Assembly: GCA_038217285.1 (NCBI GenBank)
Contig: JBBQPO010000003.1
Location: 1-56,415, forward strand
Length of the DNA stretch: 56,415 nt
Reading direction: 5' to 3'
From: Chthonomonadales bacterium
Lineage (GTDB): Bacteria; Armatimonadota; Chthonomonadetes; Chthonomonadales; Chthonomonadaceae
Shown: piece by piece, positions 1-56,415 of the stretch
Layout of the letters: each line of letters opens with the position of its first letter
Numbering within the stretch: the first letter of the stretch is position 1
Program-made: the position numbers and the translations under genes
The notes under the pieces: model-generated
Databases searched by the model: none
What the model was told of the DNA's origin: nothing
Seen by the model: the letters and a program-made list of their open reading frames with translations, nothing else

Positions 1-475
1 CCTCCGCCGCCATGAGCAGCGGCGTCTCTCGGCTCTGCAGGACACCCCAGCGAAACTCCGCGCCTGCCGCCTGCGCCCGCCGCGCCAGCACGATCAAGGC
101 AGCCAGATGCGCGAGGCGCGGGGAGCCGAGCTGATTGGGGCCGGCGTCGAACAGCGCGACGGAGAGACGGGAACCTGCAGGTTCCCGCCGCGCCACCTGA
201 TAGAAGGCATGCTCACCCATGATGGCGCGGCGAATAAACTCGTCGGGCATCTCGTCGGCCAGCAGCCACTCCGTGAGGAGCAGACGTTCGTAGCTGCCGC
301 GCCGGGTCAGGCCGTCGAAGCCATCGGGCTCTCCCTGGCCCGTCTCGCTCCGCACGTGCAGCGGCCCCACGGCGCGATCCAGGCGCTGCAGCATCGATCC
401 AAAGCTCTGCACGACCTCTCTGGGAAACAGTTCCAGCCAGACCGACCAGGGCATAAGGGCGCGTGGCAGTTCCAT
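1..475 (-). CDS. Partial (runs off the left edge) vWA-associated component of a MoxR-vWA ternary conflict-type system
   Basis: Not in the ORF track. Manual translation from ATG 475 gives MELPRALMPWSVWLELFP...DGFDGLTRRGSYERLLLTEWLLADEMPDEFIRRAIMGEHAFY...VALFDAGPNQLGSPRLAHLAALIVLARRA, open to the edge. The ATG overlaps the upstream stop (TAATG). Confidence 0.7.
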   Translation of the reverse strand, partial: MELPRALMPWSVWLELFPREVVQSFGSMLQRLDRAVGPLHVRSETGQGEPDGFDGLTRRGSYERLLLTEWLLADEMPDEFIRRAIMGEHAFYQVARREPAGSRLSVALFDAGPNQLGSPRLAHLAALIVLARRAQAAGAEFRWGVLQSRETPLLMAAE

Positions 476-909
476 TATTGGCCCTCCAACCAGGCCTGCA
501 GGCGTGCGCGCGCCACCGTTCTTGCTCCGGCCATCGAGACGACTTGGAGTGTTCCCGGCAGCACGGCAAGCGGGGGCGCAACCGTGGGAAACTGTGCCCG
601 CAGCGCCCGCTCCAGCAACGCCACCGGAAAGTCGGGGCGCAGGGCGGTCGGGAGCAGCAGCGCGGGAGCCTCCGCGTCCTGCCCCATATAGATCACTCCC
701 TCCGCCCACGGCAGCATCGCCATGTCGCCTCTTATAAGCAATATTCCCCACTCCGCCACGCCCTGCAACTGCTCCAACTCCGCCTCGCCGTACTCCAGCA
801 GGCGGCGCGCCAGCCGTTGCGCCGCCTCTCCGTGCGCTGCCACCGCGCACGGGAGGAGAGGGCGCTCTCGGGGAAACCAGTGGAGAAGGGTTGTGAATTC
901 CTGTGGCAT
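475..909 (-). CDS. Small accessory protein of the MoxR system (resembles the bpX5 domain)
   Basis: 144 aa with WFPRERPL...LARRLL...LPWAEGVIYMG.D..AP.LLLPT; lies between MoxR and the coupled downstream gene. Family match is from recall. Confidence 0.6.
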   Translation of the reverse strand: MPQEFTTLLHWFPRERPLLPCAVAAHGEAAQRLARRLLEYGEAELEQLQGVAEWGILLIRGDMAMLPWAEGVIYMGQDAEAPALLLPTALRPDFPVALLERALRAQFPTVAPPLAVLPGTLQVVSMAGARTVARARLQAWLEGQ

Positions 910-933
910 CCGGTCTTTCTATTTCGAGAGTGT

Positions 934-2088
934 TCAGGAGGCGGGAGAGAGAATATGGGCGATCTCTGTGCGGACAGCGGCGAGGTCGGGCGGGAGCGAT
1001 TCGGGCACGAAACCGGCGTCTATCTCTCGGACGATGCCTTCAAGTTTTAAGCGCCAGACAGCAAGGGGGCCGACTTCAGGCGTTTCCGGGCGGTCGGCGA
1101 GGGTCTGGCGTCCAGCCGTGGCGAGGCGGGCGGCGCGGGCCAGCGGACCAAGCGAAGCCTCCTCGGCGGCGGCGCGGAGCGTTGTGTTTTCGGTGGTCGT
1201 GAGCAGATCGCGCAAGCTCTCCCGGCCCAAGGCCTGCTCCTCCGCCGTCGGGAGGGCGAGAATCAGAGGCCAGAGATCGGCTTCGGTCGGGCGGTCTCGA
1301 CCGGCCAGCGTGGCAGCGGCGGCGATCAGGCGCTGGACGCGCACGGCACGGCGATCCGTCAGCAGGATTCCGGCAGCACGGAGAGTGCGCAGGGCGTGCG
1401 CCAGAAACGGCCGCACTCCCCCCAGATCGGCCTGTCGAGAGGCGTTCGCCAGGAGGTCCATGTCGGCGATGGAGGCGCGCCGGCCATCGGCCTGCGTCGC
1501 GAGCGACCAGCCGCCTTCCAGCAGGTCTTCCAGGCGTGGGCTTGGGATCGGCTCGACAAAGGCGCGGAGCAGGAAGCGGTCGGCGAAGGCTGCTAGAGCG
1601 GGATCTTCCGGAAGCGCGTTGGAGGCGCCCACACAGACCCGCAGCGGCACCTGTCGCACCGTATGACCGCGCCGAAAGACGCGCTCGTTCAGCAGGCCGA
1701 GCAGGGTGTTCAGGATGGCGCTGGAGCCAAGAAAGACCTCATCGAGAAAGGCGATCTCGGCCTCCGGCAGCATGCCCGCCGTCTCCGTCTCGACAACGCC
1801 CTCGCGCAGACGGCGCAGGTCGATCGGGCCAAAGATCTCGCTCGGCTCCGTGAAACGGCCCAGCAGATACTCGAAGTAGTTGCCGCCGACGGCGCGCGCC
1901 ACACGCCGCACCGCTTCGCTCTTGGCCGTACCCGGCGGGCCGATGACCAGCAGATGCTCTCCCGCGACCGCCGCCAGCGCAATGGTCTCTACTAAAGCCT
2001 CACGCTCGATCAGGCCTCGCCCCGCATCTGTCAGGGCAAGGCGCAGCGTCTCTGCCGCGCCCTGCCAGGGCCTCTCTTCCATTGTCAT
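934..2088 (-). CDS. MoxR/RavA-type AAA+ ATPase
   Basis: Walker A GPPGTAKS, YFEYLLGRFTEPSEIFGP, Walker B IAFLDE, SAILNTLL, GASN, DRF. Confidence 0.9.
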   Translation of the reverse strand: MTMEERPWQGAAETLRLALTDAGRGLIEREALVETIALAAVAGEHLLVIGPPGTAKSEAVRRVARAVGGNYFEYLLGRFTEPSEIFGPIDLRRLREGVVETETAGMLPEAEIAFLDEVFLGSSAILNTLLGLLNERVFRRGHTVRQVPLRVCVGASNALPEDPALAAFADRFLLRAFVEPIPSPRLEDLLEGGWSLATQADGRRASIADMDLLANASRQADLGGVRPFLAHALRTLRAAGILLTDRRAVRVQRLIAAAATLAGRDRPTEADLWPLILALPTAEEQALGRESLRDLLTTTENTTLRAAAEEASLGPLARAARLATAGRQTLADRPETPEVGPLAVWRLKLEGIVREIDAGFVPESLPPDLAAVRTEIAHILSPAS

Positions 2089-2168
2089 GCTTCGAGAATT
2101 TCCTTTCCGTGCACCGCTCTACCGGTTCCTCCGACGGTTCAGCGCCGGGAAGGAAGGTCCAGGGCATG

Positions 2169-3587
2169 TTAACCCCAGCGGGAGTGGAAGACGCCGGGTT
2201 TGTCTACGCGCTCGTAGGTGTGCGCGCCGAAGAGGTCGCGCTGCGCCTGAATCAGATTGGCGGGCAGGCGCTCGCGGCGGTAGCCGTCGTAGTAGGCGAG
2301 CGAGGAGGCGAACGCCGGGACAGGGATGCCGAGATAGGCGGCTTCGGCGACGACCTTGCGCCAGCCCTCCTGCCCGTTTCGCACCGCTTCTGTGAAGTAA
2401 GGCGCGAGCAGAAGGTTCTGCAGGGTGGGGTTGCTGGTATAGGCTTCCTGGATACGGTTGAGGAAGCGGGCGCGGATGATGCAGCCGCCGCGCCAGATGG
2501 TCGCGATCTCACCGGGATGCAGCGTCCAGTCGAACTCCCTGGCCGCCGCCAGCATCTGGTCGAAGCCCTGGGCGTAGGCCACCACTTTCGAGGCGTAGAG
2601 CGCGTCCCGAATGGAGTTGACAAAGGCAGCCTTGTCTCCGGAGTAGATTCCCGACGGCCCCGGCAGCACCTTGGCCGCGACGACCCGCTGCTCCTTTAGC
2701 GAAGAGAGCATCCGGGCGAAGACAGCCTCCGTAATCGCAGTCACCGGCACGCCGAGATCTAGCGAGGACTGTGAGGTCCACTTGCCGGTTCCTTTCTGCG
2801 CGGCCTTGTCCAATACCTTGTCCACCAGGTAGTCGCCCGTGTCCGGGTCTTTGGTCCGGAAGATCGCCGCAGTGATCTCGATCAAGAAGGAGTCGAGATC
2901 GCCCTGGTTCCACTCCGTGAAGACCTGGCCGATCTCCGCATTGTTCAGTCCGACCGCGTTTTTGAGCAGGTCGTAGGCTTCCGCGATCAACTGCATGTCG
3001 GCGTACTCGATGCCATTGTGTACCATTTTCACGTAGTGGCCCGCGCCACCTTCGCCGATATGGGTGCAGCAGGGGACGCCGTCCACCTGGGCCGCGATCT
3101 TCGTGAAGATGGGCGCGACGATCTCATACGCCTCTTTCGAACCGCCCGGCATGATGCTTGGCCCGTTCAAAGCGCCCTCTTCCCCACCGGAAACGCCTGT
3201 GCCTATGAAGCGAAAACCCTCGGCTTCCAGGGCTTTGCTGCGGCGCTCGGTGTCTGTGAAGAGCGAGTTGCCGCCGTCGATCAGCAGATCGCCCTGGTTC
3301 AGGTGCGGTTTCAGCTCCGCGATCACGTCGTCCACCGGCTGTCCGGCCTTCACCATGATCATGATGGCGCGTGGTGATTCCAGCGCCGCCACGAACGAGG
3401 CGATATCGGTCGAACCGGTGAAGGCGCCCTCGCCTCCATGTTCGCGCATAAAGTCCGTGGTCTTCTCCGTCGTGCGGTTATGCACGGCGATAGGAAAACC
3501 CTTATGCGCCACGTTGCGCGCAAGATTCTGACCCATGACCGCCAGGCCGGTCAGCCCAAAGTGCGGCTTATCCATTATCTCTTTCAA
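2169..3587 (-). CDS. gndA: 6-phosphogluconate dehydrogenase, decarboxylating
   Basis: [65 protein letters not shown]; start may instead be ATG 3575. Confidence 0.97.
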
Positions 3588-3592
3588 TCCTC

Positions 3593-3624
3593 TCTAGTCT
3601 ACTTCTTGTCTAGTCTACTTCTTG
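3593..3624. repeat. 16-bp perfect tandem duplication TCTAGTCTACTTCTTG x2
   Basis: Copies at 3593-3608 and 3609-3624; the second contains the ferredoxin stop codon. Confidence 0.85.
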
Positions 3625-3848
3625 AAGAAATCCGCATTGATCTGAATGAACTTCTGCTTCTTTTCCGGTAGATCTTCCGCCTTGATGATCGCGTCCATCG
3701 GGCAGACATCCAGGCACTCATAACAGTCTTCGCAGCGTGCGGGATCGATGTAGGCCATCTCATCGTCCGCGTGAATCGCATCCATGGGGCAAACATTCGT
3801 CGTACATTTCAGGGACAAAATGCAGGTGCCTGTCACTACCGTCGCCAT
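3615..3848 (-). CDS. Ferredoxin, probably 7Fe ([3Fe-4S]+[4Fe-4S]) type
   Basis: CILSLKCTTNVCP and CEDCYECLDVCP (7 Cys) with an FdxA-like C-terminal tail EDLPEK...FIQINADFF. Confidence 0.88.
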   Translation of the reverse strand: MATVVTGTCILSLKCTTNVCPMDAIHADDEMAYIDPARCEDCYECLDVCPMDAIIKAEDLPEKKQKFIQINADFFKK

Positions 3849-3951
3849 GAAACCGCCCCTCCTCTCGTTCGTTGTGCGCGGAAGACTATTGGTATTCGCC
3901 GGTCATAATTCCTGCCCGGTTCGCGGTAAAAAATGTCTCCGCTGACTTTTT

Positions 3952-5289
3952 CTAGGGAAGCTGCCGCTCCGGCCAGGAGAAATTCCAGTCCCCCAGATAG
4001 ACATTTTGTTTGTTGCCGGTCGCATTGTTGTCGATCTGATAAGCCACGACGAGCGTATTCAGGTTGTTGGAATCGGTCGTGCCGGGGTGGGACTCGTTGA
4101 TGGGAAAAGTGACCCCGTCCGAAACGAAAGTCGTATAGGTGATCTGGTTGTTTTGAAGCGTTCCGTAGAGCATGAAGGTATGCCAGGCATTGGACGCCAG
4201 GTTCTGCACGAAGCCGTAAAGCTGTCCGTTTACCCGTTTGTCCCGCCAGGAACCGTCGTTCGATCCGCCCCAGACCCGCCAGCGAAAGCCGGCGCCGTCG
4301 CTGTTGGGGAGGTACTGCATCGCGGCCTCCAGGCGTGTGCCGCCCTGATACTTCGAGAAGGGAAACTCGTAGGCCTGCGCGACAGGGCCGCTCGGAGCGA
4401 AGTATTTCCAGGAACAGGTGTAGACGAAATAGGTGTTGACGACCTGCGGCAGGTACTGAAAATAGTAGGCGTTGGTGTAAGGATCGGACGAGTTGATCTG
4501 GAAATTGAACAGGTTGCCGTCCCCGCTAGGGATCGTCGGATCGGAGACGTAGGCAGGCGCCTGAACACTGATCCTGTGACCGGCCGGCTCGGTATAAAGC
4601 TGCCAGTTCCCCAGCGGGTCGTCGTCGAGACTGTTGTGCCCGCCGCCTGCCTGGTAGTTGAAGTTGTCCAGAACCGTGCCCGTCGAGGTCGAAATACCCG
4701 TCGCGTAGACCTTGTCCTCCATGTGGAAGGTCATATTAAGAGGTGTGCTGCCGAAGGGGTTCGTCAGGCCAGCGACTGCCGTCCAGGTCACGGCGTCCGC
4801 CGAAACCTCGTAAGAGAGCGTGCCCTGCGACTCGCGAAAGGCGAAATAGAGATCCGCCGTAGGGACGTAGCTGGTCGATCCGACGAAGTGGTAGACGCCG
4901 TTCACATAGTAGCCGCAGACGATGTTGGATCCACCCGGTGTGTCGTCGATCTTCATCTCCAGTGAACTGCCCGTGGCGGGCGTAAACGCATCGTAAAAGA
5001 AAACGCTCTTTCCGCCGACGCCGGAGTGGGAAACGACCTGGATCGATTGGCGCGAACCGGTAAGCGGATAGGCGCTAATTGTATCCGCATAGCACTGCGT
5101 AACGGTGTTCGCCGGAATCGTCAGATGCAACTGCCCTCCGGTCACGGCAGCGCCGCTGTGAAGCGCCCAGTTCGCGGCGTTGTCGAACTTGTCATAGAGG
5201 CGAATCGCTGCGCGACTGCGCCCCGTTGCGCCGAACAGGCAGAGGGCGGCGGCGACGAATGCGAACCAGTTCCCTGATTTTCTCACCAT
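3952..5289 (-). CDS. Secreted beta-sandwich (LamG/concanavalin-like?) hypothetical protein
   Basis: Signal peptide MVRKSGNWFAFVAAALCLFGATGRSRA from ATG 5289; rich in Thr/Ser/Asn/Tyr, apparently two beta-rich domains. Fold is a guess. Confidence 0.6.
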   Translation of the reverse strand: MVRKSGNWFAFVAAALCLFGATGRSRAAIRLYDKFDNAANWALHSGAAVTGGQLHLTIPANTVTQCYADTISAYPLTGSRQSIQVVSHSGVGGKSVFFYDAFTPATGSSLEMKIDDTPGGSNIVCGYYVNGVYHFVGSTSYVPTADLYFAFRESQGTLSYEVSADAVTWTAVAGLTNPFGSTPLNMTFHMEDKVYATGISTSTGTVLDNFNYQAGGGHNSLDDDPLGNWQLYTEPAGHRISVQAPAYVSDPTIPSGDGNLFNFQINSSDPYTNAYYFQYLPQVVNTYFVYTCSWKYFAPSGPVAQAYEFPFSKYQGGTRLEAAMQYLPNSDGAGFRWRVWGGSNDGSWRDKRVNGQLYGFVQNLASNAWHTFMLYGTLQNNQITYTTFVSDGVTFPINESHPGTTDSNNLNTLVVAYQIDNNATGNKQNVYLGDWNFSWPERQLP

Positions 5290-5516
5290 GAAATCCTTCC
5301 CGACAGCGCACGACTCTGCGTTGAGGTCGTACCTGATCCACAGGACACCTGCGTCATTGCGATATAGAAATGCCCTGACCTGATTTGCAGTATAGAGAAG
5401 GGAACCTTCTTTGTCAAGGCCGTCCTGTGCGGCAGCGGCGTTCCGCGCTGCCACACAGGACCATGACGGAAATTTGGACAGCGAAAGACTATTTTTTAAG
5501 GCAGATAGCGCCTTGA

Positions 5517-5544
5517 TGAACTTTCGTGGCTATGAATACGTCTG
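5517..5544 (+). promoter_or_regulatory. Putative ECF-sigma promoter upstream of the sigma gene (autoregulatory)
   Basis: TGAAC-N17-CGTCTG, equivalent to GAACTT-N16-GTCTG. Confidence 0.6.
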
Positions 5545-5631
5545 CGGATTCAGGTGTTGTAGAGGAGAGGCTAGCCGGACCGCAAGCGTGTCGCGTCTAC
5601 AGCGTCTCTTCAGAAGGCGACTCGTGACGAC

Positions 5632-5658
5632 TGAACAAAACGCCGTCCCGGACGTCAT
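5632..5658 (+). promoter_or_regulatory. Second possible ECF promoter before the sigma gene
   Basis: TGAAC-N16-CGTCAT, about 40 nt before the ORF start. Confidence 0.4.
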
Positions 5659-5696
5659 TACGGATACCAGAACCGTATTTAACCGGAGTCAACCTT

Positions 5697-6302
5697 ATGT
5701 TCGCCATGGGGAATATCATGCACGCTGACACCGCGCTCGTGCAACGCGCTCAGGCCAACGACCGGGCCGCTTTCAATGAGATCGTGTTGCGCTATAAGAG
5801 CAAAGTGTACAACTATGTTTTTCGAATGGTTCACCATGCGCTGGATGCGGAAGACCTGACGCAGGAGACATTTCTTCGCGCCTATCTCAGCATCCGCTCG
5901 TTCCAGAGCCGTGCCAGCCTCAACACCTGGCTGTTCCGCATCGCGACCAATCTGTGTATCGACTACAGTCGCAAAAACAGCAAGGCGCAGTCCCTGACCT
6001 CCTCACTCTCCATGGAAGGCGACGGAGACGAGGGCGAGACGGAGCGCGATATTCCCGATGTGGCGTTCGATCCGCAGCGGATGCTGCTGAACAAAGAGCT
6101 AGGCCTTATGTTGAACAGGGCGCTTAGCGAGTTGCCGGAGAAGCTGCGCACCGTAGTGCTGCTTTACGACATCGAGGGACTGCCCTACGACGAGATCTCT
6201 GCGATCGTCGGCTGCCCTCTCGGTACGGTAAAGTCGCGGCTGTTCAATGCCCGCAGCGCTCTGCGAGAAAAACTGGCTCCGTACTTGAGTGGGGTCGTCT
6301 GA
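5697..6302 (+). CDS. ECF RNA polymerase sigma factor (RpoE/SigW-like)
   Basis: Region 2 DAEDLTQETFLRAY...TWLFRIATN and region 4 LYDIEGLPYDEISAIVGCPLGTVKSRLFNAR. Confidence 0.95.
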   Translation: MFAMGNIMHADTALVQRAQANDRAAFNEIVLRYKSKVYNYVFRMVHHALDAEDLTQETFLRAYLSIRSFQSRASLNTWLFRIATNLCIDYSRKNSKAQSLTSSLSMEGDGDEGETERDIPDVAFDPQRMLLNKELGLMLNRALSELPEKLRTVVLLYDIEGLPYDEISAIVGCPLGTVKSRLFNARSALREKLAPYLSGVV

Positions 6303-6410
6303 AGCGCCGTATGATATCGAACGAACGTTTCCGGGTAATGAGAAACGATCAGGTATTCTGAAGAGTGATGTAATGTCGCCGACTGGTGTTGGCAGGATCG
6401 GATTGAGATC

Positions 6411-7004
6411 ATGTCTTTTCAATTTAACAATGACAATGCAGAGTGTCGTTCGGTAGAGCCGAAGCTCTCCGACTATATAGAGAATGCGCTTTCGGCGCGA
6501 GAAGTCTGGGAAGTCGAAAAGCATCTGACCGCCTGTGAGGAGTGTACCCAGTTGTCTCAGCAGATGCAGGCGACCGTGCAGGTTCTGCGCAGCGCGGACC
6601 GGTACGATACCGCCGACGACTTCATGGCGAAACTCCATGCACGGCTCGACCTTGTCGAGCCGGAGCCGGTACGCGGATGGTCGGTGCGGGATATGGTGCA
6701 GAACTGGCGGGTCAGTCTCCAGGCTGGTATGCGTACCTGGCATGTCCCGGCGCTGACTGTCGGGTTTGCCGCCGCTGCGCTGGTGTTGCTGGTAAATGGC
6801 AACATGCGGGTGGCCCCCGCGAAGGAGGTCTCTCCGCCTACCGTTGCCGGGACCACCGCAGGGGAGGATCTCTCGCGGCAGGTGGCGTTCGCCGCTTCCA
6901 ATCCGTTTGATGATCCGGTTGCGGCGAAGGCGGAAGTGGATGGCGCGAACGGCGCCGGCAGTGAAAACCACACGGACAGCAGTGCCTCGACGGCGAATTT
7001 ATGA
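6411..7004 (+). CDS. Zinc-binding membrane anti-sigma factor (zf-HC2)
   Basis: LSDYIENALS...VEKHLTACEEC (HxxxCxxC), one TM segment, directly after the ECF sigma. Confidence 0.9.
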   Translation: MSFQFNNDNAECRSVEPKLSDYIENALSAREVWEVEKHLTACEECTQLSQQMQATVQVLRSADRYDTADDFMAKLHARLDLVEPEPVRGWSVRDMVQNWRVSLQAGMRTWHVPALTVGFAAAALVLLVNGNMRVAPAKEVSPPTVAGTTAGEDLSRQVAFAASNPFDDPVAAKAEVDGANGAGSENHTDSSASTANL

Positions 7005-7029
7005 TGTCGTCCGGCGGACGGCCGGGCCG

Positions 7030-8328
7030 ATGTGGACGGTTAAAATCCACATCGCAACGATGCAAAGACCGATGAAACAACCTATGAGGCAAACCAACTG
7101 GAAAAATTCTGAGGGTGGGCGTACGCGCCTGCCCTCGTTGTTCACTATCCCCGCCGGATATGGGCGTTCGCTTCGGGTGGCTTCGCTCGTCGCGCTCTCT
7201 CTTCTGGTCGGTGGGAGCGTGATTGGGCAGGGGCGCAGGCGTCAACAACACCCGCCTGTCACACGCCGTATTCAGAGCGTCCCACCGCGAAATCCGGCAG
7301 CCAGACCACCGAATCCTGTTCCGCACCCAGAGGCTCCACGGGCGGGGGGCGTTCAAAAAGGCTTTCTTCCGCCCCGGCAGGCGCCGCGTCCGCCGCTCGA
7401 CAAAGTCGCGATGGAACTGCTTCGCAAGATGATCCGCCCGACCTCGGAGTATGTCGGTGAGATGGTCACGCAGGTGTCGGCGCAGAACAATTTCCCCCTT
7501 CAGCAGACGATCAAAGGAGATAAGCGGGGGCGGACTCTGGTGACCTTCCTCAACGGCAAACTGGCGGGCGACATCCTGTTGGTGAGTCCCGGCGAGGTCC
7601 GCAACTATCATTCCAGCACCGGGATCATGGATGTGGCTTTCTGGCCTACCGAATGGGATGATCACGAGAAGCGGATGTTCACCGCCATTCGCAGCGGCTT
7701 CTATTCGGCTCGGGTGATGGGAACAGAGCAGGTGGCGGGCCGGCAGGCGTCTATCGTGGAGCTGCTCCCCGTAGCAGGCGTTGGGGAAGCAGGCCGACCG
7801 GGCTTCAAGTTCTGGATCGATGACGAAACCGGAGTTCAGCTCAAAAACGAGAAAGCGGACGCGATGGGACGGGTTCTCTCCCACCGCTACTTGACCAGCG
7901 TGACCATCGGGCCGAACGTCCTGGGGCCGCAGGATTTCAATCTGGCGTACCTGCGACAGGCTCAGGTTCGCCCGCTCTTTCCACCCAACTCGCAGTACCG
8001 CTCTCTGGAGCAGGCGCAGGGACGCCTGCCCTTCGCACCGCTCGTTCCGACCAGTCTGCCGACCGGGTTTCATCTGGGGGGCGTCTGGGTGTTTCCGGGC
8101 GGCAACAGTCAGTTGCTGTTCGTTCTGCTGCGCTACACAGATGATGTCACCAGCTTCAGTCTCTACGAGCGTATCGTTCCCAATCTGGCCAATCCACCCC
8201 AACCGCCGAGGTTCAATCGGCATATCGAACGCTGGCGCGTCCTGACGCCGCGCGGCGAGATCGAGACGACATATACCGGCATGCTGACCGTCGATCAGGT
8301 ACATGACCTCTACTATTCGCTACGCTAA
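7030..8328 (+). CDS. MucB/RseB-like (LolA-fold) extracytoplasmic regulator
   Basis: TM/signal segment, Pro-rich linker, GTEQVAGRQA, FWIDDETGVQLK, and a C-terminal LVPTSLPTGF...LRYTDDVTSFSLYE domain; third gene of the triad; start uncertain (7030-7084). Confidence 0.75.
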   Translation: MWTVKIHIATMQRPMKQPMRQTNWKNSEGGRTRLPSLFTIPAGYGRSLRVASLVALSLLVGGSVIGQGRRRQQHPPVTRRIQSVPPRNPAARPPNPVPHPEAPRAGGVQKGFLPPRQAPRPPLDKVAMELLRKMIRPTSEYVGEMVTQVSAQNNFPLQQTIKGDKRGRTLVTFLNGKLAGDILLVSPGEVRNYHSSTGIMDVAFWPTEWDDHEKRMFTAIRSGFYSARVMGTEQVAGRQASIVELLPVAGVGEAGRPGFKFWIDDETGVQLKNEKADAMGRVLSHRYLTSVTIGPNVLGPQDFNLAYLRQAQVRPLFPPNSQYRSLEQAQGRLPFAPLVPTSLPTGFHLGGVWVFPGGNSQLLFVLLRYTDDVTSFSLYERIVPNLANPPQPPRFNRHIERWRVLTPRGEIETTYTGMLTVDQVHDLYYSLR

Positions 8329-8444
8329 ACGGCTAAACGGTGTCGTGGGTGCGGCGGGAGACGGTGAGTGATTTGCGCTGTGCCCGTATCCAGTCTGAGG
8401 CTGCCGCTGCGGTGCAAACGAGCCTCCTTCCGCTTTCGAGCAAC

Positions 8445-8473
8445 GAAACATATCCTCAGGCCCTTACGTCTAA
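8445..8473 (+). promoter_or_regulatory. Putative ECF-sigma promoter
   Basis: GAAAC-N17-CGTCTAA. Confidence 0.55.
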
Positions 8474-8474
8474 C

Positions 8475-8536
8475 AGAGTGAGGGCCGAATTTAACGTTGA
8501 GGTAGGAAACCTGGCCAATAGAGTGAGGGCCGAATT
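8475..8536. repeat. Direct repeat AGAGTGAGGGCCGAATT x2 (45-bp period)
   Basis: Identical 17-mers at 8475-8491 and 8520-8536. Confidence 0.85.
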
Positions 8537-8539
8537 ACC

Positions 8540-8568
8540 TTGACATCGCCCCGGTGCGGTTGTATACT
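8540..8568 (+). promoter_or_regulatory. Sigma70-type promoter for prfB
   Basis: TTGACA-N17-TATACT. Confidence 0.8.
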
Positions 8569-8660
8569 GAAGAAGAGAAATGTACGGAAAAGCGACCCTG
8601 CCGGGACTCTTATAAGAAGAGAAACGGCGGGAGAGGGCGCCTTTCAAGAGGGAAATTCAA

Positions 8661-9789
8661 TTGCTCGAAGATGTTCGCCGTGAAGCGCGTGATTTACGCG
8701 CCCGGCTGGTCGAGCTGGGAGGTCATCTTTGACCAGACCGGACGCCAGGAAGAGATAACGCAACTGGAGGCGCAGGCTGCGCAGCCCGACCTCTGGACCG
8801 ATTCTGCAAATGCACAGGTCGTCTTGCAGAGGCTAAGTAAGCTGCGCGAGGCCGTGGCGCCGTATATTGCCATCGAGCGTCGGCTGGACGACCTGGAAGC
8901 GATGTGCGAACTGCTCGCCGAATCCGGGGAGACGGACGAAGCGGCCGAACAGGAACAGCAGGAAGAGGCGCAGCGTATTGCTGTCGTACTGGATCGCCTG
9001 CAACTGGAGACGCTGCTCGGGGGCGAGCACGATTCCAACGACGCCATCGTCGAAATAAACGCGGGCGCGGGCGGGACCGATGCCTGCGACTGGGTGGCGA
9101 TGCTGCAGAAGATGTACCTGCGCTGGGCCGAAAACAACGGTTACCGGTGCGAGATACTCGAGGAGGCGGAAGCCGATATCGCCGGATTCAAAAGCACGAC
9201 CTTTCTCGTGCGCGGCAAGAACGCTTATGGCTACCTGCAGGCGGAAAAAGGCGTGCACCGACTGGTGCGGATCTCTCCCTTCGATGCCGCCAAACGCCGC
9301 CAGACCTCCTTCGCGCAGGTGGATGTTCTGCCCGATCTGGGAGAAGAGATCAGTGTCGCCATCGATCCGGACGATCTGCGTATCGACTACTACCGCTCCA
9401 GCGGCGCTGGCGGGCAGCATGTCAATAAAACCGACTCGGCGGTGCGTATCACCCATATCCCGACCAACACCGTGGTGACCTGCCAGAACGAGAGGTCCCA
9501 GCATAAGAACAAGGCGATGGCGCTGCATGTCCTGCAGGTGCGCCTCCTGGAGCGGGAAAAGCGGGAGAGCGAGGAGAAGCTGGCCGCTCTGCGGGGAGAA
9601 CGCAAGGATAACGAGTGGGGCAACCAGGACCGCTCCTATGTGTTCCAGCCCTACACGATGGTGAAAGATATGCGATCCGGCTACGAGACGGGTGATGTGA
9701 TCGGGATGATGAACGGCAACATCGGTCCTTTTCTGCAGGCTTTCCTTAATTGGCGGCAGACGAGACGGGTGCAGAGTGAGATTCGCTAG
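8661..9789 (+). CDS. prfB: Peptide chain release factor 2 (programmed +1 frameshift, about 375 aa)
   Basis: First frame from TTG 8661 reads MLEDVRREARDLRARLVELGGHL then CTT-TGA-C; the +1 frame carries the SPF and GGQ motifs. Confidence 0.96.
8717..8733 (+). promoter_or_regulatory. RF2 autoregulatory frameshift site
   Basis: Internal Shine-Dalgarno GGGAGG (8717-8722) followed by CTT TGA C (8727-8733). Confidence 0.95.
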
Positions 9790-9897
9790 AGGCTTCGCGT
9801 CTCTAATGAGATTTGATCGAGGTTCGCATAGGACGGGTCATCTCAGGATGCCGTCCGGCTTGTGCCCGTTGTCAGGGCAGAAAGAGATATAAAACCA

Positions 9898-10572
9898 ATG
9901 AGACCATTCGGGCGGCGTTCGGTCGCCCTGGTCGGTCTGATAGGCACGATGGCGTTCTCGCTATGCGTTGCCGCCGCCGGGTCTGCCGAAACTCAGAAGT
10001 CAACGGACGTCGAGTTGACGACCAAAGAGATCGGGCTGAAAGAGAGCGTCCTGGGCGATGTCGTCGCAGACGCCATGCGCGCGAGCGCAAAGGCGGATGT
10101 CGCGCTGATAGACGCCAGCGCGTTCGAGGAACTGGTCGGGGTGTCGAAGGGCAAGTTTGCCTCCTCCGACCTGATCAAAGCGTTGTCGTATAAGAGCGAC
10201 AATATCTTCGTGCTTAAGCTGACCGGTGAGCAGTTGCGGGCTGCTCTGGAGCATGGGCTGTTCCTCTACCCAAAGTTCAACAGCGCGTTTTTGCAGTTTT
10301 CCGGAATGACGGTGATGGTGAACCCGGACGGCGGCGCGGACAAGCATGTCCTCTCCGTAAAGGTCAATGGCGATGCCCTGGAAAATGGCAAGACCTATAC
10401 GGTCGCCATGCGGGCGCCGCTTGCCAACGGTGGCCTAGCCTACTCCAAAGTCTGGAAAAGCAGCGAGAAAAAGGATACGGGGAAGACGCTGGAGGCCGCT
10501 ATCAACGCCTATCTGAACGACCATTCCACGATCACGAAAGGTGATGAGCGGCTTGTCACTAAAGGCAAATAA
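9898..10572 (+). CDS. Secreted protein with only the 5'-nucleotidase C-terminal domain
   Basis: Signal peptide; ESVLGDVVADAMR..KADVAL, LTGEQLRAALEHG, FLQFSG, VKVNGDALENGKTYTVA; no metallophosphatase domain. Confidence 0.8.
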   Translation: MRPFGRRSVALVGLIGTMAFSLCVAAAGSAETQKSTDVELTTKEIGLKESVLGDVVADAMRASAKADVALIDASAFEELVGVSKGKFASSDLIKALSYKSDNIFVLKLTGEQLRAALEHGLFLYPKFNSAFLQFSGMTVMVNPDGGADKHVLSVKVNGDALENGKTYTVAMRAPLANGGLAYSKVWKSSEKKDTGKTLEAAINAYLNDHSTITKGDERLVTKGK

Positions 10573-11704
10573 CATTCCTTTGAGCGCTTCGCACCCCTTT
10601 CTGCGAAGTACGGGGCGGTTCCAGCGAACCGCCCTTGCCCTGTTCTGTCTGGGCCTGACAGCGGCGTTCTATTTGGGCGGCTGTCAGAGCCCTCCGCCTG
10701 TCGCTCAAGTCAGCGCCAACAGCGCCCCCATGCCTCCCGAAGGAACAACGCATACCCCGACTCCTCAAGCGGGCCGCACACACGAGGCGTTCGATGGCGA
10801 CCTCGCCTATGAGATCCTGAAAAAGCAGTGCGATTTCGGGGTGCGTCCGCTCGGCACGGCGGCCCATGAGAAGACAAAAGAGTATCTTATTGCCGAAATG
10901 AAGAGATATGCCGACTCCACCCTGACGCAGACCTTTACCTATCATGGTCTGCCGGTCACCAATGTGATCGGCGTTTTCAATCCGGCCGGGTCGGACAAGC
11001 CTTCCGCGCATCCGATTCTGCTGATGGCGCACTGGGATACGCGACCGATCGCCGATGGACCGTATTCCGCGAAGCGCTCGCCAGGCTTCCGCTATGGAGC
11101 CAACGGCTGGCAGCCGACCGCGCCCATTATGGGCGCGAACGACGCCGCCTCCGGTGTGGCGGTGCTGCTGGAGATGGCGCGTATTTTCAAGAAGCAGAAG
11201 CCTGCGGTAGGCGTTCTGCTGCTATTGGACGACGGCGAGGACTACGGCGACTTTCTGGCGAACGGCGGCAAGGGCGACGGCGTCGAGCTCGGCTCTCGCT
11301 ACTTCGCGACCCACTTCCGCGAGACGCCCGCGTTCGGCACGCCCTTCTTCGGTATTTTGCTCGATATGGTGGGTGGCAAAGGCGCCACGTTCCCGCGGGA
11401 GCGGGCGAGCCAGACGGCGGCGGCCAGCGTCAACGATAAAGTCTATGGAATCGCGAATACACTGGGCTACGGCAACGTTTTCCTCTCCAATGAGCTGCAG
11501 GACATCAACGACGACCATATCGCGATCATCGCGGAAGGCATTCCGATGATAGACCTGATCCATCCTCTGCCCAGCGGCGCGAACGACTCGAATGCCTATC
11601 ACTTCTGGCACACGCAGCAGGACACGGCGGACAAGTGCAGTCCGAAGACTCTGAAGATGGTCGGAGATGTTGTACTGGAGGTTCTCTATCGCGAAACCCC
11701 CTGA
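10541..11704 (+). CDS. M28-family peptidase / glutaminyl-cyclase-like lipoprotein
   Basis: LGGC lipobox, AHWDTRP, GANDAASGVAVLLE, DGEDYG, LLDMVG, DDH, WHTQQDT; true start probably slightly downstream. Confidence 0.85.
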   Translation: MMSGLSLKANNIPLSASHPFLRSTGRFQRTALALFCLGLTAAFYLGGCQSPPPVAQVSANSAPMPPEGTTHTPTPQAGRTHEAFDGDLAYEILKKQCDFGVRPLGTAAHEKTKEYLIAEMKRYADSTLTQTFTYHGLPVTNVIGVFNPAGSDKPSAHPILLMAHWDTRPIADGPYSAKRSPGFRYGANGWQPTAPIMGANDAASGVAVLLEMARIFKKQKPAVGVLLLLDDGEDYGDFLANGGKGDGVELGSRYFATHFRETPAFGTPFFGILLDMVGGKGATFPRERASQTAAASVNDKVYGIANTLGYGNVFLSNELQDINDDHIAIIAEGIPMIDLIHPLPSGANDSNAYHFWHTQQDTADKCSPKTLKMVGDVVLEVLYRETP

Positions 11705-11748
11705 GGTGGCGGTCGAGCGGATCTGACAGGTGGAAAGAGGGTGCGGAG

Positions 11749-12069
11749 ATGTCGAGAGAGACAGGACAGGAGGGCCAGGGCCGAACGACCCTGATTCGTG
11801 AGAACGACCTCAAAATCTGTGAGTTGTGCGGTTGGCTCAACCTGGCCGCCAATACGGAGTGCTTCGTCTGCGGCTGGCACGGACGTTTCGAACGTGACCG
11901 GGAGGTCGTCCATGCTGCCGTCGAGCTGGCGGTCCGCCGTTACGGACGCCTGGAACTACAGCATCTCACCGACCCGCGCACCTACCGCGAACCGGTGCCG
12001 CTGACCTGGCGCACCCGCCTGCCTCTGCTCTGGCAGCGTCTGCGCTCTCTCCTCCACCTGCGTCGCTAA
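11749..12069 (+). CDS. Small zinc-finger protein
   Basis: CELC...CFVC motif; ATG 11749 after a purine-rich stretch. Confidence 0.6.
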   Translation: MSRETGQEGQGRTTLIRENDLKICELCGWLNLAANTECFVCGWHGRFERDREVVHAAVELAVRRYGRLELQHLTDPRTYREPVPLTWRTRLPLLWQRLRSLLHLRR

Positions 12070-12085
12070 ACCCTTTTGCCGGCGC

Positions 12086-13078
12086 TCATTCGGGCAGGAA
12101 GACGTGGACCGGTTCGGTCTCGCGTAGGGTCTGCGCGGTGACCTCCGCATGGGTGTCGTTGATGAACGCGCCCGCTCCGGCTTCCGAACCCGCGAGGTAC
12201 TTCAGTTTGTCCGGCGTTCGGTACGGCGGATAGAACTCGATGTGGAACCGATAGTATCCGTAGTCCGCCCCATCGCTCGGCCGCTGGTGCATCAGCATGA
12301 TGTAGGGCATCGAGCGATCCCACAGATTGTTGTACTTCTCCATGACCAGTTTGAGCATCTGGGCCAGCGCTGTCCGCTCTCCCGCATCGAAATCGCAAAT
12401 CGCCGTTCGGTCGTCCCGCGCCAGGATATGCACCTCATAAGGATAGCGGGCGTAGAACGGCACCACCGCCACGAAATGCGCATTTTCCGCCACGACCCGC
12501 CGCCCATCTTTAAGCTCCTGCTCCAGCACGTCCGCGAACACGTTTCGCCCTGTGCGTTCGAAGTAGCGCCGCGCGGCGGCCACCTCCTTCTCCGGGATGG
12601 GGGGAACGAACGGGAATGCGTAGATCTGGCCGTGCGGGTGCATGAGCGTGACGCCTATCTCCCGCCCCTTGTTCTCGAAGATGTAGACGTATTTGACAAA
12701 CTCGCGCGCGCTCAGCTCCTCGAAGCGGTCGGCCCAGACATAGACCAGCTCTTCGACTTTTGTCAGCGGCAGGCGGGCCAGCTCTCCCTCGGCGTCCGGC
12801 GTGTAGCAGACGACCTCGCAGATGCCCTGCGCGGGCCGCACGGGCATCAGGTCCGTTCCCGCGACCGAGGGGTCGGCCGGCGCTTGCCGCAGCGAGGGGA
12901 ACTTGTTTTCGAACACGACGATCTCGTAGTCCGGCGCCGGGATCTCCGTGGGGAATCCTCCGGGCGCTGTCGGGGCCAGCGGATTATAACCCGGCGGCGG
13001 AAAAAAGGTGCGATCCTGCCGATGGGTCGCCGTGATGACCCACTCTTCCAGGGTAGGATTCCAGCGTAGTTCAGACAT
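12086..13078 (-). CDS. galT: Galactose-1-phosphate uridylyltransferase
   Basis: SELRWNP, FENKFP, FENKG..IGVTLMHPHGQIY (HPH active site), KYLAGSE. Confidence 0.95.
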   Translation of the reverse strand: MSELRWNPTLEEWVITATHRQDRTFFPPPGYNPLAPTAPGGFPTEIPAPDYEIVVFENKFPSLRQAPADPSVAGTDLMPVRPAQGICEVVCYTPDAEGELARLPLTKVEELVYVWADRFEELSAREFVKYVYIFENKGREIGVTLMHPHGQIYAFPFVPPIPEKEVAAARRYFERTGRNVFADVLEQELKDGRRVVAENAHFVAVVPFYARYPYEVHILARDDRTAICDFDAGERTALAQMLKLVMEKYNNLWDRSMPYIMLMHQRPSDGADYGYYRFHIEFYPPYRTPDKLKYLAGSEAGAGAFINDTHAEVTAQTLRETEPVHVFLPE

Positions 13079-13280
13079 CGGCGTTCTCCCGGCCTGCCAG
13101 TCCAGGCTGCGCGGCTCCGGTCTTCGCTCCTGCCCCGACTGTCGTCGCCGTCACCGCCGTTGCGTCCGCGGCGACCTCCGCAAACGCTTCCCGCTGCTCT
13201 ACCGACGCGCTCGCTGCATTATGGTAAAAGAGGAGATAGCGTCCGTCCTCTTTCAAGATCCGTTTCTTTTCCAGTCTCAA
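13071..13280 (-). CDS. 69-aa peptide coupled to galT (KxDGRYLLFY motif)
   Basis: TTG 13280 preceded by GGAAGG; MRLEKKRILKEDGRYLLFYHN...; stop overlaps the galT start by 8 nt. Confidence 0.55.
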   Translation of the reverse strand: MRLEKKRILKEDGRYLLFYHNAASASVEQREAFAEVAADATAVTATTVGAGAKTGAAQPGLAGRENADV

Positions 13281-13536
13281 TGCGTTTATCCTTCCATACC
13301 CCTGTCTTGGAGGCCTCCGGCACGGCACGTTCCGCACGTTCGCTCCTGCAAAACTGTCTCGCCACCCGACCCGGCAGCGCACCACGGTTGCAGAACGGAT
13401 CTCTCCTGGATCTCGGTCTTTCTATTCTGCGCGAGGCCTCTCCCTTCCTGCCTCGATCCCTTCTGGGTGGACACAATCGGAGCGCCGGGCACCTTGCAAT
13501 TATCCCTGCTCCCGCGCAAACACCCTCGCTTTCCCC

Positions 13537-13565
13537 TTGACAACTTTGCGAATTCGGTGTATATT
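13537..13565 (+). promoter_or_regulatory. Sigma70-type promoter of the tRNA pair
   Basis: TTGACA-N17-TATATT. Confidence 0.75.
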
Positions 13566-13656
13566 ATTTCCCGTAGGCGCATCGCTCGGTTTCCGACTTC
13601 CCGACACGTCGCCCGGTTCCGACGGAGGACGTGCAGGCCGCACAACCGAAGTCCAC

Positions 13657-13737
13657 GGGGAAGTGGTGGAACGGCAGACACGCTAGCCTTAGGAGCTAGT
13701 GCCGCAAGGCGTCAGGGTTCAAATCCCTGCTTCCCCA
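13657..13737 (+). tRNA. tRNA-Leu (anticodon TAG)
   Basis: Acceptor GGGGAAG/CTTCCCC, anticodon arm CTAGC-CTTAGGA-GCTAG, long variable arm GCCGCAAGGC, T-loop TTCAAAT; CCA not encoded. Confidence 0.95.
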
Positions 13738-13772
13738 TCGATATGTCGAGCGTGCATAAAGGTTCCCAATCT

Positions 13773-13844
13773 GCGGGAGTAGCTCAGTGGTAGAGCGCTA
13801 CCTTGCCAAGGTAGATGTCGCGAGTCCGAATCTCGTCTCCCGCT
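13773..13844 (+). tRNA. tRNA-Gly (anticodon GCC)
   Basis: Acceptor GCGGGAG/CTCCCGC, D arm GCTC-AGTGGTA-GAGC, anticodon arm CTACC-TTGCCAA-GGTAG; T-loop reads TCCGAAT. Confidence 0.9.
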
Positions 13845-13847
13845 TCA

Positions 13848-13883
13848 AAAACGCCTCTCATGTTCCAACATGAGAGGCGTTTT
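13848..13883. terminator. Intrinsic (likely bidirectional) terminator after the tRNAs
   Basis: AAAACGCCTCTCATGTT-CC-AACATGAGAGGCGTTTT perfect inverted repeat. Confidence 0.85.
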
Positions 13884-13993
13884 AACATCTTTCACTGTAC
13901 ACCCGAATGCATTTTTCGTGGGCATCGTACCTGTAACATCCGCCCACCGACTGCATTCATGCCACTTGTTTTCGAAATCCTATTAGGGAAAAG

Positions 13994-14024
13994 GAGGTCG
14001 GGAGACGTTGCGTCTCCCGACCTC
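13994..14024. other. Strong hairpin
   Basis: GAGGTCGGGAGACG-TTG-CGTCTCCCGACCTC (14-bp stem). Confidence 0.7.
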
Positions 14025-14026
14025 TT

Positions 14027-14054
14027 GGAACTGGTGCCCAAAATCTGCCGTTCA
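14027..14054 (+). promoter_or_regulatory. Putative ECF-sigma promoter
   Basis: GGAAC-N17-CGTTCA, upstream of the ORF at 14142. Confidence 0.45.
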
Positions 14055-14141
14055 GGGGATGTATTTGCCCTTCAATTTCCCTATAATGGTAGGATGAACG
14101 TCCACGTCAGCGGCCGAGCACCGAAAAAAGGATGCCCTACC

Positions 14142-14528
14142 TTGTTTACTCTCAGGTTCAAGTTTCAGAGCGGGGGAGACAGTCTTCTGCCGGCTGCGTT
14201 CGACTCCATTTTAAGTGACCTGGTCGCGAGCCATCCCCTTGGGTTTCCGGTCCTGCGCACCCAGGTGTACTATCCCGATGGCGATCTGGGAATCTTCCCG
14301 CCCAATGAGTTCATGGTCGAGGTTCTGGATGAGGACGCGTTGTCGGCCCTCCAGAGCTTTTTGCAGAACAGAACGAACGTCAACCAAAATAGCATCCTCC
14401 CGTGGAATTCCGCAGAGGCGATGTCGCCCGCGCAGCCGGGAATGTGGTGTTATACTTACCACGCGGGGCATCTTCGCCTCACCTCTGCCAGCGACCCTGC
14501 CCCCCTCTCTCAAACCTCCCTCTATTAG
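14142..14528 (+). CDS. Hypothetical protein
   Basis: TTG start after AAAGGA; protein-like composition in the 3' part of ORF 13815..14528. Confidence 0.5.
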   Translation: MFTLRFKFQSGGDSLLPAAFDSILSDLVASHPLGFPVLRTQVYYPDGDLGIFPPNEFMVEVLDEDALSALQSFLQNRTNVNQNSILPWNSAEAMSPAQPGMWCYTYHAGHLRLTSASDPAPLSQTSLY

Positions 14529-14707
14529 GTGTAGGCGACGGGGGGCGTTGATCGCCCTGGCGCCGGAGACCCCTGACTCCTGGGAACCTCCGACTCCCTT
14601 GTTCAAGAGCGATAGAGGGTATACTAACTCTTGATAGGAGAGCAGCGCTTTGCCGCTCTTCTCGTGGTATCCCCTTTCTTCTCGGGGCACCCGTAAGGAA
14701 ATAGTCT

Positions 14708-14974
14708 ATGTTTCCCGCCGATCCACCGCAGGCACAGAAGTCTTCAACCGAACAAGAGCTCCGCCCCGACCAGAAACGCTGCCGACGGTGCAAGTGCGTC
14801 GTCATCCTCGAACAGCAGCGCTGCCCTTTCTGTGGAAATGCGCCGTGGCTCTGGCATCCCAATTCGCGTTTTTTTATCGTTACCGTGGTGATCGCCGTTT
14901 TGCTGCTGTTCTTGCTGCCGCTTATGACCAAACACGACCGGCCGATGTCTACCCCGGTTTCCGAATCTCCGTAG
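14708..14974 (+). CDS. Small zinc-ribbon membrane protein
   Basis: AAGGA RBS, CRRC...CPFC, then a TM helix FFIVTVVIAVLLLFLLPL. Confidence 0.65.
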   Translation: MFPADPPQAQKSSTEQELRPDQKRCRRCKCVVILEQQRCPFCGNAPWLWHPNSRFFIVTVVIAVLLLFLLPLMTKHDRPMSTPVSESP

Positions 14975-14984
14975 ATACCGAGGG

Positions 14985-15662
14985 ATGCAGGATCAGGATG
15001 CATGGAGGGCCGCGTTGCATCGTACAAAAATCTTACTGGCAGACGATCATCAGATTGTGCGAGAGTGTCTTCGTGCCCTGTTGAATGCGGAGCCGGATAT
15101 AGAGGTGGTCGGTGAGATCAGCGATGGACTGGGAGTGGCCGATACCGTCGTCCGGCTGAAACCCGATGTCCTGCTGCTCGACCTCATGATGCCCGGTCTC
15201 AACGGGCTGGAAGTGACACGCCAGGTCCGGCGTCGCTCTCCCGCCGTGCGCATCCTCATTCTCTCCATGCATGCCAATGAAACCTATGTGCGGGAGGCCC
15301 TGCTCAACGGCGCTGCCGGGTATGTGGTGAAAGACGAGAGCCTGGAGACGCTGGTGGTGGCGATCCATGAAGTTGTGGCAGGCGGGCGTTATCTCTGTCC
15401 GTCTCTGCTGGCGATGCCCTACGCGACGGCAGGCGTGAATGCCGCGCAGGATCCTTACGAAACAGTGACGCAGCGCGAGCGCGAGGTGCTGCAGCTCGCC
15501 GCCGAAGGCCACACCGCGATAGGCATTGCGGAAAAGCTCTCGATCAGTCGGAAGACCGTCGAACTGCACCGCGCCCGACTCCTGGAGAAGCTCGACCTCC
15601 GAAGCCACACGGCCCTGGTCAAATATGCGATCCGCAAGGGGCTGCTTTCCGTAGAAAATTGA
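14985..15662 (+). CDS. NarL/FixJ-family response regulator (REC + LuxR HTH)
   Basis: ILLADDH, DLMMPGLNG, ILSMH, GYVVK, TQREREVLQL...ISRKTVELHRARL; no cognate kinase in the window. Confidence 0.93.
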   Translation: MQDQDAWRAALHRTKILLADDHQIVRECLRALLNAEPDIEVVGEISDGLGVADTVVRLKPDVLLLDLMMPGLNGLEVTRQVRRRSPAVRILILSMHANETYVREALLNGAAGYVVKDESLETLVVAIHEVVAGGRYLCPSLLAMPYATAGVNAAQDPYETVTQREREVLQLAAEGHTAIGIAEKLSISRKTVELHRARLLEKLDLRSHTALVKYAIRKGLLSVEN

Positions 15663-15700
15663 GCCTTTCTCAAAGTTGGGAAGGGAACTGGGGGTAGGGC

Positions 15701-16816
15701 GTGAGCGATACGGAGCCGAAACCGGCACGGCAAAACAGTCTGCGCGCGGGGGCCGAAGAGCGGCGTAAACGGATGCGTGTGCGGCTGTTGGTGGGAGCGG
15801 TGGCGGTGCTTATGATCGTCGGAGCGGCGATACGGTCTTCGTTCCAGCCGGTGGCGGAGGGACGCCCCGTCGTCAACGTGCAGGTGGAACGAGGGTATGG
15901 GGTGGCCGGCATCGGGGAGGCGCTGGCGCAGAGCGGGGTGATTCGAAGCGCACTCGCGTTTCAGGTCTATGTGCGCTGGCACGGCGCAGGCAGCAGGCTG
16001 CGGGCCGGACGCTATGCCCTGTCCGGCAGTATGAGCCTGGCCCGGATTTTGCAAACGCTGGAGCAGGGGCCGGGACACAATGGCGGAGGTCGCCTGAGCG
16101 TCACCGTACCGGAGGGCTTTACGCTGGCGCAGATCGCCGAAGCGCTGGAAGCGAAGGGTATTTGCGATGCCACGGCGTTTCGCGAATTCGCCGCCCGACC
16201 CGATTCCTGGACAGGCCCCTGGACGCGCTTCGACATCGGCTTTGCACTGCCGCACGCTACCCTGGAAGGCTATCTCTACCCCGATACCTACGACTTCCTG
16301 CCGCATACCACGCCGGAGGAGATCGCGCGAGAGATGGTGTTGAACTTTTCGCGCCGTTTCGCACGTCCCAAAGAACAGGAGATCGCCGCCAGCGGACACA
16401 GCCTGCATGAGATCGTCACATTGGCCTCGTTGATCGAGCGGGAAGCCAGGGTCGCGGCAGACCGGCCCCGCATCGCCGGTGTCCTGGAGAACCGCCTGAA
16501 GAAGGGCATGAAGTTGGAGATAGATGCCACGGTGCTGTACGCGCTGGGTCACCACAAAGACCGGGTCTACTATAAGGACCTGGAAGTAGACTCGCCCTAC
16601 AATACCTACCGCAATGCCGGGTTGCCGCCCGGACCGATCGCGAGCCCCGGCATGGCCGCACTCGAAGCCGCCCTGCATCCGGAAGCCAACGACTATCTCT
16701 ACTATGTCGCGCAAAAGAGCGGCGCCCATATATTTTCTCGCACGCTCGCCGAACACGACGCCGCCGTGCGCAAGGTCCGGGCGGAGCGCAGGCGGCAGAA
16801 GGGCGGCACACGGTGA
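15701..16816 (+). CDS. mltG: Endolytic transglycosylase MltG
   Basis: N-terminal TM, VTVPEG, LEGYLYPDTY, LASLIERE, SPYNTY...GLPPGPI. Confidence 0.93.
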   Translation: MSDTEPKPARQNSLRAGAEERRKRMRVRLLVGAVAVLMIVGAAIRSSFQPVAEGRPVVNVQVERGYGVAGIGEALAQSGVIRSALAFQVYVRWHGAGSRLRAGRYALSGSMSLARILQTLEQGPGHNGGGRLSVTVPEGFTLAQIAEALEAKGICDATAFREFAARPDSWTGPWTRFDIGFALPHATLEGYLYPDTYDFLPHTTPEEIAREMVLNFSRRFARPKEQEIAASGHSLHEIVTLASLIEREARVAADRPRIAGVLENRLKKGMKLEIDATVLYALGHHKDRVYYKDLEVDSPYNTYRNAGLPPGPIASPGMAALEAALHPEANDYLYYVAQKSGAHIFSRTLAEHDAAVRKVRAERRRQKGGTR

Positions 16817-17502
16817 GCAGCGCCCCACTCTCGTCAAACGCGCCGACGCCCGATCCGCAGCAGCCGGGCGCGGAAGAGGTCTTCGAGCAGATTCAGGAGG
16901 AGGCCGCGCATGCCTCGTCGGCCACGATCCGGGAGGTGCTGGAAGAGGCCACGCTGGGGCAGATGGTCCCGACAGCCCACCCGCCCCGCCGCGGCTGGCT
17001 CATCTTCTGCCCGCACCGCATGGTCGAATCGGTCGCGCAGGTGCAGCCGGCAGAACTGATGACACAGGGTATTCGCGGGGTGATACTCGACCTCGACAAC
17101 ACCCTCGTCCTCTGGCATCAGGAAGAGATGACCGCAGAGATTACGGCCTGGTTGGAGGAATTGAAGGCCGCGGGGTTGAAACTCTGTATTCTATCCAACT
17201 CCGTGCTGGGCAGTCGGTCGCAGCGCATCGCCGAACGTATCGGGTGCGCCTTCGTGCGGCAGGCCGCCAAGCCAAGCCGACAGGGGTTCCGCAAGGCGAT
17301 GCAGGCGATGGAGACTGATCCGGCCGTCACGGCTATCGTCGGCGACCAGATGTTTACGGATATTCTGGGCGGCAACCGCAGCGGGATCTATACGATCATG
17401 GTCAAGCCCATGCACAAACACGAGTTTCCTTATACCCGCTACGTCAGCCGCCCCCCGGAAAAACTGTTGATGGGATGGTTCAAACGCAAAGGGCATCTCT
17501 GA
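16813..17502 (+). CDS. yqeG: YqeG-family HAD IIIA phosphatase
   Basis: DLDNTL, LSN, KP, VGDQMFTDILGGNRSG. Confidence 0.88.
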   Translation: MSSAPLSSNAPTPDPQQPGAEEVFEQIQEEAAHASSATIREVLEEATLGQMVPTAHPPRRGWLIFCPHRMVESVAQVQPAELMTQGIRGVILDLDNTLVLWHQEEMTAEITAWLEELKAAGLKLCILSNSVLGSRSQRIAERIGCAFVRQAAKPSRQGFRKAMQAMETDPAVTAIVGDQMFTDILGGNRSGIYTIMVKPMHKHEFPYTRYVSRPPEKLLMGWFKRKGHL

Positions 17503-17526
17503 TCCACAGGAACAACAGAGCATTTT

Positions 17527-18432
17527 ATGGCGTCGAAGATAGATCGGGAGATTCTCCCTTTTGTGCGTGGCGATACCAGAGTGGTGGGTGTGTTCGGCTA
17601 CCCCGTTGCCCACAGCCTCTCCCCGGCAATGCACAACGCCGCGTTCGCCGCGCTTCGGCTCGCATTTATCTATATTCCGTTTCCTGTATCGCCTGACGCC
17701 CTCGGTTCCGCTATTCGCAGCCTGCCTGCGCTTGGAATCGTCGGTGTCAATCTGACTATTCCGCATAAAGAGAACGTCCTGCCGTTTCTGGACGCGATTA
17801 CCGAGGAGGCCCGCGAGGTGGGCGCGGTCAACACCGTCCACTGCCTCGACGGCCGACTGCTCGGCGACAACACCGATGGGCGCGGGTTCTATGAACCGCT
17901 GCGCGAGATGGGGGTGTCGCTGCAGGGCAGACAGGTCGTGGTGCTGGGCGCCGGTGGGGCCGCGCGATCCGTCGTTTTTCGACTCCTCCGCGAAGGGGCG
18001 AACGTCGTCCTGACGAATCGCACGCCCGAACGGGCCGAGCGACTGGCGCAGGACGCGGCAAGCGCCGGATACGGCGCCCAGATGCGAGTGGTCGGCGGAA
18101 GTGAGGCAGGGGAACTGGGGAACGCCATAGCCGGAGCGGAACTGCTTGTCCACACCACACGAGTCGGAATGCATCCCGTGACGGATGCGTTGCCGCTCGT
18201 TCCACTGGAAGCGTTTCACCCGAACCTGCTTGTCTACGATCTGGTCTATAACCCGGTCGAAACTCGTCTTATCCAGGAAGCCCGAAGAAGGGGCTGTCGT
18301 ACACTGACCGGCGTGAAGATGCTGGTCTATCAGGGAGCTGCGGCCTTCGAGCGGTGGACCGGCGTCTGGCCTCCCACCGATGTTATGGAAGCGGCCGTGC
18401 TGGAAGGACTTCAGCCACCCGATCGGGAATGA
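17527..18432 (+). CDS. aroE: Shikimate dehydrogenase
   Basis: HSLSPAMHN, NLTIPHKE, GAVNT, NTDG, GAGGAAR, YDLVYNP, MLVYQG. Confidence 0.95.
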   Translation: MASKIDREILPFVRGDTRVVGVFGYPVAHSLSPAMHNAAFAALRLAFIYIPFPVSPDALGSAIRSLPALGIVGVNLTIPHKENVLPFLDAITEEAREVGAVNTVHCLDGRLLGDNTDGRGFYEPLREMGVSLQGRQVVVLGAGGAARSVVFRLLREGANVVLTNRTPERAERLAQDAASAGYGAQMRVVGGSEAGELGNAIAGAELLVHTTRVGMHPVTDALPLVPLEAFHPNLLVYDLVYNPVETRLIQEARRRGCRTLTGVKMLVYQGAAAFERWTGVWPPTDVMEAAVLEGLQPPDRE

Positions 18433-18518
18433 GAGAGGAAGAACTTCTCTGCACCCTACGGTCGGCTGCGGAATTTCCTGAGGGGGAACCCGGTGATCCC
18501 CGGTTTTCTACGCATCGC

Positions 18519-18547
18519 TTGCAACAATCAGGACACTGTGTTATAAT
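18519..18547 (+). promoter_or_regulatory. Sigma70-type promoter for pilB
   Basis: TTGCAA-N17-TATAAT with a TGn extension. Confidence 0.75.
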
Positions 18548-18636
18548 CGGGCGTTCGAACGAGATGTAATCGACGTTCATGCGCTGCAAGACTGCCCGGA
18601 CTCGCTAATCGAGATAAAAGAGGTGGAGACACTCAC

Positions 18637-20415
18637 ATGGTAATAGCACGCAAAAGCCTCGGCGACTATCTGGTAGAAAAAGGATATGCTTCTGCTCAGG
18701 AGATCGAGGACGCAAAAAAAGCACAACATTCCACACATGGTGACCTTGCCAAGATTCTCGTAGACCTGGGACTCAATCCCACCCATGTCTATGAAGCCAA
18801 GGCACATGAGCTCGGCCAGCCGTTTGTAGACCTCACCGTCTATAAGCCGGATCAGAGCGCGCTGAACGTCGTCCCCGCCCATGTCGCGACACGTCACAAT
18901 GTCCTGCCGGTCAAGAAAGACGGCAACATCCTCTATGTGGCGATGGCCGACACCAACAATATTACGGCTGCCGACGACCTTCGCCTGGTTTCGCGCTGCA
19001 CCGTGCGCGGCGTTCTCGCGGTGCCGGACCATATCACCGATGCCATTGCCCGCCTCTACGGGGGCACGGGCGGCGGAGAGATCAGCGCCAACCGAACCGG
19101 GATGAACCCGAACAAAGACAGCACAGACCTCACCAACTCCAGCATGGCGGGCGACATGAAAGAGGCGATGGCCCGCTATAGCGCGGAGAAGAACACCGAC
19201 ATCGAAACCGACGAGAACGCCCAGGGTGTCGACGGCTCCGATGACGCCCCCATCGTCCGCCTCGCCAACACGATCATTCAGCAGGCGATCAAAGAGCGCG
19301 CTTCGGACATCCATATCGAGCCGGGCACGAAGAACATGCGGGTCCGTTACCGAATCGACGGCGTTCTGCACGAAGCCATGCCGATGCCGAAATATCTGCA
19401 GATGCCGCTGACAGCCCGCTACAAGATCCTCTCCGAGATGAACATCGCCGAGCGGCGTGTCCCGCAGGACGGCCGTATCCCGATCCGCTACGAGAACAAG
19501 GACTACGACCTCCGCGTCTCCTGTCTGCCCAACCTGTTCGGTGAAAAGATCGTCATGCGTATTCTGGACAAGAGCAGCATCATGATCGGTCTGAACAAAC
19601 TCGGGTTCACGCCGGATATGCAGGCGCAGCTCGAAGAGCTCTCCAACCAGCCGAACGGAATGCTGCTCTCCACGGGTCCGACCGGCTCCGGCAAGACCAC
19701 CACGCAGTACTCGCTTCTGAACCGCCTCAACACGGTCGGGGTCAACATCCTGACGGTCGAAGATCCGTGCGAATACCAGTTGAACGGGATCACGCAGGTG
19801 CAGGTGAACAAGAAGGCGGGCCTCGACTTCGGCAAAGCGCTGCGCTCGTTCCTGCGGCAGGACCCGGACATCATCATGGTCGGAGAGATGCGCGACCTGG
19901 AAACGGCCGAAATCGCCATTGAATCGGCGCTTACCGGTCACCTTGTGCTCTCGACCCTGCATACCAACGACGCCCCGTCCGCCACGATCCGCCTCATCGA
20001 CATGGGAATCGAACCATTCCTTATCGCGGCGACGGTCATGGGCATCCTGGCGCAACGCCTCGGCCGCAAAATCTGTGCGAACTGCAAAGAGACCTACGAA
20101 GTGGCCGGCGCCGACCTGAAGCGCTTCGGGTTCCGGCCGGAAGATCCCGGTGAGATGGTCACCCTGGCACGTGGACGCGGCTGCGAAATGTGCCGACACA
20201 CCGGCTACAAAGGTCGTATCGGCTTCTACGAGCTGATGCGCATGAACGCGGAAATGGCGGAAATGGTCGTGCGACGCGCCCCGCTCGGCGACCTGAAAGA
20301 GGCCGCCAAAGCCAACGGCATGAAGGAACTCAAAGAGGACGGCCTCATCAAAGTTCTGGCGCAGCAGACCACGCCCGAAGAGGTCATGCGCGTCGTCTTC
20401 ACCGCCGGTTACTAA
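18637..20415 (+). CDS. pilB: Type IV pilus extension ATPase (PilB/GspE family)
   Basis: MshEN-like N-terminus, ASDIHIEP, RVPQDGR, GPTGSGKTT, TVEDP, RQDPDIIMVGEMRD, TGHLVLSTLHTND, CxxC...CxxC. Confidence 0.95.
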   Translation: MVIARKSLGDYLVEKGYASAQEIEDAKKAQHSTHGDLAKILVDLGLNPTHVYEAKAHELGQPFVDLTVYKPDQSALNVVPAHVATRHNVLPVKKDGNILYVAMADTNNITAADDLRLVSRCTVRGVLAVPDHITDAIARLYGGTGGGEISANRTGMNPNKDSTDLTNSSMAGDMKEAMARYSAEKNTDIETDENAQGVDGSDDAPIVRLANTIIQQAIKERASDIHIEPGTKNMRVRYRIDGVLHEAMPMPKYLQMPLTARYKILSEMNIAERRVPQDGRIPIRYENKDYDLRVSCLPNLFGEKIVMRILDKSSIMIGLNKLGFTPDMQAQLEELSNQPNGMLLSTGPTGSGKTTTQYSLLNRLNTVGVNILTVEDPCEYQLNGITQVQVNKKAGLDFGKALRSFLRQDPDIIMVGEMRDLETAEIAIESALTGHLVLSTLHTNDAPSATIRLIDMGIEPFLIAATVMGILAQRLGRKICANCKETYEVAGADLKRFGFRPEDPGEMVTLARGRGCEMCRHTGYKGRIGFYELMRMNAEMAEMVVRRAPLGDLKEAAKANGMKELKEDGLIKVLAQQTTPEEVMRVVFTAGY

Positions 20416-20422
20416 ATCGAAT

Positions 20423-20467
20423 CGAACCCTTGCCTCCTTCCCTAGACGGGAAGGAGCCGGGGGTTCG
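20423..20467. repeat. Palindromic REP-like hairpin between the two pilB genes
   Basis: CGAACCC..CTCCTTCCC-TAGAC-GGGAAGGAG..GGGTTCG. Confidence 0.6.
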
Positions 20468-20504
20468 GTCTGCGGCGGGGGCGCTTTCAGAAAGAGGCAC
20501 GACG

Positions 20505-21968
20505 ATGGCACTGCTTTCGTGGCTGAACCGCAACTTTCGAACGAGCCTTCTTTCCGCACCGTTGGCCGCTATGGCCGACGGTGCGGAAGGCGTTTCTGTC
20601 GTGCATCCCATGGTAACGGAAGGGACACCGCAACCGGAGAAATCTGTTCCTGCCGAAACGCCTGCGCCCGCTGATGCCGTAAGTGCGTCCGAGGAAGCGA
20701 CGGACCCCCTGCGCTACATGAAAGAGGCGATGGCCCGCTACGCTGCGGAGCCGTATTCTGAACCTGACTCCGACAAAGGCATGACAGATGGCATTGGTGG
20801 CGATAACGCCCCTATTGTCCGCCTCGCCAACACGCTCATTCAGCAGGCTATCAAAGAGCGCGCTTCGGACATCCATATCGAGCCAGGCACGAAGAACATG
20901 CGGGTCCGCTACCGAATCGACGGCATTCTGCACGAAGTCATGCCGATGCCGAAATATCTGCAGATGCCGCTGACGGTCCGCTACAAAGTCCTTGCCGGGA
21001 TCGACATGGCGACGCATCGGGGCCTGCCGCAAGAGGGACGCATTCCGGTCCGCTACATGGGTTCCGATTACAGTATTCGCGTCAATACGCAGCCGACCCA
21101 TGATGGCGACCATATTACGTTTCACATCGATAGTATGGAACGCATTCAGCGCGGTCTTGACCAACTGGGTTTTACGCCGAATGTGCAGGTGCAACTGGAA
21201 AAGCTTCTCGACCGGCAGCGGGGGCTAGTGTTAATCGCGGGACCCGCCGGTTCCGGAAAGACGACTACGCAATACTGTCTGGGGAGCCGATTGAGCCGTG
21301 TTGGTGTTCATATCGCAACGGTCGAAGAGAGAGCGACGCATCGCCTGCCCGGCACGACACAGATTGTGGTCGATCGGCTGGATAGTGGAACACTGGCGGC
21401 GTCCATTCGCATGGCGCTTCAGCACGATGTCGATGTGATGTGCATCAGCGACATCCGAGACAAGGCCACGGCGCAGGCGGCGCTGGATGCGGCTGCGAGT
21501 TCCTTGGTCATTGCGACGGTACACGGAGACGAAGCGCTTTCCACACTCGTGCGCTTGACAGCAATGGGACTCGATCCCGGCCTGATCGCAGAGACCATCT
21601 GCGGTGTCGTGGCACAGCGGCTTGTACGCAAGCTCTGCACCCACTGTAAGGAGACGTACGAAGTAGCAAGCAAGGATCTGCGCTCCTTTGGTCTTCGATC
21701 AGAAAACCCGGAGGAGAGTGTCACCCTGGCGCGAGGCGTCGGGTGCGAGTATTGTCGTCAGACGGGCTATTACGGTCGTCTCGGCCTCTATGAGTTGTTC
21801 CGCTGGGATCCTGCGCTTCGGAAGATGTTTGCCGACCGGGTGCCGCTTCCTCACCTGAAAGAGGCTGCTCTCGGGAATAATCGCATGGAAGATTTGAAAG
21901 CGGATGGCCTGGTGAAAATCCTTACCCAGACGACGACTCCAGAGGAAGTCTTGCGCGCCTGTGACTGA
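20505..21968 (+). CDS. Second PilB-like protein with a degenerate ATPase site (487 aa)
   Basis: AGAGG RBS and ATG 20505; Walker A GPAGSGKTT and the Zn motif are kept; Asp box TVEERATH, Walker B QHDVDVMCISDIRD and His box SSLVIATVHGDE are altered; no MshEN domain. Confidence 0.85.
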   Translation: MALLSWLNRNFRTSLLSAPLAAMADGAEGVSVVHPMVTEGTPQPEKSVPAETPAPADAVSASEEATDPLRYMKEAMARYAAEPYSEPDSDKGMTDGIGGDNAPIVRLANTLIQQAIKERASDIHIEPGTKNMRVRYRIDGILHEVMPMPKYLQMPLTVRYKVLAGIDMATHRGLPQEGRIPVRYMGSDYSIRVNTQPTHDGDHITFHIDSMERIQRGLDQLGFTPNVQVQLEKLLDRQRGLVLIAGPAGSGKTTTQYCLGSRLSRVGVHIATVEERATHRLPGTTQIVVDRLDSGTLAASIRMALQHDVDVMCISDIRDKATAQAALDAAASSLVIATVHGDEALSTLVRLTAMGLDPGLIAETICGVVAQRLVRKLCTHCKETYEVASKDLRSFGLRSENPEESVTLARGVGCEYCRQTGYYGRLGLYELFRWDPALRKMFADRVPLPHLKEAALGNNRMEDLKADGLVKILTQTTTPEEVLRACD

Positions 21969-22154
21969 GCCGCCCCTAAAGGAGCGGCCTGATGCGGTAA
22001 GACCCCTGAAGGGGCCTGGGATTGCTGGCAGAGGTTATAATCTCGCCGTGAGAGGATACTTCCAGTCGTACTGCCCAAACGTAAATACACACTTGCGTCG
22101 GCCCCAGCCCCATTCATGGGGCTTACGAAAGACAGACCGCTCCTTTAGGGGCGG
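21951..22154. mobile_element. REPIN/MITE-like nested inverted-repeat element, copy 1
   Basis: Outer IR CCGCCCCTAAAGGAGCGGCCTG / CAGACCGCTCCTTTAGGGGCGG; inner IR TAAGACCCCTGAAGGGGCCTGGG / CCCAGCCCCATTCATGGGGCTTA; second copy at 24961. Confidence 0.8.
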
Positions 22155-22169
22155 GCCATCGTGCGCTTC

Positions 22170-22198
22170 TTGACAAAGACGTCAAAGTGAAGAATACT
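22170..22198 (+). promoter_or_regulatory. Possible sigma70-type promoter for pilT-pilC
   Basis: TTGACA-N17-AATACT. Confidence 0.5.
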
Positions 22199-22321
22199 GT
22201 AGTTAAGTGTGTGAGATCGGAATCGAGGCATTCCGGAAGTAATGAGAGAGCTGCTGCGCCGTTGCCTGTGGCGACCCGGAAAGGGCGTCGGGGCCGGCGG
22301 CATTCGTCGGGAGAAAATAAC

Positions 22322-23617
22322 GTGTCTAACAACCAGTTTCCAAATAACCCGAATCAGCCTGGTCAGGGCTATCCGCAGCAGCCGCAGGGGCAGCCCAACT
22401 ATGGGCAGCCCCAGCCGCCCGGAGTGCCCGCGATGCCGGGCGCACCCGGTATGCCGGGAGGACCAGCGGTCCAGGCCGTACAGATACAGTCCGCCGCTTC
22501 GGCGCGGCCCTTCGCGCTCGACGACGCCCATATCGACGATCTGCTGCGCGCCATGCACGAAAAAGGCGCGTCCGACCTGCATATCGCCATTGGTATTCCC
22601 CCGATCATTCGCGTCGATGGCGCGCTGGTTCCCATGCCCTGGGAGAAGATGAGCCCCCAGGCCGCGCAGCGGCTTATCTACGACATCCTGACCGACGAAC
22701 AGATCCAGCGCTTTGAAACCGATTACGAACTCGACTTCTCCTATCAGTTGGCCCGTATCGCCCGCTTCCGCGTCAATGTCTTCCGCGACAAGGGCAACTG
22801 CGCTATGGCCTTCCGGCAGATCCCGCAGAAGATTCCGACGCTCAAAGACCTGCAGTTGCCGCCGCTGCTCGAAGAGTTGACCAAGCTGCCCCGCGGCCTT
22901 GTCCTCGTCACAGGCCCGACCGGCTCCGGCAAATCGACCACGCTCGCCGCGATGATCAACCATATCAACAACGAAGAGAGCAAGCATATCATCACGATCG
23001 AGGACCCGATCGAATACCTGCATACGCACAAGTTCTCGGTCATCAATCAGCGTGAAGTCGGCCAGGACACCAAGGAGTTCAAGAACGCGCTGCGCGCCTC
23101 CCTGCGCGAAGACCCGGATGTCATCCTGGTCGGTGAAATGCGCGACCTCGAAACCATGCAGATGGCCGTCTCCGCCGCAGAAACAGGCCACCTTGTCTTC
23201 GCCACCCTGCATACCAACTCGGCGGCGACCTCGGTCGAACGTATCGTCGACTCTTTCCCGGGCGGGCAGCAGGAGCAGGTGCGTCTGCAGCTCTCCAACA
23301 ACCTGCAGGCCATTCTCTGCCAGCAGTTGATTCCCCGCGCCAATCAGCCCGGACGAACCTGCGCGCTGGAGATCATGCGCGCCAGCCCGGCCATTCGAAA
23401 CTTAATTCGTGAAGCCAAAGCGCATCAGATTACGTCTATGATCCAAACCAGCGGAAACATGGGTATGCAGACCATGGACCAGTGTCTCCGCGACCTCTAC
23501 GTGCGTGGTGTCATTTCGCTTGACGAGGCCATTACGCGCGCCATGAACCCAGCCGAGCTTGAGAAGATGATCAAGACCTCGACGACGCCCCAACCCGGCC
23601 AGCCCGGCTATCGGTGA
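22322..23617 (+). CDS. pilT: Type IV pilus retraction ATPase
   Basis: GGAG RBS and GTG 22322; GASDLH, GPTGSGKSTT, IEDPIE, LREDPDVILVGEMRD, AETGHLV..TLHT, AIRNLIRE. Confidence 0.95.
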   Translation: MSNNQFPNNPNQPGQGYPQQPQGQPNYGQPQPPGVPAMPGAPGMPGGPAVQAVQIQSAASARPFALDDAHIDDLLRAMHEKGASDLHIAIGIPPIIRVDGALVPMPWEKMSPQAAQRLIYDILTDEQIQRFETDYELDFSYQLARIARFRVNVFRDKGNCAMAFRQIPQKIPTLKDLQLPPLLEELTKLPRGLVLVTGPTGSGKSTTLAAMINHINNEESKHIITIEDPIEYLHTHKFSVINQREVGQDTKEFKNALRASLREDPDVILVGEMRDLETMQMAVSAAETGHLVFATLHTNSAATSVERIVDSFPGGQQEQVRLQLSNNLQAILCQQLIPRANQPGRTCALEIMRASPAIRNLIREAKAHQITSMIQTSGNMGMQTMDQCLRDLYVRGVISLDEAITRAMNPAELEKMIKTSTTPQPGQPGYR

Positions 23618-23638
23618 TGATTCCCAGGAGGAAATCCA

Positions 23639-24892
23639 ATGCCTACCTTTCAGTACACTGTTCGTGATGCTACCGGGGCGGTCCGCACCGGAACCTCGGA
23701 AGCCGAAAGTCAGGACATTCTGAAGCGCCGCTTGATCGAGCAGGGCTTCTCCGTCAACGATGTCAAACAGACGGCCGCCAACAAAAAGAAGGCTGGCGGC
23801 GGTTTCGGGCGCGTCAAACTCAAAGACCTTTCGATCTTCTGCCGACAGTTCTCTACCATGGTAGACGCTGGCGTCTCGCTCGTGCGCTCTCTGGACGTCC
23901 TGGGCGAACAGACTCAGAGCCCGAAACTCAAGCGTATCATTCGTGAAATCCAGGTCGAAGTCGAAGGCGGTCAGACGCTCTCGAAATCGATGGCGAAATA
24001 CCCGAAGGTGTTCAGCAACCTGTTCGTCGGTCTGGTGCGCGCCGGAGAGGTCGGTGGTGTACTCGAAGAAGCGCTGCAGCGACTGTCCCACTTCCTGGAA
24101 AAGGATATGGAACTGCGCCGCAAGGTAAAAGCCGCCATGACCTATCCGGTCATCGTTCTGTTTGTCGCCGTGGCGATCGTTCTAGGCCTCTGCACCTTCA
24201 TCGTGCCGAAGTTCATCGACCTGTTCAAAGAACTCGGCGTGAAGGAACTGCCCTGGATGACGCAGGTGCTGGTCGACTTCTCCAACTTCCTCAAAGACAA
24301 GTGGTGGATCGCCCTGATCATCGTCGTCGTCGTCACGATGTCCCTCAAGTACGCTGGAACGACCAAGCTGGGCCGCCGCGTCATCGACCGCCTGAAGCTG
24401 AAGGTGCCGGTCTTCGGGCCGCTGGGCCATAAGATCTGTCTGGCCCGGTTCTCGCGCACCCTCTCGACGCTGCTGGTCTCGGGCGTCCCCATTCTCCAGG
24501 CGATGGAGACGGTGGCCGCAACCGTCGGCAACGAGATCATCAGCGAAGCGATTATGAACGCCCGTGCCCGTATCCGTGAAGGTGAGCGCATCAACGAGCC
24601 TCTGGAGAAGAGCAAGATGTTCCCGCCGATGGTCGTGCATATGATCTCCATTGGGGAAGAGTCTGGAGCCCTCGATCAGATGCTCTCCAAGGTGGCCGAA
24701 TTCTACGAGGGTGAGGTGGACTCCACGATCCAGTCGCTGGCCTCCGCTATCGAGCCGGTCATGATCGTACTACTCGGTTTCTGCGTCGGCTTTATCGTCA
24801 TCGCCATGTTCATGCCCCTGCTGAGCGTTATCAGCAACCTGTCCGGCAGCGGCGACGACGATGCAAAATCCGGCGGCGCTACCAAGGAGTAG
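23639..24892 (+). CDS. pilC: Type IV pilus platform protein (PilC/GspF)
   Basis: AGGAGG RBS; FCRQFSTMVDAG, AGEVGG, AMTYP, FSRTLSTLL.SGVP, IGEESG, IEP. Confidence 0.95.
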   Translation: MPTFQYTVRDATGAVRTGTSEAESQDILKRRLIEQGFSVNDVKQTAANKKKAGGGFGRVKLKDLSIFCRQFSTMVDAGVSLVRSLDVLGEQTQSPKLKRIIREIQVEVEGGQTLSKSMAKYPKVFSNLFVGLVRAGEVGGVLEEALQRLSHFLEKDMELRRKVKAAMTYPVIVLFVAVAIVLGLCTFIVPKFIDLFKELGVKELPWMTQVLVDFSNFLKDKWWIALIIVVVVTMSLKYAGTTKLGRRVIDRLKLKVPVFGPLGHKICLARFSRTLSTLLVSGVPILQAMETVAATVGNEIISEAIMNARARIREGERINEPLEKSKMFPPMVVHMISIGEESGALDQMLSKVAEFYEGEVDSTIQSLASAIEPVMIVLLGFCVGFIVIAMFMPLLSVISNLSGSGDDDAKSGGATKE

Positions 24893-24910
24893 CGGACGCC
24901 ATTCCTCCGC

Positions 24911-24942
24911 AGCCCCTCCTTACGTATGAGTAAGGAGGGGCT
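24911..24942. terminator. Hairpin after pilC (terminator or REP-like)
   Basis: AGCCCCTCCTTAC-GTATGA-GTAAGGAGGGGCT (13-bp stem, no U-tract). Confidence 0.55.
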
Positions 24943-24960
24943 AGCGAGTGCTCCCTCCCC

Positions 24961-25170
24961 TTGCGCGCATGTGACTGAGCCGCCCCTAAAGGAGCGGCCT
25001 GTTGGGGAAGGTTAAGGCCCATAAATGGGCCTGTGATGACTGGCAGGAAGGTCCAGTGCGCCCAAACGTCGATGCTCTCGGCCTGATTATGGAAGCGCAA
25101 GGCTAGACTGACGTTAGACCCAGCCCCATTTATGGGGCTTACCGTATCAGACCGCTCCTTGAGGGGCGGC
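24961..25170. mobile_element. REPIN/MITE-like nested inverted-repeat element, copy 2
   Basis: First 41 nt match copy 1 at all but one base; same outer and inner IRs, diverged centre. Confidence 0.8.
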
Positions 25171-25200
25171 GATTTCTATGATGAAGATGAAAAACGGCTT

Positions 25201-26280
25201 ATGAGCGGACCTGTCTGGTTCTGGACGACCACGGTGTTTCTATTCGGCATCTGCATCGGCAGTTTCCTGAATGTTGTGATCTATCGCCTGCCACTGGGCA
25301 TTTCGGTGGCCGAACCGCAATGGTCGTTCTGTCCGAACTGCCGTGCACGGTTGACCGGCCTCGATCTAGTTCCCCTCTTTAGTTTCCTCCTGCTCGGGCA
25401 GAAATGCCGCACCTGCAAACAGCCTATCTCCTGGCGCTACTTCTCCGTCGAACTGCTGACGGGCCTGCTGTTCGCCGCGCTCTTCCTGCAGTTTCAGAAC
25501 GACGTGCCGACGGCGGTCGCTCTGCTTCTCTTCGCCGCCCTGCTGGTACCCATCTATTTCATCGACCTCGCCACGTTCACCATTCCTGACTCGCTGAATC
25601 TGTTGGCCTTCGTCGTGGCGGTCGGTCGCGATCTCGTCGGCATCCTGCGGCACGAGACGGGCTACGAGCTGCTCTGGGGATGGCTGCCGCGCTCGATTGC
25701 GGGGGCGGTGATCGGTGTGCTGATATTCGGCGCGATTCGCCTCGCTGGCTGGCTCTGGCGGCGGCAGGAGGCGATGGGGCTTGGGGACGTGCTGCTTGCG
25801 CGCGGCATGGGCGCGATGCTGGCTCTGCTCGTGCCCGCAGGCTCGAGTGTGCTGCGACTGTTCCCGATATGGATCCTGCTCGCCTGCCTTTCCGGGCTGA
25901 TCGTCGGCCCCGCCCTGATCTTTTTACGCCGCCGAACGCATATAGAAGCGGATTCGGGCGAAACGGACAGAGGAAACACCGACACGACAGGCGAAGAAAT
26001 AGAGTCGGACGACTCGTCATTGGGACGGGAACTGACGGACATCGGCTACTGCCTGATCCTGGGGGATGCCTGGGAGCTTTTACGCGGCCTGCTGCGCCGC
26101 GAACCGGCCTCGGCCGTCGTGGCTGCGGAACCCGAAGACGACTGGCAGCCCGCCCCCAGCGCGATCCCGTTCGGGCCGTTTCTGGTGATCGGTTTTCTGG
26201 CGACGGTCTTCATCGGGGAGTGGGTGACTTTGCACTACCTGGCGTTCGCCTTCCCGAAGCCGCCCATGCCGCCGTACTGA
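25201..26280 (+). CDS. pilD: Prepilin peptidase / N-methyltransferase
   Basis: IGSFLNVVIYRLP, CPNC...CRTC, FID...IPD, MGLGD, IPFGPFL. Confidence 0.93.
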   Translation: MSGPVWFWTTTVFLFGICIGSFLNVVIYRLPLGISVAEPQWSFCPNCRARLTGLDLVPLFSFLLLGQKCRTCKQPISWRYFSVELLTGLLFAALFLQFQNDVPTAVALLLFAALLVPIYFIDLATFTIPDSLNLLAFVVAVGRDLVGILRHETGYELLWGWLPRSIAGAVIGVLIFGAIRLAGWLWRRQEAMGLGDVLLARGMGAMLALLVPAGSSVLRLFPIWILLACLSGLIVGPALIFLRRRTHIEADSGETDRGNTDTTGEEIESDDSSLGRELTDIGYCLILGDAWELLRGLLRREPASAVVAAEPEDDWQPAPSAIPFGPFLVIGFLATVFIGEWVTLHYLAFAFPKPPMPPY

Positions 26281-26302
26281 AAACGACCGTTGTCATCCTA
26301 CC

Positions 26303-26331
26303 GGAACATACCCCGCCGGGGCGTCGTCAAA
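26303..26331 (+). promoter_or_regulatory. Putative ECF-sigma promoter for the first prepilin gene
   Basis: GGAAC-N17-CGTCAAA. Confidence 0.65.
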
Positions 26332-26389
26332 TCAGACGGTTCGGTGTGCAATACACCGCGTGCCACGCAGAGAGATAGGAAGGGACGTT

Positions 26390-27166
26390 ATGAGAGAGAA
26401 ATGCACTGCCCAACGGGGCTTTACTCTGATCGAGCTGCTCGTCGTCATCGCGATAATCGCGATTCTCGCTGCTATTCTCTTCCCGGCCTTCAATGCGGTC
26501 CGCGAGAACACACGCCGAACCACCTGTATGAGCCAGATGAACGCCATCCATACGGCCGTGAAGCTCTATCGCGAAGACAATCAAAAATTTCCGTCGATCC
26601 TCTGCGCCATTCCGTATTACAATTTCGGGTCTCCACCCAACGTCGTCCAGAAAGTCTATGATGGCAGTGGTGGCCAGGTTCCGCTCGATATCGATGAGGT
26701 ACATGATCGGCCGCTGGTGAAACTGAAAACGACGATCACCGGCAAAGAGAATTTCCTCTGCCCGGACAATATAAACCCGAACCCTACCGCCGTCACCACT
26801 GCCGTCTACCCGGCGAACGTGCCGCTTACCGGTCAGGTCCAGAGCGGATCGGGACCCGTCTACTTCTATACCTACGACAGCTACGATGTCGGCCCGGCGC
26901 TGGACAACAATAATGTGGCGATGCCGCCCTTTACCTACGAGCTTCACTACGCGAAGGACTGGACCGGAGTCACCGGCGCCAACGATCCGCCCAACCAGTT
27001 GAAGTATCCGAATCCGCCGGACAGCAGCACCGTTATCACCTGGTGTACCTACCACTGCGCGGTCAATCACTCGGGCGTCATTCCGGTGCTGATGCTGTCG
27101 GGTACGACGAAAGCCGCCCAGGCGGTCCAGTTCACATCCAAAGGGCCGCTGAAATACGTTCCCTAG
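26390..27166 (+). CDS. Prepilin-type protein 1 (258 aa)
   Basis: G|FTLIELLVVIAIIAILAAILFP class III signal; AGGAAGG RBS; C-terminal H-X9-SG. Confidence 0.9.
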   Translation: MREKCTAQRGFTLIELLVVIAIIAILAAILFPAFNAVRENTRRTTCMSQMNAIHTAVKLYREDNQKFPSILCAIPYYNFGSPPNVVQKVYDGSGGQVPLDIDEVHDRPLVKLKTTITGKENFLCPDNINPNPTAVTTAVYPANVPLTGQVQSGSGPVYFYTYDSYDVGPALDNNNVAMPPFTYELHYAKDWTGVTGANDPPNQLKYPNPPDSSTVITWCTYHCAVNHSGVIPVLMLSGTTKAAQAVQFTSKGPLKYVP

Positions 27167-27230
27167 GTTCCGACAACGCGGCTTCGGCCCGCCTGCCACA
27201 ATAGGTATGTACGCCTTCATGGAGAATATT

Positions 27231-28220
27231 ATGGATACTCGGCAAATGCCGCGCCATCGGACACAGGGCGCCTTTACCCTCATCGAACTGCTCGTCGTCA
27301 TCGCCATTATCGCGATCCTCGCCGCCATCCTCTTTCCTGCGTTCGCGGCCGTGCGCGAACAGTCGCGGCAGAGCAGCACCCTGAGCAATATGCACGCCGT
27401 CTATGTCGGCGCTAAACTGTTCAACGAGGACGAAGGCCACTATCCGTCGGTGCTGTTCGGCTATGCCGAGGCTCCGGATAACAGTCTTGCTGGCCTGACT
27501 CCGCCGCGCCCACCGCAGCGACCTGCTGCCACCGCCGATCTGGGGTCCATGCCCTTAAACATCACGCCTATGGATAAGGTCACAGAGTTTTTTGCCACCA
27601 ACCTGGGACAGCCTTACGAAGGCCTCAATCGCGGCTACCTTTTTCCGGAGCAGGTGAAAGACTATATCACCTTCACGTCGGCCGACAACCTTGTCAAGGA
27701 TAAGCAGAAGGTGTCGACGAAGGTCTACTACCCGCTCAACTCCCTCTACAATCCCGGTGGCCTCGTGGTCTGGGAAGGGACTGGGGCTATCGATGGGAAC
27801 GGATGCTCGACGGTCGCGGATCGTGACCTTCCCTCCAATGCCTATATCGGCCAGCCGAAGTACTACTATCTGATGGACAGCATGGATATTGGGCCGATGC
27901 TCGATGCCAACGGCAATATCGTCTACGATGCTCCTGGCGTTCCCCGGTACGAGCTGCACTACAGTCCCGACTGGTCGCACTATCTGGGTACGCACTGCGA
28001 GGATAAGAATCCGGTCCTTGCGAGCAGTACCTACAAAAACTATGTCACGCAGTTGAAGTATAAGAATCCGCCCAGTGACAGCACGGTGCTGACCTACATC
28101 ACGCAGCATGTCGCCACCGCCGGCAGTTCGAAAGTCATGGTTATGCTGATGAATGGTACGGCCAAGAAGATGGATGTCGTGTCGGCCGCGCGTCAGCTCC
28201 CCCTGAACTACAAGCCGTAA
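27231..28220 (+). CDS. Prepilin-type protein 2 (329 aa), paralog of protein 1
   Basis: A|FTLIELLVVIAIIAILAAILFP; shares DS.D.GP.LD.N, YELHY..DW and QLKY.NPP blocks with protein 1. Confidence 0.9.
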   Translation: MDTRQMPRHRTQGAFTLIELLVVIAIIAILAAILFPAFAAVREQSRQSSTLSNMHAVYVGAKLFNEDEGHYPSVLFGYAEAPDNSLAGLTPPRPPQRPAATADLGSMPLNITPMDKVTEFFATNLGQPYEGLNRGYLFPEQVKDYITFTSADNLVKDKQKVSTKVYYPLNSLYNPGGLVVWEGTGAIDGNGCSTVADRDLPSNAYIGQPKYYYLMDSMDIGPMLDANGNIVYDAPGVPRYELHYSPDWSHYLGTHCEDKNPVLASSTYKNYVTQLKYKNPPSDSTVLTYITQHVATAGSSKVMVMLMNGTAKKMDVVSAARQLPLNYKP

Positions 28221-28259
28221 CGTTAACCCGCCCCGGCTTTGGAATGATGTGTCCGCCTA

Positions 28260-28288
28260 GGAACATTCGATTTGGCAGTGTCGTCGAA
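28260..28288 (+). promoter_or_regulatory. Putative ECF-sigma promoter for the large prepilin genes
   Basis: GGAAC-N17-CGTCGAA. Confidence 0.65.
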
Positions 28289-28337
28289 AAGAAGCGACAC
28301 AGAAACCACGCTCCCCTGGAGAGAGGCTCGAACGGAT

Positions 28338-30275
28338 ATGATGAGAAGAACAGAAACAGAGAACCGACGGAGGGCAGGACGCCGCATCAGCGCCCCGGGC
28401 TTCTCGCTCATCGAAATCCTGGTCGTGTTGGTGGTCCTTCTCATCGGCATTCTCGCCATCGTGCGCCTGTTCCCACCTGGATTTCTGATCATCGGTCGGA
28501 CTTACGATCTCACGGTCGGACAGTCTCTTTCGCAGCAGCAGCTCGATGCCGAGCGCAATATGCTGGCCCCGCCGGCAAGCGTTGTCTGCCTCAGCCCGGA
28601 TGGCGCCCTGAATGCGAATGGAACGCCGGTTATCGTTTCTTACATTCGGCCCGACGACATGACCGACTTCATCGTCGGCGACCCGGCGTTGAGCGGTCGC
28701 GACCCGTACTACGCCTCCAACATCAACCGGTACACACGGGTGCTGGGCGAGGTGTTCCGCGTCCCGATCCCGAACTCCAACGCCGGAAACGGCCAAGGCG
28801 CGGTCTACACCCTTCAACTCGGCCCGGTTTCCAACACTTTTTCGACGAGCGGCAGCGGCGCCCCCCAGGACAGCCTGCTGGTGCGCGGCACCCCGCTGGA
28901 GCGTACTGAGCAGAGCAGCGTTCAGGGCCCGAACAGCCCGACAGGATACGCTATCCTGCGCAGCGACGCCGAATACGCGATCGACTACGCGGTCGGCCAG
29001 ATCGCTTTTACGCCCCGCGTCGGGACCGGCTCCCGCAAATATGTGTTCGAATACGACTACTACACCAACACGAATCCGGTGACGATCAAACATACCGCGG
29101 GCAGAATTTCGGTTCCGGATGTTGCGGCGCCGGGGTCGGCTCCGCTCTGGCAGCCCGTCTTCGATGCGGTCTACAATATCATTCCTCCGGACCTGTTGCG
29201 GTTTAAGTTCAACAGCGACGATGTGAGCCGCCAGTTCGTGCTGATGTCGGTGACCCCCGTGGAGAGCGGCGGCAACCCCGGCTTCGACAACGACCCTTAC
29301 GAGTATGTCTGGTACAGCATGCAGCGCTCTTCGAACGCCAACATCGGCGTGCTGCTCTTCAACCCGGCAGGATACGATCAGATCGCGCTGAATGCGCGGG
29401 GCAATAAGCCGCTGACCGCGCGGGTGGACTACACGACTTTCGACAACCATATCATTCGCGACGACCGCGTGGTTCCGACAGGTGTGCCGTACACGTTCCG
29501 CCTGACGCTCAATCACATTTTAACCAACGGTGATGTGCTGGACAACCAGGCCACCTACAACAACTTCGACCCGGCACTGAACCCCTACAACGGTCTTTTC
29601 CGGGATAACACCGGCCTCACGGAAGACCTGATCGTCGTCAACACGATCACCGGCAACGTGGAAGGCGTCTGGAAGAACAAAAACGGCACGGGAGCGCTCG
29701 GAGTTGGACCGCAGAACCCGATCCCGTTCGAACCGGGCACCGGCACGGTCACCCTGAACAAGCAGTATATCGAGGCCAACGGCCTGCAGTCCGCCAACCT
29801 GCGCTGTCTCTATCGGGCGACGAAGGACTGGGGAATGCAGTTGCAGAAGGGCACGACGCTCTATCTGCCCGGCACACAGTTGGCGGAGGTCGACTTCCGG
29901 CACTATCTGGTCGCTCCCGCTGGCTCCAGCAACCCGACGCGCATCTACTTCGCGCCCTGTGACGGCGGCAAGACGGTCGTGCTCGGCCAGTACTACGATC
30001 TCTCGCTGGCAGGAACGCCGGACGCGAACAGTCCGATCAGCAACGAAGCCTATCAGATCAACGGCGATCCGGCGACCTTCGACAGCTTCAACCTGCCGTA
30101 TATCGATACGAAGTCCAAGCACCCGTCCTATACCGGCTTTTCCGCCACGCAGACAGGGTTGCCGGTGCTGAATGTGCAGGGCGTCTCCCTGAAGTCGCGG
30201 GTGGCCTGGCGGGCCGGTTCGCGCTGGCGTAAACTCGACAACGACACCATACTTGCCGCTACGCCGCTTAAGTAA
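28338..30275 (+). CDS. Large prepilin-type protein 3 (645 aa; PilV-like position)
   Basis: Basic leader, G|FSLIEILVVLVVLLIGILAIVRLFP, then about 600 aa beta-rich body. Confidence 0.85.
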   Translation: MMRRTETENRRRAGRRISAPGFSLIEILVVLVVLLIGILAIVRLFPPGFLIIGRTYDLTVGQSLSQQQLDAERNMLAPPASVVCLSPDGALNANGTPVIVSYIRPDDMTDFIVGDPALSGRDPYYASNINRYTRVLGEVFRVPIPNSNAGNGQGAVYTLQLGPVSNTFSTSGSGAPQDSLLVRGTPLERTEQSSVQGPNSPTGYAILRSDAEYAIDYAVGQIAFTPRVGTGSRKYVFEYDYYTNTNPVTIKHTAGRISVPDVAAPGSAPLWQPVFDAVYNIIPPDLLRFKFNSDDVSRQFVLMSVTPVESGGNPGFDNDPYEYVWYSMQRSSNANIGVLLFNPAGYDQIALNARGNKPLTARVDYTTFDNHIIRDDRVVPTGVPYTFRLTLNHILTNGDVLDNQATYNNFDPALNPYNGLFRDNTGLTEDLIVVNTITGNVEGVWKNKNGTGALGVGPQNPIPFEPGTGTVTLNKQYIEANGLQSANLRCLYRATKDWGMQLQKGTTLYLPGTQLAEVDFRHYLVAPAGSSNPTRIYFAPCDGGKTVVLGQYYDLSLAGTPDANSPISNEAYQINGDPATFDSFNLPYIDTKSKHPSYTGFSATQTGLPVLNVQGVSLKSRVAWRAGSRWRKLDNDTILAATPLK

Positions 30276-30309
30276 GTCGATTCCAGGAACTACGAGGCAT
30301 ACACAAGCC

Positions 30310-32532
30310 ATGAGAGCCATATCACAACCGAATGAGAGCGCCGAAAATCGACTGCGACCTGCGGCGAACGCTGCAGGGCAACGCTTCCGCACCGGGTTTA
30401 CGCTGGTCGAGTTGCTGGTCGTCATCGCCCTGACAGCGATCCTGTTGACGGTGATCTTCATCCCGCTCGTCAACAGTTACGCCCTGACGAGCAAGGCCGA
30501 TACGCAGATCCTCGCGCAGGGGACCGGACGCGCCGCCCTGAGCAATCTGATCGGGCTGCTCTCCAACGCCGATACCATCTACGACAACGCCATTACGACG
30601 CAGGTGAACGGCAAGGGACAGACGATCATCGGCTCGGAAATCAATCTCTGGCTGCCCGAGTTCGATGGCAAGCAGTATACCAAACCCGTGTCGTTCGCGA
30701 TGCTCGAAGCGGTCACGCCGGCGCGGCAGTTGGATCAGAGCACATACACCTACGATGCGATGGGCAATCCGATCGCGATGCCGATCGACCCGACGACCAA
30801 TCAGCCGATCTACGATCCGAGCCTCTCGCCCGGCTTGAGCGGCTTCCAGTTGCCGCTGGCCCCTGGACGCATCCTTACCCGTGTCTTCGTCGGGCTTACG
30901 AACAATGCGGTGGACAGCCTGACGGGGCTGCCGGTCGTTCCTTACAGCAATCAGTACGAGGACAAACAGAACACGTTCAGCAATCGCTATACGCTCTACC
31001 GCGCCGAAGTCACGGCCTATATTCAGGATCCGAACGTCATCAATCCGACTCCGAATACAAAGTATGTGCCCAACCTCGGCCTGTTCCACACGGTCGATGC
31101 GAGTGGCAATGTGACGAATAATGTTGGCGATACGCTGCGCCTGCACGACCCGAACTTCTTCTACGACAACTCGCCTGCAGGTGGCGTTGCCGGTACCAGC
31201 AAACTCTGGGCCGTCAAAGGCTGGCGCGATCTGAACAACGACGGTGTCTGCGAGATCTGGGAGAACTGGGCGGCGCTCTCTGTCTCCCTGTTCCCGAAAG
31301 ACAAAGTGGATATGCTCGCGCTGGACCGCAACCCGGATACGAACGCGATCATCTATTACGACAACAACGGACAGCCCCAGACGTCGCCGGGGGGTGCCGA
31401 TAAGCCGAATGCGCGCACGCTGGCTGTCTTCAAGCCGACCTTTGTGCAGAACGATGTGGCGGTTCCGACCAGCCTGGACAATAGCGGCAACGAGACGCCT
31501 CTCGCGCAGTCGCCGACCTACATGACCCAGTACGCCCACTGGACGCGCCCTTATCGCGTGGTCGTCTATCGCACCCCCAGTGGCGCGGATCCTATTAAAC
31601 AGAACCCGCTGACCTACTACGAGGCCATCGGGGCCTACAGCGGTGATACGCGTATTTTCGCCCTTTCGGTGCCTGCGGCAACGGCGCCGCCTGCCGTTCC
31701 CGGCGCTCTGACAGACGTAGGGCCGCAGCCTGATCCGAAGACCGGCGCCTTTACGAATCTGACCGCTCCGTTCGGCTTTACGGTGAATGCCGACAAGGGT
31801 ATCATCAACTTCGCCTACACGAATGGAGTGACAGTCAACGTTGGCCCGGCGCCGGCCGCGCCCTATAAGCCTTACGATCCTGTGCCGCAGCGCTACAGTC
31901 CGCTCATCGTCAACCTTAACGATCCTACGCGGCGTTATATCGATCTGCGGGCCACGCTGCCCGGAGGGCTGAACCCGGCGAGCGCCGTCTCACCGTTAGA
32001 CAAGAATGCGCCCTGGTATGGGGATGTGCATATCGTCCCGGGCAGTGAACTGGTCTATGGGCCCGATCAGGTGCCGGGCCCGCACTATGGCTACCGAATT
32101 CGCTATACGCGTGTTGCCTCGCTCTCGAACAGCAACGTCGCGATCGGCGCGAACCAGTACCAGATCAACTATGAGAACAACAGCAATCCGCAGGCGTCTA
32201 CCGATCCTTCCCTCTTTCTGGGCTATCTCAAATTCCGAGACGGGACTGAAGTCGCTGTCGGTGAGGATCCAGCGGCCGGCAAGTTTTACAAGCTGCTGCT
32301 GCCTAATCTGAAGGCCGATCTCACGAACCCCGGATTTAACCTTCCTGCCGACAATGTGGAGGTCAGCTACTCCTTCACCATGATCCGGCCGAACGATGTC
32401 GTCAAAGTCGACTATATGACTCGTGACCTGATGAACGTTGCCCTGGAGGTCCGCCTCTACGACGCGCGTTCCGGTCAGCCGCAGATCATCTCGCTTTCGG
32501 ACAAGGTCAAAGTTCGCAATTTGCAGCACTAG
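30310..32532 (+). CDS. Large prepilin-type protein 4 (740 aa; PilW-like position)
   Basis: G|FTLVELLVVIALTAILLTVIFIP; DLNNDG Ca-type loop; C-terminal LSDKVKVRNL recalls PilW/GspJ-type ends. Confidence 0.85.
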   Translation: MRAISQPNESAENRLRPAANAAGQRFRTGFTLVELLVVIALTAILLTVIFIPLVNSYALTSKADTQILAQGTGRAALSNLIGLLSNADTIYDNAITTQVNGKGQTIIGSEINLWLPEFDGKQYTKPVSFAMLEAVTPARQLDQSTYTYDAMGNPIAMPIDPTTNQPIYDPSLSPGLSGFQLPLAPGRILTRVFVGLTNNAVDSLTGLPVVPYSNQYEDKQNTFSNRYTLYRAEVTAYIQDPNVINPTPNTKYVPNLGLFHTVDASGNVTNNVGDTLRLHDPNFFYDNSPAGGVAGTSKLWAVKGWRDLNNDGVCEIWENWAALSVSLFPKDKVDMLALDRNPDTNAIIYYDNNGQPQTSPGGADKPNARTLAVFKPTFVQNDVAVPTSLDNSGNETPLAQSPTYMTQYAHWTRPYRVVVYRTPSGADPIKQNPLTYYEAIGAYSGDTRIFALSVPAATAPPAVPGALTDVGPQPDPKTGAFTNLTAPFGFTVNADKGIINFAYTNGVTVNVGPAPAAPYKPYDPVPQRYSPLIVNLNDPTRRYIDLRATLPGGLNPASAVSPLDKNAPWYGDVHIVPGSELVYGPDQVPGPHYGYRIRYTRVASLSNSNVAIGANQYQINYENNSNPQASTDPSLFLGYLKFRDGTEVAVGEDPAAGKFYKLLLPNLKADLTNPGFNLPADNVEVSYSFTMIRPNDVVKVDYMTRDLMNVALEVRLYDARSGQPQIISLSDKVKVRNLQH

Positions 32533-32586
32533 CCTCTGGGCCGGGTACAGAACGTATCCGGCGACCCGCTCGGGAGCATTCACGCT

Positions 32587-35500
32587 ATGGAAACGCAACC
32601 CAGGACAATTCAAATGAGATCGTCTCGCCACTATAGAACACGTCGCGCGCATCGCGGCCAGATGCTTATCGTCGCCCTCGCGATACTGTTCATTCTGCTG
32701 TTCATCGGCGGCCTGTTCGTCGTGCAGATCGCCCGGAACCTGAACGCCGCCTCGCGCAGCAAAGAGACGGTCAACTCGCAGTCCTTCTCCGAGGCAGGCA
32801 TCAACTACTGTGTCAATCAGTTGACCTACAGTGAAGAGGGCGCCGACTGGCGTCCGGCCCCGACGCCGCCCTTCACCAGTGCGAGCGCTCCCAACGGTAT
32901 CACGGATCCGGATTTCCGCTGGCTGTCGCAGGGCTTCACGCGTGTCTTTTTCAACGGCGGTCGGTCGCTGGTGCGGGTGGTCTACGAGCCCCGCGCCGAC
33001 GATCCGCGCAGCCAGTACCTGCGCATCGAAGCGGTCGGACGGCCCGGCGATATTTCGCAGGGCGATGTCGATCCGACGGTCTTCGTGCAGAGCGGCAGCC
33101 TGCCGCCGCAGTTGCGCCGGGAACAGGTCGCCTATGTCCAGCTTGGCCTGACCGACTATCTCTTTTTCGTCACCAATAAAGACCGCACCGCCTATGAGAA
33201 CTTTATCGGTACGCCGCATATGGAAGCCGCTGTTGCGGGGCAGAATCCCGTGGACGGTCAGCACGATCCCCCGACCGTGATCGGTGACCCGACCATCGCC
33301 GCGCATCAGAAGGATGGCATCAACAATGGGGAGGTGTTATTCGGCGCTTCCAGCCGCTTCAACGGCCCTGTCCGCGTTGGAGGCGACACCTTTATCTATC
33401 TCAGTCCGCGCCAGTCCTATCCGGCGGCGGCAGAGACGTTTTTGACTTCCAGTGCGTTCTCTCTCGCGCCGACCCGCGACCTGAATAGCGACCCTAATAA
33501 TCCGGCGAATGACGGCATCCTGAACGACAACGACCTTCAGGTGTTCGTGAACACTAAACTGGATCTTACCGGCACGGTCAACCCGATCTATCCCAGCAGC
33601 AGCCCGAGCTTCAGTACGCTGTTGGGCCTGGTTCGTGACGGCTCCTCCGCTCCCGATAATATCGGCTTCAACCGGGGTATTCCGCGCCTCGACCCTATGC
33701 TGATGGACACGAAGGTGGACGGCACCGGCGTCCTGCGCTACCGCTCGCTGACCCGAGATTCCGGCACCTTCGTCGGCCAACTGAACACCGGTTCCTTCGG
33801 CTGGGGACGCGGCATCTACATCAATAATCCGCAGGATCTGCAGCATGAGTCACAGGGTGTCAACGGCGCTTACTCGCTCCGCGCCGACTGGCTCGATCCC
33901 CACGCCTTTCCGAACTCCGCCTGGCAGGGCCCCAACTACCGCCCGCCGGGTGTGCAGTTGGAGATACGGGGCACCCACCTTATCTTCACGCGCAGCGACG
34001 GAGAGGTTTTCCGCAAGCCGAATGGAACGCCGATCACCGCCAACGGTGGCCAGGTGATCGATATTCCGCTCGCCGATGACGAACGCAACAACTATGTCTT
34101 TGCTGATGGCACTCCCTACCAACTGCCGCCCCTGCCGCACCTCGGCGATGAGCCGAAAGGCACGGCGGGTACGCCTGTAGGCTATAGCAATCCGTTCACC
34201 GATCAGAACTCCTACGGAGTCAACGTGGTCGTGATGGCGGAAGGCAACCTGCGGGTGAAAGGCAACTATGGCGGCGTCACCAATCCGACCGACCTGACGG
34301 TTCCGCACCTGGGCCGCGTCCATATCACGCTTGTTTCCGGCGGCACTACCTATATCGAGGGCAACCTGCTCAAGGCCGACGGCTACGTGACCGGTGGCGT
34401 ACCGACGCTGGAGCGCGGCTCGACCTGCTCGATCCTGGCGAAAGACTATGTCTGCGTCAACACCACGATGTTCATGACGCCTGAGAACCAGACCCAGGTC
34501 TGGAATTCGGATCCGGCCGTAGACGGTGTCTTCGATACGAATCTGGGGCCGGGCCAGCCCTTCGACCTGGGCTTCCGTTGGGGTGTCGATCCCATCTCCT
34601 ATAAGGTCGGTAACAACGCCAGCCCGATCTTCCTGATGACGCGCCAGCGCGGTTTGGACGGCCCGACCGCCATGAACCTGCTGATAAATCCGGTGCTGAA
34701 TGTCATAGATAATGCTCACCCAGGTGGGTCCGCGCCGTACCAGTTCAACGAAGATCCGTCGCTGCCGACCGACAGCTTTGCGCTCGGAGCGCGGATCATC
34801 AATGGCGTGGTCGTTCCCGACGCCAGTCAGTCGACACCCAACGCCGACATGCGCGCCTTTCTGCTGCGCGATCCCGGCAACGCTTCGCTCTATTACGATC
34901 CGACGACCAGCCTGTTCAACACGCTTCTCCGCGCGCCGGGCTTCGAGAACATTCTGCGGGTGCAGAAAGACCAAAACGCCGCGCAACTGCTGGCATCCGG
35001 CGGCTCTACCGACTATCTGTTCTCCAGTGCGGTCGTCGCGCCGATGGACATTCGGATCGAGGCAGCGATGTACGCCCAGGAGAAGTCGTTCTTCATCATA
35101 CCGGGCTATTCGGTCAACCAGAATCCGCAAGATACCCGCAGCCGTTTCTTAAGGACTGGTACACGCACCTCCTACAGCATCGGCAGCAGCGGTCAGATCC
35201 TGGACAGTGCGGCGGACAAGGCCGCCAAGGACGTCTATCCGTTCTACAACGAGCCGACCGATGTGCGCCTCACGATCTTCGGGGCGATCTCGGAGAACTA
35301 TACGGCGTCGATGGGCGATCAGGCGGCCTGGATGTCAAAATGGGGCTATATCCCGACCGTCTACGGCTCCAGCAATGTCGGCATACCCGACGACCATCTG
35401 GCGGTACACGACGCCACGACCGTGCTCTGCACCTATAACAACGGCGAGGATCGGTCCAAGGACTTCCGCACCCCGCTGGAGGCGGCGGAGCATATCACGC

Positions 35501-35745
35501 GCGGCCTGCGCTATCTCTACGATCCGGCGCTGGCGATGCCCTACCAGCACGCGTCCGATGTGAATCTGACCACGGCAGGCAATGCCGCTGTTCTGCGGCA
35601 GGGTCGAGCGCTGCGCTCGAAATTCACGCCAGCGACCGCCTGGTGGCCCGCCGGTATCATGCAGATCCTGCCGCCCACGCCGCGGCAGCCGGTCTGCCCG
35701 AGCCTGCTCTATTTCGGGGATAGCGATCATCCCCTGGTACCGTAA
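32587..35745 (+). CDS. Very large PilX/GspK-like prepilin (1052 aa)
   Basis: RG|QMLIVALAILFILLFIGGLF without Glu5, followed by SQSFSEAGINY (PilX N-terminal pattern). Confidence 0.8.
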   Translation: METQPRTIQMRSSRHYRTRRAHRGQMLIVALAILFILLFIGGLFVVQIARNLNAASRSKETVNSQSFSEAGINYCVNQLTYSEEGADWRPAPTPPFTSASAPNGITDPDFRWLSQGFTRVFFNGGRSLVRVVYEPRADDPRSQYLRIEAVGRPGDISQGDVDPTVFVQSGSLPPQLRREQVAYVQLGLTDYLFFVTNKDRTAYENFIGTPHMEAAVAGQNPVDGQHDPPTVIGDPTIAAHQKDGINNGEVLFGASSRFNGPVRVGGDTFIYLSPRQSYPAAAETFLTSSAFSLAPTRDLNSDPNNPANDGILNDNDLQVFVNTKLDLTGTVNPIYPSSSPSFSTLLGLVRDGSSAPDNIGFNRGIPRLDPMLMDTKVDGTGVLRYRSLTRDSGTFVGQLNTGSFGWGRGIYINNPQDLQHESQGVNGAYSLRADWLDPHAFPNSAWQGPNYRPPGVQLEIRGTHLIFTRSDGEVFRKPNGTPITANGGQVIDIPLADDERNNYVFADGTPYQLPPLPHLGDEPKGTAGTPVGYSNPFTDQNSYGVNVVVMAEGNLRVKGNYGGVTNPTDLTVPHLGRVHITLVSGGTTYIEGNLLKADGYVTGGVPTLERGSTCSILAKDYVCVNTTMFMTPENQTQVWNSDPAVDGVFDTNLGPGQPFDLGFRWGVDPISYKVGNNASPIFLMTRQRGLDGPTAMNLLINPVLNVIDNAHPGGSAPYQFNEDPSLPTDSFALGARIINGVVVPDASQSTPNADMRAFLLRDPGNASLYYDPTTSLFNTLLRAPGFENILRVQKDQNAAQLLASGGSTDYLFSSAVVAPMDIRIEAAMYAQEKSFFIIPGYSVNQNPQDTRSRFLRTGTRTSYSIGSSGQILDSAADKAAKDVYPFYNEPTDVRLTIFGAISENYTASMGDQAAWMSKWGYIPTVYGSSNVGIPDDHLAVHDATTVLCTYNNGEDRSKDFRTPLEAAEHITRGLRYLYDPALAMPYQHASDVNLTTAGNAAVLRQGRALRSKFTPATAWWPAGIMQILPPTPRQPVCPSLLYFGDSDHPLVP

Positions 35746-35769
35746 CGCATTGAGCCTGAGTTCGTCAAA
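35742..35769 (+). promoter_or_regulatory. Putative ECF-sigma promoter for the 1703-aa gene
   Basis: GTAAC-N16-CGTCAAA, 24 nt before the ATG. Confidence 0.5.
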
Positions 35770-35793
35770 TGACGGGATTACGAAGGTAAGAGA

Positions 35794-38700
35794 ATGAAGA
35801 TAAGACGCAACGCGAAAAATAAGATCCGCCCGCTCCGCATGCTGATGCCGGGACTGGGACTGCTGACCCTGCTGGCCGGTAACCTGCTGCCAGCCCATGC
35901 GGATACCCATAGCTACGCCAGTGAGCGGCGGCAGATCAAGGTCTGTGTGCTGGTCAGCAGCGCTGCTTCCGGAGTGGGCGGCGGACCAGAGAATGTCACG
36001 CCGCACGTCTTCTATATCCTGGATCGGCGCACGGACCTCAAGCCTGCCGGGTGGGAGTTCGTCAACCCGATGGCCCCGACGACGATCACAGGCGATATCT
36101 ACAACCGCTGGCAGCAGCGTGGCAGCGGAGCCACGCCGGATCCGGCCTTCGCCAACACCCCGCAGGGGATAGATTTCCGCATCGGGCAGCCGCTGAGCAA
36201 GAACTTCGGCGCCTACTGGGAGGTCAACCTCGATACCGCTTCCACCAGTGATCTGGCGCAGTTCGATGTGGTGCTGATGGCCTATCATAACCCCCAGACG
36301 CAGTTTTCACCGGACGAGCGCGAGAAGCTGCGCCGCTATGTGGACGGCGGCGGCACAGTCTGGCTGGAGGACGAAGGCAACTTCGACCTGAAGAACGGCG
36401 GCAGCTACGGCGGCGGGCAGTTTGTCGTCGATCTCGGTTTCGCGACCGCGATCCCGGCCAACGCCCTGCCGACGCCGGCAACGAAACACCATCCGCTGAT
36501 CAACTTCCCGTATGCTATCTCCCCGGTCGATGTGCTGTCGCTCGGCGCGGCCGGAGTGCAGTACGATACGGGAGCCTACACGCATCACGCGCATCAGGGC
36601 CTGACGGCCAACTTCAGCGGTGTGAACGGACTGGCTAACCCGCGTGTGCTGGTTCCGGTCATCTGGGCCGGCACCTCCAGCGGCCAACTGCCTTACATCT
36701 CGGCCGGTGACTACGGCGCCGGGCATATCGTGGTGAGTTCCGGCGGCATCGCGACGGGTATCAACGCCTATGTCGGCGGCGTCGATGTGGGCGAGGGCGG
36801 CAACAGCGCCGTCGCCAGCGGTGAGGCTTCACTGGCCGCACGACCGGTCGACCTCAAATTCGCCTACAACCTTATCGCCTGGACAAGCTCGGTTCCGACA
36901 GGCGGCGTGAATGCACGGCGCACGAACAGCACCCAGGAGAACGTCGGTACGCAGTTGGGGCCGCGCTTTGCCACCATACCCCCGGTCGCCCAGAACCCTG
37001 CGCTGCCTCCCAACCTCCTGTTCGGCTCCGGGGCCATCGTCCATAAAGGCGTCGTGTTCTATGTGGACGGCGCCAATGTGCTGCACGCCTACGACGCCAG
37101 CCCGCAGCAGGATCTTGACGACGACGGCAATCGCGACGACGGCATTCCCGACCTTATCTACGGCGCGCCCTACGACGAGATATGGAAGACCCCTCTCATT
37201 GGCCTGCTGAACACCCAGGCGGACACTCGGATCTCCACGCCTACCATCGCTTCGGTCGTCAATGCGGCTACCGGCATCCCGCAGGATATCCTGATGGTGA
37301 CGACCAGTCTCGGCGCGACCTTGGCTTTCGACGCTTTTCCCACCAGCGGGGGAGTCCTGGCGCCCTTCTCGCCGATGGTCTGGGGCAACTCCTCGCCCGA
37401 CAACACTCCTGTCGATCTGGCCGGAGACATAACGGCGGTGCTGGGCAACACTCTGCCGGCGCCCAGTCCGGCGTTTTCGGATGGCGTCGTCTTCACCCTC
37501 TGGAATCAGATGGGAACCGACGTGAATCATCACTGGCATGTTGCGGCGATCGATCCCCTGACCGGCAACGACATCTTTAGGGAGACCAGCGGCGCCCTCA
37601 TAGGCCAGACCGTCGCGCCCTCCACCCAGGCAGGACTGGGAGGCCCGGTTCAGGGCATGCCGAACCCCGTCGGCTCGCTGACGACCGGCTATGTGCGCGA
37701 CGACGGTACCGGTGCGCTCGACAAGATGATCTATGTGCCCACGCGGACCGCCGTGAACACAGATACCGGCGCGGGTACTGTGCAAGGCGTCTGGTTCAGC
37801 ACGAAGGGCGAGCCGCTGGAGGCCCTTCCCGCCTCACTCAATGCGTTCTCGCCTAAAGGGCAGCGCCTGCATGTGCCGTGGTACCTGACGGCGCCTCCTG
37901 CGAACGGCGTCGATCTGCGGCCTGTCGTCTATCAGCGCAGCGCCGCCGGAGTGATGACGCGCCTGCGCTACCTGACCGATTTCACGGTTCAGTACGTGAA
38001 CCCCCCGGTCCCGTCCATTCCGCCGAGCCGCGACATCGTGGTGAACATCAGCGCGCCGATCAACGCCGGAGATACCTTCAGCGCCGATTATACGCTCGAC
38101 TGGCCCGCCGACCCGCTGCCAGGCCCCCCCGGAGGTCGTCCGACGTTCAACGAGATGACCCTGTTCAGCCACCGCGATATACCGATCATTCCCAATACTC
38201 TCCGGCCCAACCCGCCCAATCCGGCTGCCATCCGCCTGCTGGGAAGCCCGACGCTCTCCCCACAGGACTACCTGTTTATGGGCGGAGGGGACTATCCCGG
38301 CGGTGATCGGCTGTACGCCTACCATCAGCAGTTCGGCAACAGTCTCCTTGACACTGGGCAGCGGAAGGGAAACACCGAACTCGCCTGGATGTTCAATGCC
38401 AACGCGCCCGACGACGATTTCAACATCGGCGCAGGTGGCCTGGCTGGCCGTATGCACAATACCGACACCTTCTTTCCTCCGAAGACAGTGCCTGTGCCTG
38501 GGCCCGACGTGTATGTAACGGACTTCGAACAGATCGGCTCGCCTGCCTACGCCAACGGCGTGGTCTACGTGACCGGTTACTGCCACCTTCGGTCTAACGT
38601 ATCGGCGGCCGTGAAGAACTTCCCGGATGCGCTGGTCGTGATGGCGCTGAAGGCCAATCCCGACACCAGCTTTACCGTGCAGAAAAGCGATGGAACGCCA

Positions 38701-40905
38701 GCGATCATTCCCCCTGGAGTGACCCTGCGCCAGCCCGATCTTGTCAACTCAACGGCCCTTGGCCCCCAATTCATCACGCTGGTGGAAAACACCAACTTTA
38801 CGGTCGACCATAACAGCAGCACTATCCATATCACGGATTTCCGCGGGGCGGGAGCACGGGGCCCGGACTCCTTCAATACCGCCCTGCCGATCTATGTCTA
38901 TAGCGGCAACACGCTGGTCGCTGGCCCGATCGTCAACAGTCAGACCGGGTTCGGCATCCTGGACAACGTCCTCTGGTGGATGACCGTTCCGCTGAATTTC
39001 GACATAAAGAAAAATCTCTATCCGGGGCTCCCCTATCCTGCGCAGTGGTCGGGGTCGAATCCGATTGACCCTACTACATCACAGCCCTTCCCCGGACTCC
39101 AGCCCGCTAGTGGCCCGAGCATTATCGGCAACTCCCTCTACTACGGCTCGACGAACGGGCAGGTAGTCTCGGTCGATCTTGCCGGGATCAGTCCGAACGG
39201 CGGGCAGATCCCTGTCTATAAGGACGACAACACCAGCCGAGTCACAGCCACGGCCGCGCTGACTTTCCAGGGATTGGCAGTTCAGCAGCCGATCTTCAGT
39301 CCTCCGGTGGCGACCACCGGGCTTGTCGCGGTCGGAACGTCTCAGGGACTGGCCGTTCTGGACAATCAGTTGACGCTCATCGCCGACAACAATCGCCTGA
39401 TCGAGGTCGATCGTCCCGGTCGCGCCTCCTGGACGGTGGACGCGACATCGTCGCTGAGACTCGTTCAGAGCTTGGGACAGGGCAGCGCGCAGATCGCCTC
39501 ACAGAAGATCTCGCTCTCACGGCCCGCCATGGCGCACCGCTACACGCTCAACGACTTCCTGGTCGCCGATACCGGCAACAACCGTGTGGTCGAACTGGAC
39601 AAGGGCGGAATCGTCACCTGGGAGCTGAGCCGACTGAGCAACGATCTGCGCTTCCTGCGCGACAACGATCCGGTCGTCCTGAACCAGCCGACCGACATTC
39701 AGACCTATACCACCAGCGGCACAGGAACCCTGAGCTTTACCAGCCCTGTCTCCAATGCCACCTATAACTACACACCGGGCGCGGGTGGGATCTGGTTCGC
39801 CATCCACTATATCATCGCGGATAGCGGCAACTTCCGCTCCCTCGAAGTCGTGGACATCTACGACATAAACGGCTCACCGGTGGTTATGGCGGGCAGCGAC
39901 GGCACGAATCCGGTCATGCAGCGACAGGTTGTTTTCACGACACGGTCCTATGGGGAACAAAATCAGGCGTTCCGCTATCGAACCATACAGCAGTTCAGCA
40001 ATATCGAGAACGGCGTCTTCCGCACCTACATGGTTGCGGCGGTGGACAATGTCCGCCAGGGCTCCTCACTCGATCCGGCCACGAGCAACGTCGGTACGAA
40101 TCCGAACGATGTCAAAGGGCCGGGCGGCTCGCTGATGATCCTGAAACGGTATCCCCCTGCCGGACAGGGCAAGGACGGCGATGTGGCGGCGCTCATCAAC
40201 AGCATCGTCTATCCGGACAGCACAGGAACGATGATTCTGCGGCGGCAGACCATCAGCAATCCGCGCTGGTTCAAGCAGTTCAACGTGGCGAATCCCCTCA
40301 ATCTGTCCGCGCCTTCGCTGCACTATGCGCTGGCCGATGCCAACGGGGTCTATGTTCTGAAGCCGGGCACCGGGCCCTTTGCAGGCGAAGCCGTGATAGA
40401 GTGGTCGCTCTCCAATGACGACTACTACTATATGACGGGCCGCCAACTGCGTGCGAACAGCATTCAGAAGCTGGAGCAGTCCGACTACGACCAGATAACC
40501 AACAAGTTCTATCCGCGCTACCTGATCACGAACGGCTATACCGGCCGCGACAACATCTTTGAGATATTCGGCAATCCGATTAACATCATCGATGGAGAGA
40601 TGCACGGCGAAGTGGTCGAGGTGCGCAGCGACTACTACTACTGGCTCGATGGCGGTCACTTTATCCTCAACGGAGGCTATCGCTCGCCGAAGGCGCGCCA
40701 CTATGTCGTAAACAACTTCAATGTGCTGAGCGCGAATCCGATTAGCGCGATCGCCTGGGTGGTCCCCAATGAGACCATCCCGGCTCTGCCGGCAACGCCC
40801 ACGAACCCGATACCTAACGTCATACAGCGTAAGATAGGCGTGGGAACCAACGGAACCAGTACCGGCCTGCTCGAGCAGCCGACATTCAGCGACCGACCGT
40901 TTTAG
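35794..40905 (+). CDS. Giant secreted multi-domain protein (DUF4159-like domain + beta-propeller repeats), candidate PilY1 analogue
   Basis: Sec signal ending PAHA; DLAQFDVVLM...EREKLRRYVDGGGTVWLED; DLDDDGNRD; PQQ-like blades (SPAFSDGVVF, SPAYANGVVY); NHL-like FLVADTGNNRVVELD. Confidence 0.75.
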   Translation: MKIRRNAKNKIRPLRMLMPGLGLLTLLAGNLLPAHADTHSYASERRQIKVCVLVSSAASGVGGGPENVTPHVFYILDRRTDLKPAGWEFVNPMAPTTITGDIYNRWQQRGSGATPDPAFANTPQGIDFRIGQPLSKNFGAYWEVNLDTASTSDLAQFDVVLMAYHNPQTQFSPDEREKLRRYVDGGGTVWLEDEGNFDLKNGGSYGGGQFVVDLGFATAIPANALPTPATKHHPLINFPYAISPVDVLSLGAAGVQYDTGAYTHHAHQGLTANFSGVNGLANPRVLVPVIWAGTSSGQLPYISAGDYGAGHIVVSSGGIATGINAYVGGVDVGEGGNSAVASGEASLAARPVDLKFAYNLIAWTSSVPTGGVNARRTNSTQENVGTQLGPRFATIPPVAQNPALPPNLLFGSGAIVHKGVVFYVDGANVLHAYDASPQQDLDDDGNRDDGIPDLIYGAPYDEIWKTPLIGLLNTQADTRISTPTIASVVNAATGIPQDILMVTTSLGATLAFDAFPTSGGVLAPFSPMVWGNSSPDNTPVDLAGDITAVLGNTLPAPSPAFSDGVVFTLWNQMGTDVNHHWHVAAIDPLTGNDIFRETSGALIGQTVAPSTQAGLGGPVQGMPNPVGSLTTGYVRDDGTGALDKMIYVPTRTAVNTDTGAGTVQGVWFSTKGEPLEALPASLNAFSPKGQRLHVPWYLTAPPANGVDLRPVVYQRSAAGVMTRLRYLTDFTVQYVNPPVPSIPPSRDIVVNISAPINAGDTFSADYTLDWPADPLPGPPGGRPTFNEMTLFSHRDIPIIPNTLRPNPPNPAAIRLLGSPTLSPQDYLFMGGGDYPGGDRLYAYHQQFGNSLLDTGQRKGNTELAWMFNANAPDDDFNIGAGGLAGRMHNTDTFFPPKTVPVPGPDVYVTDFEQIGSPAYANGVVYVTGYCHLRSNVSAAVKNFPDALVVMALKANPDTSFTVQKSDGTPAIIPPGVTLRQPDLVNSTALGPQFITLVENTNFTVDHNSSTIHITDFRGAGARGPDSFNTALPIYVYSGNTLVAGPIVNSQTGFGILDNVLWWMTVPLNFDIKKNLYPGLPYPAQWSGSNPIDPTTSQPFPGLQPASGPSIIGNSLYYGSTNGQVVSVDLAGISPNGGQIPVYKDDNTSRVTATAALTFQGLAVQQPIFSPPVATTGLVAVGTSQGLAVLDNQLTLIADNNRLIEVDRPGRASWTVDATSSLRLVQSLGQGSAQIASQKISLSRPAMAHRYTLNDFLVADTGNNRVVELDKGGIVTWELSRLSNDLRFLRDNDPVVLNQPTDIQTYTTSGTGTLSFTSPVSNATYNYTPGAGGIWFAIHYIIADSGNFRSLEVVDIYDINGSPVVMAGSDGTNPVMQRQVVFTTRSYGEQNQAFRYRTIQQFSNIENGVFRTYMVAAVDNVRQGSSLDPATSNVGTNPNDVKGPGGSLMILKRYPPAGQGKDGDVAALINSIVYPDSTGTMILRRQTISNPRWFKQFNVANPLNLSAPSLHYALADANGVYVLKPGTGPFAGEAVIEWSLSNDDYYYMTGRQLRANSIQKLEQSDYDQITNKFYPRYLITNGYTGRDNIFEIFGNPINIIDGEMHGEVVEVRSDYYYWLDGGHFILNGGYRSPKARHYVVNNFNVLSANPISAIAWVVPNETIPALPATPTNPIPNVIQRKIGVGTNGTSTGLLEQPTFSDRPF

Positions 40906-40917
40906 TCCCTGCTTCCG

Positions 40918-40943
40918 GCCTCTTTTCCCTGTAGAAAAGAGGC
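40918..40943. other. Intergenic hairpin between the two giant genes
   Basis: GCCTCTTTTC-CCTGTA-GAAAAGAGGC. Confidence 0.6.
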
Positions 40944-41001
40944 GCGGGAGCGAGGAATATCGTTTGTTCGGCCTAATGAGACGAAGATAAGAGGAAATTC
41001 C

Positions 41002-44000
41002 ATGAGGTATAGAAGCACGCTTCTGCTCCGTAAGACCGGCCTGGGCGCACTCGTTGCGCTCTTCTTTGCGCTGGGAACCGGAGTGGCACAGGCGCAGTTG
41101 CCCGTGTTCGACGGTGTAGACTGGCTGTTGGACCGCGGCAACGTCAGCTTTACCGGCGCGCCGGTCTCCGGGATTCCTCTGCGTACCGGCGCAAACGACT
41201 TCAATAACGTGGCCAACAATCCAGGGCATGCCGTTCGCAAGTGGGTCTTTCCTCGCACTCTCGACCTCACCAACGGCTTCTCGACCACGCTGCCTACCGT
41301 CGTCGTTGATAACGCCAGCGCCTCAGATCCGCAAAACTTCCAGGACACGAACAACAATATCGTTCGAACGTCCCCCGGATACGCGATGCAGATGGGCCTC
41401 AATCCGCAGCAGATGGCGCATAGCTACCTGACGGCGGGCTGGGCGCTGCCACTGACGCCGGCGGATCAGTCCGTGAACGACTACCGCTCTCCGCTTGGGG
41501 GCTTCTCTAGAGGGAACGATCCCACTCAGAACTACAATTTCGATTACGCCTACGTGCTGGCCACCCACAACGACTTTGCGGTGCAGGATCCCAACACCAA
41601 TACGACCCGCCCCGCCAGTCCCGGCGAGTTGGCGGCGATGCCTTACGCGCCCAGCTACGTCTACAATGCCGTACAGACCGCGCTGGTGAACGATCCCAAC
41701 CCCCGGTCCACCTATTCGACCGGCACGTACAATCTGCCAAAAGGCAACTACGGCATCGACATCTACTCGCCGGGCGACGGCACCAACGACGTCGGCGTCA
41801 TCCGTCCCAACGTCAACCGCGCTTTTGTTCGCGTGAGTTGGAAGAACACCGTCGATGTCAATGGAAACATCGTCAAGGCGAACACGGAAAATCCGACATT
41901 CAGCCGTATCTATGAGGTTCCTCTGAATCAGGCGGGCTGGATCCATGTTCAGGGCGGCGGCAATGCCCTCCCGGTCTTTCCCTTTGACCCTGCGAACCCC
42001 CAGGATCAGATCACGGTCACAATCTATAGCGTCACCCCGGACACCTACTTGGGCGCGAGCGATCCGGTCTTTGGCGCTGCGCCTGTGGTGACCGCCGACG
42101 CGGTACGTTTCGTGGCGCATCTCGCCGGCACCCTCGCGTTGGGTCCCATCGCCGCCGACGGGCGTATCCTCGGTCCGGTCGTCGGTACCAACAAGATTCT
42201 GAAAACGGTCGGCGGCACTCCTATCGCAGATATCCAGCCGTTGATCTTCTTCGCCCGCGAAGAGGTTGTGGCCGACCCGAATCTCATTATCGCGGTCGAT
42301 CCGACACAGCCTATCAGCCCCGGCAACCCGCTTATCGCGGATCCTACCGCGACGGTGACGGCCCCGGTCTTCTACTGTCTCGACAACCAGAACGGCAATG
42401 TCCTCGGCGGAGATTCCGATGGCTTCCGGCGCTCGATCGACCAGGTGCGTTGGCGTTATGTCGGTACCGCAGATGCCGGTAACACCACGGGTACGAGTTC
42501 GGCCTCCCCGATGATCGCGAATGTTCGGTGCCGTGACGGCAACACGCGGACCATGGTCTACTTTATGACCACGACGGCGGCGCAGACTCTGGGCCATGTC
42601 TATGCGTTCGACGCGGCAGGGGATCGCTTTGCGGTCGGCACTCGCCCGGCGAAGACGACGCAGAACTACTGGACCTATCCTTCCTACCGCCCGCTGACGC
42701 CTGCGGAACTGGCGACCAACAAGCTCCCGACCGAGGATCACGATCCGAACTACAAAAACTTTGTACTGGGAACGTATCCCGCTCCTGTCTGGGGCGCGGA
42801 TATTGCAGATCCGTTCTTCCACTACGACGGCGAGATCGTGCCGAATCCGAGCCAGGCGGGTGACTTCGTCGTGCGCAGCGATACCCATCTGCCGCTTTTT
42901 GGTGGCATGAACGGTTCGCCGGTCATTATCGACGACCCGAGCAATCCGGCAGGCGGACAGATACTCGTCATCGGCAACCTGAACGGACACGTCTATGCGT
43001 TCGATGCCGGGGGACGCGGCGACTTCGACCCGGCGAACAACGCCGTGCTCGGTACGACGCAGCGGATCTGGACCTGGCCGCACTTCGGCGCCGACGCCTA
43101 CTATGCGAATAATCTGATCGGCACCAACCGGATCGCGAACGAGCCGGATCTGGGGACCATCGCGAGTTCGCTCACCTACGATCCGAACTATATCGCGGCC
43201 GGCCTGACAACGAAACCGATTCTGGTACCGGGCGGCGATGGTCACCTCTATGCCATCAACGCGCCGCACGACGTTCTTGTCAGCTACAACCCGAAGACCT
43301 CCACAGTGGTCTGGCAGGATCGACGCAACTGGGTCTATCCCGCCCTGGACAGTTCCGGCCTCGGCGGCGCTCTCAGCACGGTCGCGATCTTCCAGCCGAA
43401 CGGCGCGGCGATTCCTTACGCTTACTTCACCTGCCAGGGGCGTGCGTATGCCGTGCAGGAAGTCCCGCCCGTCATCGCCCCAACTCCGCCGACGATCAAC
43501 CCGCTGAAATGGGTCTATCCGAATACGCCGAATCCGCCCTTCGCAGATCCGAACGACGATACGACGGCCCCTCTTGATCCCGGTTTCAATGGTACCGCGC
43601 CTGTTTTGTTGAGCCAGGGTGCGCTCAATGCCAGCGGCGCTTTCGCGGGCAGCCCCGCCGTCAATAACGACTTCTGTTATGTGCTGGAGGGCAACAGCAC
43701 CATCATCGGACTGAACGCGTTCGACGGTACGCTCCTCGCCTCCGGCACGACGAGTACGGGCTCTGCGACCTCCGCCTCCCCGATCGCAACCATGCTGACC
43801 GGGCTGCTGGGCGACGCATCGACGCTCGTGCAGACAACGAACACACAGCCTGCCATGGTCTTCGCAGACGATTCCGGCGCGATCTTCGGGCTGGCCGCCC
43901 GACCGGATCCCGGAAACGTTGGACCGCTCGGAGGCGGCCTGCTCGGGCAGATCTGGCACCACTACGAAGTGCAGCAGTCGCGCATCGCGGCGGCCTCCCT

Positions 44001-47000
44001 CGTGAACGGCCTGATCATCGAAGGCGATGAAGGCGGACAGCTCCGCGCCTACGGCCTCGGCACAGGCATCAACGGTCTGGGGGAAACCCTGGGGAGCGGC
44101 GAGCCTGTCGAGCCTACTCTGGGGCCGGGCGCGCTCAGCATCGACATGCGTGTCCTCGACGTTTTCCCGAAGCTCGATAGCGTTGGGAATCCCGTTTACG
44201 ACAGGATGATGCTGCGCGTCCCCGGAGGCAAAACGGCGAACCGCAAGAATGCAGGAGGCGGCTACGCCAACTCCGCGCTGCCGGCTTCCGGCAATATCAT
44301 CAACGGGAATACCATGTACGCCGCAGACTGGGGCGACTCCGTCTATGTAGCCGCTGCTGGGGTCTACCATGCGCAGCCACGGGATACGCCCGGAGCCACG
44401 GGGCCGCCACGGATCACGGTCGTCTTTACCCTGACGACTTCTGCGGGTGTCCTGACCTCCCCACCGATCACGGTCCCCCCCACGACACAGGCGCTTCACG
44501 GCATGGCCGGTGAGTTCTGGCCGGACGATCTGGCGATCCTGACGCCAGGCGAGCACGATGGGCTGTCGATCTACGGTTACGATGCCGCGTCGATGATGAG
44601 TTCCGTGCTGACCGGACGCAACAATAACGTCTATCCCTGGATCGCAAAGTATGCGTTTTTCATCAATCCCGGTTCCAATGCCACCAATGGCGCCGCTGGC
44701 GTTATAAACTTCGTGCCCGGCTCGGGCGGCTATCGTATTACCGCCATTGCCACGCTCGAGCAGTCAGGGGAACCGTCCACAAGCGTGGGGGCCCGCTCTG
44801 TTGGTCAGTCGGACTACACGGGTCTGCAGACAGGCTTCCCGGCCTCCTTTGCCACGCTCGGCAGGCCCCGCACCTTCGCCGTGACGAACCCTATCGCCAT
44901 TACGACGCGCGGGACCACCAATATGAACGACATGACCGGCGCTGCCAACCGCAACGTCATCGGCCTCTTCCCCAGCATCAACGCGGGGATCAACGGCAAC
45001 CCGGGCGTGCGGCCAGCCAATGCAGGTGAGCTGATCAACAACGGCAACCGGCAGAACGTTCCGGGGTTCGCCTCGGCCAACTCAGCGGTTAAAGCAATCT
45101 ATGCGCCCTTCCCGATGGTGCCCGACGGTTCGACTTCGACCTACAGCGCCGTCGATAACGCCGGCAACAGAAAAGACGCCTTCTTCATATTCGATCGCAG
45201 CAACCTCTCCCAGAGGGGGGGCAGGACACTATCGGTGCAGATTCTGACGAGCAAAGCCGCCTGGCATGGGTGGTCGCCTTCCGCCAATCCGACCGTCACC
45301 GGCTCCTCTGTCATGAACCCCCTGCCCTGGGAACAGTTCCCGAACGATAGGCAGGACTCGCTCGACTATCCGAGCATTCCGACCTCGGCGTTCTCGATCC
45401 TGTCGCCCAAGGGAGAGGATGCGGTCGCCGGTCTGGTCGCGCTCAACCGTCCGAAATACGTGGGCGGTCTCGATCCGGCGGTAACACGTCAGTTGGTAGA
45501 AACGCCGTTCACGATGCAGTTGAAGGTGCCGCTTCACCAGCCTGCGAACGTCAACTATGGTATCCATACCTTCAACGGCATCTCGTTCGGCTCGCCCTAC
45601 CGCGATATGTCCGGAGTCAATCGGGGAGACACCACGGCCGGGAACGCCTATGATCGCCACATCCTCGGTCCCCTGATCACCAACACCGGGAATCAGGCGG
45701 CGCTGGGCAGCGGACCTGTCTATCCTGCCGGCGGTTACATCGCCGGGCTCACGGTGCGGGCGCTGCCTTCGGGTACCCCGCGCCAGAGCAGCATCTACGA
45801 TCCACGCGTCCTGTACAACACGGCGCGCGGCCAGGGCGGCGCTGCTGCTACCGAAGCGGTGCGCGCTCTGGACGTCGGAATCGCGGTGCCGCCGGGCGTC
45901 AAGATGCGGGTGGCGGAAACCACCCTGAATCTCGGCAAACTGCCGCACGGCACAGGTTACACGCCTCTGACAGATCCGAACAATGCGCGCTCGTTCCAGG
46001 TGCCCTTCGCGCCGAATATGACCTCGGGACCCGGACCTTTCTGGGATGAGCCGACTCTGGGCGGAGAGTTCTTCCGACCGTTCACGCTCACCAACGAAAG
46101 CAACATCAACCTCGTCGATGTGCGAATCGCCAAACTGCTCGGGCAGAACTTCTCTCAGATCGATGGGCGTACGCTGTCGCAGTACACCGACATCCGGTCG
46201 GGTCTGGAGAATACCGCCGTGGCGGCCTCGCTGAAGTTCTTCAGCGATCAGGTCAACAGCCAGTCGATCCCCCCGCTCTATGCAGTGCCGTTCAAGAACG
46301 TGCCGGGCGCGCAGGGCGTCGGTAACGCCGGTGTCGCCTCCTCTCTGGACCACTACAGCAGCTCCAGTAATCCGGTGACGTCGCTGTTCGCGGAGCGGGC
46401 GATGTGGCCGTTCCCCAATAACTTCGTGGTTCAGGCCGATATCGACTCGGCCAACCAGAACTACGGCGCGCTGCTGCCGACCGCGAACAGTCCGGCCAAT
46501 GGCATCTATGGCTGGTTCAACGGCGTTCAGCCGCAGCCGACCGTTGGCAAGCCCCGCGTCGGGGATGCCCAGGGCCGTGTGGCGACCATTCCGGACCAAC
46601 CCTATAGCGGTAATGCTACCTTCCCGCGACCCCGTATCGGGCTGGCAATCCCGCTCGGTACGCCGGTCGGAACCTACTCCGCGCCTGTCTATGCCTTCGA
46701 AGACAACACGCCGCTGCAGTGGCAGGAGTGGCTGAGCCACTACTCGAAACCGGCGGGCGTCACGCAGAACTATCCGGTGCCCCATGACGGCATTCTGAAC
46801 GTCAGCCCGACAGGCTCGCCTTCGGAAGGATACACCGATCCCGGCTTCGTTCTGACGACGACGGTGCGGGAGTCGAAGCTGACTCGTCAGCCCACCTTCG
46901 GCACCCTGTCGATGCTCGATCCGTTCGGTATCTGGAACGATCCCAAACATCCGGAACTCCCGGTGCCACCGGGTTCCGACATCATCCCGGCCGTCTATAT

Positions 47001-49275
47001 GGCGCCCGGTACCAATGCCAACGTCTTCAACCGAAACCTGTTTATGTATTGGCCCACCAACCGCCGCCAGAACGTCAACGATACCTATATCGACCATGTC
47101 AATCGGACAGGTTTCCCGAACGGTACGGGACTCGTCACGTCGTTCGCGCCTTATGAACTGGCTGTAAGCAGTGTGCCTGCGCCGTATAGCGCGGTCGCCG
47201 GCACCAGCGTCGTCATCGGGGATTTCGACTTCGGGAATGTCCTGGGTGTCACCGGATCGGGCGCTCCGCTCTCCGCCTGGTGGACCCTGCCCGGCTGGCC
47301 GCTCCCCGGCTTCCTGCAGCAGCACGACAACACGACGGTCTACAACCTGTTCCCTTCGACTCCGTCGGGCACGATCCCCTTCCTGCCGGGGACCGCGAAT
47401 GTGGACACGATGCGGCTGACGAATCCGGCGGTAGCCCCAGCGCTCGACTTCTCTTCGGGCTACACCAACCTGAACCCGAACCTCCAGGAGGCCTATCTCT
47501 TCTGGCAGGGACAGGTGGACAAGCTGACACAGGCCAACAGCGGACAGTTCCAGACCCGGGACTCCCGCCTTCACTGGACGCGCCTATTCGGCGGCTTTAA
47601 GCCCGGCGTACCGAACGGCCCGATCTACTCTATGCCCGACGATCCGGGGCTTACCAAGCTGGCGCCGAAGCCGCTGCTCGTCATTCTGCCGACGGCAAAC
47701 GGCGCTCCCGCCCAGAAGTTCCTCTATGCCTTCTGGCACGCGGGCAACCAGTCGAACGCCTCGATCTACTATAACGCGATGGTCACGACCAACCTGGGCG
47801 CGGCGTTCACCAATAACGAGTGGCTTACAGACGGCGGCAGCCCGGCCAAACCGCTCGGCGACCTCAAGCTCCCGACACCGGGCGCGCTGGTGTGGCAGAG
47901 CGATCCGGCCCCGGTCTTCCGACATATCCTGGATCCCTACGATCCGCTCCAGATACGGATGATCGATGTGATCGATGTCGTCTTCACCGGTGTGCTGAAA
48001 GGCCGCCAGACCGTGGAAACGCTGCTCAGTCGCTACCAGATCAACCGGAACACGCCGGTCAATCCAGGCGATCCGCCGGTCGGCTCTCTGACCCTGCTGC
48101 CGTTGCCGCAGGTCGTGGGTGAGGTATTGACCCGATTCGGAAACACCAACACCTTCCAGGCGCGAGACGCGGCCTGGGCGCTTGGAACCGGGCCACAAGG
48201 TACGCTCGTCACTGCGGCCACGGCGGCGAATCCCGTCGTCGATGGGGCCAGCCAGATCTCGATCTTCGGGATCCCCGGCGGACTGGGCAACGCACCGGTG
48301 CTTCTCAATGCGCAGGCCGCGCCCAAGCAGACCACAGCGCAGCTCGGCAGGTACGATCAGGCGTCGGGCCTCCTGATCTACGACTCCGCACTGGGCGGGC
48401 AGATCCTGGTCGATATGCGCTCGGGCACGATCCGCTTCCCGCAGGTCGCGCCAGGGTCGGCAGATCGAATTCAGGTCAGCTATACTCCGTTCGTCATGCG
48501 ACTCAACACCTCGCGGGACGATTCGAATATAGACCGCACTCAGGTGGCAAACTTCGGCGCTATACCATTGGCACCTGGCTTCAACCCGACGGCGTCCATC
48601 ACGTCGTCCGGCAGCAACGCCAGTCCGGTCGTCGTCTTCGACAGGGGGCGCAACCCGCGCACACTGCTCGCCGCGCCGCAGGTGGTCTTCCCGAACGGGG
48701 CGAACCCGACCCTGGACCGGATGTGGGTGCTCTATCGCAAGAGCGATCCAAGCGGGGTGGCAAAATCGACCATCTACTACAAGTCCATGCGGCTGATGGT
48801 CAAACTGCCCTATCCCGTTCGCCTCAGCTCTGCGGTGCTGAACGGCCTGCCGATCCCACAGCAGATCCTGCCCGTTTCGGTCACCAAGGTAGGTGGCGGC
48901 GCGGTCGGACCGTACGAGGTAGACTTCGTGCGGGGACGTATCTACTTCACGGAGGCAAACGAAAACAGCCACATCGTAGTGAACTACAACTTCTATGTGC
49001 CGGGAACCACGAACTTCGGTAACTCCGGAAATCTGGTCTATCGCGTGGCCTGGGGGGATGAGATAAGCACCTCGATTCAGCAGGGCGACCAGACGACGGG
49101 CGAGACGGTTCTGCCGACCGACTCGGCGGTGAGCGAAGGACAGGTCGCGGCCTTTAAGGATCCGTTCCTCGACAAGCTGTGGGTCTTCTGGAGCAGTACG
49201 CGCGCCAGTTCGACCGATCTCTATTTCGAGTCGATCGCACCGCAGTTCTACCCGACCTTCAGCAACCAGCGCTAA
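41002..49275 (+). CDS. Giant secreted beta-propeller/beta-sandwich protein (2757 aa), candidate adhesin or scaffold
   Basis: Sec signal ending AQA; GNYGIDIYSPG...VTADAVRFV golvesin-like module; repeated GHVYAFDA/GHLYAINA blades with W-x-Y/W-P; C-terminal LWVFWSSTR..TDLY. Confidence 0.8.
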   Translation: MRYRSTLLLRKTGLGALVALFFALGTGVAQAQLPVFDGVDWLLDRGNVSFTGAPVSGIPLRTGANDFNNVANNPGHAVRKWVFPRTLDLTNGFSTTLPTVVVDNASASDPQNFQDTNNNIVRTSPGYAMQMGLNPQQMAHSYLTAGWALPLTPADQSVNDYRSPLGGFSRGNDPTQNYNFDYAYVLATHNDFAVQDPNTNTTRPASPGELAAMPYAPSYVYNAVQTALVNDPNPRSTYSTGTYNLPKGNYGIDIYSPGDGTNDVGVIRPNVNRAFVRVSWKNTVDVNGNIVKANTENPTFSRIYEVPLNQAGWIHVQGGGNALPVFPFDPANPQDQITVTIYSVTPDTYLGASDPVFGAAPVVTADAVRFVAHLAGTLALGPIAADGRILGPVVGTNKILKTVGGTPIADIQPLIFFAREEVVADPNLIIAVDPTQPISPGNPLIADPTATVTAPVFYCLDNQNGNVLGGDSDGFRRSIDQVRWRYVGTADAGNTTGTSSASPMIANVRCRDGNTRTMVYFMTTTAAQTLGHVYAFDAAGDRFAVGTRPAKTTQNYWTYPSYRPLTPAELATNKLPTEDHDPNYKNFVLGTYPAPVWGADIADPFFHYDGEIVPNPSQAGDFVVRSDTHLPLFGGMNGSPVIIDDPSNPAGGQILVIGNLNGHVYAFDAGGRGDFDPANNAVLGTTQRIWTWPHFGADAYYANNLIGTNRIANEPDLGTIASSLTYDPNYIAAGLTTKPILVPGGDGHLYAINAPHDVLVSYNPKTSTVVWQDRRNWVYPALDSSGLGGALSTVAIFQPNGAAIPYAYFTCQGRAYAVQEVPPVIAPTPPTINPLKWVYPNTPNPPFADPNDDTTAPLDPGFNGTAPVLLSQGALNASGAFAGSPAVNNDFCYVLEGNSTIIGLNAFDGTLLASGTTSTGSATSASPIATMLTGLLGDASTLVQTTNTQPAMVFADDSGAIFGLAARPDPGNVGPLGGGLLGQIWHHYEVQQSRIAAASLVNGLIIEGDEGGQLRAYGLGTGINGLGETLGSGEPVEPTLGPGALSIDMRVLDVFPKLDSVGNPVYDRMMLRVPGGKTANRKNAGGGYANSALPASGNIINGNTMYAADWGDSVYVAAAGVYHAQPRDTPGATGPPRITVVFTLTTSAGVLTSPPITVPPTTQALHGMAGEFWPDDLAILTPGEHDGLSIYGYDAASMMSSVLTGRNNNVYPWIAKYAFFINPGSNATNGAAGVINFVPGSGGYRITAIATLEQSGEPSTSVGARSVGQSDYTGLQTGFPASFATLGRPRTFAVTNPIAITTRGTTNMNDMTGAANRNVIGLFPSINAGINGNPGVRPANAGELINNGNRQNVPGFASANSAVKAIYAPFPMVPDGSTSTYSAVDNAGNRKDAFFIFDRSNLSQRGGRTLSVQILTSKAAWHGWSPSANPTVTGSSVMNPLPWEQFPNDRQDSLDYPSIPTSAFSILSPKGEDAVAGLVALNRPKYVGGLDPAVTRQLVETPFTMQLKVPLHQPANVNYGIHTFNGISFGSPYRDMSGVNRGDTTAGNAYDRHILGPLITNTGNQAALGSGPVYPAGGYIAGLTVRALPSGTPRQSSIYDPRVLYNTARGQGGAAATEAVRALDVGIAVPPGVKMRVAETTLNLGKLPHGTGYTPLTDPNNARSFQVPFAPNMTSGPGPFWDEPTLGGEFFRPFTLTNESNINLVDVRIAKLLGQNFSQIDGRTLSQYTDIRSGLENTAVAASLKFFSDQVNSQSIPPLYAVPFKNVPGAQGVGNAGVASSLDHYSSSSNPVTSLFAERAMWPFPNNFVVQADIDSANQNYGALLPTANSPANGIYGWFNGVQPQPTVGKPRVGDAQGRVATIPDQPYSGNATFPRPRIGLAIPLGTPVGTYSAPVYAFEDNTPLQWQEWLSHYSKPAGVTQNYPVPHDGILNVSPTGSPSEGYTDPGFVLTTTVRESKLTRQPTFGTLSMLDPFGIWNDPKHPELPVPPGSDIIPAVYMAPGTNANVFNRNLFMYWPTNRRQNVNDTYIDHVNRTGFPNGTGLVTSFAPYELAVSSVPAPYSAVAGTSVVIGDFDFGNVLGVTGSGAPLSAWWTLPGWPLPGFLQQHDNTTVYNLFPSTPSGTIPFLPGTANVDTMRLTNPAVAPALDFSSGYTNLNPNLQEAYLFWQGQVDKLTQANSGQFQTRDSRLHWTRLFGGFKPGVPNGPIYSMPDDPGLTKLAPKPLLVILPTANGAPAQKFLYAFWHAGNQSNASIYYNAMVTTNLGAAFTNNEWLTDGGSPAKPLGDLKLPTPGALVWQSDPAPVFRHILDPYDPLQIRMIDVIDVVFTGVLKGRQTVETLLSRYQINRNTPVNPGDPPVGSLTLLPLPQVVGEVLTRFGNTNTFQARDAAWALGTGPQGTLVTAATAANPVVDGASQISIFGIPGGLGNAPVLLNAQAAPKQTTAQLGRYDQASGLLIYDSALGGQILVDMRSGTIRFPQVAPGSADRIQVSYTPFVMRLNTSRDDSNIDRTQVANFGAIPLAPGFNPTASITSSGSNASPVVVFDRGRNPRTLLAAPQVVFPNGANPTLDRMWVLYRKSDPSGVAKSTIYYKSMRLMVKLPYPVRLSSAVLNGLPIPQQILPVSVTKVGGGAVGPYEVDFVRGRIYFTEANENSHIVVNYNFYVPGTTNFGNSGNLVYRVAWGDEISTSIQQGDQTTGETVLPTDSAVSEGQVAAFKDPFLDKLWVFWSSTRASSTDLYFESIAPQFYPTFSNQR

Positions 49276-49289
49276 AAGGAGAGATGACC

Positions 49290-49327
49290 GCGGAGAGGGA
49301 CAAGAGAAGCCTCTTGTCCCTCTTCGC
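49290..49327 (+). terminator. Strong hairpin after the 2757-aa gene
   Basis: GCGGAGAGGGACAAGAG-AAGC-CTCTTGTCCCTCTTCGC. Confidence 0.65.
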
Positions 49328-49401
49328 TGTCGTATAAGTTTTTTAAAAACCACGACAGGGATGCGCGTCGAAAAGGACGCGGCATTCGAAAGGAGTTCTC
49401 G

Positions 49402-50538
49402 TTGAAGATAGGATACGGACTGGTCGCAGCGCTGGCGGCCGCTTGCAGCGCGTCGGTGATCGCCCCGACGCAGGCGCAAGGCGTCAAACCGGCGAAGACC
49501 GTCAAAACCGCCTTGGCACTGGTGCCTGGCGGGATCGCAAACGAAGTCGTAGGCAGCATCGGTGACAAGAAGTTCACCTTCGGCGAGGTGATTGCCCGCG
49601 TTCAGCAGGAGAATCCGAACGGGTTTAAGCAGACCGTGGCGCAGCTCATCGGGCTGGACGCCGCCTCGTCGCTCTATGGCCCGGTTCCGAAGAGCAGCTA
49701 TGCGGTGACCAAATCCCAGGTGCTGACCATGCTGCGCGAGAAAAACCCGCAGGTGTTGGGCGACGCACTGAAGACGATGCTCGAGTTCGAGGCGGTGGAT
49801 CGCGAAGTGAAAAAGCAGGATGTCGTCGTCACCATCGATCAGGTCGATAAGCGCATCGATCAGTTTTTGACGCTGCTGCGCAAACGAGGGCAGATTCCGC
49901 AGGGCGTGACCGATGCGCAGTTCCTGACGCAGAACCATGTCACCCGGACCACCCTGCGCAAGAACTTCATGGTGCAGGCAAAACTGTTCACCCTGATTCA
50001 GAAGGACTTCGTCGAGAAGCGACTGGGACACAAGCTGACGCCGGATGACTTCTTCAAATCCCGGCACATTCTCATCAAGGTGCCTATGCCGGTGCCCGGT
50101 CAGTCTGCGGCGGATGTGAAAAAGGCGGACGATGCGGCGCTGGCGAAGATCACCCAGATCGCGGCGGACATCGCAGCCGGCAAGAAAACCTTCGAAGTGG
50201 CCGCGAAGGAGAGCAGCGAAGACGACGGCTCCAAAGAGATGGGCGGCGAACTCGGCGTACAGATGCGCACGGTCTTCGTCAAAGAGTTCGAAACCACGTC
50301 GTATCAGTTGAAGCCGGGCGAGGTCAGCAAACCGATACGCTCGCAGTTCGGCTATCATATCATTCAGTTGGAGCAGCGTGGCACCGGCATTCCCGAGGAG
50401 GATCGGCAGGCCTATCTCGACAACTTCGAGTCGGGACAGATGCAGGTCTATCTGCGGGAGCTGATGACGCGATACAAAGCCGTCAACAAACTGGCTCGAC
50501 CGGCGCCATCGATGCCGATGATGATGCCGGGGCAGTAG
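49402..50538 (+). CDS. Parvulin-type peptidyl-prolyl isomerase / foldase (PrsA/SurA-like)
   Basis: AAGGAG RBS and TTG; signal peptide; RHILIK, FEVAAKESSED.GS...GGELG, VKEFE, VSKPIRSQFGYHII. Confidence 0.92.
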   Translation: MKIGYGLVAALAAACSASVIAPTQAQGVKPAKTVKTALALVPGGIANEVVGSIGDKKFTFGEVIARVQQENPNGFKQTVAQLIGLDAASSLYGPVPKSSYAVTKSQVLTMLREKNPQVLGDALKTMLEFEAVDREVKKQDVVVTIDQVDKRIDQFLTLLRKRGQIPQGVTDAQFLTQNHVTRTTLRKNFMVQAKLFTLIQKDFVEKRLGHKLTPDDFFKSRHILIKVPMPVPGQSAADVKKADDAALAKITQIAADIAAGKKTFEVAAKESSEDDGSKEMGGELGVQMRTVFVKEFETTSYQLKPGEVSKPIRSQFGYHIIQLEQRGTGIPEEDRQAYLDNFESGQMQVYLRELMTRYKAVNKLARPAPSMPMMMPGQ

Positions 50539-50554
50539 GCCCGGTAGGCACCAG

Positions 50555-50583
50555 GTAACCGAACGGCAGCGGTTTCCGTCTAA
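50555..50583 (+). promoter_or_regulatory. Putative ECF-sigma promoter
   Basis: GTAAC-N17-CGTCTAA. Confidence 0.55.
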
Positions 50584-50689
50584 AACAGCATAACACGCGG
50601 AACGCACGCGGTCGGGCGCGAAATAGAGAATCTCTTGTTTCGGCCTCGACCGCGTGCGGCGTTTCTGGATCTCAAGGAGCACACAAACG

Positions 50690-51478
50690 ATGGTACGGAT
50701 ATCTGCCCTGAACAGGCTGAGTGTACTGACAGCGGGCGGGACGCTGCTGCTCGGCGTCACGCTCTGGACCTCCTCTCACAGCCAGTCTATCGAGAAGCCG
50801 GACACGCCGCTCAAAGTCGCCCTGGTGCTGGACTGCATCACGCAGCCGCGATTCCAGGAGGACATGAGAAATTTCGGCATGGAGCGACTCCTTCCTACGG
50901 CAGGCGGACATCTGGTGGCAGGCCAGCTTGTGCTCTCGACTCCGAAAGACCTTGATCTGTTCAAGACCGCTGAGAACTCCCACCGGGATTTCGTTATCGG
51001 TTTCTTCCACTGCGCGCATATACCCGGCAAATTGGTGTCGGTCGGCTCGGAGCTGGGACATCCGCCGCCTACGACGCCGGCAACAGATAGCCCGACCGCA
51101 AAAGGCGGTTTTCCTCCGATGGCGGAGGCGCTGGCTCTCTCCAATCCGGCGGCGAGCATCTCGCCGGTCTGCTACAGTCTGCGTCACCTCTATCATGGGG
51201 ATCGCAAAATCGCTTCGGAAGAGCAGATGAACGTCAGGCGGGAGATGGGCAAGGCGGCGCAAAAGGCTTTACCGAAACTGATGAAGGGGCAGGGGGCCGA
51301 GCAGGACGCGGGCGCCTGGCTAATCGTGACACGGCCCGTGCGGGCCATGAAGACCTCCTGTCTGAAATGCCATCAGGGCGCAAAAATGGGCGATACGCTG
51401 GGGGCGCTGGCCTACGCCGTCAACAAAAAGGCGTTTCCCAACGATCCGCCAGGCGTAAGCCCGCGGGGTGGCTTCTAA
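50690..51478 (+). CDS. Exported c-type heme protein (DUF3365/Tll0287-like C-terminus)
   Basis: AAGGAG RBS; N-terminal TM/signal; RPVRAMKTSCLKCH...GDTLGALAY. Confidence 0.75.
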   Translation: MVRISALNRLSVLTAGGTLLLGVTLWTSSHSQSIEKPDTPLKVALVLDCITQPRFQEDMRNFGMERLLPTAGGHLVAGQLVLSTPKDLDLFKTAENSHRDFVIGFFHCAHIPGKLVSVGSELGHPPPTTPATDSPTAKGGFPPMAEALALSNPAASISPVCYSLRHLYHGDRKIASEEQMNVRREMGKAAQKALPKLMKGQGAEQDAGAWLIVTRPVRAMKTSCLKCHQGAKMGDTLGALAYAVNKKAFPNDPPGVSPRGGF

Positions 51479-51564
51479 GCCGTCCGTCGTAACAAAACCG
51501 CATTTCGCCTTTCGGTTCCGTCGGGGCGGCGTTGTTCCAGGCGTTGTCAACGTAAAAGACAGAT

Positions 51565-53393
<1,829 letters not shown>

Positions 53394-53397
<4 letters not shown>

Positions 53398-54320
53398 CGC
53401 TCTACCAGTGTGTGCCGAACTTCAGCGAAGGGCGTCGTCGGGAGGTCGTCGAAGAGATTGCGGACGCCATTCGAGCCGTGCCGGAGGTGCGTCTGATCGA
53501 CTATTCGGCCGATCCCGACCACAACCGCTGCGTGATGACCATCCTGGGGCCTGGTCCGGGCGTGGCGGAGGCGCTGTTCGCCGCCGCTCAGGTCGCGGTG
53601 GCGCGGATCGACCTACGGACGCATACCGGCGTTCACCCTCGCGTGGGCGCGCTCGACGTCGCGCCCTTTGTGCCGCTGCAAAACGTCCGGGGGAATCTGG
53701 TCGTGGCCGAGGCGCAGAGGGACGAAGCAGTCCATCTCTCGGAGAGTGTGGGGCGGAGGATAGCAGAGGCACTGATGCTGCCGGTCTATCTGTACGAATG
53801 GTCGGCGCGCGCGGGGCGACCTTCCGCGTTGCCTGCACTGCGGCGCGGCGGCTTCGAAGGTTTGGGCGGACAGAGCCTGGCCGGTGAACGCGCTCCCGAT
53901 TTCGGTCCGGATCGGGCGCATCCCTCGGCAGGCATCGCCGTCCTCGGGGCACGCGGGCCGCTGGTCGCCTACAATATCGACCTCGATACAAACGACGTGA
54001 CCGTCGCCCGCCGCATCGCCCGCCATATTCGAGAGGAGCGCGACCGCCTGCCGCAACTAGAAGGAGTACGCGCCCTCGGCCTCTTCCTGCCGATCCGTGG
54101 AACCGCGCAAGTCTCCATGAACCTGACCCTGCCCCACAAAACGCCCCTGCCCGCCATCTTCGACTTCGTCCTCGCCGAAGCCCACCGCCTCGGCGCGGGC
54201 ATCCGGGCCAGCGAAATCATTGGCGCAATTCCACGCGCCTCCCTGGGCGGCCTCCCGCCCGCAGCCATCTGCTGGGACGATTACAAACCTGCTCAAATTC
54301 TGGAGAACTGGATTCCGTAA
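53394..54320 (+). CDS. ftcD: Glutamate formimidoyltransferase (no cyclodeaminase domain)
   Basis: CVPNFSEGR, DPDHNR, IDLRTHTGVHPRVGA.DV.PFVP, PDFGP, GAR.PLVAYN, QVSMNL; GTGA overlap with the ABC gene. Confidence 0.92.
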
Positions 54321-54403
54321 CTCTTTACGCAATGACGTGGCTACGGCTTGTCTGCTTCTACAGTGCGATATCCCTGCTCGGGATGCTGTTTCTGTTTAGT
54401 TTC

Positions 54404-56063
54404 TTAGGAGTTGGATTGCGCGCGAAACGCGCATGAATCGGTTAGTTCGGTTCACTGACAGCACCGGCCAAAGAGGGGATGACTACCATCTCCCTGAGTT
54501 TGAGTGCCGTGAGTGCGGCGCGCTTCCCAAGTGCGGTGAGGTAATACTTGTAAGTGTGCCCGACTTTCTTGATGAGCCCATGCAGATGCAGACGCTTGAG
54601 GATCCGCGAAACCTGCGCTCCCGTCAGACCAGACAGGTGCGGGCGAAGCGAAGCATTCTTGAAACCGCTTATCACGAACTCTCCCCGCACCAATGCGGTG
54701 AAGAGATCGACATCGGCCTTAGCGAAGAGATTGAAGCCCTGAAAGGTACGCTCGTCTTTTGTGCACCGTTTCCGCGATCTTCTCTACTTGCGGCAAACCT
54801 GCCGAAGGATCCTCGAGTTCCGAGAGAAACTCCAGGTAGCGGCGATTGGCCGCCACGAGGATCTCGCGGAGGGGAGAGAGACTGTAGATCGTCTTTTGCA
54901 TGGGCGCGAGCTTGAGTTCGCTGCTTCCGTCGCGATGTTTCACCGTCCGGTGATGTTTGAAGAAGGTGAGGTCGTTCACCGTCGTTTCAATGCGCAGAAC
55001 GATTGCCTGCTTGTCGTACATCTTGATGGCAGCGGGTCCCATGTGGTGTTTGATCCGCGTGCCTTCGATGCGCGTGTGGAAATCGTTGCCGAGTTCGTCC
55101 TCGAAGTTGCCGTGGAGTTTACGCCCCAGAAAGGTGGCGACGTTGTCGGCTTTGACGGCGTGGATGGCGGTGCGCACCAGCGTCTCATAGAGGGGACGCA
55201 GTTGCTCCTGTTTGCGGAACATGAGGTCGGTGGCATACTCTACCTGCATAACGCTCCAGTGGTAGCTCTCGGGAAAGTGACCAATCGCCGGGCAGTACTG
55301 GGCGGCGAGGTCGTCCAGAAGGCGATGCAGACGCTCCACCGGGAAGGCATCCGAAAGCTCCTGAGCGCGCTTGATGTCGGCGATCTGGAGGAAGGTATTG
55401 TCGGATTGGCGGAAGGAGATATTCTTTTGGGTCATCTGTCGGGCGAGCCAGTTATGTCCGTTGCAGTAAAACTGCAAGCGGAAGGGCGCCCAGGTCGGTA
55501 CGCGCAGGTAACACAGACCGAACTCCTCGTTGAGGAAGTAGAAGTAGTAGTGCAGACATTTGGCTTCTCGCCCCTTGAGGAAGGTGCGTCCCGTCTTTTT
55601 ATCGTGCCAGGGTTCAAAGGAAGGGCAGGCTTCCATCGCGGACAAGATGTGGACCAGTCCTGGTGCCCCTCCCCGCTGTGCGAGGATTTCCTGAATGCGG
55701 GCCTCTCTGCGAAAACTGCCACTTGCGCGGATGAACTCGATTTCCACGCCGTTCTCTTGGGCGACCCGCTCTGCGTTTTGGCGGATCTCGTCGCGCAGCG
55801 GCTCGGCAAAACGGGGATAGTCGAAGATGCGGATGTCGTGTGAGCGCAGGTAGGAAGACATTCCGTCGGCATAACAGACACCCGGTATGGTACCTGTGAT
55901 GACCAGGCGGTCAAAGCAGGAGAGAACACCGCAAATCTGTTCGGCATAGCGTTCGGTGAGTGCAGGCATGGAGCACCTCGTCAAGAGTGGAATTGCACAC
56001 CACAACAAAGATTATAACTGCGCCGTCAGAATCCTTCTTTGGTTCTGGCTACGCCAGGTTAGG
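54404..56063 (-). mobile_element. Putative IS-like element without terminal inverted repeats
   Basis: One large gene bracketed by TTAGG direct repeats (54404-54408 and 56059-56063) and subterminal hairpins GCGCG-AAA-CGCGC and CTGGC-TAC-GCCAG; boundaries inferred. Confidence 0.55.
54442..55969 (-). pseudogene. Transposase/Rep-like protein with C-terminal winged helix, split by a 1-nt frameshift
   Basis: ATG 55969 after GAGG; removing one T from TTTT at 54757-54760 joins the two ORFs into 508 aa (...ETVHKDERTFQGFNLF...RGEF..SGF.N...HGLIKKV..TYKYYLT); motifs CLHYYFYF, NGH.WL, IKMYDK...LRIETT. Confidence 0.75.
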
Positions 56064-56152
56064 TGGGCTATGTGCCTTCTCCTTTTGGGTACCTTACTAA
56101 CTCACGTTACGCAGCCGAGCTTTTTGTGAGACCGGATTTTCTCTTTCGCCGC

Positions 56153-56415
56153 TCAATCGTCTTGGGAATAGATAGCCGATATGTCGCGGCTGCTATGAAG
56201 AACGCGTAGAATTTCAATCGGGCGCTTGCCCGGATCGTAAACGATCAGGTAAGAAAAGACAGGCCAGAACTTTACGGCCTCGTCAGTTAAGTCTTCGCGT
56301 AGATGCCCCGCGCCTGGTGTGCTGCTCAGGAAGATGAACGCCGCCCTAAGTTTCTTAAGGGTAGACTGTGCGGCGCGGAGGCCCGCTTCGCGTTTCAAGT
56401 AAGTTTTGATACCAT
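56153..56415 (-). CDS. RelE/ParE-family toxin (5' end outside the window)
   Basis: Frame open to the edge: GIKTYLKREAG...LSSTPGAGHLREDL...FWPVFSYLIVY...IEILRVLHSSRDI. Confidence 0.85.
   Translation of the reverse strand, partial: GIKTYLKREAGLRAAQSTLKKLRAAFIFLSSTPGAGHLREDLTDEAVKFWPVFSYLIVYDPGKRPIEILRVLHSSRDISAIYSQDD

Follow-up and report, generated by a model that had tools for sequence, protein, structure and literature searches.

Enlarged minor pilins and two giant secreted proteins in a conserved type IVa pilus locus of Armatimonadota

In the retractile type IVa pili (T4aP) of Pseudomonas, Neisseria and Myxococcus, the genes for the minor pilins FimU-PilVWX follow the order V-W-X and precede that for a large secreted propeller protein, PilY1 or PilC, whose extreme C-terminus is conserved (PMC13190605). 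PilC/PilY1 reportedly contributes a strand to the PilK-type pilin with its last 10-12 residues, as does MshQ of the Vibrio cholerae MSHA pilus, a large protein of about 1200 residues that is unrelated to PilY1, is encoded directly after the PilI-J-K homologues and is predicted to dock by its extreme C-terminus (PMC13533445). The pseudopilus tip of the system for type II secretion (T2SS), GspI-J-K, is encoded in the identical order, and its cap subunit lacks Glu5 and supplies its own last strand.

Two further systems are close in their cap subunits. ComZ of Thermus, a GspK-like tip pilin that binds DNA, is encoded among the minor pilins (in T. thermophilus with PilA1-3; PDB 6QVI), has no canonical Glu5 and carries a beta-rich domain within the pilin fold (PMC6561018). 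Its chains have about 500-520 residues in the PDB entry, its partner pilins are small, and the five ORFs named in the source's account of the locus (pilA1-4, comZ) include no giant secreted protein (PMC6561018). Cyanobacterial PilX, proposed to cap the fibre, bears a bulky solenoid between its penultimate and last strands, most extended in the subfamily of the hps locus; the PilV that co-varies with it has an elongated insert, and cyanobacteria reportedly have no proteins in the PilY1 slot (PMC13759059).

The locus described here belongs to a Chthonomonadales bacterium (Armatimonadota). It occupies positions 18637-50538 on the + strand of the window, the whole 56,415-nucleotide stretch of DNA that was analysed, and consists of 13 co-directional ORFs, from pilB through a PPIase gene, in the following order.

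18637-20415, +: extension ATPase of the PilB type, 592 aa, MshEN domain at the N-terminus (Pfam T2SSE 9.7e-131, MshEN 8.8e-19)
about 20499-21968, +: degenerate PilB paralogue (PilB2), start uncertain (Pfam T2SSE without MshEN)
22187-23617, +: PilT retraction ATPase, extended at the N-terminus by a stretch rich in Pro, Gln and Gly (TIGR01420 498.6 bits against a cut-off of 319.1, residues 116-457)
23639-24892, +: PilC platform protein (Pfam T2SSF twice, 5.4e-70; best NCBIfam match Thermus-type PilC)
25132-26280, +: PilD prepilin peptidase (A24_N_bact 1.4e-30, Peptidase_A24 8e-08)
26360-27166, +: prepilin, up to 268 aa, G↓FTLIE (N_methyl 6.9e-10)
27207-28220, +: prepilin, up to 337 aa, A↓FTLIE, paralogue of the preceding pilin (N_methyl 3.5e-08)
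28338-30275, +: minor pilin in the PilV/GspI position, 645 aa, G↓FSLIE, Glu5 (weak PilV and N_methyl matches)
30310-32532, +: minor pilin in the PilW/GspJ position, 740 aa, G↓FTLVE (all 32 family members match N_methyl)
32587-35745, +: cap pilin of the PilX/GspK/ComZ class, 1052 aa, RG↓QMLIV, no Glu at +5 (AF2 model, ComZ match)
35794-40905, +: 1703-aa secreted protein in the PilY1 slot (DUF4159 26.9 bits against a cut-off of 25.9)
41002-49275, +: 2757-aa secreted protein, fold largely unrecognised (no Pfam or NCBIfam match)
49402-50538, +: secreted SurA/PrsA-like PPIC-type PPIase (Rotamase 7e-23)

The positions and strand of all thirteen ORFs given in an earlier note on this DNA were confirmed. 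Its reading of the region, as a type IV filament locus that includes a retraction ATPase, was confirmed as well: the motor and processing families were all matched, PilT above cut-off. The oversize that it claimed for the PilV-, PilW- and PilX-like proteins (645, 740 and 1052 aa) is real, these being 3-5 times the usual size, but its rule that such pilins are small has published exceptions. Neighbouring genes lie close together, with junctions of about 50-100 bases, and no glycosyltransferase genes were found in the locus. Promoter and terminator scans gave counts not above those of shuffles. All five large genes are single-copy in the genome. Since their long reading frames are intact and syntenic across the phylum, they are not chance ORFs.

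By family membership, PilB is the extension ATPase, PilT the retraction ATPase, PilC the platform and PilD the peptidase. PilB scored 628 bits with the NCBIfam PilB model and 582 bits with that for GspE, both below the equivalog cut-offs; the NCBIfam score of PilC was high, yet also below its equivalog cut-off. PilB and PilC fitted the GspE and GspF models nearly as well as their own, and the HpsB and HpsC models gave weak N-terminal matches. PilB2 is 50% identical to PilB; it keeps the Walker A motif but is altered in its Asp box, its Walker B Glu and its His box, and no separate copy of it was found in any of ten relatives, all of which have PilT inside the cluster. A tblastn search of the genome with PilD gave no other HSP that could represent a second peptidase.

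As the earlier note had stated, pilM/N/O/Q and a small major pilin are missing from the window; genes for PilM, for secretins and for small pilins lie elsewhere in the genome. Contig C19 carries PilM (PF11104, 3.4e-42) and a 629-aa secretin next to aroB, with three ORFs that have no Pfam match between the two, and the PilM and PilQ-type secretin encoded there would serve the pilus locus. Small PilA-like pilin genes are present on other contigs. The genome also has a separate T2SS whose parts are of normal size: GspG (148 aa), GspH (199 aa), a 320-aa GspJ-like protein and a secretin of the GspD type. This secretin, T2SSG and GspH are found on contigs C314 and C357 together with a second ATPase that is GspE-like.

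The order pilB-T-C-D, pilin(s), 645, 740, 1052, 1703, 2757 is kept in all ten relatives, which were chosen for their long contigs among the 37 matching (counting the window's own genome, 38 of 41). Of the 80 Armatimonadota loci kept, 41 are at least 19 kb long; homologues of the pilin and of the 740-, 1052- and 1703-aa proteins occur in that order in every one of these, and a homologue of the 645-aa protein in 40. The PilX-like family was found in 292 of 301 Armatimonadota genomes. The giant genes are thus linked to the pilin genes across the phylum, so that the lack of synteny elsewhere, which the earlier note had named as counting against its reading, is not borne out. The earlier note's guess at the phylum was also correct. 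In 10 of the 41 loci no pilBTCD match lies upstream, so the tight linkage is that of pilins and giants and does not extend to the motor. A literature search on pili and pilins in Armatimonadota, including Chthonomonas, which took in few subscription journals, gave no title or abstract opening on these enlarged pilins or on the giants.

The prepilin row consists of five proteins with class III signals, and the Pfam N_methyl family was matched in the first four. For the prepilin at 26360-27166, the N-terminal 60 aa alone match GspG/PilA models (NCBIfam), and a prepilin of 242-340 aa fills its place phylum-wide. The next prepilin is 34% identical to it, and both are represented by a single gene in one family of the order. 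The PilV- and PilW-like proteins have a class III signal peptide with Glu5 and are placed before the cap pilin, an order kept in 41 loci. The 645-aa protein scored 20.4 bits against a cut-off of 52.2 with the PilV model TIGR02523, over its N-terminus only, and Pfam T2SSI, T2SSJ and PilW had no match in any member of either family (36 and 32 members). Members of the 645-aa family are 599-815 aa long (two fragments left out); N_methyl is present in all 36 and every other Pfam family in at most one. The 740-aa family has a conserved C-terminal ..VRNLQ(H/R), and when its representative here was aligned with the genome's own GspJ-like protein (hhalign), the N-terminal helix alone aligned. The globular parts of both proteins match no pilin family.

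Pilin-like proteins with long extensions are likewise encoded in environmental phyla by the uncharacterised Verru_Chthon cassette A-D (TIGR02596, TIGR02599). Membership of this cassette was rejected, as TIGR02596 gave 17.6-23.1 bits against a cut-off of 70 and TIGR02599 17.1-18.8 bits against 256.5, the matches covering only the N-terminal 24-72 residues.

The cap pilin, last in the row, has a hydrophobic pilin N-terminus without Glu5 (RG↓QMLIVALA), and most of the 60 N-termini listed for the family show the pattern R-G-Q-(T/S)-L. Its AF2 model (pLDDT 87.0, pTM 0.88) shows, besides a helix (residues 25-81) and a small sheet, a large head that is rich in beta structure and in the model includes a carbohydrate-binding-module-like sandwich; the last strand is at 1040-1045. 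Foldseek gave ComZ (6qvi) as the top match (E 1.6e-5), and comparison with ComZ by VIA gave Z 10.7 and rmsd 4.4 over 262 aligned residues (182-1040 of the model), the next match having Z 7.7. The likeness to ComZ is one of predicted fold without a sequence match: the family profile found neither ComZ nor GspK among PDB sequences, and no pilin Pfam family (PilX_N, T2SSK) was matched in 13 family members. The protein shares with ComZ the missing Glu5, the place among minor pilins and, in its model, the large beta-rich domain; it is about twice as long and, unlike ComZ, has enlarged partners. The design also resembles that of cyanobacterial PilX, including the hps-locus subfamily; the NCBIfam Hps models did not match the protein, and, unlike in cyanobacteria, two giants follow in the PilY1 slot and the next place. 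It appears from the model that the cap pilin ends in its own strand, as GspK and ComZ do, so that under the published scheme a strand donated in trans would be unnecessary. Some relatives might seem to have pilX fused to the gene after it, a reading that was rejected: the 2683-aa open frame contains one TAG and represents two adjacent in-frame genes.

The 1703-aa gene directly follows the pilX-like gene in 41 of 41 loci. Its product has a Sec-type signal peptide (read by eye) and no pilin N-terminus, and comprises a GATase1/ThuA-like domain, two propellers, one of them 8-bladed, of the PQQ/BamB type and interrupted by insertions, the other of the NHL type, and a C-terminal peptide that is conserved. 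The AF2 model of residues 37-1195 (pLDDT 78.6, pTM 0.85) matched 8-bladed PQQ/BamB/YxaL-type propellers with Z 16-19.7 among the matches listed, and its N-domain matched the GATase1-like protein 3rht with Z 12.2. NHL was found in 27 of 30 family members, with a match to Pizza6 at 2e-15; an atlas look-up gave PQQ/BamB (0.84) and ThuA (0.80), as leads only. Most of the 57 unique tails in the family end in [LI]x[EQK][QK]Px[FSY][AS][DEI]R followed by 0-3 residues.

On this sequence evidence the protein occupies the PilY1 slot without belonging to the PilY1 family. PF05567 had no match in either giant at E ≤ 0.01 and none genome-wide at E ≤ 1, and PilY1 was absent among the best 50 matches listed for the model (Foldseek, VIA). 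The PilY1 propeller is reported to be seven-bladed. The locus differs from the PilY1 systems in the eight-bladed and NHL propellers, in the GATase1-like N-domain and in pilins that are 3-5 times larger, and shares with them a retractile T4aP, the V-W-X order and the conserved extreme C-terminus. MshQ, shorter than the 1703-aa protein, is likened to it by its position and description. A complex prediction for both partners from locus L106, each with an alignment (the 860-aa PilX-like homologue and the last 120 aa of its 1703-family neighbour), scored 0.02 and 0.00 against a mark of 0.32, which speaks neither for nor against binding.

The 2757-aa protein likewise has a Sec-type signal peptide (read by eye) and no pilin N-terminus. 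Its 58 relatives (1579-3276 aa) are called 'hypothetical protein' wherever named, Golvesin_C occurs in 3 of 11 members of its family, and a large co-directional ORF follows the 1703-aa homologue in 53 of 55 loci. An atlas look-up with residues 1100-2757 gave nothing (0.76), nor did PDB-sequence searches with either giant or with the cap pilin, by single sequence or by profile, give anything useful. Its profile weakly matched designer PQQ-type propellers (E 5e-5). Of the 'two giant propeller proteins' of the earlier note, therefore, the 1703-aa protein stands, and for the 2757-aa protein a propeller is weakly indicated. The two showed no similarity to each other (hhalign, probability 1.4%) and so are not detectable paralogues. 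The PPIase gene occurs at this place in 1 of the 10 relatives only, a genome of the same genus.

Taken together, the locus is probably best explained as a core T4aP cluster with an enlarged priming and tip module and tip-borne giants, forming a very large adhesive head. A trimer of the PilV-, PilW- and PilX-like proteins would prime fibre assembly and then remain at the tip, a role that is the most likely because of the invariant PilI-J-K order and the cap-pilin fold; each of the three would add hundreds of extra residues there. The giants would be borne at the tip, to judge from gene order and the conserved C-terminal peptide. The 1703-aa protein would be a non-homologous analogue of the PilY1/PilC/MshQ tip adhesins, docked by its C-terminus to the pilin trimer, and the 2757-aa protein may be a second pilus-borne or pilus-dependent surface protein. 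Such a retractile fibre would attach to surfaces, polymers or other cells, although a folded head of this size may fail to pass the secretin.

It is unlikely that the large pilins prime an ordinary pilus and that the giants are co-transcribed exoproteins or surface proteins, perhaps piston-type cargo that the filament helps to export, and not tip parts. Both giants begin with a Sec signal peptide and lack the N-terminus of a pilin, the 1703-aa protein has enzyme-like or binding folds (GATase1/ThuA-, PQQ- and NHL-type), the modelled cap pilin appears to own its terminal strand, and a periplasmic foldase follows the giants in this genus. Cargo is harder to reconcile with the tight junctions, with the 10 loci in which the giants stay with the pilins where the motor is not adjacent, and with an extreme C-terminus that is conserved phylum-wide and is typical of the tip adhesins of this slot (PMC13533445).

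There is still less to be said for a short secretion pseudopilus, T2SS-like or Hps-like and moving protein or polysaccharide, in place of an adhesive retractile pilus. A superfamily survey reassigned T2SS to Armatimonadetes (PMC6668835), the near-equal GspE/GspF scores and weak HpsB/HpsC matches fit this reading, and it is in the hps locus that the PilX solenoids reach furthest (PMC13759059). Nevertheless, PilT lies within the cluster here and in the ten relatives, the subunits are far larger than those of a T2SS tip, the genome has its separate, normal-size T2SS with a GspD-type secretin on other contigs, and the locus holds no glycosyltransferase genes. A categorically new surface organelle that borrows only the type IV filament motor is highly improbable; about 6900 residues over five genes have no family assignment past the pilin N-termini, and the 2757-aa protein is mostly unrecognised, but gene order, N-terminal motifs and cap-pilin fold agree with the known scheme of PilI-J-K and adhesin. 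The 'undescribed surface machine' of the earlier note was an overstatement: the locus has the usual motor, platform and peptidase of a T4aP, its cap pilin as modelled groups with the published ComZ and cyanobacterial PilX, and it is a scaled-up version of the known retractile T4aP machine, not a new kind.

It is doubtful that the three enlarged pilins and both giants form one tip organelle of about 750 kDa, too bulky for the secretin when folded. If they did, the head would have to be built and deployed in a distinct way, by extracellular assembly or as a grappling device that stays exposed at all times and is reeled in by PilT. The 2757-aa protein would in that case represent a novel type of giant adhesin, carried by the pilus and capturing polymers or other cells.

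Type IV pilus tips govern what a cell sticks to, takes up or senses, and work on them has, to our knowledge, been confined almost entirely to Proteobacteria, Thermus and, of late, cyanobacteria. In this barely cultured phylum, nearly every sampled genome has, as single-copy genes, a putative tip module that exceeds all studied ones several times in size. No function is assigned to about 4,400 residues of the conserved secreted proteins of the locus, or to much of its three large pilins. The system combines a ComZ-like cap with a protein in the PilY1 slot whose tail is conserved, and so lends itself to testing two ideas put forward recently, that a solenoid-bearing PilX replaces PilY1 as the cap and that tip adhesins dock by a C-terminal strand.

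The pilus cluster (18637-50538) consists of thirteen ORFs, all on the + strand and separated by gaps of about 20-240 bases; no supported ORF was found on the opposite strand within it. The ORF map of the window confirmed the coordinates and sizes given in the earlier note.

Genes of the pilus cluster and its borders
17527-18432: shikimate dehydrogenase gene (aroE), upstream border of the cluster
from 18637, + strand: PilB, first ORF of the cluster, with MshEN and T2SSE (Pfam/NCBIfam)
20499-21968, + strand: second T2SSE protein (PilB2), directly after pilB
from 22187, + strand: PilT, TIGR01420 (498.6 bits against a cut-off of 319.1)
after pilT, + strand: PilC, T2SSF twice (Pfam)
25132-26280, + strand: PilD, A24_N_bact and Peptidase_A24
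after pilD, + strand: two prepilins, paralogs of each other, at most 268 and 337 aa long, class III signal sequences
28338-30275, + strand: 645-aa protein, class III signal sequence G|FSLIE
30310-32532, + strand: 740-aa protein, class III signal sequence G|FTLVE
32587-35745, + strand: 1052-aa protein, RG|QMLIV, without Glu at +5
35794-40905, + strand: 1703-aa protein, Sec-type signal peptide, judged by eye
41002-49275, + strand: 2757-aa protein, Sec-type signal peptide, judged by eye
after the 2757-aa ORF, + strand: PPIC-type PPIase, last ORF of the cluster
downstream border: unassigned ORF, then an ABC transporter gene

A 274-aa ORF after the PPIase (50654-51478) has no Pfam match and is in place in a same-genus genome with 52% identity. 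Further upstream (5697-8328) lie genes for an ECF-type sigma factor, a 197-aa ORF (6411-7004) and a MucB/RseB-like domain protein; these genes appear unrelated to the pilus cluster.

The source genome is a 6.2-Mb draft, 95% complete, of which the window is one entire contig. The 1052-aa protein gave a single full-length match in 38 of 41 genomes including its own, and in 32 of 32 among the high-quality ones. About 37 kb round this match was compared in ten relatives, picked for long contigs, from three families of the order. The gene order pilB, pilT, pilC, pilD, pilin(s), 645, 740, 1052, 1703, 2757 was kept in all ten, and aroE was upstream in nine, the tenth stretch beginning within pilB; the PPIase followed 2757 in one, the same-genus genome.

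An alignment of the 1052 family was then scanned over species-representative genomes and 277 of 341 candidate stretches were confirmed. Among 80 of these, 71 were named within Armatimonadota (Chthonomonadales, Fimbriimonadales, Armatimonadales and Capsulimonadales) and the other nine just 'bacterium'. In the 41 of these 80 loci that were at least 19 kb long, homologs of a pilin, 740, 1052 and 1703 were in order in every case, a 645 homolog was found in 40 and a 2757 match in 35; upstream of the pilins were pilC and pilD (29 loci), pilD alone (2) or no motor gene (10). In 53 of the 55 loci with enough sequence, an ORF in the same direction, 900 aa or longer, started within 1.5 kb downstream of the 1703 homolog, and 44 of these ORFs were assignable to the 2757 family by BLAST. 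With fragments left out, family sizes were 599-815 aa (645), 593-838 aa (740), about 860-1156 aa (1052) and 1488-1864 aa (1703). Among genomes of the phylum at least 80% complete, the cap pilin profile (1052 family) matched 292 of 301; counted over high-quality genomes this is 247 of 252, and over genera 159 of 162, the match being weak in three families. The five large genes and pilD are each single-copy in the window's genome.

PilB2 has 50% identity to PilB and is without the MshEN N-domain. Its Asp box, Walker B Glu and His box are altered and its Walker A and Cys tetrad retained; judged by these motifs, PilB2 is likely to be catalytically dead. No counterpart was present in the stretches from the ten relatives. 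A hairpin of 19 pairs (12 G-C) at 20550-20590, just 3' of pilB, may act as a terminator or attenuator. It falls within the 5' portion of the mapped PilB2 ORF and leaves the PilB2 start uncertain; in the hairpin scan overall, counts were not above shuffles. PilT has a Pro/Gln/Gly-rich N-terminal extension of about 115 residues (22187-22530) that differs in length between relatives (query cover 0.76-0.98). PilD is long (382 aa), with an acidic insert close to the C-terminus. A tblastn search of the genome with this PilD gave no further prepilin peptidase; this one may therefore process prepilins for every type IV filament system of the genome.

The N-methylation motif was found in 36 of 36 members of the 645 family and 32 of 32 of the 740 family. 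No other family was common to the members, chance-level matches in single members numbering two (645) and one (740), and the alignment of the 740 family with the genome's own GspJ-like protein was confined to the helix. The assignment of 645 as PilV/GspI-like and of 740 as PilW/GspJ-like is based on the N-terminal pattern and the gene order; the PilI-J-K-type order is termed almost invariant in the available text of PMC13533445.

The 1052-aa protein was modelled with AlphaFold2 from a 51-sequence alignment (pLDDT 87.0, pTM 0.88). An N-terminal helix of 57 residues is predicted, together with a small sheet and a beta-rich region of very large size; residues 1040-1045 form the final strand. Its top solved match by Foldseek was ComZ of Thermus thermophilus (6qvi, E 1.6e-5), and VIA-align gave Z 10.7 and rmsd 4.4 over 262 aligned residues (model 182-1040). 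The next rows (Z 7.7 or less) were carbohydrate-binding-module-type sandwiches at roughly 450/630-819 with a middling score. At the level of sequence, ComZ, GspK and PilX models gave no match. ComZ is described, in the portion of PMC6561018 available, as a pilin domain of GspK type into which a beta-solenoid is set ahead of the last strand, and a tip location is argued; the corresponding portion of PMC13759059 gives cyanobacterial PilX the same design and proposes that it assumes the PilY1 cap role.

Residues 37-1195 of the 1703-aa protein, in the PilY1 slot, were modelled with 34 sequences (pLDDT 78.6, pTM 0.85). The first 330 or so residues resemble GATase1/ThuA-like proteins (3rht, Z 12.2, rmsd 3.8, 198 aligned), in agreement with a DUF4159 match barely above cut-off. 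Model residues 349-1156 resemble eight-bladed PQQ/BamB/YxaL-type propellers (Z 16-19.7) with 300-360 residues aligned, so that about 480 residues are insertions. NHL repeats occur within residues 1185-1703 in 27 of the 30 family members, and the profile of this part matches NHL-derived six-bladed designer propellers (E 2e-15). PF05567 had no match in this protein or anywhere in the genome.

Outside these domains the best-conserved short stretch of the 1703 family is the extreme C-terminus: in most of the 57 unique tails, which cover all classes sampled, the end reads [LI]x[EQK][QK]Px[FSY][AS][DEI]R plus 0-3 residues. According to the available text of PMC13533445 (2026), PilC/PilY1 contributes a strand to the PilK-type pilin through its last 10-12 residues, which are required for assembly. 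The study predicts this kind of strand addition also for MshQ, a large protein that occupies the same gene slot and is unrelated, while GspK provides the strand itself. These C-terminal strand-addition findings suggest that the 1703-aa protein is a functional analog of the PilC/PilY1 and MshQ adhesins. The cap pilin's own terminal strand, as modelled, speaks for a cis arrangement as in GspK, in which donation by the 1703 tail would be unnecessary.

The 2757-aa protein had no Pfam or NCBIfam family; Golvesin_C was found in 3 of 11 relatives. Its family gave a weak profile match to PQQ-type designer propellers (profile positions 649-753, E 5e-5), an atlas look-up of residues 1100-2757 gave no match and hhalign detected no relatedness to 1703. 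With the C-terminal 1658 residues as query, 58 other proteins of 1579-3276 aa were found; those with a name are listed as 'hypothetical protein' and come from Chthonomonadaceae or Chthonomonadales. Four relatives of about 3200 aa (P0033-P0036) bear further Pfam entries and so have apparently gained extra domains. The C-terminus, ..DKLWVFWSSTRAGTTDLY..APQFYP.., is kept in the ten relatives compared.

The earlier note's remark that parts of the machine are missing is true of the window, but PilM, secretins and small pilins were found on other contigs of the genome. Contig C19 has PilM, three ORFs without Pfam match, a 629-aa secretin and aroB; pilus and shikimate-pathway genes thus adjoin twice, aroE being 5' of pilB. 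Contig C198 (290-8423 of locus L130) has a small PilA-like pilin, a fusion of PilM with PilN, and a further secretin. Next to these genes, in what is a second pilus-like cluster, lies the gene for a secreted protein of 1088 aa bearing DUF7948, SBBP and FG-GAP repeats. The genome contains no fewer than 45 prepilin-like ORFs, of which four have a mature part of 119-124 aa and most are 211-345 aa long counted from the cleavage motif; they have only the N-terminal 70 or so residues in common with the two pilins of the locus. A published paper on a Fimbriimonas genome reports 79 PulG-like genes.

Contigs C314, C357 and C300 together have a GspD-type secretin, a GspE-like ATPase, GspG (148 aa), GspH (199 aa), a GspJ-like protein (320 aa) and a PilM-like protein. 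The existence of a separate type II secretion system with pseudopilins of ordinary size speaks against the pilus locus being that T2SS.

With motor families, pilin signatures, two folds, synteny and near-universality established, the locus, proposed in the earlier note to be an undescribed surface machine, is best read as the core T4aP cluster of the phylum with a hypertrophied priming/tip module. The three large pilins would form a tip trimer, on which the 1703-aa protein may dock through its tail; the 2757-aa protein may be part of the same structure, and the function of the locus may be adhesion or capture.
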